From Breznakia sp. PF5-3 (GTDB lineage Bacteria; Bacillota_I; Bacilli_A; Erysipelotrichales; Erysipelotrichaceae): DNA of 27,721 nucleotides. Shown here in pieces: positions 1-27,721 of the stretch. The notes beneath the pieces were generated by a model, which was not told the origin of the DNA, made no database searches, and saw nothing but the letters and a program-made list of their open reading frames with translations. Made by a program: the position numbers and the translations under genes. Location of the stretch: positions 1-27,721 of the forward strand of contig NZ_JAQFIQ010000030.1 in assembly GCF_029504745.1 (NCBI RefSeq), read 5' to 3'. Every line of letters begins with the position of its first letter. Positions within the stretch are counted from its first letter, which is position 1.

Positions 1-62
1 ACTTCGTCTGCTATCCCTCGCCCTTGGCGCTTCTGAGTAAGAAATAAACTTTGCTCCTCCAT
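1..62 (-). CDS. 5' end of an unidentified CDS leaving the window (MEEQSLFLTQKRQGRGIADE...)
   Basis: ATG at 60-62 (minus) with AGGAGA 8 nt upstream. Open to the window edge. Only 20 codons are visible, so no family call is possible. Confidence 0.3.
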   Translation of the reverse strand, partial: MEEQSLFLTQKRQGRGIADE

Positions 63-180
63 AAAGTTCGTCTCCTATTCTGCCTTTAAAATCTACGATT
101 TCAGTATAGCAAAAAAAGCTGCCCTTGTGTAAAAACTGTGACATTTGGTCGGTGAAACGGTATTTTTGGTAGTATATTTT

Positions 181-218
181 AAAAAAACTACCACTTTTTT
201 TATAAAATTGGTAGTTTT
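181..218 (-). terminator. Putative intrinsic terminator downstream of the SNF2 gene
   Basis: Minus strand reads AAAACUACCA-(15 nt loop)-UGGUAGUUUUUUU immediately after the stop at 224. The stem is good but the loop is large. Confidence 0.45.
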
Positions 219-223
219 GATAT

Positions 224-3200
224 CTATCTCTTTATTAATTGCATAATATCCTCAGTAGACATTTGAGCTAAACTTCCTTTACTATCTTCAACAAAAATAT
301 CTGCCAATTCTTTTTTCCGTTGTTGAAGAGTTAAAATATTTTCTTCAATTGAATTTTTCATAACCAAGTTGAACACTTGAACATTTTTCGTTTGCCCTAT
401 ACGATGTGCACGATCTGTAGCTTGATTTTGTGCTGAAAGATTCCACCATGGATCATAATGAATAACTGCTTCTGCTTTAGTCAAATTCAATCCTACACCA
501 CCTGCTTTTAAAGATATCAGAAAAATATCAATATCACCATTTTGAAATTTTGATACTAAATCTTTACGTTTATCCTTAGAGACTTCTCCTGTAAGCACAA
601 GGAATGATATATTACGTTTATTTAATTCCTGAGAAATTAAATCCAAAATTCGAGTAAAGGAAGAGAATAACAATATTTTCTTTCCACTTTCTTTTAATGA
701 TTCAACAATTTCCATACATCCATTCATTTTTGATGACACAATATCAATATTTTCATAAAGAACTCTTGGCTCACAACAAATCTGACGCAATTCGATAAGC
801 ATCTTTAAAATTAAAATCTTATTGTTTTCTTTCTTTCCAACAAGTTCTTGTAATTCATCATGAACTTCTGCTAGCTTTGAAACATATAATTTTTCTTCTT
901 CCTTATTAAAATGAAAACTTAATGTTTTTTCTACCTTTTCTGGTAACTCTTTTAATACTTCATCCTTACGCCTACGTAATAAAAAAGGTTCTATCAGTTG
1001 CTTTAATTGCAATTGCTTTTCTTCATCTTGATTTTTCACAATTGGTGTTTCATAATTTATTTTGAAATGATGATAATTCGATAAATATCCAGGCATCAAA
1101 AAATCAAAAATTGACCACAACTCTGCCAGCGTATTTTCAATAGGTGTTCCTGTTAATGCAAATCGTACTTTCCCATGCAATTTTTTTACGGATTTTGCTA
1201 CTTTTGTAGAATGATTTTTAATATATTGAGCCTCATCCAAAAAGATATGTTGAAAAGTAATTGCATCATATTTTTCATAATCCCTACGAATATAGTCATA
1301 TGTAGTAATGATTACATCATATTCATTTGCGCTTCTAATTCTTGCTATACGTTCTTCAATCCCCCCATAAATACAACAGCTTTTCAACTCAGACGAAAAT
1401 TTCGCCAATTCATCTTGCCAGTTCAACATCAATGAAGCTGGACAAATAACAATGTTTGTTTCTCCTTTACGATATGTACTCTCCATTAATGCAATTGCTT
1501 GAAGTGTTTTTCCTAATCCCATATCATCAGCCAGGATACCACCAAATCCATATTCACTTAACAGCATTAACCATTTGACTCCATACTTTTGATAGCTTTT
1601 TAAAATTTGATCATATTTTTCTTTAATTACTAGATTATCAATATGAAGCTCTTCAAAGGTATTCAAAAAATTTGTGAAACTTTGTGTAGATGAACTGTTT
1701 ATGTTTGCTAACTTATGCACTTTCGTATCTAATTTAAAGGCATTATATAATGGCATTTCAACACTACCATTAACATCTTTTACGTCAATCTCTAAGTCAT
1801 TTAAAAATTGATCTAGTTCAATAATTTCTTGTGTTTCTAATGAAATCATATCACCATTTTTAAGCCGATGATATTGCTTCTTTCGCCGATAAGAGCCAAG
1901 AACTTCCCTCACTTCATCTGCAGTACATTCTAAGCTGCTAATATCAATTGCTAGTAAATCATTACTTACACGAACACCAACACTTAACGATAATGAATGG
2001 CTCGGGTTAAAACGTTTTAATGTATCACTGATAAATATTTCAGCATATTCTTTTAACGCTGGTAAAATTTCTTCATAAAATATATTTGTTTGTTTATCAG
2101 CCAACGGCATTACTACGTGAATAACTGGAGTTTCCATAATCGTCCCATATGCTTCTAAAGTATTAATTATACGTTGTGCCTCTAACGATAAAACTCTTTG
2201 TGGATGTGATTCCAACGCATTTTCCTTTTGACCATCTTCCCAAAGTGTATACATATGTATTGTTAGATATTCTTCTTCAATATCCCCATACAGCTGTACC
2301 TTAACCTCATTTTCTTTCATTTCTGGCTGAATTCCAATAATTTTGAGATTATCACTAAATGCATTTAATGTATACTTCGAAAACTCATCGAAATCCTCTT
2401 TTTTCACAAACAAATGACTTTTTGTCAAAGCTTCATAGAATCTAAACAATTGTCTTTGATTTGAACTTATATACCGAATAAGTACTCTTTTATCCATTTT
2501 ATAAAAATACTTATTTCCTTTTATTAATGATTCACTATCTTCTGATAACGAAAGAAAATACCCTTCATGCTCTTCATTTATATGGATAGGTAATTTAAAA
2601 TATTGCTCATCAAACTCAATATTAATACATCTTTTCGGAGCATCTTTAAACAAATCAAAAAAATCATCTATATGCTCTGTCCTAATATGTAAATATCGGA
2701 AATTGGTATAATATGCTTTATGCATATCGTTCATTACACGCTTTAAAAATGGCAATACCTGCTGTGTAAAATCATCAAAATTATTGTATGTATGTACAAA
2801 ACTCAACTTTGCTCCATATTTATGATACTCCTCATGGTCAATCAAATTAAATAGTGTACGAAAATCTTTAACCACATACATACGGTCATTACCAATTTTT
2901 GCATCTAAATAAAAACTATCCATTTCATTATAATATCCAATCTGCTTTTCAAAATAAAAATGTAATTTATATTTTTCATTTGAAGTCAGAGAATGAATAA
3001 TCGCGCCATTTTCCTCTTTCAAAATTTCTAGGAGTTCTTTACTCGCTCTTTGCTGACTCTCCAACAAAAGTCTTTGTTGCCGTTGTTCAAATGCTAGTTG
3101 TTCTTGTTTTCTTTTTTCAATCCATTGATTACTCCCAAAAAACATTTGCGATGGATTCACGAACATATTATCATTGTGTAAATCATATGGATATTTTGTT

Positions 3201-3496
3201 ATTGTTAACTCCTGAAACAATAACAAAACAGCTGCAACATGACCGCAAGCTGAATCAAACTCATGAAAACGACAATTACAAAAATGTTCAATTACTTCGA
3301 ACCTTGCATTCAAAGTAATAACAATTTCATTTTCATAACCAAAATTTATCACATTTGCAATAATTTCATATTGCATCCCATATTTTGTTACTGTAAATGA
3401 TTCAAACATTTCATATTCATCGTAGTATCGCATACCCCAATTATAATTTTTTTGATTGGGGACAACACGGAGAATTTCTTCATCTCTTATATTCAT
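224..3496 (-). CDS. SWIM zinc-finger / SNF2-family DEAD-like helicase (RapA / YwqA-like ATPase)
   Basis: N-terminal CxC...CxH SWIM motif (CNCRFHEFDSACGH). SNF2 motif I DDMGLGKTLQ, motif II DEAQYIKN, LTGTPIEN, and helicase-C block GGVGLNLTKAEAVIHYDPWWNLSAQNQATDRAHRIGQ. RBS AAGGAGAG lies before the ATG at 3496. Confidence 0.92.
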   Translation of the reverse strand: MNIRDEEILRVVPNQKNYNWGMRYYDEYEMFESFTVTKYGMQYEIIANVINFGYENEIVITLNARFEVIEHFCNCRFHEFDSACGHVAAVLLLFQELTITKYPYDLHNDNMFVNPSQMFFGSNQWIEKRKQEQLAFEQRQQRLLLESQQRASKELLEILKEENGAIIHSLTSNEKYKLHFYFEKQIGYYNEMDSFYLDAKIGNDRMYVVKDFRTLFNLIDHEEYHKYGAKLSFVHTYNNFDDFTQQVLPFLKRVMNDMHKAYYTNFRYLHIRTEHIDDFFDLFKDAPKRCINIEFDEQYFKLPIHINEEHEGYFLSLSEDSESLIKGNKYFYKMDKRVLIRYISSNQRQLFRFYEALTKSHLFVKKEDFDEFSKYTLNAFSDNLKIIGIQPEMKENEVKVQLYGDIEEEYLTIHMYTLWEDGQKENALESHPQRVLSLEAQRIINTLEAYGTIMETPVIHVVMPLADKQTNIFYEEILPALKEYAEIFISDTLKRFNPSHSLSLSVGVRVSNDLLAIDISSLECTADEVREVLGSYRRKKQYHRLKNGDMISLETQEIIELDQFLNDLEIDVKDVNGSVEMPLYNAFKLDTKVHKLANINSSSTQSFTNFLNTFEELHIDNLVIKEKYDQILKSYQKYGVKWLMLLSEYGFGGILADDMGLGKTLQAIALMESTYRKGETNIVICPASLMLNWQDELAKFSSELKSCCIYGGIEERIARIRSANEYDVIITTYDYIRRDYEKYDAITFQHIFLDEAQYIKNHSTKVAKSVKKLHGKVRFALTGTPIENTLAELWSIFDFLMPGYLSNYHHFKINYETPIVKNQDEEKQLQLKQLIEPFLLRRRKDEVLKELPEKVEKTLSFHFNKEEEKLYVSKLAEVHDELQELVGKKENNKILILKMLIELRQICCEPRVLYENIDIVSSKMNGCMEIVESLKESGKKILLFSSFTRILDLISQELNKRNISFLVLTGEVSKDKRKDLVSKFQNGDIDIFLISLKAGGVGLNLTKAEAVIHYDPWWNLSAQNQATDRAHRIGQTKNVQVFNLVMKNSIEENILTLQQRKKELADIFVEDSKGSLAQMSTEDIMQLIKR

Positions 3497-3609
3497 TTTA
3501 CTCTCCTTACTCTTTGCTATACTATTATTTTAAAATGTGATTTTTTATAATGCAACATTCTTTTCCAAATAGTAGCAAAAATTTTTTCATATATCAAAAA
3601 AATTATTTA

Positions 3610-3646
3610 CTAAAAAGAAGATTTCAATTTAATGCAATCTTCTTTT
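3610..3646 (-). terminator. Putative intrinsic terminator after the 179-aa membrane protein gene
   Basis: Minus strand AAGAAGAUU-(12 nt)-AAUCUUCUUUUUAG. 9-bp perfect stem (3636-3644 / 3615-3623) followed by a short U tract. Confidence 0.5.
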
Positions 3647-3688
3647 CTGTTAGTCTATAATATACTTTCATTACATTGATTTTTTCAA

Positions 3689-4228
3689 TCACATTTCTAT
3701 AACTGAAAATTCATGTGTTGTAGAAAGGACGTTTCTTCTTTTTTCTGGAAGCTTTTTAAGATCTTCTTGATTTTCTTTCTTCACTATAATTGGTGACTTC
3801 TCACTAATACGAAGATATTCTTTAATAATATTGTTACGTTTTTCTACATCTGTTATCGTATGATAATCTCGTTCATGAATTTCTTTTGTAAATAACATTA
3901 TTTCGTTTTCCAATTCCTTAAATTCATTTGCGCAACCCTTTAGTGTTTCACAAAATATTTCTTTTTCTTTCTTAGGCAACAAATATAATGTTACCATACC
4001 AAGTATAAATCCTAAAACCATGCATATTCGAATCATTAAATTATCATTAAAGTAAATAACTGGAAGGCTACTTAACGTTATGATCATGATAAGGATTCTT
4101 ATATTTGTCCGCTTTCTCGCTTCTGAGTGGGCTTTTTGATATACGTCTATATGCCTTTTTCGACTCCACTTTGCACGAATCAAGTATATTTCCATTTGCT
4201 CAATCATTACTTTCTTGCTATTTTCCAT
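3689..4228 (-). CDS. Small 2-TM membrane protein with SLATT/DUF4231-like layout
   Basis: RBS GAGGT 6 nt before the ATG at 4228. Basic N-terminal helix (IYLIRAKWSRKRHIDVYQKAHSEARKR), two adjacent hydrophobic helices (IRILIMIITLSSLPVIYF / MIRICMVLGFILGMVTLYLL), then a roughly 95-aa charged helical tail. The family assignment rests on topology and pattern only. Confidence 0.6.
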   Translation of the reverse strand: MENSKKVMIEQMEIYLIRAKWSRKRHIDVYQKAHSEARKRTNIRILIMIITLSSLPVIYFNDNLMIRICMVLGFILGMVTLYLLPKKEKEIFCETLKGCANEFKELENEIMLFTKEIHERDYHTITDVEKRNNIIKEYLRISEKSPIIVKKENQEDLKKLPEKRRNVLSTTHEFSVIEM

Positions 4229-4370
4229 TTTAATACCTCATCACATTTTCCATCCCTATTAAATCGTTTGTTATTGAATCGTTTTGTATATTCTAAGTAT
4301 AAAACATATATTTTATCCAACTCAAGTGTAACGATCACCTCCATATTTATCTTTCTAACCTAGTTCCCAT

Positions 4371-4440
4371 AAAAAAGACAAGACGACAAATCACTTACAT
4401 GATTAGTCAGTCTTGCCAAATTTCTTTGTTACAATCTAAC
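4371..4440 (-). promoter_or_regulatory. RAT-like antiterminator target overlapping an intrinsic terminator (leader copy 1, upstream of the 2-TM protein gene, downstream of GH84)
   Basis: Minus strand: GUUAGAUUGUAACAAAGAAAUUUGGCAAGACUGACUAAUCA-UGUAAG-UGAUUUGUCGUCUUGUCUUUUUU. The GATTGTAAC...GGCAAGAC box resembles the published RAT consensus GGATTGTTACTG..CAGGCAA(A/G)ACC. GGCAAGAC is also the start of the terminator 5' arm (hairpin 4377-4417, U tract 4371-4376). Confidence 0.7.
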
Positions 4441-4509
4441 TTTACCTATTCATACTATAATACTTCTTTATAATTATATGTTAGCATAGGAATTTTTTAA
4501 ATGCAAAAT

Positions 4510-7500
4510 TTATATGCTTTTTTTATTTTTTCTTCGCATTTTTTCAAGTAACATAAATGCTGATCCAGTTAACAAGAATAGTAGTAACATTTTGTTGGTA
4601 GCATCATTAGTTGAAGGACTTCCCTTCAACTGCAATGCTGCCTCTGCTTTTTCAAAAGCAAGTTTAGCATCTACAAATGCTGCTTCACTTGTTTGTAATG
4701 GATCTAATCCCATTAAGAAATCATACGCTTTCTTGTATTCCTCATAAGACTCTTTTGTGTAACCTGTGGCTGGCTTTAAGATGATATTATCACGATAATC
4801 TTCCATTCCACTTGCTCGTTTTTCTAAAGCAAGCAATGCTGCTTGGATGCGATTCACCATAGCAGAAATTTCCTTTTCACTTCCAGATATAAAGAGTTCT
4901 TTACTATCGTTAAGTAAATTTTCTAATTGCTTATATGAAGATACTGTATAGTTATCTTTATCTACAGTGTTTGCTAGTGCTACTTTATCTTTTAAAGCGA
5001 CAATATTTACAAGTTTGGACTTTGCATCTAATATTGCATTTGCTAGAGCTTCTTCTTCATCTTGGTTATGAGTCTTTTTAGCATCCGCAATTGCTGTAGC
5101 AAGTGCCTTATAAGAATTTTCTGTATAATCTGCAGCCTGTAATGCTTCCGCTTCTTTGATAATCGCTTCTAAATCAACCGTTGCTTTCACTTGAAGATTG
5201 CTTTTGGCACTTTGGATATCTTGTATTGCAGTTGCAATTTCTTCTTTACTTCCTGCTTCTAATAATGCTTTTCCTTTATCTATTTCTTGTTTATACGTAC
5301 CATAACTAGCTTCTGTATAGTTATCTGCATTGATGGTATCAAACTCTGCTATCACTGTCTTTAATGCACTAATATCTACCAAGTTATCAAGCGCATCATC
5401 AAATGCTTTCTGTGCTTCTTTCATATCCTTTGGATGTACTCGTTCAACGCCTGTTTTATCTTTTGCTATCAATGCTTCTAAATCACTTTTTGCATTTGTT
5501 AATGCTTCATAACTTGCTTTTGTATACTTATTTGCTTCCACAAATCCAAATTTATCCAACCCAAGTTCCGCTAATTCTCGATTTCGAATTGAGTATTCTA
5601 AAGCATCTTTAGCCGTATTGATTGCTGTAAGCAATTTATCTGCTTGTACTTGTGATAGGTTATCAACATCTTGAAGTGCTGTTTCTAACTTCGTAATTGC
5701 TTCTTCATAATTTGCATATGTTGCTATCGAATATATGGAATCTGCATTACTCAATTTATGATCCACAATTGCTTGTAATTCACTAATGTTTACTGCTTTA
5801 TCTTTGGCATTCAAACGAGCAGCTTTTAAAGCTCCTAACGCTGCATCTGCAACTTCTTGTGAAACAGAATTTTTATTCGCAATGATATTCTCTGCTACTG
5901 CTTTTGCTTCTTCATAAATTGTTTTACTATCTTTTGTCCATGTAGCTTCTGCACCTTTTGCAACCTCTGCTTCTAACTGTGATGTATCAGCTGCAGTTAT
6001 CGATTTTGTTGACATCATAATCTCTGCTATTTCAGGAACTTTATCATCCCAACTTACCGTTATTGCTACAACTGATTTAGAACTATCAAAAATGAATTCA
6101 TTGATTGCTTGATTTAAATTTCCTAGCGTTACATTTGCTCGTGTACCATCCAAATATGTAACTGCTACAGATGCATTTGAAATCTCTCCTGTTTGAACAA
6201 TTCGCATTGAACTTAACCCTTCGGGTTGTGAGATTCGATAAGTAAATGAAGTGTTTTTTGCAGATGATTTATATGTGGTAGCAAAATCTCTATCAAACAT
6301 GTTTGAAGGAATCTTATCACGTTCTTCTACTGCATCTGCAATTACATCTTTATTTGATTCTGTTGTAATGTATGCACCATCATTAATTTGAATTTCATTA
6401 AATGCTAACCAACGATGAGAATATGTTTTTAAAGGACGAATACGTAAGTATCTTCCTTTGGCATTTAATTTTGTTGCCTCTGCATACATATATCCAGGAT
6501 TTTTTGAATCATGGGTTAACCAAGCAGCATCTTTTGCTACTGAACCATCCCATACATTTTCAAATACACCTGCTTCATTAATTTTCATAAGTGGTGTCCA
6601 ATTTGTACTATTTGGATCATTTGATACTTCAAAAATACCACTACGCATATAATTCAGTTGTGTTTCATTTACATAATAACGAAGCGATGTAAAATCAATT
6701 TCTTGACCTAAATCAAAAACTATTTTTTTACTTGCATCTTGAGGTCCTGTAATTATTCCCATAGTACTCAAGTTTCCATCAAATACATTATTAACATTAT
6801 TAACATTGTTAGCATTTCGCATATCTGAAGAGCTTTCTTGTAATGCAAAATCACTCGTTACAGATTTTTCTGCAATATACATATAAGTAACTTTAAAGTT
6901 TTCAATATTCCATACTTTATTGGTATCCGATGTATTGATAACACGAATATAACACGCATCAATATCATCGTTTGCTGTATACTCTTTCCAAGTTAATGCA
7001 TTCATTGATGTTTGCAATTTAAAGCCTTCTGGCAAAGTATTTGTCTGAATGTTTTCTATCTGCTTAATGTTATCTAATTTAATACCTATATATTGATTTT
7101 GAGCAAGCAATACATTACCACTCGTTAAAAAGGCTTCTCCTTTTGTGTTTGTATTGACTAAGATACTACTATTTGTATTTGTATATAAATGTTTTGTATC
7201 TCCATCCGATGGTACTTCTTTTACTGTGAATTCAGAAATTTTTGCCCAAGATGCTCTTTTCGCAAGATTACGAATACGAATATACCGCGCTTTTGTAGCA
7301 TTCAGCTCAATATCTAATATATCTTTTCCAGATGCTGCTCCAGTGTAACTTTCATATCCATTTACAGCTGTCCATGTTATTCCATCAAGAGATGTTTCAA
7401 CTGTATAATTCATCAACTTATCACTACCGTCAGCACCAACTACAATATGCGTACTTTGTAAATTTGCAATCTTTCCTAAATCATAACCCAAGAAATCATC

Positions 7501-10467
7501 AACCAAGAAACAATCATTTGTCGTATTTCCCCCTCCATCTGGGTCATACCATACATAAGAATTATCATCACCATCATATAAGTTAGTTTCTGGTCCTCGA
7601 TACATGTACCAGCGATCCGTTTTTATAACATTATATTCAATTGGCGAACTATCAATAGCACTTGTTTCTACTTTAAATTCTCCAACTCGCCACCAGATAT
7701 TAACATGGGTAACATTACGAATACGAATTGATTTTGTTGTAATGTTTTGTGCTTCTAAATCAAAATTCTGTACTTTACTATTATTCACATTAGCGATTGT
7801 TTGCCATTCTTCAGCGCTATCTAAATATTCTAAAACACCATCTTTGATTACATCATTTGCATTACTTCCACCTTGCGCAAAAGACACCTTTTTTAATAGT
7901 TGTGGCTCACTAAATGTATACGCTAAATAACTATCTGCAGGTAGTTGATCTTTGCTAGGAGCACTCGCTTTTGAAATCCATACTTCTCCAGCACTATCAC
8001 TTCCTGCATTTCCATCATTTAACACTGACCAATCACTACCATTCATACGATCGCGATTTGATGAATATGTTCCACTTACCTCTGGTTCAGGTTCTATCGT
8101 TTTATTAATTGTTATTTCATGAACATTCAAATATGCATCTTTTACATTATCCTTCGTTGCAATTAAGCGAATCCCCATTGCTTTAAAGTTTGCTGGAAGA
8201 TCTGTTTCATCAAGAATTATTTCTTGATAATTTCCTTGCACTGCTGTATATTCTGTACTATCAATATCTTTCCATTCTTTTCCATCTTCTGTATATTGAA
8301 GTTTTGCATATTCCATATGGTTTTTTCCATTCCCTAATAAGAAACGAAGATAAGAAATATCAATTTTCTTTCCTAATATCACACCAACATAATCACCTTC
8401 ATAAATCCACACTGGATTACGATAGCTTACCATTGTTGAATCATCACCATCAAATACATTTGCTGTACTGCCTGTTGGATTATCACTTCGATTTGTAATA
8501 AATGTTTTACTAACAATATCAGGATCCATAATACTTTCTGCTTTTGTAGCTAAATAGGAATCTAACGTATTAATAAAAGGAACAATATGCTGTACCCCTA
8601 CTTCTGCTTTTTCATTATGATCTACATACCAAAATTCATGTGTTTTTGATTTATCAAATGCCATTTTACCCATCGTTTGATAATTAAAAAGCCCTGTAGA
8701 ATCGTTATTTATAACTGCTTTTATACCATTTAAATAGGCGATTGTAGCATCTGTTGTATCAGACCAACATGCTAACCAATAAATCATTTGGTCTCTTAAA
8801 TACGTATCTCCAGCATAATTGTTAAACGTTTCACTTGCTTCTTTTAAAAGTTCAAACTCTTCAATCATTTGATCTACATCTTCAATGGTTAATGTATCAG
8901 CATTTAACTTATTTTTAAACGCTGTTAACTTAGGTGCTAACTCAACTGACTCTTGAAGCACTGTAACACGACTATCCATATTTTGATTAATCATATGTTT
9001 TGATATTTCTCTAAGTGCTTTTGAACCTGAAGTTTCAAGTGCACTATTATGATCCACGTATTTAAAGGATGCATTCCAAGCTTGATCTGCTTCTTCATTG
9101 CTGCCCCAAATATTCCATGCATAACATGCATTTCCAAAAATAGCCACCTTACTCGGTTCTGATTGTTGCATTGGATTTAAAACAATACCTTGAATATTAC
9201 TAGGATCTACATTTGGGTGTAAAAATGTTGAATAACCACCCATAATCAAATGCTTTTTAGAATTATCTGTACAAGGCCAGTTAATCCAAAGGTATGGTCC
9301 GCGACCTACATTATTTGTAAAAGTTTGTGTAAAGTTTGAAGAAACTTCTCCCCAAACACGACCACCTGTCATAACAATTTGTACATTTTCAGGGAATCGT
9401 TGATAATAAGATTCCCCACTATACATATATTCTTGTGTACAAAATGGCAATGTTATTTTTAAATCTGGATATTCCTTTTGCTTTTCTCTTAACCAATCAC
9501 TCATATCTTCTAATGTTCGAATATAATTATCCCCACCAACATTTCCAGCATCATCAGCTAGAATTGATATTTGACGAACACCAGCATCAATAACTTGATC
9601 AAATTTTGCTTGCATGGTTGCTAAATCCGCTTGATAATTTTCTTCTGAATTATAACGAATCGCATTATACATATATGGATGAAGTGCATACACAAAGCGA
9701 CACTTCGATTTATTTCCTGCTTCAGCCAAAGGTTTAATCTTTGTTTCAATCTCTTCTTCTGTATACAATTCTTTCCATTTTGAATTATGCTTTGGATCAT
9801 CTTTTGGAGCATAGAAATAAGAATTTAATTTATAATTCCCGCCCCATTCCATTAGTGCTATTCGATCTTCTGTAGACCAAGGATTACCATAGTATCCCTC
9901 AATAAATCCACGACTTTCTACATCCGCATAATCCTCAACAACAAAGTTTTGAATCGTATAACTATCTAGTTGTTTAATCACATGATAAAAAGTTGTTAAT
10001 CCATAGTAACAAGCATCTGTATCTTTCCCCAAAACAGTGATTACATTATCTTGTACAGAAAGCAAGTAACTATCCGTTTTATCAAACAAACCAGCTGTTT
10101 TTATCGAACTGTTCTTTTCAGCATATGTATCTACATACCCTTTTGAACCCTGAATACCGACCAAGATATTTGTTTTTCCTTTTTCAACTTTATCTACCTG
10201 TGCAATTTGTAACCCTTTTGAAGAAGCTATATTCGTAAATAATTGTTTTGTATATTCATCAATTCCTTCTTCATAAATTACATTCACTTCATTTTGAATA
10301 ATAAAATCTCCACCTAAATATTCTATTGATTGTGGATTAGGATACAATTCATATTCTATTGTTTCTGCCGATATTTTCATTTCATTATTTTGGTAGAATG
10401 ATTGAAATATACCAGCAATTAAACTAAATATAATTAATAATTTAAAATACTTATAACCTTTTTTCAT
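4510..10467 (-). CDS. Giant secreted GH84 beta-N-acetylglucosaminidase (NagH/NagJ-type) with multiple F5/8-type-C (CBM32-like) modules, FIVAR stalk and C-terminal TM anchor
   Basis: GH84 signatures SRGFIEGYYGNPWSTEDR...SYFYAPKDDPKHNSKWKELY and the catalytic Asp pair in SILADDAGN (about 9550-9555). At least five FDGDxST-type beta-sandwich modules. About 7-9 helical Y(T/S)xxSY...repeats at 4630-6000. Signal peptide MKKGYKYFKLLIIFSLIAG. Start moved to the ATG at 10467 (AAAGGAG 8 nt upstream) instead of the track's GTG at 10500. Confidence 0.92.
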   Translation of the reverse strand: MKKGYKYFKLLIIFSLIAGIFQSFYQNNEMKISAETIEYELYPNPQSIEYLGGDFIIQNEVNVIYEEGIDEYTKQLFTNIASSKGLQIAQVDKVEKGKTNILVGIQGSKGYVDTYAEKNSSIKTAGLFDKTDSYLLSVQDNVITVLGKDTDACYYGLTTFYHVIKQLDSYTIQNFVVEDYADVESRGFIEGYYGNPWSTEDRIALMEWGGNYKLNSYFYAPKDDPKHNSKWKELYTEEEIETKIKPLAEAGNKSKCRFVYALHPYMYNAIRYNSEENYQADLATMQAKFDQVIDAGVRQISILADDAGNVGGDNYIRTLEDMSDWLREKQKEYPDLKITLPFCTQEYMYSGESYYQRFPENVQIVMTGGRVWGEVSSNFTQTFTNNVGRGPYLWINWPCTDNSKKHLIMGGYSTFLHPNVDPSNIQGIVLNPMQQSEPSKVAIFGNACYAWNIWGSNEEADQAWNASFKYVDHNSALETSGSKALREISKHMINQNMDSRVTVLQESVELAPKLTAFKNKLNADTLTIEDVDQMIEEFELLKEASETFNNYAGDTYLRDQMIYWLACWSDTTDATIAYLNGIKAVINNDSTGLFNYQTMGKMAFDKSKTHEFWYVDHNEKAEVGVQHIVPFINTLDSYLATKAESIMDPDIVSKTFITNRSDNPTGSTANVFDGDDSTMVSYRNPVWIYEGDYVGVILGKKIDISYLRFLLGNGKNHMEYAKLQYTEDGKEWKDIDSTEYTAVQGNYQEIILDETDLPANFKAMGIRLIATKDNVKDAYLNVHEITINKTIEPEPEVSGTYSSNRDRMNGSDWSVLNDGNAGSDSAGEVWISKASAPSKDQLPADSYLAYTFSEPQLLKKVSFAQGGSNANDVIKDGVLEYLDSAEEWQTIANVNNSKVQNFDLEAQNITTKSIRIRNVTHVNIWWRVGEFKVETSAIDSSPIEYNVIKTDRWYMYRGPETNLYDGDDNSYVWYDPDGGGNTTNDCFLVDDFLGYDLGKIANLQSTHIVVGADGSDKLMNYTVETSLDGITWTAVNGYESYTGAASGKDILDIELNATKARYIRIRNLAKRASWAKISEFTVKEVPSDGDTKHLYTNTNSSILVNTNTKGEAFLTSGNVLLAQNQYIGIKLDNIKQIENIQTNTLPEGFKLQTSMNALTWKEYTANDDIDACYIRVINTSDTNKVWNIENFKVTYMYIAEKSVTSDFALQESSSDMRNANNVNNVNNVFDGNLSTMGIITGPQDASKKIVFDLGQEIDFTSLRYYVNETQLNYMRSGIFEVSNDPNSTNWTPLMKINEAGVFENVWDGSVAKDAAWLTHDSKNPGYMYAEATKLNAKGRYLRIRPLKTYSHRWLAFNEIQINDGAYITTESNKDVIADAVEERDKIPSNMFDRDFATTYKSSAKNTSFTYRISQPEGLSSMRIVQTGEISNASVAVTYLDGTRANVTLGNLNQAINEFIFDSSKSVVAITVSWDDKVPEIAEIMMSTKSITAADTSQLEAEVAKGAEATWTKDSKTIYEEAKAVAENIIANKNSVSQEVADAALGALKAARLNAKDKAVNISELQAIVDHKLSNADSIYSIATYANYEEAITKLETALQDVDNLSQVQADKLLTAINTAKDALEYSIRNRELAELGLDKFGFVEANKYTKASYEALTNAKSDLEALIAKDKTGVERVHPKDMKEAQKAFDDALDNLVDISALKTVIAEFDTINADNYTEASYGTYKQEIDKGKALLEAGSKEEIATAIQDIQSAKSNLQVKATVDLEAIIKEAEALQAADYTENSYKALATAIADAKKTHNQDEEEALANAILDAKSKLVNIVALKDKVALANTVDKDNYTVSSYKQLENLLNDSKELFISGSEKEISAMVNRIQAALLALEKRASGMEDYRDNIILKPATGYTKESYEEYKKAYDFLMGLDPLQTSEAAFVDAKLAFEKAEAALQLKGSPSTNDATNKMLLLFLLTGSAFMLLEKMRRKNKKSI
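4630..6000 (-). repeat. FIVAR-type helical repeat array (coding) in the GH84 gene
   Basis: Reiterated units of about 60-70 aa of the type (N)YTxxSYxxxxxAxxxAxxLL...(e.g. YTEASYGTYKQEIDKGKALLEAG, YTENSYKALATAIADAKK, YTVSSYKQLENLLNDSKELF, YTKESYEEYKKAYDFL). Confidence 0.75.
9050..10360 (-). other. GH84 N-terminal domain + catalytic TIM-barrel region of the 4510-10467 gene
   Basis: Region from YELYPNPQSIEYLGG through the DD catalytic pair to ...NACYAWNIWGS. Boundaries are approximate. Confidence 0.7.
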
Positions 10468-10548
10468 TTTATATTCTCCTTTTTCTTTTTTCTTCTTCAC
10501 TGCTGTTTGATAATACTTCTACTATCACCTCCATGGTTCAATTTCTAT

Positions 10549-10620
10549 AAAAAAAGACAAGCCCGACAAATCACCTTTGTGATTAGTCAGTCTTGCCAAA
10601 TTTCTTTGTTACAATCTAAC
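10549..10620 (-). promoter_or_regulatory. RAT-like antiterminator target overlapping an intrinsic terminator (leader copy 2, between the TetR stop and the GH84 start)
   Basis: Minus strand: GGUUAGAUUGUAACAAAGAAAUUUGGCAAGACUGACUAAUCAC-AAAG-GUGAUUUGUCGGGCUUGUCUUUUUUU. 19-position stem with 17 pairs, followed by U7. The 42 nt tgattagtcagtcttgccaaatttctttgttacaatctaac are identical to copy 1. Confidence 0.75.
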
Positions 10621-10633
10621 CTTATTTATTATT

Positions 10634-11197
10634 TTATACCTTGTCCTTTGCAATAGATTTCCACCACATAGCAAAGCTTACCTCTTTATACTTACTTTCA
10701 TCATCATTACTAGCAACACAATAATCAAATATTGAAATAATAGACCCATAAAAACTACTTACAATCAGTTGATCAGGAATGTCAATAAAATAACCTTTTT
10801 TAATAAGTTCCTCAAATACTTTTTTAATAAAAACAAAAGTTGCAGCTGGTTGCTGTTCTCTTAGATATCTCAAATCTGGTAACGTGCTATACATATTAAA
10901 GAAAATGAACGCCTCTTTATTTTCCAAAAACCAATTTAAACATGCATACCAAACTTTCTTGACACTATCTTTATTCAATGACGAGTCAGCAATACCATCA
11001 GAAATCGTTTTTCTAAAAGAATCAATTTTCCATAAATATAGAAAAACAATTAATTCATCCTTTGTTTTAAAATAATAAAACAATGTTCCATTTGACACAT
11101 TTGCTGCATTCGCAATCTTTGCCGTTGTTGTACTTTGTAAGCCATCTTTCGCAAACAATGATAATGCTGTAGTTAAAATTTTTTCACGATTTTCCAT
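10634..11197 (-). CDS. TetR/AcrR-family transcriptional regulator
   Basis: N-terminal HTH REKILTTALSLFAKDGLQSTTTAKIANAANVSNGTLFYYFKTKDELI. Start moved to the ATG at 11197 (GGAGG 5 nt upstream) rather than the TTG at 11209. Confidence 0.9.
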   Translation of the reverse strand: MENREKILTTALSLFAKDGLQSTTTAKIANAANVSNGTLFYYFKTKDELIVFLYLWKIDSFRKTISDGIADSSLNKDSVKKVWYACLNWFLENKEAFIFFNMYSTLPDLRYLREQQPAATFVFIKKVFEELIKKGYFIDIPDQLIVSSFYGSIISIFDYCVASNDDESKYKEVSFAMWWKSIAKDKV

Positions 11198-11262
11198 AAT
11201 ATCCTCCAAATTATCAATTACGTAACATCAATTACCATATTAACATAGTGGAGCTAAAACCT

Positions 11263-11284
11263 TTATAGAGTGTGTACTCTATAA
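11263..11284. promoter_or_regulatory. Candidate TetR operator: perfect 9-bp inverted repeat TTATAGAGT-N4-ACTCTATAA
   Basis: Palindrome seen directly. It lies 5 bp downstream of the -10 of the TetR-gene promoter, the classic autorepression position. Confidence 0.6.
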
Positions 11285-11288
11285 GCAT

Positions 11289-11317
11289 ATATTAGCATAT
11301 CGATATTTTAAATGCAA
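11289..11317 (-). promoter_or_regulatory. Sigma-A-type promoter of the TetR gene (TTGCAT-17-TAATAT)
   Basis: -35 TTGCAT (11312-11317), 17-nt spacer, -10 TAATAT (11289-11294), read on the minus strand. Confidence 0.6.
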
Positions 11318-11360
11318 TCTTTAATTGATGTTTTATTTTTATAAATATAAAGCGTTAATA

Positions 11361-11388
11361 ATAAAGAAAAAGAGTCTATTGACTCTTT
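11361..11388 (-). terminator. Intrinsic terminator after the lipoprotein gene
   Basis: Minus strand AAAGAGUC-AAUA-GACUCUUUUUCUUUAU. 8-bp stem, tetraloop, U-rich tail. Confidence 0.7.
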
Positions 11389-11410
11389 CAAATATTATAA
11401 ATATATAATG

Positions 11411-11863
11411 TTATTTACACTTAGCCCCTGCGTCTTCCATTTCTTTAACGAAATCATCAAACTTCATGTTTTTAAGTTCTTCTGTATCACTACCTGTCAT
11501 ATTGAATTCACGTGGCAATTCATCTAACTTTTGAATATCCATTGTTACTTCAATCTTCATTACGTTACCATCAATAGAAGATGAAATTTTAATTCCATCG
11601 TATTGTGAAAGATTTTCATTCATTTCATCTTCGTATGCTTTTAAATCTTCATCACTCATTTCTTTATAAAGATCATTTTCATTTTCTGCTTTGAAAGTTA
11701 GTTTTCCTACTTTTCCATCATCCTCTTTAATTTCAATTTCCATTTCCATTCCTGCAACATCTTCACCTACTGTACATACTTTTGTACCTGAAGAACTGCC
11801 TCCCCCTGAACATCCTGCTACTAATAATAATGTAGCAAATAAACTAGCTAATAATTTTTTCAT
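11411..11863 (-). CDS. Small acidic lipoprotein (function unknown)
   Basis: Lipobox signal MKKLLASLFATLLLVAG|CSGGGSSSG. RBS AAAAGGAGAG upstream. The mature part is acidic. No enzymatic motif recognised. Confidence 0.8.
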   Translation of the reverse strand: MKKLLASLFATLLLVAGCSGGGSSSGTKVCTVGEDVAGMEMEIEIKEDDGKVGKLTFKAENENDLYKEMSDEDLKAYEDEMNENLSQYDGIKISSSIDGNVMKIEVTMDIQKLDELPREFNMTGSDTEELKNMKFDDFVKEMEDAGAKCK

Positions 11864-11980
11864 ATTCCTGTTTCTCTCCTTTTACTTATCTATCTTCTTT
11901 TATACCATAAATATGGTTTTTTTTAAAGGTTTATTACGTCTTTTTCGCGATTTTGATAAACTTTTGACTGTTTTTTATTA

Positions 11981-12013
11981 GAAATGAAAAAGAATCCATT
12001 ATAGATTCTTTTT
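11981..12013 (-). terminator. Intrinsic terminator after the PL8 gene
   Basis: Minus strand AAAAAGAAUC-UAUAAUG-GAUUCUUUUUCAUUUC. 10-bp stem (12004-12013 / 11987-11996). Confidence 0.7.
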
Positions 12014-12030
12014 CTTCTATATTCTATTTA

Positions 12031-13400
12031 TTATTTACGAATATATTTCTTTCTTCTATATGTTCCATACATTGCAAGTCCTGCTAATGCCATCAAACTC
12101 ACCAAAGTGTTTACATCTGTTGTATCTCCTGATGCTACTCCTTTCGCTGATGTTGCTGCTTTGCTTGGACTACTTACTTTCTTTAATCCATTCATTGCTT
12201 TTTGTAATTTCAATTCTGCTGCTTTTACTTCTTCTTGGGTTACTTCTTCATTATTCAAGACTGCTTGTGCTTCTTTGATTGCTGCATTTAATGTATTCAC
12301 ACTACCTGCTGTGTAACCTTTTACTTCTAAGTTGTTTGCTTTTGTAACCATCTTAGATAACGCACTTGTATCTGCTTTCAATCTTGCTTTTAACTTCTCT
12401 TTTGTTAGTGCTTTTGTTGCTGCATCAATCTCGGCTTGTGTCTTACCATTCGCTAATACTTTCTTTGCACTTTCTAATGCTGCTGGTAATCCTTTGATTG
12501 ATGATGCTACATACTTCGTTTTGTTTTCTAAGATCTTTTCAACCGCTGCTATTTCTCTTTCTAACGCTTCCGTATTGATCTTTCTTTCCAATCCATTGAT
12601 TGCATCAAACAAGTCTTTGTATGCTTTTGCTACTTCTGTTTCTGTTGCATCATCATTCGCTACTACCGTTTTCGCTGCTGCCAATGCTGTTTCTAGTTTC
12701 GCCCAGCTTTCTGCACTGTAGTCTGCTTCTGCATACTTCTCAGCAATGATGATAAGTGATGTCAATTCACTCTTATCAACAATATCCCACAATTGACTCA
12801 TTGCATCTGCAATCTTGTCTGTTGCTGCGATAATCGCTGCTTTGTCTTTGCTGTTTGCTTCTACTAATGCTTTTCCTTCGGCTACTGCTGTTTCTAATTC
12901 TTTTACTTTTCCTGGACGATAGCTACTTGTATCTCCATCTAAGATATCTTGTGCTATTTCCACATGTATCTCAAGTGTATCTAGTAAAGAATTCGTTTCT
13001 GCTTTATTCGCTTCTAATACTTTCTTTGCCTCAAATAGATCTTCTATTGCTTTGCTTACTTCACTTGATGAAAGGTCTTCTCTACCTTTTGCTAGTAATG
13101 TTTCACTTTCTTCAATAAGTGCTTTCATATCTGCAAAGTCTGCTTCTGTGAAATCATCTTCCATTGTTTTACAAGTATCTATTAATGTTTCTAATGCATC
13201 TACTGCTTCTTTTGATGCACGTGGTTCTAGATTCTTAATTGCTTCATCCAATGCTTTAACTGCTTCTTTTACTTCTGATGCAGAAGCATCTACATCTAAA
13301 TTCACAGCTGTTTCATAAGCATCCTTAAATGCATCCCATGAAGATGATGTCATTGTATCTTCTTTATCATCATCGATGATTGCTTCTGCTTCAGCAATCT
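12031..13400 (-). repeat. Copy A of a roughly 1.4 kb near-identical coding repeat (FIVAR stalk + C-terminal anchor module)
   Basis: Aligns with 18443-19842 at offset 6412 near the 3' end and 6442 after a 30-nt indel. The antisense shadow ORFs in the supplied track recur at the same offsets (12060/18472, 12855/19297, 13052/19494). Confidence 0.9.
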
Positions 13401-16400
13401 TTTCATCAAGTTCGCTACGATCAACATTTAATTCTACAACAATCGTAAATGTTTTACCTGCTGCTCCACTTGTGTTAATAGAGAATGTTTCATCTCCATT
13501 TTGTGTTACTTTATCACTTTTTGAAACCAATGACTTATAACCATCTGTAAGTTCTAATTTCAATGATATTGCATTTTGTTTTGGATTACTGATAGAAATC
13601 GTCATAACACCATCTACTGTTTCTGTATAGATACATGCTGGTGCACTTACTTTAAATCCATTTACTTCAATATTATCTGCAAATGTATTTAATGCAAATA
13701 CATTACCTTCACTAATTGCATGTGCATTTTCGTTATTGATAATTTCAAGATCATTATCCTTTGCATATGCTGCTAGTGAAGCTTCACTAGCATCTGGGAA
13801 TAATACATATTCATATTTTCCATCTACTGATGTTGAACCATGGTTAATTCCTAAACTAAAGAAATCCATAGTATATGTTTTATCATTTACAAAATAATTA
13901 TTAATATCTGAATATTTACCAGTTCTTTCTTCTACCAATGCTTTTACATCTTGTGCAGTTGGGAAGTAATATCCAATTTGTGTATTTGTTGATGCTTCAT
14001 CATAGTGTACATAAGATCCTTCACCTAAGTTTAATGTTTCTTTTGCATTGGTCCATTTTGTTCCATTTACCGAAATCTTAGAGTCATCACTTATTACTCT
14101 ATTTTCAATTGTTGTTTCAATGGTATCCGTTGTTGTTCCATCAATATCACTACCAACTGCAACAATCTTATCACCTAAGAAGAACCATGATTTTTTCGCT
14201 TTTAAATTCATGTTTGTAACATGACCTTTATTTAAGAACATTGCACCTGTACCATTGATTCCATCACTAACACCACCAACCAATGATTGTGCTGATTTTT
14301 CACTTTGGTCAGAACCGTTGTTTCGACTTCTTGTATCCGTTGTCGTTCCTGCTAAGCGTAAAGAATCAATTGCTGTCCAATATCCTTCTCCATATTGCTT
14401 GAAATCATTTGTATATAAATACAATGCTCCATCTGCTGTATGCCATCCTCTAGGATTTTCTGTATTTCCATATTCATAGTTATTAATTCTTGATGAATAC
14501 ATAGAAAGTCCAACTGCATATGTATCTTTAGATTGCGTTATTCTATCCATAGATCCATACACTTTCATTCCTGTATATCGTTTTGCCTCTATATTATTAT
14601 CATTTAATAATGCTTTTGCATTTAATAAAGATTCAATATCTCTAGCATTTGCAAAGAAATCATATTCCTCTGCACTACCTTGCAACCAATATTTAATTGC
14701 TTCATCGATTTGGGAACTATACTTTTCAGGTGCAAATTGTGAAATCAACATTAAATTAGAAATGGTTTCTGACCCTGATGCTAATTCAGTTGTAAATGGA
14801 TTTGTTCCTGGTGCTCTAGAAATACTTCTTCCATTTACCATTGCCATCATTCTTCCTCTTTCCATAAGTGGAATATATCCTTCTACAGCTGTGTTGTATA
14901 CATTTTCAATCCTTGCATCTTTAATTTCCCAATCTGTTCCTGCTGTTATTGATTGAATCTTACCAATCCCCTTCATCAGCTCATTTCCATAACTACCTGT
15001 ATAAGCATGTGCTGTATGTTGGATTACTGATCCATCTGCGTACAAACCATCCCCTTTAGTAACTAATTTCATTACATCTGGAACTTTTGTAAGTACTAAA
15101 TTCATTCTACTATCGTTTCTGGCTACAATTGCACTTCCCAATACAGCCAATCCGATATCAGTACGATTTGCACCAGAAGCTGTATAACTTGGCCATTGTA
15201 TTGCTGGATCTTTCGCATATCCTTCTACACTCTTCACGGCTGCTTCTATATCCGTGTACTCAGAATAGTCTTTTAAGATAATCAACGTATCAACAAGTTG
15301 ATGTGTACATCCAATCTGCCAATCCCACCAGTTTCCTGTATAATATACACCGTTATATTTTCTATTTACAACCATGAAATCAAGAGCTGAAAGAATATCA
15401 TTGTACAACGCTTTATTTTGATATAATGCACTTCCTTTGGTTCCAAAAGCTAAAGTAAGCTTTTTAATTTTTGTAAATTGAGTTGTATAGTCAGCTGCCA
15501 CTGTACTATCACTCATATCCCACAACGTTGTACGATCACTTTCCTTATGCATGCTATCCCATAGTTCTTGAGCTTCATCAGAAACATTCTTAATGTAGGC
15601 TGCTACATCTGGATCATTTAAATCCAATGTATCATCTCCAACAACTCGGCGTAACCAACGATCTTGCATCGTATCATAATCTGGGTTGTAAGTTGGTTGT
15701 TCAACATTAACATCTAATGTTGCTTTTATTTCTGGATTTTCTTTACTAGCTACTGTAATTACAGCTTTACCTAAACCAACACATTCTACCAATCCATCTT
15801 TATTTACTACTGCAACATTTTCATCATCACTTGAATAAGTTACTTCAAGATCAGCATCAATTGCTTTTGAAGGATATACACTATACTCAACAAAGCGTTT
15901 ATCTCTTGGTGTAAGATTTAGTTCTTCTTCATCAAAAACTAACTTGCTCACCTTAACAGGTCCATCAACTATTTCAACCTCAAAGGTAGCAAAAACATTA
16001 TCATCAACTGCTGATTTTACTGTAATTGTTGCCGTTCCAGCACCAACTCCTGTTATTGTTCCATCTGTATCAACCTTTGCTACTAACTCATTATCCGATA
16101 CATAAGTCACTGCTTTATGTTGCGCAAGAGTTGGAGTAATTTCAGGTTTTAAAGCAATTTCATCGCCTATTGAAATAACATCCGATGTTGATGGTAATGT
16201 AATTTCTTCAATCAAAAACTCTTTATATACTTCCATTTCATAAAAACTAGTACTATATAATTGTTTATTTGAATGCAGCCATCTTTCAAGTTGTTGATAT
16301 TTTACATATCTTGCTTTTGTCATTGTGAAAGACGCTTGAACTACTCCATCAACACCATGTTCACCGTTCATTTCTTCATATACTTTTGTCCAATCACTTC

Positions 16401-18132
16401 CATTTTCAGAAACTAGAATTTGATACTTTGGAGCTGCCGATTCAAAATGAATTAAAACTTCACTAATATCTTTTACTTCACCTAAGTCAACCGTTAACCA
16501 TGCTTCATCAATTTTATTTCCTGACCATCTTGTAGACATACTTCCATCTACAACGTTTTCACCAACAAACTGTGGATATTTCCACGTACCATCAGTATTT
16601 TTATCACCCTCAACACCTGAATAAGTGACAGCTTTTTTATATGCTAAATTAAATGTTTCTAAATCATTATAAGCTTTTATCAAAGCTTCTGTTGCTGTAT
16701 TAACTTGTTCTTGTGTAGTAAGTGTATTTACACCTGTTTTAGCATCTTCTAAAGCTTTTTCAAATGCTTTTGTACTTGTTTCAGTAAATGCTTTTGTATC
16801 TACTGCTTCATATTCATTAATCATTGCCTTTAACCATTGATATGACACAGCATCTTCATCTAAGAACTCTACTTCCGCCCAGAATAAGTTATGATCAGAT
16901 AATGTTGTTTTCACATTTTGAACATTATTGATCTTTAAATTTCTACTCACTAAAATATTATCAATACAATTATGCTTCATTGTATTATCAACACCATTAT
17001 AAGTTTCATGCCAAATTCCATCATATCCATTTGCCATATCCATATCTTCTAAGAAGGTATAAAACTCACTATAGTATTGATCCGCATTAAAATCTCCTAC
17101 GGCAATCTTATATTCAATAGGATCTGCTGCCAGAGCTGCTTTCAATTGAGCAAATTGTTTTTCTCTTATTTTTGGTGTTTCCCAACTTAAATGCAAGTTA
17201 TAAAAAGCAATCTTTTTTCCATTTTTCGTTATAACTGAGCGTTGAAAAACACGAGCTTCATCTGCCCCCGTTGTATCTACATATGTTGTTGATGTATCAT
17301 CAAGAGCATAACGTGATGCACTTCCAATTCCATATTGTCCACCACTAAAATCAATCGCTTTAGAAAAATAACTTGCCGTATAATTATTGGAAGCAAATTT
17401 TTCTAACATATCATAATTATTTCTACCTGTATTTACATCAACTTCTTGTAAACCTACAATTTCAAGATTATAAAGATCACTAAGATTACGTTGTGCATCA
17501 ACATCAGGTTTTTTTCCTGCTGCAATATTGAATGTTCCAACCCGTAGTGTATCATCTTTAATTGCCATATCATCATGTTCATATACTTCTAATTCATAGA
17601 TACTACTACCATAGTAACTTCCATTCGTAGCATGTAACCATTGTTTATGTTGCACATATTTCACATATCGTGCACTCTTTCCTTGTGCAGAAAAAGTCTT
17701 AGAAACCGTATTTCCACGACTTCCATCGCTGATGTTAGCAATCGAAGTATAGGTCTTTCCATCTTTGGAGATCATTATTTCATATGCTGTTGTTTCCGCA
17801 TGAAAATCTACTACAATATCTCCGATGCTATATTCTTTTCCAAGGTCAACTTCTAACCATTGTTCATATGCTTCTGGTCCTGCTTTAATATTTTCAGCAG
17901 ACCATCTTTTATTAACATCCTGTGTAATTCCATCAACTGCCATTTCTCCAACAAATTTTGGATAAGTCCATGTGCCATCTCCTTTTTTTCCACCTTCAAC
18001 ACCAGAGTATGTCACCGTTTTATGCAATGCTAAATTATCTGTTTCAGCAGAAATAACAGCTGAAAATGAAGTTTGAAACATACTGATTAGCACAGCTAAT
18101 CCTAAACTAAGCTTTAATATTTTCTTTATCAT
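12031..18132 (-). CDS. Giant secreted polysaccharide lyase family 8 enzyme (hyaluronate/chondroitin-lyase type). Domain order: F5/8-C, EEP, FIVAR, F5/8-C, 2x Big_2, PL8, FIVAR stalk, TM anchor
   Basis: PL8 signatures TGNWWDWQIGCTHQL, DGSVIQHTAHAYTGSYGNELM, RGWHTADGALYLY, YWTAIDSLRLAGTTTD. EEP block LRVGTFNIAAGK...GLQEV...GDFNAD...LSDHNLFWAEVEF. Big_2-like VTYVSDNELVAKVDTDGTITGVGAGTATITVKS. Signal peptide MIKKILKLSLGLAVLISMFQTSFSA. RBS AAGGGGGAAAT before the ATG at 18132. Confidence 0.92.
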   Translation of the reverse strand: MIKKILKLSLGLAVLISMFQTSFSAVISAETDNLALHKTVTYSGVEGGKKGDGTWTYPKFVGEMAVDGITQDVNKRWSAENIKAGPEAYEQWLEVDLGKEYSIGDIVVDFHAETTAYEIMISKDGKTYTSIANISDGSRGNTVSKTFSAQGKSARYVKYVQHKQWLHATNGSYYGSSIYELEVYEHDDMAIKDDTLRVGTFNIAAGKKPDVDAQRNLSDLYNLEIVGLQEVDVNTGRNNYDMLEKFASNNYTASYFSKAIDFSGGQYGIGSASRYALDDTSTTYVDTTGADEARVFQRSVITKNGKKIAFYNLHLSWETPKIREKQFAQLKAALAADPIEYKIAVGDFNADQYYSEFYTFLEDMDMANGYDGIWHETYNGVDNTMKHNCIDNILVSRNLKINNVQNVKTTLSDHNLFWAEVEFLDEDAVSYQWLKAMINEYEAVDTKAFTETSTKAFEKALEDAKTGVNTLTTQEQVNTATEALIKAYNDLETFNLAYKKAVTYSGVEGDKNTDGTWKYPQFVGENVVDGSMSTRWSGNKIDEAWLTVDLGEVKDISEVLIHFESAAPKYQILVSENGSDWTKVYEEMNGEHGVDGVVQASFTMTKARYVKYQQLERWLHSNKQLYSTSFYEMEVYKEFLIEEITLPSTSDVISIGDEIALKPEITPTLAQHKAVTYVSDNELVAKVDTDGTITGVGAGTATITVKSAVDDNVFATFEVEIVDGPVKVSKLVFDEEELNLTPRDKRFVEYSVYPSKAIDADLEVTYSSDDENVAVVNKDGLVECVGLGKAVITVASKENPEIKATLDVNVEQPTYNPDYDTMQDRWLRRVVGDDTLDLNDPDVAAYIKNVSDEAQELWDSMHKESDRTTLWDMSDSTVAADYTTQFTKIKKLTLAFGTKGSALYQNKALYNDILSALDFMVVNRKYNGVYYTGNWWDWQIGCTHQLVDTLIILKDYSEYTDIEAAVKSVEGYAKDPAIQWPSYTASGANRTDIGLAVLGSAIVARNDSRMNLVLTKVPDVMKLVTKGDGLYADGSVIQHTAHAYTGSYGNELMKGIGKIQSITAGTDWEIKDARIENVYNTAVEGYIPLMERGRMMAMVNGRSISRAPGTNPFTTELASGSETISNLMLISQFAPEKYSSQIDEAIKYWLQGSAEEYDFFANARDIESLLNAKALLNDNNIEAKRYTGMKVYGSMDRITQSKDTYAVGLSMYSSRINNYEYGNTENPRGWHTADGALYLYTNDFKQYGEGYWTAIDSLRLAGTTTDTRSRNNGSDQSEKSAQSLVGGVSDGINGTGAMFLNKGHVTNMNLKAKKSWFFLGDKIVAVGSDIDGTTTDTIETTIENRVISDDSKISVNGTKWTNAKETLNLGEGSYVHYDEASTNTQIGYYFPTAQDVKALVEERTGKYSDINNYFVNDKTYTMDFFSLGINHGSTSVDGKYEYVLFPDASEASLAAYAKDNDLEIINNENAHAISEGNVFALNTFADNIEVNGFKVSAPACIYTETVDGVMTISISNPKQNAISLKLELTDGYKSLVSKSDKVTQNGDETFSINTSGAAGKTFTIVVELNVDRSELDEKIAEAEAIIDDDKEDTMTSSSWDAFKDAYETAVNLDVDASASEVKEAVKALDEAIKNLEPRASKEAVDALETLIDTCKTMEDDFTEADFADMKALIEESETLLAKGREDLSSSEVSKAIEDLFEAKKVLEANKAETNSLLDTLEIHVEIAQDILDGDTSSYRPGKVKELETAVAEGKALVEANSKDKAAIIAATDKIADAMSQLWDIVDKSELTSLIIIAEKYAEADYSAESWAKLETALAAAKTVVANDDATETEVAKAYKDLFDAINGLERKINTEALEREIAAVEKILENKTKYVASSIKGLPAALESAKKVLANGKTQAEIDAATKALTKEKLKARLKADTSALSKMVTKANNLEVKGYTAGSVNTLNAAIKEAQAVLNNEEVTQEEVKAAELKLQKAMNGLKKVSSPSKAATSAKGVASGDTTDVNTLVSLMALAGLAMYGTYRRKKYIRK
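13440..15700 (-). other. PL8 lyase core (alpha-helical N domain + beta-sandwich domains)
   Basis: Extends from DYDTMQDRWLRRVVG to ...KTFTIVVELNV and contains all PL8 motifs listed for the parent CDS. Boundaries are approximate. Confidence 0.75.
16864..17547 (-). other. Endonuclease/exonuclease/phosphatase (EEP, DNase I / sphingomyelinase fold) domain embedded in the PL8 protein
   Basis: The ordered EEP catalytic motifs appear retained: FNI(N), LQEV(E), NLHLS(H), GDFN(D,N), IDNIL(D), SDHN(D,H). Confidence 0.75.
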
Positions 18133-18214
18133 ATTTCCCCCTTGTTTTATTAATCATTCTTCAATACATATGCAAACATAAAAACCAAACCAATAAAACC
18201 TCCTCTCTAAGAAG

Positions 18215-18286
18215 AAAAAAAGGGCAATTCAAAATAAACCATCATATGATTTATTAGTCTTGCCCTTTATTCAGTTACAATCCAAT
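18215..18286 (-). promoter_or_regulatory. RAT-like antiterminator target overlapping an intrinsic terminator (leader copy 3, upstream of the PL8 gene)
   Basis: Minus strand: UUGGAUUGUAACUGAAUAAAGGGCAAGACUAAUAAAUCAU-AUG-AUGGUUUAUUUUGAAUUGCCCUUUUUUU. GGATTGTAACTGAATAAAG-GGCAAGAC is the copy closest to the sacB/licS RAT (GGxTTGTTACTGATAAAGCAGGCAAGACC). Outer GGGCAA/UUGCCC and inner AAUAAAUCAU/AUGGUUUAUU stems are followed by U7. Confidence 0.75.
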
Positions 18287-18331
18287 TTTATCTATTCATT
18301 TTTTACTTCTACTTTCATTATATCGAAAGCC

Positions 18332-18359
18332 ATTATAAAGTATTTGCATAAAATAGCAA
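18332..18359 (-). promoter_or_regulatory. Sigma-A-type promoter for the PL8 leader (TTGCTA-16-TATAAT)
   Basis: -35 TTGCTA (18354-18359), 16-nt spacer, -10 TATAAT (18332-18337) on the minus strand, about 45 nt upstream of the RAT box. Confidence 0.6.
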
Positions 18360-18395
18360 AATATTTGTACTTTTTAAATTTCTAAATATTCAACA

Positions 18396-18434
18396 ATAAA
18401 AACCCCCATATTAGGTTTTTATCTAATTGGGGGT
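18396..18434 (-). terminator. Intrinsic terminator after the GH20 gene
   Basis: Minus strand ACCCCCAAUUAG-AUAAAAAC-CUAAUAUGGGGGUUUUUAUU. GC-rich CCCCCA/UGGGGG stem base followed by a U tract. Confidence 0.8.
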
Positions 18435-18442
18435 TATCATTA

Positions 18443-19842
18443 CTATTTAGTATGTTTCAATCTTTTTCTGAATGTTCCATACATCGCAAGTCCTGCCAAT
18501 GCCATCAAACCAACTAGACTATTTATATCTGTTGTATCTCCTGATGCTACTCCTTTCGCTGATGTCGATGCTTTTCTACCTCCATCTTTACTACTTGGTG
18601 CTTTGCTTGGACTATTTACTTTCTTTAAGTTTTTCATCGCTTTTTGTAACTTCATTTCTGCTGCTTTCACTTCCGCTTCACTTACTTCTTCATTCTTAAT
18701 GACTGCTTGTGCTTCTTTGATTGCTGCATTCAACGCTTTTACACTGTCTGCTGTATATCCTTTTACTTCTAAGTTGTTTGCTTTTGTAACCATCTTAGAT
18801 AACGCACTTGTATCTGCTTTCAATCTTGCTTTTAACTTCTCTTTTGTTAATGCTTTTGTTGCTGCATCAATCTCGGCTTGCGTTTTACCATTTGCTAATA
18901 CATTCTTAGCACTTTCTAATGCTGTTGGTAATCCTTTGATTGATGATGCTACATACTTCGCTTTGTTTGCTAAGATCTTTTCAACCGCTGCGATTTCTCT
19001 TTCTAACGCTTCTGTATTGATCTTTCTTTCCAATCCATTGATTGCATCAAACAAGTCTTTGTATGCTTTCGCCACTTGTGCTTCTGTTGCATCATCATTC
19101 GCTACTATCGTTTTCGCTGCTGCCAATGCTGTTTCTAGTTTTACCCAGCTTTCTGCACTGTAGTCTGCTTCTGCATACTTCTCAGCAATGATGATAAGTG
19201 ATGTCAATTCACTCTTATCAACAATATCCCACAACTGACTCATTGCATCCGCAATCTTGTCTGTTGCTGCGATAATCGCTGCTTTGTCTTTGCTGTTTGC
19301 TTCTACTAATGCTTTTCCTTCAGCTACTGCTTTTTCTAATTCTTTTACTTTTCCTGGTCGATAGCTACTTGTATCTCCATCTAAGATATCTTGTGCTATT
19401 TCCACATGTATCTCAAGTGTATCTAGTAAAGAATTCGTTTCTGCTTTATTCGCTTCTAATGCTTTCTTTGCATCCAATAAGTCTTCTATTGCTTTGCTTA
19501 CTTCACTTGATGAAAGGTCTTCTCTACCTTTTGCTAGTAATGTTTCACTTGCTTCAATAAGTGTTTTCATACCTGCAAAGTCTGCTTCTAAGAAATCATC
19601 TTCCATTGCTTTACAAGTATCTATTAATGTTTCTAATGCATCTACTGCTGTTTCTGATGCACGTGGTTCTAGATTCTTAATTGCTTCTTCTAATGCTAAT
19701 TTGGCTACTTTCACTTCAATAGCTGAAGCATTTTCATCCAAATTCACAGCTGTTTCATAAGCATTCATAAATGTGTTCCATGAAGATGATGTCATTGTAT
19801 CTTCTTTATCATTGTCGATGATTGCTTCTGCTTGTTCAATTA
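18443..19842 (-). repeat. Copy B of the roughly 1.4 kb near-identical coding repeat (FIVAR stalk + C-terminal anchor module)
   Basis: See copy A. Protein tracts such as KAETNSLLDTLEIHVEIAQDILDGDTSSYRPGKVKELE and SQLWDIVDKSELTSLIIIAEKYAEADYSAESW are identical in both genes. An extra 10 codons (PSSKDGGRKA-like) lie at about 18566-18595. Confidence 0.9.
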
Positions 19843-22800
19843 GCGCTTGCAATTCTTTATTATCGCCTCTTTCATTTAATACTAACGATGTCATCTTAGA
19901 CATTAATTGTCCTTTCATGATTTCTACATTATTAGCATCTGGATTTGTTTCTTCTACCAAAGTTTTTGCTTCTGCTATTTTATCTTGAAGCGCATCCCAA
20001 GATTCAGAAGTATAACCAATATTTTCAATTGCTTCTGCTTGTTCAATTAATGTACTCAAGCCATCAGTATCGGCAACTGTGTTTGCCAAGTGTAATTTCA
20101 ATTCCGTAGCAGTACCATTGTTATTAACCGCTTGAAGATATACTAAACGTACATGTTGAGTAGTTACTTCATCAAATTCTAAAACAACTGCATCTCTTGT
20201 AGATGTTGAAAGTGTTCCTTCTTTTACTTTCGTATAATTAATACCATCACTACTTACTTGAACTTCATATTTTGTAGCCATTCCATTTGTTCCACCAGTT
20301 TGACGTGGTAAATATGTTAATCCATTAATTGCTTCTGGTGTATCAATTTTTAAATCAATCCAATGCGGCATTATTGTTATGTTCCAATTTGTATGCCACA
20401 TTGTTCCTTCATCACCATCAATTGCTAATTCAGGACCTGAACCTCCTTGATAAGATGATGCAGTAGCTTTAAGTCTATTATTATCAACATAATTTATGTT
20501 TCCTTTAGCTTTTAACTCTAATCCTTGTAATGCATCTGCAAGAAGTTTTTCATAACCATCTACTACATCTTGTAAAGATATAGGAAGATCTTCACGAATA
20601 CTTTCTAATACAGATGTTAATACATTTACAGAAGCATCTGTAAACATTGATAAGTCATCTGCGATAAGATTGCGATATGCATCTACACGACTATAATCTG
20701 CTTTTTCATAATCAAGTGTATCAATAATGTTATTTATTTGTTCAACTAATGTTTGTACTTCATTAGCATCTGGTGCAAACTTACCTAACACTTGCTCAGC
20801 ATCTTCCACAAGTGCTGTTAATTCTGCATTTTCTTTATCTTTTAATATTTCTTTTGCATTCCATATTGCATAATCCAACTTCATTGTTGAATTGTATTCT
20901 TTACTAACACCTAAACGTACATCATCTACATATCCTATGAAACTATTACTCTTACTTCCAATTCTAGCAAATGGAATCATCGTTGTTGCTAATAGTGGTC
21001 TTCCTTCTACTTTTTCACCATCACCAAGTGTATCAACAAGTTCTCCATTAACATATAATTGTGCAACGTTATGTTGATTTTTAATTTCTAATTCAACCCA
21101 TTCATTTACTGGCAATGTATAATCAAATGAATAATCAAAGTTTTCTCTTGTGAATCCCACTTTACCAGTATCTTTTTGAACAGCTTTAATACTTCCATAG
21201 TCACTCTCAAATAAAATTTGTTCATCTGTACTATCTGAAGTTCTTTTTACTTTTACACGAAGATCGTTTCCTAAACCTATGGTTGTAAGCTCACTCTCTA
21301 CATAACTCTTACCACCTTTTAGAGAAAGAGCATTTTTATTATCAACCTTTTTGATTTCAGCATTCTCTCCAGCTTTCAAATCTCTTTTATTTGCTGTACT
21401 ATCTGTTAATGAATCCATAAGGAAATGAGCAATTTCTTCTCCCTTACTATCTACTTTATAATCAAAGTTTGTACCTGGTGCACTTCCTAGAATATCTTTT
21501 GTAGCGGTTGCTTGCGCTAGATCCATTGATCCTTTTCCCCACAATTTCGCCGCCATTAATGGAATTGGTGCCTTTATACGATCGTATACATCATATTCAC
21601 TTACTCCATTATCAAGATAATCAGTCATATCATTCCAAACCGCAATTGCTCCACCAATCATCTGCTTATCACCTGCTGGAATTGTCACACCACCAATAGA
21701 ATTAATCGCTAAGTTGTATACCGTACCATTATTTAAATAATCATAATAGTACCCTGCATTTGGAACGATATAATAATTTCCATCATTACAATTAATTAAA
21801 TCATAACCTTCTTCATACATTGCATTCATATTAGCATAACCAAAGTTCCATAAATTCATCTGTACATCTTTACTTCGTACAGGTGTTGTCCCTTTACTAA
21901 CGCTTAGACTACCCCAAATTCTTGCTGTTCTTCCTGTATCTTGCGTATATTTCAACATATCATCTGCAAACTTACGATAAGCTTCATGATTTGCATTATA
22001 TTCATCTGCTCCAACATGAATGATAGTATCTTCATCAAAGACAGGGTTTGATACATCAGAACCCATATATTCATCAAAGATGTCCTTTACAAAAGCAATA
22101 CTTTCATCATATTTTGATGTTAAGTTTAAATGATCATTATCACGTCCATATGTTCCATGACGCAAATCAGGACGCACTTTTGTAAGTGCCAATGAATGTG
22201 CTGGTGTATCAATTTCTGGAACAATATTAACTCCATAGATTCTTGATTCCTTAATGAAATTTCTAAACTCATCTTTCGTATAGAATACATCTGTACTTGT
22301 TAAATCCGCTTGATTTAATCCATTATTTCCACCTTTTTTAATATCTGATTCTAATCGGAATCCAGAATAAGCATCCATTGGATCTAACCCTTTTGCAGAA
22401 TAATTTTCAAGTGGTATTAAATTATCATTTAAATGTACTTGGAAGTCATTCATCTTATACCATGACATTTCTTTAACAACTTGTTCTAAATAATCTAAAG
22501 TAAATGTTTTTCTACCAACATCTAAGATAAAACCACGAACCTCATAAAGTGGATAATCTCTCGTAATTCCTTTTGGAATACTATCATTGGCTTTTATACT
22601 TTGTAAAATTGTTCTTGTAGCCCAGTATGCACCTGTTGTTGTTTCTGCCTCTACTTTTACACTATCTGAGATATCAATGATATAACCTTCTTCTTGTAAT
22701 CCTTTTGATGTATCACTTGTAAGTGCAAAGTAAAAATCTTGTGCTGATGCACTACCATTTACAACTTCAATATCATTCCCTGTAATTTCCTTATAATCCT

Positions 22801-24187
22801 TTGCAAACGCTTCTGCTACATCTTGTAATTTAGCATCTGCAATTACTACACGACTTGCTTGGGTTGGAACAAATTCTCCACTTCCACCTTTCCACTCACG
22901 TAATTCAGGAAGAACAACAGGAGATGCATTATCTGTTTCTTCTTTTATGTAAGTTCCTGGAATTTTTACTTCTTTTTCTTCAAATTCATATTTTTCTGTT
23001 TTCTTATCAACAATCTTGAATGATACTTTCACAGATGTATCTACTACTGGTTCATAAATTGATAAATCTTCATCTACCACTTGTTCATAATCTGTACCAT
23101 TGTATGTAATATCATAATCTTCTGTATCTGGATATTTTACTACTAACTTTTTATCTCCTTTTACAGGTTGAACAATTTCAATATTTTCCTTAATATCTGA
23201 AATGTTTTCTTTTGGTTCTCCTCCATATACTTCCATCTCATATAAAGAAACCGTGTTCCATTCTACTCCACCATCTGGATCTTCTTTAGTAGCACTATCG
23301 ATATATAAACGAACATAACGAGCTTTTACAACTTCATCTAAGACGATTTTTTCATTTATCTTTGATGGACGATCATTAAATTCTTTAACTTTGGTCCAAT
23401 CACTTTCTTGCATTGGTTCACTTAATGTATCAGCAACTTGAATTGAATATTTTGTTGCTTTTCTATTTTCCCAAAACAAACGTAATGTTTTAACATTCAT
23501 CTTTGCTCCTAGGTCAACATAAAGCCAATGTGGCGCATTTTTAACTGCACTTGCCCACCTTGATGTACGTGAACTTGTATCTCCATCAAAAGCTTTTGCT
23601 GCAGATAAAGTACTTGCTTCAATTGTACTAGCAACACCTGTTTTCCCTAAGGCTACATTTTCATTTGGATCTTGTGGTGCTTCATCACCTGTATATTTCA
23701 CTTTAAAATCTCTACATGAAACACTTGGATATCCCTTTACTTTGGTAACTTCAAGTTTCACATACCTACCTACTACAGGCGCTTTTAAAATATCTTCTGA
23801 TTTCTTAGTAGTATTCCCTACTTTTGCTACAACTGGTGTTCCCCACTCACTTGTACTATCAGAAACATAAATATTGTAATTTTCCGCATAAACACTATCA
23901 CTTTCCCAAATCATTGAGAAATAGTCCATGTTTAAAGATTCTCCCAAATCAACATAAGCCCATTGTGTAGCATCCCTTTCTGATGACCAACGACTCTCTG
24001 GATCACCATCTGTCAAATACGATGCAGGCATAGATGAATATGCATTACTAGCAGTAACAGGTTTGTTAAGTGCTAAATCATCAAATGATGGTTCTTGAGC
24101 ATTAATTTTAATACCGCCTGGAAGCATCGTTGTTATACATAATATACTTACTAAGACATACTTATAAAACTTTTTGATTTTTTTCAT
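18443..24187 (-). CDS. Giant secreted GH20 beta-N-acetylhexosaminidase (lacto-N-biosidase/StrH-like). Domain order: 2x F5/8-C, GH20b + GH20, LamG-like, FIVAR, F5/8-C, FIVAR stalk, TM anchor
   Basis: GH20 signatures YEVRGFILDVGRKTFTLDYLEQVVKEMSWYKMNDFQVHLNDN, VPEIDTPAHSLA, and the catalytic D-E in HVGADEY (22001-22006). LamG-like block ...VAQLYVNGELVDT...IGYVDDVRLG. Signal peptide MKKIKKFYKYVLVSILCITTMLPGG. Start moved to the ATG at 24187 rather than the GTG at 24256, which lies in the leader. Confidence 0.92.
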   Translation of the reverse strand: MKKIKKFYKYVLVSILCITTMLPGGIKINAQEPSFDDLALNKPVTASNAYSSMPASYLTDGDPESRWSSERDATQWAYVDLGESLNMDYFSMIWESDSVYAENYNIYVSDSTSEWGTPVVAKVGNTTKKSEDILKAPVVGRYVKLEVTKVKGYPSVSCRDFKVKYTGDEAPQDPNENVALGKTGVASTIEASTLSAAKAFDGDTSSRTSRWASAVKNAPHWLYVDLGAKMNVKTLRLFWENRKATKYSIQVADTLSEPMQESDWTKVKEFNDRPSKINEKIVLDEVVKARYVRLYIDSATKEDPDGGVEWNTVSLYEMEVYGGEPKENISDIKENIEIVQPVKGDKKLVVKYPDTEDYDITYNGTDYEQVVDEDLSIYEPVVDTSVKVSFKIVDKKTEKYEFEEKEVKIPGTYIKEETDNASPVVLPELREWKGGSGEFVPTQASRVVIADAKLQDVAEAFAKDYKEITGNDIEVVNGSASAQDFYFALTSDTSKGLQEEGYIIDISDSVKVEAETTTGAYWATRTILQSIKANDSIPKGITRDYPLYEVRGFILDVGRKTFTLDYLEQVVKEMSWYKMNDFQVHLNDNLIPLENYSAKGLDPMDAYSGFRLESDIKKGGNNGLNQADLTSTDVFYTKDEFRNFIKESRIYGVNIVPEIDTPAHSLALTKVRPDLRHGTYGRDNDHLNLTSKYDESIAFVKDIFDEYMGSDVSNPVFDEDTIIHVGADEYNANHEAYRKFADDMLKYTQDTGRTARIWGSLSVSKGTTPVRSKDVQMNLWNFGYANMNAMYEEGYDLINCNDGNYYIVPNAGYYYDYLNNGTVYNLAINSIGGVTIPAGDKQMIGGAIAVWNDMTDYLDNGVSEYDVYDRIKAPIPLMAAKLWGKGSMDLAQATATKDILGSAPGTNFDYKVDSKGEEIAHFLMDSLTDSTANKRDLKAGENAEIKKVDNKNALSLKGGKSYVESELTTIGLGNDLRVKVKRTSDSTDEQILFESDYGSIKAVQKDTGKVGFTRENFDYSFDYTLPVNEWVELEIKNQHNVAQLYVNGELVDTLGDGEKVEGRPLLATTMIPFARIGSKSNSFIGYVDDVRLGVSKEYNSTMKLDYAIWNAKEILKDKENAELTALVEDAEQVLGKFAPDANEVQTLVEQINNIIDTLDYEKADYSRVDAYRNLIADDLSMFTDASVNVLTSVLESIREDLPISLQDVVDGYEKLLADALQGLELKAKGNINYVDNNRLKATASSYQGGSGPELAIDGDEGTMWHTNWNITIMPHWIDLKIDTPEAINGLTYLPRQTGGTNGMATKYEVQVSSDGINYTKVKEGTLSTSTRDAVVLEFDEVTTQHVRLVYLQAVNNNGTATELKLHLANTVADTDGLSTLIEQAEAIENIGYTSESWDALQDKIAEAKTLVEETNPDANNVEIMKGQLMSKMTSLVLNERGDNKELQALIEQAEAIIDNDKEDTMTSSSWNTFMNAYETAVNLDENASAIEVKVAKLALEEAIKNLEPRASETAVDALETLIDTCKAMEDDFLEADFAGMKTLIEASETLLAKGREDLSSSEVSKAIEDLLDAKKALEANKAETNSLLDTLEIHVEIAQDILDGDTSSYRPGKVKELEKAVAEGKALVEANSKDKAAIIAATDKIADAMSQLWDIVDKSELTSLIIIAEKYAEADYSAESWVKLETALAAAKTIVANDDATEAQVAKAYKDLFDAINGLERKINTEALEREIAAVEKILANKAKYVASSIKGLPTALESAKNVLANGKTQAEIDAATKALTKEKLKARLKADTSALSKMVTKANNLEVKGYTADSVKALNAAIKEAQAVIKNEEVSEAEVKAAEMKLQKAMKNLKKVNSPSKAPSSKDGGRKASTSAKGVASGDTTDINSLVGLMALAGLAMYGTFRKRLKHTK
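21530..22925 (-). other. GH20b + GH20 catalytic region of the 18443-24187 gene
   Basis: Runs from VVLPELREWKGGSGEF to PIPLMAAKLWGKG. Boundaries are approximate. Confidence 0.7.
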
Positions 24188-24273
24188 ATTTTCTTTTCCT
24201 TTTTTAGTTCCTTTCTCATTTAGTTCACAAACTCCTGCACCTTTTCTTTCTATCACCTCATATCTAACAAATT

Positions 24274-24337
24274 AAAAAACTGACCTAAATCTCCCTATGA
24301 TTCATGCCAGTTTTGCCTACTTAAAGTTACAATCTAA
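24274..24337 (-). promoter_or_regulatory. RAT-like antiterminator target overlapping an intrinsic terminator (leader copy 4, upstream of the GH20 gene)
   Basis: Minus strand: GUUAGAUUGUAACUUUAAGUAGGCAAAACUGGCAUGAAUC-AUAGGGA-GAUUUAGGUCAGUUUUUU. GATTGTAAC...AGGCAAAAC matches the bglP/licS-type RAT 3' half (CAGGCAAAACC). The hairpin CUGGCAUGAAUC/GAUUUAGGUCAG is followed by U6. Confidence 0.7.
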
Positions 24338-24544
24338 CTAAAATTAATATTTATATCTACACCTTGAGTATATATTAGAAACAGAAAAAGTGGTTATCTA
24401 AATTAAAAATATGTTTGTACTTTTTAGTATTATTTATGTTTTGTAAACATTTTTTATATATTTATCAAAAAATTCTTTAAAACAAACTATAAATATAATC
24501 TTTTCAGTAATTTTTTTTATTATTTATATAAATGCTAAAACCTA

Positions 24545-24575
24545 TTGACTTAGAGTTAACTCCAAGGATTATAAT
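24545..24575 (+). promoter_or_regulatory. MerR-type promoter: TTGACT - 19 bp spacer with dyad - TATAAT, upstream of the alcohol dehydrogenase gene
   Basis: Near-consensus hexamers (24545-24550 and 24570-24575; -10 perfect, -35 5/6) separated by 19 nt. The spacer holds the perfect palindrome GAGTTAACTC (extended CTTaGAGTTAACTCcAAG, 24549-24566). Confidence 0.6.
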
Positions 24576-24624
24576 GATAGCAATATTGATAAAACATGCA
24601 ATATAACAATTATAGGAGGTAGAC

Positions 24625-25794
24625 ATGTTAGGAAATTTTATTTATTCAAATCCAACGAAATTATATTTCGGGGAAAATTCTTTAGATTATTTAAAAGAGG
24701 AACTTGCTCACTATGGAGACAACATCATGCTTGTATATGGTGGAGGTTCCATTAAGAAAAATGGAATTTATGATGACGTAATTCGTATTTTAAAAGAAAG
24801 TGGTAAAAATATTTTTGAAGATGCTGGGGTTATGCCTAACCCTACAGTTGATAAACTATATGAAGGTTGTAAGATTGCTAAAGATAATGCTATCGATTTA
24901 ATTCTTTCTGTAGGTGGAGGTTCGTGTTGTGATTATTCAAAAGCTGTATCTGTATCCACATATTGTAACGAAGATCCATGGGAGAAATATTTTGCGAGAA
25001 TGGAAGAAGTAGATAACAAGATTATTCCTGTAGGATGTATCTTAACCATGGCAGGAACAGGTTCAGAAATGAATGGAGGTTCTGTTATTACAAACTATAA
25101 AACAAAACAAAAAATAGGTCATGTGTTTGGTGATAACGTATTTCCTAAATTTTCCATCTTAAACCCTGTATTTACATACTCACTCCCTCAATATCAAATG
25201 ATAGCAGGATTTTATGATATTATGTCTCATATTTTGGAGCAATACTTTTCAAATACTGACGACAATACATCAGACTATATCATGGAAGGTTTATTACGTT
25301 CTTTGATTCACAGTTCTAAGATTGCTCTTCATGAACCTACAAATTATGAAGCAAGAAGCAATATCATGTGGACTGCAACGTGGGCTTTAAATACTTTGGT
25401 AGCGAAAGGAAAAACAACTGATTGGATGGTTCATATGATTGGTCAATCTATCGGTGCCTACACTGATGCAACACACGGTATGACATTAGCTGCCGTTTCA
25501 ATTCCTTACTATAGGCATATCATGCCTAACGCAATTGATAAGTTCAAACGTTATGCAATTCATGTATGGGATATTCAAACAGATGGAAAAACGGATGAGC
25601 AAATCGCTAATGAAGGACTGGAAGCAATGGAAGCATATATGCGTGAGTTAGGTTTAGTCATGGATATAAAAACACTTGGTGTAAAAGAAGATATGCTAGA
25701 AGGTATCAGCAAAGGTGTTCCTATTAATAAAGGTGGATATAAAATACTAAACCATGAAGAAATATTACAAATTCTAAAAAACAGTATGAAATAG
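24625..25794 (+). CDS. Iron-containing (group III) alcohol dehydrogenase, NADH-dependent butanol dehydrogenase / YqhD-like
   Basis: Collinear by eye with clostridial Bdh proteins: PTKLYFGENS, LVYGGGSIKKNGIYD, MPNPT, LSVGGGSCCDYSKA, LTMAGTGSEMN, DIMSHILEQYF, HMIGQSIGAYTDATHG. RBS AGGAGG before the ATG. Confidence 0.92.
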   Translation: MLGNFIYSNPTKLYFGENSLDYLKEELAHYGDNIMLVYGGGSIKKNGIYDDVIRILKESGKNIFEDAGVMPNPTVDKLYEGCKIAKDNAIDLILSVGGGSCCDYSKAVSVSTYCNEDPWEKYFARMEEVDNKIIPVGCILTMAGTGSEMNGGSVITNYKTKQKIGHVFGDNVFPKFSILNPVFTYSLPQYQMIAGFYDIMSHILEQYFSNTDDNTSDYIMEGLLRSLIHSSKIALHEPTNYEARSNIMWTATWALNTLVAKGKTTDWMVHMIGQSIGAYTDATHGMTLAAVSIPYYRHIMPNAIDKFKRYAIHVWDIQTDGKTDEQIANEGLEAMEAYMRELGLVMDIKTLGVKEDMLEGISKGVPINKGGYKILNHEEILQILKNSMK

Positions 25795-25798
25795 AAAA

Positions 25799-25828
25799 AA
25801 AGGAATTCAATTTGTTTGAATTCCTTTT
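25799..25828. terminator. Bidirectional hairpin terminator between the convergent ADH and Nim-like genes
   Basis: AAAGGAATTCAA-TTTGT-TTGAATTCCTTT. 11-12-bp perfect stem. There is an A tract on the left and a T tract on the right, so each strand has a U tail. It overlaps the last codons of the minus-strand gene. Confidence 0.75.
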
Positions 25829-26307
25829 CTCTCTCTTACAAGCTCAATTGCTTCTTTTCCACTCATGTGCTCAATTGATAATTGAATTACACAAACTTTT
25901 TCAATATGTTTATCAATTTCTTCCATGGTACGCTTAGTATGCGCTGGAGAATACTTTGTGCCAAAAAGCTTTAAAGCTTCACACTTTTCTTCTTTTGTTG
26001 TTAAAAAATGAACACTCCCAAAAACAATTACACTGCGAAAATATGTAGTATGTTTATTTGGAACAACCTCATCTTGATCAATTACACAAAAGGACACTTT
26101 ATTATTTTTCTTCATGGCATCTATCTTATGACCATCCTGAGCACAATGAAAAAATATTTTTTTATCATCATATACATAGCTTAATGGGATAGCATATGGA
26201 TGACCATCTTCACTCACTGCAAGCACACCTGAAGTTCCACGTTTTAAAACATCAATACTTTCAGTATCACTTAATATTTGTTTACTTCGACGCATTGTTC
26301 TAAACAT
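25807..26307 (-). CDS. Pyridoxamine 5'-phosphate oxidase-fold flavoprotein (Nim / 5-nitroimidazole-reductase-like family)
   Basis: MRRSKQILSDTESIDVLKRGTSGVLAV...GHPYAIPLSYVYDDKKIFFHCAQDGHKIDAMKKNNKVSFCV...RSVIVFG, a typical Nim/PNPOx split-barrel pattern. Start set at the ATG at 26307 (AAGGA 8 nt upstream). Confidence 0.8.
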   Translation of the reverse strand: MFRTMRRSKQILSDTESIDVLKRGTSGVLAVSEDGHPYAIPLSYVYDDKKIFFHCAQDGHKIDAMKKNNKVSFCVIDQDEVVPNKHTTYFRSVIVFGSVHFLTTKEEKCEALKLFGTKYSPAHTKRTMEEIDKHIEKVCVIQLSIEHMSGKEAIELVRERKGIQTN

Positions 26308-26353
26308 AAAACCATTCCTTTCTCTCATAATTATAACCAACGGTAATAAATTT

Positions 26354-26716
26354 CTAATCCGCTTTATTCTTTCTAAGAATCTTCTCCATCGCCTTACCTT
26401 TAGCTAATTCATCAATAAGCTTATCTAAATAACGAATTTTTTGCATCAATGGATCTTCTACAGCTTCTACACACACACCACAAACACTACCTGTAATAAG
26501 TGATGCATTGGGATTTATTCTAGGAGCTTGTGTAAAGAACACTTCCAAATCGACATTATCATCAAGTTGCTTTTGTAATCCTTTTTCATCATATCCTGTC
26601 AACCAAAAAATGATTTGATTAACCTCTTCTTTTGTACGATTTTTCTTTTCTGCCTTATCAATATAAGCTGGATAAATTCTTGCAAAACTCATCTTGAAAA
26701 CTTTGGGTCTTACCAT
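26354..26716 (-). CDS. DUF2200-family protein
   Basis: Recognisable DUF2200 pattern: [32 protein letters not shown]...[12 protein letters not shown]...[39 protein letters not shown] upstream. Confidence 0.8.
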
Positions 26717-26759
26717 CTTCTACACCTCTTTTCCTTTTATAAGCTTTCTATTCGCTTTC

Positions 26760-26788
26760 ATTATATCGTATTCATAAATATCCAACAA
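26760..26788 (-). promoter_or_regulatory. Putative sigma-A promoter for the DUF2200/Nim-like genes (TTGTTG-17-TATAAT)
   Basis: -35 TTGTTG (26783-26788), 17-nt spacer, -10 TATAAT (26760-26765) on the minus strand. Confidence 0.5.
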
Positions 26789-26798
26789 TCCTCGATAA

Positions 26799-26844
26799 TA
26801 TAAAAGACAAAGCGAAACCTCCTATGAGATCTTTGCTTTGTCTT
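26799..26844 (-). terminator. Intrinsic terminator after the recombinase-like gene
   Basis: Minus strand AAGACAAAGC-(21 nt, partly paired)-GCUUUGUCUUUUAU. 10-bp basal stem (26835-26844 / 26804-26813). Confidence 0.65.
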
Positions 26845-26851
26845 ACTATAT

Positions 26852-27202
26852 TTATTGCTTGATAGAGTCTTCAAAATCAATTTCTATTTTTTCCTTTAAA
26901 CTTACAAGACCAATATTATTTTCTTTGAAGATATTTAAATAATTTTTCAACTCCGTTTTCGTAGTAGCTAAACGACTTAATTCACTTACCACAACCAATG
27001 ATACCAATCCATCTCTCATATCATATTGTAAATCCAACAGTTGGGGTTTTTCTTCTGATTCAATATCTTTTTCAGCATAATTTTTAGTTCCATATTTCAA
27101 CTCATAAGCACCTAAAAAAGCATAACAATCTTCATGATCTGTTAAATGATTAGTTCCATTTCCTTCATGTGTATACACTGCAATAAATTTTATTTTTGTC
27201 AT
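26852..27202 (-). CDS. Stand-alone serine-recombinase (resolvase) N-terminal-like domain protein, catalytically degenerate, with no DNA-binding domain
   Basis: EKPQLLDLQYDMRDGLVSLVVVSELSRLATTKTELKNYLNIFKENNIGLVSLKE mirrors the resolvase core (RPxLxxLLxxxxxGD.LVV..LDRLxR....L......L...GV.L.SL.E). The N-terminal YxRVSTxxQ box is replaced by VYTHEGNG, so there is no nucleophile Ser. Only 116 aa. Confidence 0.6.
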   Translation of the reverse strand: MTKIKFIAVYTHEGNGTNHLTDHEDCYAFLGAYELKYGTKNYAEKDIESEEKPQLLDLQYDMRDGLVSLVVVSELSRLATTKTELKNYLNIFKENNIGLVSLKEKIEIDFEDSIKQ

Positions 27203-27213
27203 TTTTGTTTCCT

Positions 27214-27408
27214 CTATTTAATCTCAGTTACTTTATTGCCCTCAATCAAAGATTCTCTTTTAAATTGAACAATAGAACCTTCTGGAATATATTTCTTTTT
27301 GTTTCTTCTTATCACAGAAGCATTAAAGTATACTTTTTCTCCTGTAAATGTTGTAATAAATCCAAAGCTATTTCTTTTATCAAAATAGTTGATATATCCT
27401 TTCCTCAT
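27214..27408 (-). CDS. Cold-shock-domain-like small OB-fold protein (64 aa)
   Basis: KGYINYFDKRNSFGFITTFTGEKVYFNASVI...IPEGSIVQF resembles the CspA pattern GxVKWFNxxKGFGFIxxxxGxDVFVHxSAI....L.EGQxVxF. RBS AAGGAGGG 6-7 nt before the ATG at 27408, so the track's GTG at 27456 is rejected. The stop is 11 nt before the next gene's ATG. Confidence 0.6.
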   Translation of the reverse strand: MRKGYINYFDKRNSFGFITTFTGEKVYFNASVIRRNKKKYIPEGSIVQFKRESLIEGNKVTEIK

Positions 27409-27721
27409 ATAACACCCTCCTTTTCTTAAATTTAAAATGTTTTTAACTATTATCACTTCGATAAAACACCTTATTGATATTCATAAAAAAATAATACCTC
27501 CTACCTAGATCAAGAAGTATTATAATATTAAAGTATTAGCTCTATTAATGAAGTACGACTTATCTATTACTAAGTATAACATATTTACCTAAAAAAAGCA
27601 TGTTAGCGACTTTTATTCCATAAAATCGTAAATTGAAAAAGTAAATTCCAGTTAAAAGAAAAGAAATGGAAGTAAGACAGAGAAACAACATCCAGTTCTT
27701 TTTATTATGTCGACTTCCAGT

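Follow-up and report, generated by a model that had tools for sequence, protein, structure and literature searches.

RAT/terminator-like leaders precede three very large glycan-degrading enzymes and a small membrane protein in Breznakia sp. PF5-3

The sacB and licS genes of Bacillus subtilis are the classical secreted-enzyme targets of antitermination at RAT (ribonucleic antiterminator) sites. Experimental proof that a RAT and a PRD antiterminator control extracellular glycan-degrading enzymes comes, to our knowledge, only from Bacillus and, recently, from Enterococcus. In E. faecalis, the antiterminator NagY, which is coupled to the GlcNAc PTS NagE, antiterminates hylA, coding for a long FIVAR-bearing PL8 lyase, and the NagY regulon includes GH20, GH18, and a second PL8 enzyme (PMC9981650, 2023; PMC12502629, 2025). 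The NagY RAT is poorly conserved when compared to the consensus, and its terminator has the foot GCRUGGA (PMC9981650). The published RAT consensus is GGATTGTTACTG-N6/7-CAGGCGAGACC, which is also the consensus for bglGTH from C. acetobutylicum (PMC12628678).

A 27.7 kb stretch of DNA from Breznakia sp. PF5-3 (the window) was searched with the pattern GATTGTAAC-N(5-14)-GGCAARAC. There are exactly four matches, all on the minus strand (4410-4436, 10590-10616, 18257-18282, 24310-24334), and the same pattern has no match in 100 dinucleotide-preserving shuffles of the window (chance expectation 0). We also trained a covariance model (CM R1) on 30 RATs taken from other genomes and on none from the window. 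Applied to the window, it retrieves only the four copies (29.6-33.4 bits, E-values 1.4e-9 to 3.2e-8; next best E-value 1.6), although its training RATs had been found with the same GTAAC pattern, so that the sequence component of the model is partly circular. The RATs are:
4409-4437, minus strand: RAT copy 1 (AGAUUGUAACAAAGAAAUUUGGCAAGACU), CM R1 33.4 bits, E-value 1.4e-9, and a pattern match
10589-10617, minus strand: RAT copy 2, identical to copy 1, CM R1 E-value 1.4e-9
18256-18283, minus strand: RAT copy 3 (GGAUUGUAACUGAAUAAAGGGCAAGACU), CM R1 29.6 bits, E-value 3.2e-8
24309-24335, minus strand: RAT copy 4 (AGAUUGUAACUUUAAGUAGGCAAAACU), CM R1 33.0 bits, E-value 1.9e-9

An earlier note on this DNA had proposed RAT/terminator modules of the BglG/SacY/LicT type in four minus-strand leaders at 4371-4440, 10549-10620, 18215-18286, and 24274-24337. 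The coordinates agree, the elements are real, and a model built from the RATs of other genomes matches exactly these four. The G or A that it had placed before GGCAA is not found in copies 1 and 2, where this base is U. Start codons lie 100-180 nt 3' of all four RATs on the same (coding) strand, and the downstream genes are as previously named: GH84, PL8, GH20 (all by Pfam), and a small membrane protein (by its two predicted TM helices). The genes are:
3689-4228, minus strand: orf179, 179 aa, two predicted TM helices, downstream of copy 1
4510-10467, minus strand: GH84 (NAGidase), 1985 aa, downstream of copy 2 (Pfam and termini)
10634-11209, minus strand: TetR-family regulator (Pfam TetR_N), its gene ending 16 nt before RAT 2
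12031-18132, minus strand: PL8 polysaccharide lyase, 2033 aa, downstream of copy 3 (Pfam Lyase_8_N, Lyase_8, Lyase_8_C, FIVAR)
18443-24187, minus strand: GH20 beta-hexosaminidase, 1914 aa, downstream of copy 4 (Pfam Glyco_hydro_20, Glyco_hydro_20b, FIVAR)

The GH84 protein carries a signal peptide, F5/8-type-C domains, FIVAR, and a C-terminal anchor. The order of the TetR gene followed by RAT 2 is also found in B. pachnodae (synteny, locus L033).

Downstream of all four RATs, there is a stable hairpin with an MFE of -16 to -23 kcal/mol (z -2.7 to -4.6) and then a U6-U7 tract:
4371-4417, minus strand: terminator 1, fold -21.6 kcal/mol, z -3.7; U6 tract 4376-4371; its 5' arm is the RAT 3' end GGCAAGACU
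10549-10597, minus strand: terminator 2, fold -23.3 kcal/mol, z -4.6; U7 tract 10555-10549
18215-18268, minus strand: terminator 3, fold -20.9 kcal/mol, z -4.1; U7 tract 18221-18215
24274-24314, minus strand: terminator 4, fold -16.1 kcal/mol, z -2.7; U tract 24279-24274, partly paired, with a weak free U tract

In every copy, the 3' part of the RAT overlaps the 5' arm of this intrinsic terminator, so that the two structures are mutually exclusive. The double use of the box end, which had been described as a uniform 8 nt, is seen in all copies but differs in extent, with 9 nt in copies 1 and 2, 13 nt in copy 3, and just 6 nt (AAAACU) in copy 4.

The four copies follow the RAT consensus GGAUUGUNAC...GGCAARACC and agree with the one published in PMC12628678. 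Sixteen loci with GTAAC RATs, most of which contributed to CM R1, were inspected for their downstream genes. The RAT is mainly found before 277-aa BglG/LicT-like proteins, BglF-type EII genes, and phospho-beta-glucosidases. It is the matches of CM R1, together with these checked training RATs before antiterminator, bgl PTS, and phospho-beta-glucosidase genes, that place the switches in the LicT/SacY/BglG class of RAT/terminators. Judging from sequence and predicted structure, the four elements are likely to be conditional terminators of transcription that belong to this class. Points that speak against this are the 2-bp upper stems of copies 3 and 4, the short overlap and weak free U tract of terminator 4, PL8 orthologues without a RAT in the closest relatives, and the absence of a CAT-PRD gene from the window and the next 10 kb.

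The layout of the 29-nt RAT is that known from LicT-licS/bglPH, SacY-sacB, and BglG-bglGFB: closing pairs, two internal loops, and an upper stem capped by a tetraloop, which in copies 1 and 2 is GAAA. As in those systems, the 3' half of the RAT serves as terminator 5' arm. The resemblance to licS and sacB extends to secreted polysaccharide-active enzymes under trans control, which for Breznakia is presumed, and copy 2 is intercistronic like bgl t2 of E. coli. Breznakia differs from these systems as follows: position 8 of the RATs is A, they close with A-U (or G.U), surface enzymes of about 2000 aa are targeted, four sites are found inside 20 kb, and neither an antiterminator nor a Glc/Bgl-family EII gene is found near them (window and next 10 kb).

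Could the leaders belong to another RNA class, such as a riboswitch, a T-box, an ANTAR two-hairpin site, or uORF-based attenuation? Short uORFs do begin at AUGGAGGUG in copies 1 and 2, which would suit attenuation, but the uORF lengths of 45, 21, and 2 codons are not conserved. The hexaloop pair of ANTAR type is absent, and Rfam, searched up to an E-value of 1, has no family at the four elements, with only two chance microRNA matches in the window (E-values 0.7-0.85). Given a fit to the RAT model at an E-value of about 1e-9, we regard another leader class as extremely unlikely.

In isolation, the RAT hairpins are weak (-1.6 to -4.1 kcal/mol), and their competitors are the strong terminators. 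When this RAT subfamily is aligned, 92.5% of the cells are paired, and covariation is seen at the closing pair (AU/GC/GU) and at pair 11-20 (AU/UA/UG). Covariation is stronger in the 30-sequence set, where the observed score was reached in none of 500 shuffles. The closing pair and the upper stem thus covary, as had been reported; however, copy 3 closes with G.U rather than A-U, and the upper stem has just 2 bp in copies 3 and 4. Such 2-bp upper stems also occur in RATs at ordinary bgl loci (e.g., L013 and L026). The idea that GTAAC is a dedicated specificity variant had to be abandoned. GTAAC RATs are common and are found, among the matches listed, before ordinary bgl operons in Streptococcus, Paenibacillus, Clostridium, and enterobacteria; GTAAC and GTTAC RATs lie about 1 kb apart within the same bgl operons; and the leader of a GH84 orthologue in a relative has GTTAC in its RAT.

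A RAT/terminator precedes the GH84 gene in Breznakia sp. PF5-3, in B. pachnodae (RAT E-value 1.4e-6), and in a metagenomic relative (L201, L203; RAT E-value 3.7e-7). In B. pachnodae, the upper stem has become shorter by a complete base pair (CAAA/UUUG to CAA/UUG), a change that leaves the hairpin intact. The PL8 orthologues of the closest relatives examined are devoid of any RAT, pointing to a recent origin of the RAT copies before PL8 and GH20. From these comparisons, a lineage-specific spread seems to have placed the copies before PL8, GH20, and orf179.

A rival account sees the hairpins as no more than constitutive terminators or attenuators that end the GH20, TetR, and GH84 genes, and the RAT-like boxes as inert relics copied with the leaders. 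For copies 1-3, the hairpin is indeed the first terminator-like structure after the upstream same-strand stop codon (the scan that found no others also missed these); copies 1 and 2 are near-identical duplicates, and a nearby regulator was not found in the window and the next 10 kb. However, copy 4 is preceded by a divergent gene, so that terminator 4 ends nothing upstream. A 6-kb gene would be silenced if a constitutive terminator stood between it and its promoter, and the RAT before GH84 has been kept with compensatory and paired changes in three lineages. We consider constitutive termination improbable and retain the conditional switches.

Promoter-like sites, which are consensus matches only, are found 30-45 nt upstream of RAT copies 1 and 3:
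4473-4501, minus strand: sigma-70-like promoter of leader 1 (TTTAAA-17-TATAAT), 10 of 12 positions in the scan, about 30 nt upstream of the RAT
18332-18359, minus strand: sigma-70-like promoter of leader 3 (TTGCTA-16-TATAAT), 10 of 12 positions in the scan

The scan found nothing convincing in the leader of copy 4, and copy 2 is probably transcribed from the promoter of the TetR gene that precedes it. That this TetR gene abuts copy 2, and that GUUAGAUUGUAAC in copies 1, 2, and 4 contains a possible 4-bp inverted repeat, might suggest that the conserved box is a DNA operator (small palindrome GTTA-N5-TAAC) for the adjacent TetR or another DNA-binding regulator. Yet copy 3 has a broken palindrome (AUUG...UAAC), L201 and canonical RATs have none, the box lies downstream of the promoters and inside the transcript, and an operator would leave the conserved 3' half GGCAAGAC and the terminator overlap without a role. 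An operator is hardly credible to us.

For the switches as RAT/terminators, we propose the following course of events. For copies 1 and 3, transcription would begin at the consensus matches 30-45 nt before the RAT, provided that these act as promoters. By default, the strong terminator hairpin with its U tract would stop transcription before the gene. A CAT-PRD antiterminator from another part of the genome, presumably active during the import of its PTS sugar, would bind as a dimer to the intrinsically weak 27-29-nt RAT hairpin and stabilise it. With the RAT 3' half (GGCAAGACU) being the terminator 5' arm, a formed RAT would leave no terminator, and RNA polymerase would then read into GH84, PL8, GH20, or orf179.

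As had been stated, the annotation of the 27.7 kb contains no antiterminator, PTS gene, or sugar kinase, and a CAT-PRD gene is also absent from the 10 kb beyond. A GntR/UTRA regulator and a mannose-family PTS operon start about 1 kb past the right end of the window (L197). GlcNAc or a GlcNAc-containing oligosaccharide is a natural guess for the inducing sugar because it would be a common product of the three enzymes.

The locus resembles NagY/hylA, where a trans-acting antiterminator of the BglG/SacY family (presumed in Breznakia) acts on a RAT overlapping a 5'-UTR terminator before the monocistronic gene of a cell-surface FIVAR PL8 lyase, and where GH20, GH18, and a second PL8 enzyme degrade host glycans and the sensed sugar, GlcNAc, is their product. 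Contrary to the earlier note, the targets are thus not unusual for a RAT system: the products of sacB and licS are secreted, and NagY controls a PL8 enzyme with GH20 and GH18 in its regulon (PMC9981650, PMC12502629). The Breznakia switches are an extension of the known mechanism already shown for NagY and not a new one. The two systems differ in that GH84 is a target in Breznakia, and the conserved one, and that the host is a member of the Erysipelotrichaceae from the insect gut.

The regulator might even be a NagY orthologue (GlcT-like and coupled to the GlcNAc PTS NagE), which would make this a NagY regulon in another genus with the same mechanism. NagY control of a long FIVAR PL8 lyase with GH20 in the regulon (PMC9981650, PMC12502629), and GlcNAc as shared product of GH84, GH20, and PL8 action, would fit. 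On the other hand, the NagY sites diverge from the consensus and have the GCRUGGA foot (PMC9981650), whereas the window copies are near-consensus sites of LicT/SacY/BglG type which read GGCAAGACU or GGCAAAACU. In addition, a NagY-type PL8 leader with a GCAUGGA foot (L199: ...ACUAGGCAUGGA...) is not matched by CM R1. We thus assign a low probability to a NagY orthologue and favour a LicT/SacY/BglG-class antiterminator.

With the Breznakia leaders, RAT/PRD-antiterminator control of extracellular glycan enzymes would be extended to the Erysipelotrichaceae and to GH84 enzymes. A regulon could grow by copying a promoter-RAT-terminator-leader cassette of about 150 nt before new genes. The four sites are a ready search model for the sensor (antiterminator and PTS), and the sensor would tell which nutrient signal causes an insect-gut symbiont to deploy its largest surface enzymes.

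After each terminator, there is an SD-like box:
4334-4342, minus strand: GGAGGUGAU, after terminator 1, 106 nt before the real start codon
10524-10532, minus strand: GGAGGUGAU, after terminator 2
18199-18205, minus strand: GAGGAGG, after terminator 3
24252-24259, minus strand: GAGGUGAU, after terminator 4

STAB-SD sequences are mRNA stabilisers of Firmicutes, e.g., in the B. thuringiensis cryIIIA leader. The Breznakia leaders are similar in that they hold a perfect SD-like box (GGAGGUGAU) in the 5' UTR, far from the real start, but this box directly follows a terminator instead of being next to a known 5' end, and its role is conjectural.

A more far-reaching version has one LicT/SacY-class antiterminator gating a relay of four serial same-strand conditional terminators, with read-through of the array, SD-box stabilisation, and co-induction of a 2TM-effector-like protein. 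The hairpins of copies 1-3 are apparently the sole terminators after GH20, TetR, and GH84, so that induction would not only switch on each leader but would fuse the array into very long read-through transcripts. The conserved SD-like boxes would make the 6-kb mRNAs more stable, perhaps once the leader has been processed in the way that RNase III acts on nagY. We consider such a relay rather unlikely. If true, the orphan 2TM-effector-like protein would be co-induced, and its role beside secreted enzymes would be new. For this protein, orf179, which had been called SLATT-like, a search of 5.8e9 proteins finds only orf179 itself, and Pfam gives no match, with no SLATT even at E-values up to 10. 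It weakly matches the PADLOC model 'Effector 2TM' PDLC00696 (E-value 1.9e-4, aa 2-160), and two more PADLOC 2TM models match weakly as well (E-values 1e-3 to 2e-3).

There are four matches to the pattern GATTGTAAC-N(5-14)-GGCAARAC in the window, each on the minus strand, and none in 100 dinucleotide-preserving shuffles. In minus-strand reading, a long hairpin comes after each of the four boxes, and a U6-U7 tract comes after the hairpin. The hairpins fold with -16.1 to -23.3 kcal/mol (z -2.7 to -4.6 against shuffles), and the 3' end of the box is also the 5' arm of the hairpin, with an overlap of 9 nt in copies 1 and 2 (GGCAAGACU); it is longest in copy 3 (13 nt) and shortest in copy 4 (6 nt). 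Motif count, folds, and U tracts agree with the earlier note, which had described four minus-strand leader elements resembling ribonucleic antiterminators (RATs) with overlapping terminators. The elements and the associated features are:

4371-4440, minus strand: copy 1, before orf179 (3689-4228, minus strand; 179 aa, two predicted transmembrane helices, no Pfam family)
10549-10620, minus strand: copy 2, before the gene for a GH84 NAGidase (1985 aa)
18215-18286, minus strand: copy 3, before the gene for a PL8 lyase (2033 aa)
24274-24337, minus strand: copy 4, before the gene for a GH20 hexosaminidase (1914 aa)
10634-11209, minus strand: TetR-family gene, ending 16 nt before copy 2
4334-4342, 10524-10532, 18199-18205, and 24252-24259, minus strand: perfect Shine-Dalgarno (SD)-like boxes (GGAGGUGAU, GAGGAGG, or GAGGUGAU)

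Copies 1 and 2 each have a perfect 29-nt RAT, in which a GAAA loop caps the CAAA/UUUG upper stem. The upper stem has only 2 bp in copies 3 and 4, and equally short RATs are found in ordinary bgl loci (stretches L013 and L026 from other genomes or metagenomes). Folded alone, the four RAT hairpins have -1.6 to -4.1 kcal/mol and are thus weak, as is required for a protein-stabilised antiterminator which competes with a strong terminator. RAT and terminator overlap and are mutually exclusive, and the elements are located in leaders. A CAT-PRD dimer encoded in trans would be activated while its cognate EII transports sugar, and binding of the activated dimer to the RAT would block terminator formation.

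Since a scan of the window against Rfam did not reveal a relevant family, we built our own comparison set and covariance model. A motif scan covering one genome per species returned at least 120 stretches, from which the comparison set and the orthologue from Breznakia pachnodae (L033) were taken. Among the matches listed, about 35 are obvious RAT/terminators from Firmicutes and enterobacteria, and many others are chance matches in unrelated phyla. A scan of metagenome contigs with AGATTGTAAC...GGCAARACT returned 73 stretches, nearly all of them chance matches, and no close relative was found. The genes behind 16 inspected GTAAC-RAT loci, most of which contributed to the model, code mostly for 277-aa BglG/LicT-like proteins, BglF-type EII proteins, and phospho-beta-glucosidases.

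The alignment underlying the model (A2) consists of 30 sequences from the comparison set and none from the window. It supports the textbook RAT fold, with a closing pair that is GC in 25, AU in 3, and GU in 2 of the 30 sequences, and with covarying upper-stem pairs (the observed covariation score was reached by none of 500 shuffles). In the subfamily formed by the window copies and their relatives, the closing pair is AU, GC, or GU and pair 11-20 is AU, UA, or UG, a small sample with modest statistics. The model (R1) matches the window at exactly the four RAT sites, with E values of 1.4e-9 to 3.2e-8 (next best E 1.6), to which the sequence component contributes in a partly circular manner because the training RATs were collected with the GTAAC pattern, while the structural component is not circular. 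The assignment to BglG/SacY-type RAT/terminators made in the earlier note is borne out by these matches, by the fold, and by the terminator overlap, and we consider the interpretation as RAT/terminators with antitermination in trans to be well supported.

All four copies carry GTAAC, which had been taken as a dedicated specificity variant. Among the matches listed, GTAAC is frequent in ordinary RATs from Streptococcus, Paenibacillus, Clostridium, relatives of Bacillus, and enterobacteria. In many bgl operons, the antiterminator gene and the EII gene each have a RAT in front, GTAAC at one and GTTAC at the other with about 1 kb between them, so that the same protein must read both. The orthologous GH84 leader on the metagenomic contig L201 has GTTAC and a G-C closing pair. 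A private RAT variant is therefore not supported.

The giant surface enzymes had likewise been considered unusual targets. The levansucrase under SacY control (sacB) and the lichenase under LicT control (licS) are both secreted, and the targets of Enterococcus faecalis NagY also speak against this view. The targets of RATs extend beyond PTS genes, as illustrated by a RAT preceding a 1005-aa secreted-looking protein, hydrophobic in an N-terminal segment, in a Lachnospiraceae MAG (L057, ~3099-3125, plus strand) and by a RAT with an A-U closing pair before galK-galE on a metagenome contig (L155, 5388-5416, plus strand).

NagY, encoded together with nagE of the GlcNAc PTS, belongs to the BglG/SacY family of antiterminators; it binds the hylA 5' UTR at a RAT/terminator and is needed for expression of hylA, whose product is a long PL8 lyase that carries FIVAR domains and is anchored to the cell wall (Soussan et al., PMC9981650). 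The NagY regulon as determined by RNA-seq and RIP-seq further includes a GH20 enzyme (EF0114), GH18, GH13, and GH35 enzymes, and a second PL8 enzyme (PMC12502629). A single sugar-sensing PRD antiterminator, possibly responding to GlcNAc, which gates a dispersed host-glycan foraging regulon had been put forward; such a system has already been published for NagY, and the claim of an unusual regulon is not supported. The NagY RAT is described as a poor match to the consensus with the foot GCRUGGA (PMC9981650), whereas the Breznakia sites have a 3' half of the LicT/SacY/BglG class. An ENA metagenome contig (L199) carries a NagY-type leader at 9643-9712 (plus strand; ...ACUAGGUUAUACUAGGCAUGGAAAA...UUUUUCAUGCC-U7, GCAUGGA foot, terminator of -28 kcal/mol) before a gene for a 1243-aa PL8 protein with FIVAR, and illustrates the E. 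faecalis-type PL8 arrangement independently; the covariance model does not match this leader. Given the 3' half of its sites, the Breznakia regulator is probably not an orthologue of NagY, and the sensed sugar cannot be deduced by analogy with NagY.

As had been claimed, no antiterminator (CAT-PRD) gene, PTS gene, or sugar kinase gene is seen among the genes of the 27.7-kb window. The window is identical in sequence to contig JAQFIR010000013.1 (GCA_029504775.1). Neither a CAT-PRD gene nor a RAT was found in the 10 kb of the source contig beyond the right end of the window (L197), which also hold unannotated genes. This region contains:

L197 5272-9302, ~1-5 kb past the right end of the window, same strand as the giant genes: GntR/UTRA regulator, then a mannose-family PTS operon (EIIA-man, BtpA, EIIB-sorb, EIIC-Sor, EIID-AGA)

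The operon, for which no RAT was found in L197, probably represents the uptake system for an amino-sugar product and fits a glycan-foraging neighbourhood. To our knowledge, a mannose-family EII is not the EII type which controls BglG-family antiterminators.

The gene order TetR-RAT/terminator-GH84 is the same in B. pachnodae as in the window. The B. pachnodae RAT has lost one whole upper-stem base pair (CAA/UUG, GAUA loop), and its terminator shows compensatory changes. A more distant relative is represented by two metagenomic contigs (L201 and L203), whose PL8 genes show 65-67% identity to that from the window. A RAT/terminator also precedes their GH84 gene (GGATTGTTACTTTAATTAGGCAAGACC; R1 E 3.7e-7, terminator z -5.4), and the leaders of their PL8 genes have a plain promoter, with no RAT found. 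Nor was a RAT found before the PL8 genes of L198, the closest full-length PL8 homologue, and of L200 (Erysipelothrix). The RAT before GH84 is thus kept in three lineages and none was found before PL8 in the relatives, which indicates that the conserved core is RAT control of GH84. For PL8, GH20, and orf179, the RAT copies seem to stem from a recent spread of a leader cassette within the PF5-3 lineage. There is almost no difference between copies 1 and 2, and the copies also have promoter-proximal and post-terminator sequences in common. Of interest here are the new lineage, GH84 as a conserved target, and what would be a clear case of a regulon growing through duplication of a cassette; literature searches on Breznakia and antitermination and on the assembly accessions returned nothing.

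Sigma-70-like promoters were detected by a consensus scan 30-45 nt upstream of copies 1 and 3; the promoter scan did not reveal a convincing one for copy 4. Copy 2 is devoid of a promoter of its own, and transcription into it probably starts at the TetR promoter. It resembles t2 of the E. coli bgl operon, an intercistronic site likewise read from an upstream promoter. Both Breznakia species have a TetR-family gene immediately before the GH84 RAT (L033 2305-2913, minus strand), which suggests two layers of control for GH84, one exerted by a repressor on the promoter and the other by antitermination within the intercistronic leader. More speculatively, the hairpins of copies 1-3 may double as 3' ends of the GH20, TetR, and GH84 genes, with coupling by read-through upon induction, because they are the first terminator-like structures after these genes; the terminator scan is a weak guide here, since it missed the hairpins themselves. 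Two further readings were rejected: a uORF role for the AUGGAGGUG box (the ORFs have 45, 21, and 2 codons and are not conserved) and a TetR operator at GTTA-N5-TAAC (copy 3 and L201 do not keep the palindrome).

Every leader has its SD-like box 12-30 nt past the U tract, and from the box it is 57-106 nt to the real start codon. The window has just three occurrences of GAGGTGAT, each at one of these leaders. A similar box is found past the terminator in B. pachnodae (L033, ~2185-2194), in L201 (~2310-2322), and in the NagY-type leader of L199 (~9733-9744). We conjecture that the box may be a STAB-SD-like mRNA stabiliser.

All five Breznakia copies (4404-4400, 10584-10580, 18248-18244, 24300-24296, and L033) have an invariant AAUCA in the upper terminator stem, on its 5' side, and the strand pairing with it varies (UGAUU, UGGUU, GAUUU); this could reflect shared ancestry or an extra function. 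An identical box, AAAAAGTACAAA(T/C)AT, is present at 18361-18375 and 24411-24425 (minus strand), 76-92 nt upstream of RATs 3 and 4, and the related AAAAAGCATATAAAT is found upstream of RAT 1. It is either a piece of a duplicated promoter cassette or a DNA operator.

The GH84, PL8, and GH20 proteins have signal-peptide-like N-termini, F5/8-type-C and FIVAR domains, and a hydrophobic C-terminal anchor. Breznakia is an insect-gut genus of the Erysipelotrichaceae, so that "host glycan" should be read as insect glycans; the relevant ones would be chitin, peritrophic-matrix glycoproteins, and chondroitin-like GAGs. The C-terminal 479 aa (FIVAR repeats and anchor) are 84% identical between PL8 and GH20 (12034-13455 vs. 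18446-19880, minus strand), which points to a recent domain or segment exchange between the two genes. The orf179 protein is odd company for secreted glycosidases. A database search among 5.8e9 proteins returned no homologue except itself, and PADLOC models for CBASS-type "2TM effectors" gave weak, nearly full-length matches (E 2e-4). A perfect GC-poor hairpin with A and U runs on either side is located at 25793-25832, between the convergent Fe-ADH and PNPOx-like genes; its only Rfam match is a chance one to mir-1252 (E 0.71), and it looks like a bidirectional terminator.

What the first reader, a model, noticed from the sequence alone, without database searches (positions are those of the whole stretch)
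16864..17547. Apparently active EEP (DNase I/sphingomyelinase-fold) domain fused to a PL8 hyaluronate-lyase-type enzyme and bracketed by duplicated F5/8-C modules
The block LRVGTFNIAAGK...LQEVD...FYNLHLS...VGDFNAD...CIDNILVS...LSDHNLFWAEVEF retains the ordered N/E/H/D-N/D/D-H residues expected of catalytically competent EEP enzymes. It is flanked by two paralogous F5/8-type-C domains whose N-termini are clearly related (LALHKTVTYSGVEGGKKGDGTWTYPKFVGEMAVDG versus LAYKKAVTYSGVEGDKNTDGTWKYPQFVGENVVDG). This looks like a domain-duplication/insertion event. I do not know of a characterised PL8 lyase with an EEP domain. Surface-anchored EEP nucleases are known in streptococci (SpnA, SsnA). Inference: this may be a bifunctional enzyme attacking both a glycosaminoglycan matrix and extracellular DNA, phospholipid head groups or another phosphoester substrate.
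Basis: partly seen in the sequence, partly recalled or inferred. Interest (0 to 1): 0.65.

Follow-up and report, generated by a model that had tools for sequence, protein, structure and literature searches.

The report
Sugar-phosphodiesterase-like module in a surface lyase
A gut Firmicute's 2033-residue surface enzyme combines a polysaccharide lyase with an intact second catalytic domain whose nearest tested relatives strip phosphocholine or phosphoethanolamine from N-acetylglucosamine, so it more likely uncaps phosphate-decorated sugars than cuts DNA or membrane lipid.

Summary
Window 16864-17547 (minus strand) encodes residues 196-423 of a 2033-aa secreted, membrane-anchored protein: signal peptide, F5/8-C, EEP, FIVAR-like linker, F5/8-C, two Big_2, PL8 lyase, FIVAR stalk, anchor. 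All eight canonical EEP residues are present and conserved in homologues. The two F5/8-C modules are true paralogues (43% identity, E 2e-38).

The architecture is not unique. PL8+EEP fusions occur in at least 8 representative protein clusters and in a Thomasclavelia genome. The same EEP module is also fused to GH20, GH123, GH16, GH89, GH85 and GH98 enzymes.

The closest characterised relatives are not SpnA-type nucleases or sphingomyelinases. They are the GlcNAc-PDase phosphodiesterases (Fossa 2023), which remove phosphocholine or phosphoethanolamine from C6 of GlcNAc. I recovered two of those sequences; the window domain is 31-33% identical to them (81-92 bits, against 20 bits to the best solved structure). 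In a crude tree it falls in a sister clade.

Best reading (about 0.5): a glycan-directed phosphodiesterase module that uncaps HexNAc residues for the attached or neighbouring enzymes. This is a new variant of a known kind. No activity was tested.

The parts
12031..18132 (-). Whole gene: 2033-aa multimodular surface protein (signal peptide, F5/8-C, EEP, linker, F5/8-C, Big_2 x2, PL8, FIVAR stalk, anchor)
   Evidence: ORF list and translation. Pfam architecture. An identical protein is encoded in NCBI assembly GCA_029504715.1.
18046..18132 (-). N-terminal signal peptide, about residues 1-29 (MIKKILKLSLGLAVLISMFQTSFSAVISA|ETDN)
   Evidence: Read directly from the translation: a basic N-terminus, a hydrophobic core and an A-x-A-like site. 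The cleavage site is inferred, not predicted with a tool.
17575..18033 (-). F5/8 type C (CBM32-like) module 1, about residues 34-186
   Evidence: Pfam PF00754/PF22633, two stretches. 43% identical to module 2, E 2e-38. 57% identical to the first module of the orthologues L001 and P0036.
16864..17547 (-). EEP (PF03372) catalytic module, residues 196-423. Conserved residues and their codons: N202 (17527-17529), E230 (17443-17445), H314 (17191-17193), D347 (17092-17094), N349 (17086-17088), D391 (16960-16962), D413 (16894-16896), H414 (16891-16893).
   Evidence: Pfam 55.5 bits against a cut-off of 24.5. Conservation in alignment A1. AF2 model with pLDDT 92.3 and pTM 0.90. Foldseek matches to EEP structures with TM 0.63-0.73. 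31% identity to GlcNAc-PDase and 33% to the MBE6669927-like protein, with all mutated metal-site residues aligned.
16657..16857 (-). Helical FIVAR-like linker after the EEP module, residues 426-492
   Evidence: Similar linkers follow the EEP module in P0035, P0038, L001 and P0040 (35-37% identity, E 5e-8 to 1e-6). A helix begins at the end of the AF2 model. Pfam FIVAR hits follow the EEP in P0039 and P0040.
16219..16656 (-). F5/8 type C (CBM32-like) module 2, residues 493-638
   Evidence: Pfam best stretches at 517-616 and 526-611. Paralogue of module 1. 50-60% identical to the second module of L001, P0036 and P0037.
15697..16206 (-). Two Big_2 Ig-like modules, residues 643-812
   Evidence: Pfam PF02368, two stretches, E 1.2e-14. 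Conserved in the orthologues at 39-43% identity.
13564..15657 (-). PL8 polysaccharide lyase catalytic region (Lyase_8_N, Lyase_8, Lyase_8_C), residues 826-1523
   Evidence: Pfam E 1.6e-96, 2.5e-66 and 2.9e-05. NCBIfam HylB 671 bits, below its cut-off of 1350. Best solved matches are xanthan lyase 6f2p (1e-112), chondroitin AC lyase (2e-81) and hyaluronate lyase (3.5e-78). The GANR, DGSxxQHxxxAYxGxYG and GR motifs are aligned.
12163..13455 (-). FIVAR-rich helical stalk, about residues 1560-1990
   Evidence: Pfam FIVAR, 3 stretches, E 5e-21. 84% identical over 479 residues to the C-terminus of the neighbouring GH20 protein. DNA repeats at 87-90% identity.
12034..12141 (-). C-terminal anchor: hydrophobic segment (TLVSLMALAGLAMYGTY) followed by a basic tail (RRKKYIRK), with no canonical LPXTG
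   Evidence: Read from the translation. Pfam Gram_pos_anchor is not hit. The neighbouring GH20 protein has the same ending. Whether this is a sortase signal or a membrane anchor is not decided.
18332..18359 (-). Promoter-like site (TTGCTA-16-TATAAT, 10 of 12) about 200 bases upstream of the start codon
   Evidence: Consensus scan. This is a pattern match only; the region has fewer such sites than shuffles do.
11986..12014 (-). Terminator-like hairpin 17 bases after the stop codon
   Evidence: Consensus scan: a 13-pair stem followed by a T-rich tail. A pattern match only.
18443..24256 (-). Upstream neighbour: 1937-aa GH20 beta-N-acetylhexosaminidase with three F5/8-C modules, Laminin_G_3 and a FIVAR stalk. 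Candidate partner for an uncapping activity.
   Evidence: Pfam. The C-terminal stalk is shared with the PL8 protein.
4510..10500 (-). Downstream neighbour: 1996-aa GH84 beta-N-acetylglucosaminidase with four F5/8-C stretches and FIVAR
   Evidence: Pfam NAGidase E 2.3e-86.
10634..11209 (-). TetR-family regulator between the GH84 and PL8 genes
   Evidence: Pfam TetR_N E 2.4e-14.

Best explanation
The gene encodes a cell-surface, two-enzyme protein of a gut Erysipelotrichales-type Firmicute. Its closest genomic relatives are Thomasclavelia species.

One catalytic unit is a PL8 lyase that cleaves a uronic-acid polysaccharide. The likely substrate is hyaluronan or chondroitin, but specificity is not settled.

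The second unit, the EEP module, is a metal-dependent phosphodiesterase of the subfamily that contains the GlcNAc-PDases. It sits between two CBM32-like glycan-binding modules. I infer that it hydrolyses a phosphodiester-linked substituent from a HexNAc residue of a glycan. Candidates are phosphocholine, phosphoethanolamine, or a related group such as glycerol phosphate. Such a substituent would otherwise block exo- and endo-acting enzymes. Removing it would make the glycan accessible to the lyase on the same polypeptide and to the GH20 and GH84 hexosaminidases encoded next door.

Shown here: the architecture, the intact catalytic residues, the homology to characterised GlcNAc-6-PC/PE phosphodiesterases, and the recurrent fusion to HexNAc-active enzymes.

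Inferred: the substrate class, the uncapping role and the cooperation between modules.
For: 1. The catalytic set is complete and conserved. The AF2 model is confident, with pLDDT 92.

2. I recovered GlcNAc-PDase itself from the gene-specific part of its published PCR primer. It is 286 aa, has VPG|SG at residues 32-36, carries N60, E89, D204, N206, D266 and H267 at the published positions, and ends in PEVQRDEA. I also recovered an MBE6669927-like protein in locus L055; both primer-encoded termini match and it is 296 aa.

3. The window EEP is 31% identical to GlcNAc-PDase (81 bits, E 2e-22) and 33% identical to the MBE6669927-like protein (92 bits, E 2e-26). The characterised enzymes are 34-38% identical to each other and share one specificity (PMC10704324; one search gives 37.7%).

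4. Against the 52-member clade holding both enzymes, the window EEP has a median identity of 32.6% and a median of 92 bits. GlcNAc-PDase against its own clade gives 34.0% and 112 bits.

5. The best solved structure scores only 20.6 bits (3teb).

6. Residues conserved in both clades but absent from 3teb include the D of QEVD, a following R, the E of an ExR motif, the N of an (A)NG motif and the N of IDN.

7. The E-to-D and N-to-DH spacings are 117 and 64 residues, against 115 and 60 in GlcNAc-PDase.

8. The module is repeatedly fused to enzymes acting on HexNAc-containing glycans and to glycan-binding modules. Partners found: PL8 (8 representative clusters), GH20, GH123, GH16, GH89, GH85 and GH98, plus F5/8-C, CBM96 and Laminin_G_3. 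EEP+GH20 on one chain mirrors the published coupled assay, in which the phosphodiesterase must act before a beta-hexosaminidase can (PMC10704324).

9. The EEP is the best-conserved module among the PL8 orthologues: 61-64% identity, against 53-57% for PL8 and 39-43% for Big_2.

10. Some standalone homologues lie in sugar-utilisation loci with PTS systems, GH38, GH1, GH13 and GH35.
Against: No activity was measured.

In a crude neighbour-joining tree, the window EEP lies in a 170-member sister group, outside the 52-member clade spanned by the two characterised enzymes. Internal branches are very short and no bootstrap was run.

Several positions differ between the two groups. The SRYP motif of the PDase clade is SRYA in the window, and the DPxEY and (N)G positions are specific to the window group. 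Specificity could therefore differ.

The window domain does not reach Pfam PF23226, the PGAP2IP/Cwh43-type model that many PDase-clade proteins hit. Its 48%-identical relative P0005 does, at 32.1 bits against a cut-off of 27.

As far as I know, no phosphodiester substituent is known on hyaluronan or chondroitin, so the link to the PL8 module is unexplained.

Two of six genomic contexts of standalone homologues are uninformative.

The characterised PDases sit near cell-wall glycopolymer synthesis genes, not catabolic loci.

Fusion to surface enzymes could reflect shared localisation rather than shared substrate.
Confidence: 0.5

Rival explanations
1. Surface nuclease. The EEP module degrades extracellular DNA (mucus, NETs, biofilm) alongside the lyase, giving a fused pair of spreading factors analogous to streptococcal SpnA/SsnA plus hyaluronidase.
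For: The EEP catalytic set is the same as in nucleases. Foldseek ranks TDP2, a DNA 5'-phosphotyrosyl diesterase, among the top hits (E about 1e-13, TM 0.64-0.69). The LPXTG-anchored relative P0041 has a weak partial match to exonuclease III (E 5.6e-6, 25.8 bits against a cut-off of 280). Surface-anchored EEP nucleases exist in streptococci (my own knowledge). Some relatives combine the EEP with a metallophosphoesterase, which could be a nucleotidase-like partner.
Against: The profile search of the PDB finds no DNase I or CdtB at E<1, and exonuclease III only at 0.05-0.15. No DNase I, exonuclease III, APE1 or CdtB entry is in the Foldseek top 50. The characterised sugar phosphodiesterases score 81-92 bits. 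No OB-fold or other nucleic-acid-binding module is present; the flanking modules are glycan-binding. The metallophosphoesterase partner resembles Rv0805 and GpdQ only weakly.
Confidence: 0.17
2. Sphingomyelinase C or phospholipase-C-like enzyme. It would cleave phosphocholine-type head groups from host membrane lipids to expose or release glycoconjugates.
For: The profile matches S. aureus beta-hemolysin (E 1.4e-11) and the Listeria and Bacillus sphingomyelinases (6.6e-08, 3.4e-05). Bc-SMase is a structural neighbour (Foldseek rank 45). The GlcNAc-PDase group clusters near sphingomyelinases in sequence space (PMC10704324). Partner enzymes such as GH123 and GH20 act on glycosphingolipid glycans (my own knowledge).
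Against: The sphingomyelinase matches cover only the central half of the domain (profile positions 105-223). The segment between the IDN strand and SDH is about 20 residues here, against about 36 in beta-hemolysin where the membrane-inserting hairpin lies. The domain is compact like the PDases (spacing). GlcNAc-PDase does not cleave the sugar-free substrate 4MU-PC (PMC10704324).
Confidence: 0.1
3. Glycan phosphomonoesterase. The module would remove a terminal phosphate from a sugar, as the Bacteroides mannose-6-phosphatase BT3783 does. Possible substrates are Man-6-P on N-glycans or Xyl-2-P of the GAG linkage region.
For: BT3783 (4c1r, 3mpr) is among the best solved matches (profile E 1.8e-9 and 4.2e-9; Foldseek rank 2). 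A standalone homologue lies next to a GH38 alpha-mannosidase and PTS genes. BT3783 is an EEP acting inside a glycan-degrading system (PMC4978465, found).
Against: Similarity to BT3783 is partial and weak: 13.5 bits pairwise, C-terminal half only. This is far below the similarity to the GlcNAc-PDases, which are diesterases.
Confidence: 0.1
4. Non-catalytic remnant. The EEP fold would be kept as a spacer or binding module.
For: There is no direct evidence of activity. The module is embedded among binding and spacer modules.
Against: All catalytic residues are retained across at least 17 homologues. The EEP is the most conserved module among the PL8 orthologues. 98 representative clusters match at E<1e-30.
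Confidence: 0.04

Closest known systems
GlcNAc-PDase family: sugar-specific EEP phosphodiesterases removing phosphocholine or phosphoethanolamine from C6 of GlcNAc (Fossa et al., J Biol Chem 2023, PMC10704324)
   Same: Both belong to the PF03372 fold and have the same six metal-site residues. The domains are similarly compact. Identity over the whole domain is 31-33%, close to the 34-38% seen among the characterised members. Both come from secreted proteins of gut Firmicutes. Motifs beyond the catalytic set are shared.
   Different: The window domain is a module inside a 2033-aa anchored multi-enzyme protein. The paper describes its 'Clostridia group' as mostly 219-357-aa single-domain proteins. 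In my neighbour-joining tree the window domain falls in a sister group, not between the characterised enzymes. It does not hit PF23226. Its substrate is untested.
Streptococcal PL8 hyaluronate lyases (S. pneumoniae Hyl, S. agalactiae HylB) and Bacillus/Paenibacillus xanthan lyases
   Same: Three-part PL8 catalytic region with the Asn/His/Tyr/Arg motifs aligned. E values are 1e-112 to xanthan lyase 6f2p, 3.5e-78 to S. pneumoniae hyaluronate lyase and 2.3e-65 to the S. agalactiae enzyme. The NCBIfam HylB model gives 671 bits.
   Different: The score is below the HylB equivalog cut-off of 1350. Solved xanthan lyases score higher than hyaluronate lyases. None of these characterised enzymes carries an EEP module, to my knowledge and in my searches. 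The surrounding architecture (F5/8-C, Big_2, FIVAR stalk) also differs.
Bacteroides thetaiotaomicron BT3783 mannose-6-phosphatase (PDB 4c1r/3mpr; Cuskin et al. 2015, PMC4978465)
   Same: An EEP-fold enzyme serving a glycan-degrading system by removing a phosphate decoration. It is a structural neighbour (Foldseek rank 2, TM 0.65-0.70) and a profile match (E 1.8e-9 for 3mpr, 4.2e-9 for 4c1r).
   Different: It is a monoesterase from Bacteroidota and a standalone protein. Sequence similarity is weak and partial (13.5 bits).
SpnA/SsnA-type cell-wall-anchored EEP nucleases of streptococci
   Same: EEP catalytic domain displayed on the surface of a Gram-positive cell (my own knowledge).
   Different: I found no sequence evidence placing the window domain with nuclease-type EEPs. 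There are no nucleic-acid-binding modules; the flanking modules are CBM32-like. A direct comparison was not possible.
Bacterial sphingomyelinases C (S. aureus beta-toxin, B. cereus SMase, Listeria SmcL)
   Same: A neighbouring EEP subfamily with shared central motifs (E 1e-11 to 3e-5).
   Different: Only partial alignment. The window domain lacks the extra length where the membrane-inserting hairpin lies.

Membership tests
EEP superfamily (Pfam PF03372) | Profile match above the curated threshold | tested here: met
   55.5 bits against a cut-off of 24.5, covering profile positions 1-225 of 225.
EEP superfamily (Pfam PF03372) | Ordered catalytic and metal residues N, E, H, D-x-N, D, D-H | tested here: met
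   N202, E230, H314, D347, N349, D391, D413 and H414 are invariant or at least 90% conserved in alignment A1. They align to 3teb and beta-hemolysin and to GlcNAc-PDase.
EEP superfamily (Pfam PF03372) | Four-layer alpha/beta sandwich fold | tested here: met
   AF2 model with pLDDT 92.3 and pTM 0.90. 197 PDB matches at E<=0.001. The top 50 are all EEP structures, with TM 0.57-0.73 normalised to the query.
GlcNAc-PDase family (Fossa 2023) | Sequence similarity to experimentally characterised members at the level seen within the family | tested here: met
   31% identity and 81 bits to GlcNAc-PDase; 33% identity and 92 bits to the MBE6669927-like protein. Within the family the figure is 34-38% (PMC10704324), and 37.7% was measured. 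Median against the PDase clade is 32.6%, against 34.0% for GlcNAc-PDase itself.
GlcNAc-PDase family (Fossa 2023) | Metal-site residues shown by mutagenesis to matter (N60, D204, N206, D266, H267; E89 tolerated) | tested here: met
   They align to N202, D347, N349, D413, H414 and E230.
GlcNAc-PDase family (Fossa 2023) | Phylogenetic placement inside the clade spanned by characterised members | tested here: not met
   In the neighbour-joining tree of 233 EEP domains rooted on 3teb, the common ancestor of GlcNAc-PDase and MBE6669927 defines a clade of 52 sequences without the window domain. The window domain lies in a 170-member sister group. Internal branches are 0.002-0.03 and there was no bootstrap, so the result is weak. 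NLD61619 and HCG67795 could not be included.
GlcNAc-PDase family (Fossa 2023) | Secreted single-domain protein of about 219-357 aa | tested here: not met
   Here the EEP is a module of a 2033-aa protein. Standalone secreted homologues of 234-305 aa do exist in the same group.
GlcNAc-PDase family (Fossa 2023) | Mg2+/Mn2+-dependent hydrolysis of GlcNAc-6-PC and GlcNAc-6-PE, with no activity on Gal-, Man- or sugar-free phosphocholine | not testable with these tools
   Needs the recombinant module and the published substrates.
PGAP2IP/Cwh43 C-terminal EEP (Pfam PF23226) | Profile match above threshold | tested here: not met
   No hit for the window domain even at E<=10. Relatives P0005 (48% identical to the window domain; 32.1 bits), P0029, P0167 and P0028 pass the cut-off of 27.
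DNase I / exonuclease III / SpnA-type EEP nucleases | Closest similarity to nuclease EEPs | tested here: not met
   No DNase I or CdtB at E<1. Exonuclease III scores 0.05-0.15 and TDP2 4.8e-4. No NCBIfam family is hit. SpnA itself was not available for comparison.
DNase I / exonuclease III / SpnA-type EEP nucleases | Nuclease activity on DNA | not testable with these tools
   Needs an enzyme assay.
Sphingomyelinase C (bacterial neutral SMase) | Full-length similarity, including the extended C-terminal segment with the exposed hydrophobic hairpin | tested here: not met
   The alignment to beta-hemolysin covers profile positions 105-223 only. There are about 20 residues between IDN and SDH here, against about 36 in beta-hemolysin.
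PL8 polysaccharide lyase | Lyase_8_N, Lyase_8 and Lyase_8_C domains with the catalytic Asn/His/Tyr/Arg motifs | tested here: met
   Pfam E 1.6e-96, 2.5e-66 and 2.9e-05. GANR, QH...AYTGSYG and GR align with xanthan lyase 6f2p. The identity of the catalytic residues rests on my knowledge of PL8 enzymes.
Hyaluronate lyase HylB (NCBIfam NF053732 equivalog) | Score above the equivalog cut-off | tested here: not met
   670.9 bits against a cut-off of 1350. Solved xanthan lyases score higher than hyaluronate lyases. Substrate is undecided.

The most novel reading that the evidence does not exclude
The EEP module may be a widespread but unrecognised accessory catalytic module of glycan-degrading enzymes in gut Firmicutes, comparable in role to carbohydrate sulfatases or esterases. 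It would remove a phosphodiester-linked cap from HexNAc residues, and that cap may not be the nematode-type GlcNAc-6-PC of the published family. It could be, for example, a glycerol-phosphate, phosphoethanolamine or GlcNAc-1-phosphate type decoration on host, dietary or microbial glycans. Its repeated fusion to PL8, GH20, GH123, GH89, GH85, GH98 and GH16 enzymes would then mark a hidden class of phosphate-decorated glycan substrates in the mammalian gut.
Probability: 0.3. Interest if true: 0.75.

Novelty: new variant of a known kind. Interest (0 to 1): 0.55.

Why it matters
Glycan breakdown in the gut is usually described in terms of glycosidases, lyases, sulfatases and esterases. Phosphodiester decorations on sugars have almost no known dedicated degrading enzymes. 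The one characterised EEP family, GlcNAc-PDase, was described in 2023 as small standalone proteins of unknown natural role.

Close relatives of that family turn out to be built into giant surface enzymes. These include PL8 lyases and GH20, GH123, GH89, GH85 and GH98 glycosidases, usually next to glycan-binding modules. That gives a concrete physiological context and a testable hypothesis: uncapping comes before cleavage. It also yields a set of natural two-enzyme fusions that could serve as glycoanalytical tools.

The result also corrects a tempting but weakly supported annotation of this module as a surface DNase or sphingomyelinase.

Tried and rejected
- NCBIfam scan of the EEP domain and three relatives gave no informative family.
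- Literature searches with the phrase 'endonuclease exonuclease phosphatase' found nothing, because the slash-separated name is not matched. Searches for Thomasclavelia plus hyaluronan, for EEP domain plus mucin, and for FIVAR plus exo_endo_phos were uninformative. The accession PF03372 combined with 'glycoside hydrolase' found the key paper.
- The paper's supplement holds no protein sequences; its alignment is an image.
- Searching the fetched proteins for the published residue positions and for VPGSG found nothing.
- Accession look-ups for 20 cluster representatives did not reveal the characterised accessions.
- A profile search with distant relatives did not return them by name either.
- The route that worked was to translate the gene-specific parts of the published primers. 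I searched the loci already held and found the MBE6669927-like protein in L055. I then scanned the metagenome collection with the native forward primer and found GlcNAc-PDase. NLD61619 and HCG67795 were not recovered.
- A check of the metallophosphoesterase partner in P0050 gave only weak matches to Rv0805 and GpdQ, which did not help decide function.
- BLOSUM distances from the trimmed alignment are saturated: window to 3teb is 0.81 and window to GlcNAc-PDase is 0.82. I relied on bit scores and topology instead.
- Genomic context of standalone homologues is mixed. Four of six contexts are sugar-related and two are uninformative.
- I considered a recent insertion of F5/8-C plus EEP into a PL8 gene and rejected it, because both F5/8-C copies are conserved as positional orthologues.

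Full report
**What is there**

The finding lies in a single long gene on the minus strand, 12031..18132, encoding 2033 residues.

Pfam gives the following order:
- F5/8 type C module 1
- Exo_endo_phos (PF03372) at residues 199-414
- F5/8 type C module 2 at 517-616
- two Big_2 modules
- the three PL8 domains at 826-1523
- FIVAR repeats

The N-terminus reads as a secretion signal. The C-terminus is a hydrophobic segment followed by a basic tail, with no canonical LPXTG.

An identical protein is encoded in NCBI assembly GCA_029504715.1. A promoter-like site and a terminator-like hairpin bracket the gene; these are pattern matches only.

The neighbours are a 1937-aa GH20 hexosaminidase, a 1996-aa GH84 N-acetylglucosaminidase, a TetR regulator and a small lipoprotein. 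The window therefore holds an island of giant surface glycan-degrading enzymes.

**Is the EEP domain intact?**

Alone, the domain scores 55.5 bits against a Pfam cut-off of 24.5. In an alignment with 16 homologues, N202, E230, H314, D347, N349 and D391 are invariant. D413 and H414 are at least 90% conserved; the only departure is a truncated sequence. An AlphaFold2 model is confident (pLDDT 92.3, pTM 0.90). All 50 Foldseek matches listed are EEP structures.

Among the PL8-bearing orthologues, the EEP is the best-conserved module. It is 61-64% identical, against 53-57% for the lyase and 39-43% for Big_2. That argues for selection on function.

The PL8 region also keeps its catalytic motifs.

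**The flanking F5/8-C modules**

They are 43% identical (E 2e-38). They are far closer to each other than to the F5/8-C modules of the neighbouring proteins, so they are paralogues.

The duplication is old. Both copies are present as positional orthologues in a Thomasclavelia genome (L001) and in P0036 and P0037. In P0038 the first copy is replaced by CBM96 and Big_4, while the block EEP, linker, F5/8-C, Big_2, PL8 is kept.

**How common is the architecture?**

A full scan of 1.84 billion representative proteins found 1434 relatives of the EEP module at E<=0.001, and 98 at E<=1e-30. Many are very long.

Domain scans of 49 of these relatives, plus four genomic loci, show the same module fused to:
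- PL8 (P0037, P0038 and six more clusters; also L001)
- GH20 (P0039, P0042, P0044, P0049 and three more; T. cocleata, T. saccharogumia and a mouse-gut MAG)
- GH123
- GH16
- GH89
- GH85
- GH98
- metallophosphoesterases
- cohesin-dockerin proteins

The module usually sits beside F5/8-C, CBM96, Laminin_G_3 and FIVAR modules. Standalone secreted or lipoprotein forms of 234-305 aa occur in Lactobacillales, Erysipelotrichales and Clostridia.

The closest genomes are Thomasclavelia species.

The PL8+EEP fusion is therefore recurrent. I found no paper describing it.

**Which EEP subfamily?**

No curated NCBIfam model matches.

Against solved structures, the single sequence reaches only 20.6 bits, to 3teb, a Leptotrichia protein of unknown function. 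A family profile gives:

| Solved structure | E-value |
|---|---|
| 3teb | 4e-12 |
| S. aureus beta-hemolysin | 1.4e-11, central half only |
| 3g6s | 9.2e-11 |
| Bacteroides mannose-6-phosphatase BT3783, as 3mpr | 1.8e-9 |
| Bacteroides mannose-6-phosphatase BT3783, as 4c1r | 4.2e-9 |
| Listeria SmcL | 6.6e-08 |
| Exonuclease III | 0.05-0.15 |
| DNase I, CdtB | absent at E<1 |

A literature search on the Pfam accession led to Fossa et al. 2023 (PMC10704324). That paper describes GlcNAc-PDase, a secreted EEP enzyme from a human gut fosmid. It removes phosphocholine or phosphoethanolamine specifically from C6 of GlcNAc. It needs Mg2+ or Mn2+ and is inactivated by mutating N60, D204, N206, D266 or H267. 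It defines a family whose three other tested members (34-38% identical) share that specificity.

The paper gives no sequences in text form, but its primer table does. Translating the gene-specific parts let me identify two of the enzymes:
- An MBE6669927-like protein in locus L055, which my own search had already fetched as a relative of the window domain. Both termini match, it is 296 aa, and it has a lipoprotein signal ending just before the primer-encoded start.
- GlcNAc-PDase itself, found by an exact-match scan of metagenome contigs with the native forward primer. It is 286 aa, has VPG|SG at residues 32-36, carries all six published residues at their published positions, and has the published C-terminus. 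It is 37.7% identical to the MBE6669927-like protein, against 38% in the paper.

The window domain compares with them as follows:
- It is 31% identical to GlcNAc-PDase (81 bits, E 2e-22) and 33% identical to the MBE6669927-like protein (92 bits, E 2e-26), over the whole domain. The metal-site residues align.
- Against the 52-member clade holding both enzymes, its median identity is 32.6% and its median score 92 bits. GlcNAc-PDase against its own clade gives 34.0% and 112 bits.
- Several non-catalytic positions are conserved in both groups but not in 3teb.
- Domain size and residue spacing match the PDases rather than the larger sphingomyelinases.

**Limits of the assignment**

- In a neighbour-joining tree of 233 EEP domains rooted on 3teb, the two characterised enzymes share a 52-member clade. 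The window domain lies in a 170-member sister group. Internal branches are very short and I ran no bootstrap. This shows only that the window domain is next to the characterised radiation, and not demonstrably inside it.
- Some positions are clade-specific.
- The window domain misses PF23226, although its 48%-identical relative P0005 passes that model's threshold.
- The characterised PDases sit near cell-wall glycopolymer synthesis genes: GT2, a TagF-like glycerophosphotransferase and a flippase. Their natural substrates may therefore be wall polymers rather than nematode glycans.
- As far as I know, no phosphodiester decoration is known on hyaluronan or chondroitin.
- The PL8 substrate is itself unsettled. 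Solved xanthan lyases score higher than hyaluronate lyases, and the HylB equivalog cut-off is not reached.

**Most likely mechanism**

The protein is displayed on the cell surface by its stalk and anchor. The two CBM32-like modules hold a glycan near the EEP active site. The EEP uses its metal centre to hydrolyse a phosphodiester substituent on a HexNAc residue. The uncapped glycan then becomes a substrate for the PL8 lyase on the same chain and for the GH20 and GH84 enzymes encoded alongside.

The natural EEP+GH20 fusions found in relatives reproduce on one polypeptide the two-step assay of the published work, in which the phosphodiesterase must act before a hexosaminidase can.

The architecture, the intact residues, the homology and the fusion pattern are shown. 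The substrate class and the cooperation between modules are inferred. I put this reading at about 0.5.

The rivals are:

| Rival | Confidence | Main point against |
|---|---|---|
| Surface nuclease | 0.17 | No sequence affinity to nuclease-type EEPs; no nucleic-acid-binding modules |
| Sphingomyelinase or phospholipase C | 0.10 | Partial match; missing hairpin segment |
| Sugar phosphomonoesterase like BT3783 | 0.10 | Similarity is weak and partial |
| Inactive module | 0.04 | Catalytic residues and the module itself are strongly conserved |

**Novelty and verdict**

The kind of enzyme, an EEP sugar phosphodiesterase, is known from one 2023 paper as small standalone proteins. Its incorporation into PL8 and many HexNAc-active glycosidases appears undescribed. 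I therefore rate it a new variant of a known kind, of moderate interest (0.55), with a clear experimental test.

Noticed in passing
window 12049-13455 and 18461-19897 (minus strand): The C-terminal FIVAR stalk and anchor of the PL8-EEP protein (residues 1560-2028) is 84% identical to that of the neighbouring GH20 protein (residues 1454-1932). The DNA segments 12051-12452 and 18463-18894 are 87-90% identical. The catalytic parts are unrelated. This suggests recent recombination or gene conversion between the anchor regions.
   Followed up: partly
window 13564-15657 (minus strand): The PL8 region's best solved matches are Paenibacillus and Bacillus xanthan lyases (E 1e-112 and 4e-100). These are ahead of chondroitin AC lyase (2e-81) and streptococcal hyaluronate lyases (3.5e-78). 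The NCBIfam HylB score is half its cut-off. The label 'hyaluronate lyase' is therefore not established.
   Followed up: partly
L079 1548-11599; L055 3146-8587: The experimentally characterised GlcNAc-PDase gene (L079 9030-9890, minus strand) lies near a GT2 fused to a TagF-like CDP-glycerol glycerophosphotransferase, a second GT2 and an esterase. The MBE6669927-like gene lies next to a polysaccharide flippase. This hints that the family's natural substrates are cell-wall glycopolymers.
   Followed up: partly
proteins P0043, P0045, P0050 (relatives, not in the window): P0043 carries cohesin, dockerin and four tandem EEP domains. P0045 and P0050 combine a metallophosphoesterase with the EEP module in one FIVAR-anchored surface protein, so they have two different phosphoesterases on one chain.
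   Followed up: partly
L069 8001-8903; L071 8001-8906; L075 10001-15841: A standalone secreted homologue (P0012) lies between a mannose-type PTS and a block of PTS EIIBC/EIIA, GH38 alpha-mannosidase, RpiR, GH1 and ROK kinase. Another standalone homologue (P0011) and the PL8-EEP orthologue P0037 both lie next to a PTS EIICB and a BglG-type antiterminator.
   Followed up: partly
window 4510-10500 and 18443-24256 (minus strand): Two further giant surface enzymes flank the gene: GH84 with four F5/8-C stretches, and GH20 with three F5/8-C modules and Laminin_G_3. Neither has an EEP module here, although GH20 relatives in T. cocleata and T. saccharogumia do.
   Followed up: partly
window 11411-11863 (minus strand): A 150-aa predicted lipoprotein (LLVAGCSGG signal) lies between the TetR regulator and the PL8-EEP gene. 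It has no convincing family; a weak YpjB match falls below the cut-off.
   Followed up: no
window 224-3496 (minus strand): A 1090-aa bacterial SNF2-family helicase with the SNF2_assoc domain. It appears unrelated to the glycan island.
   Followed up: no
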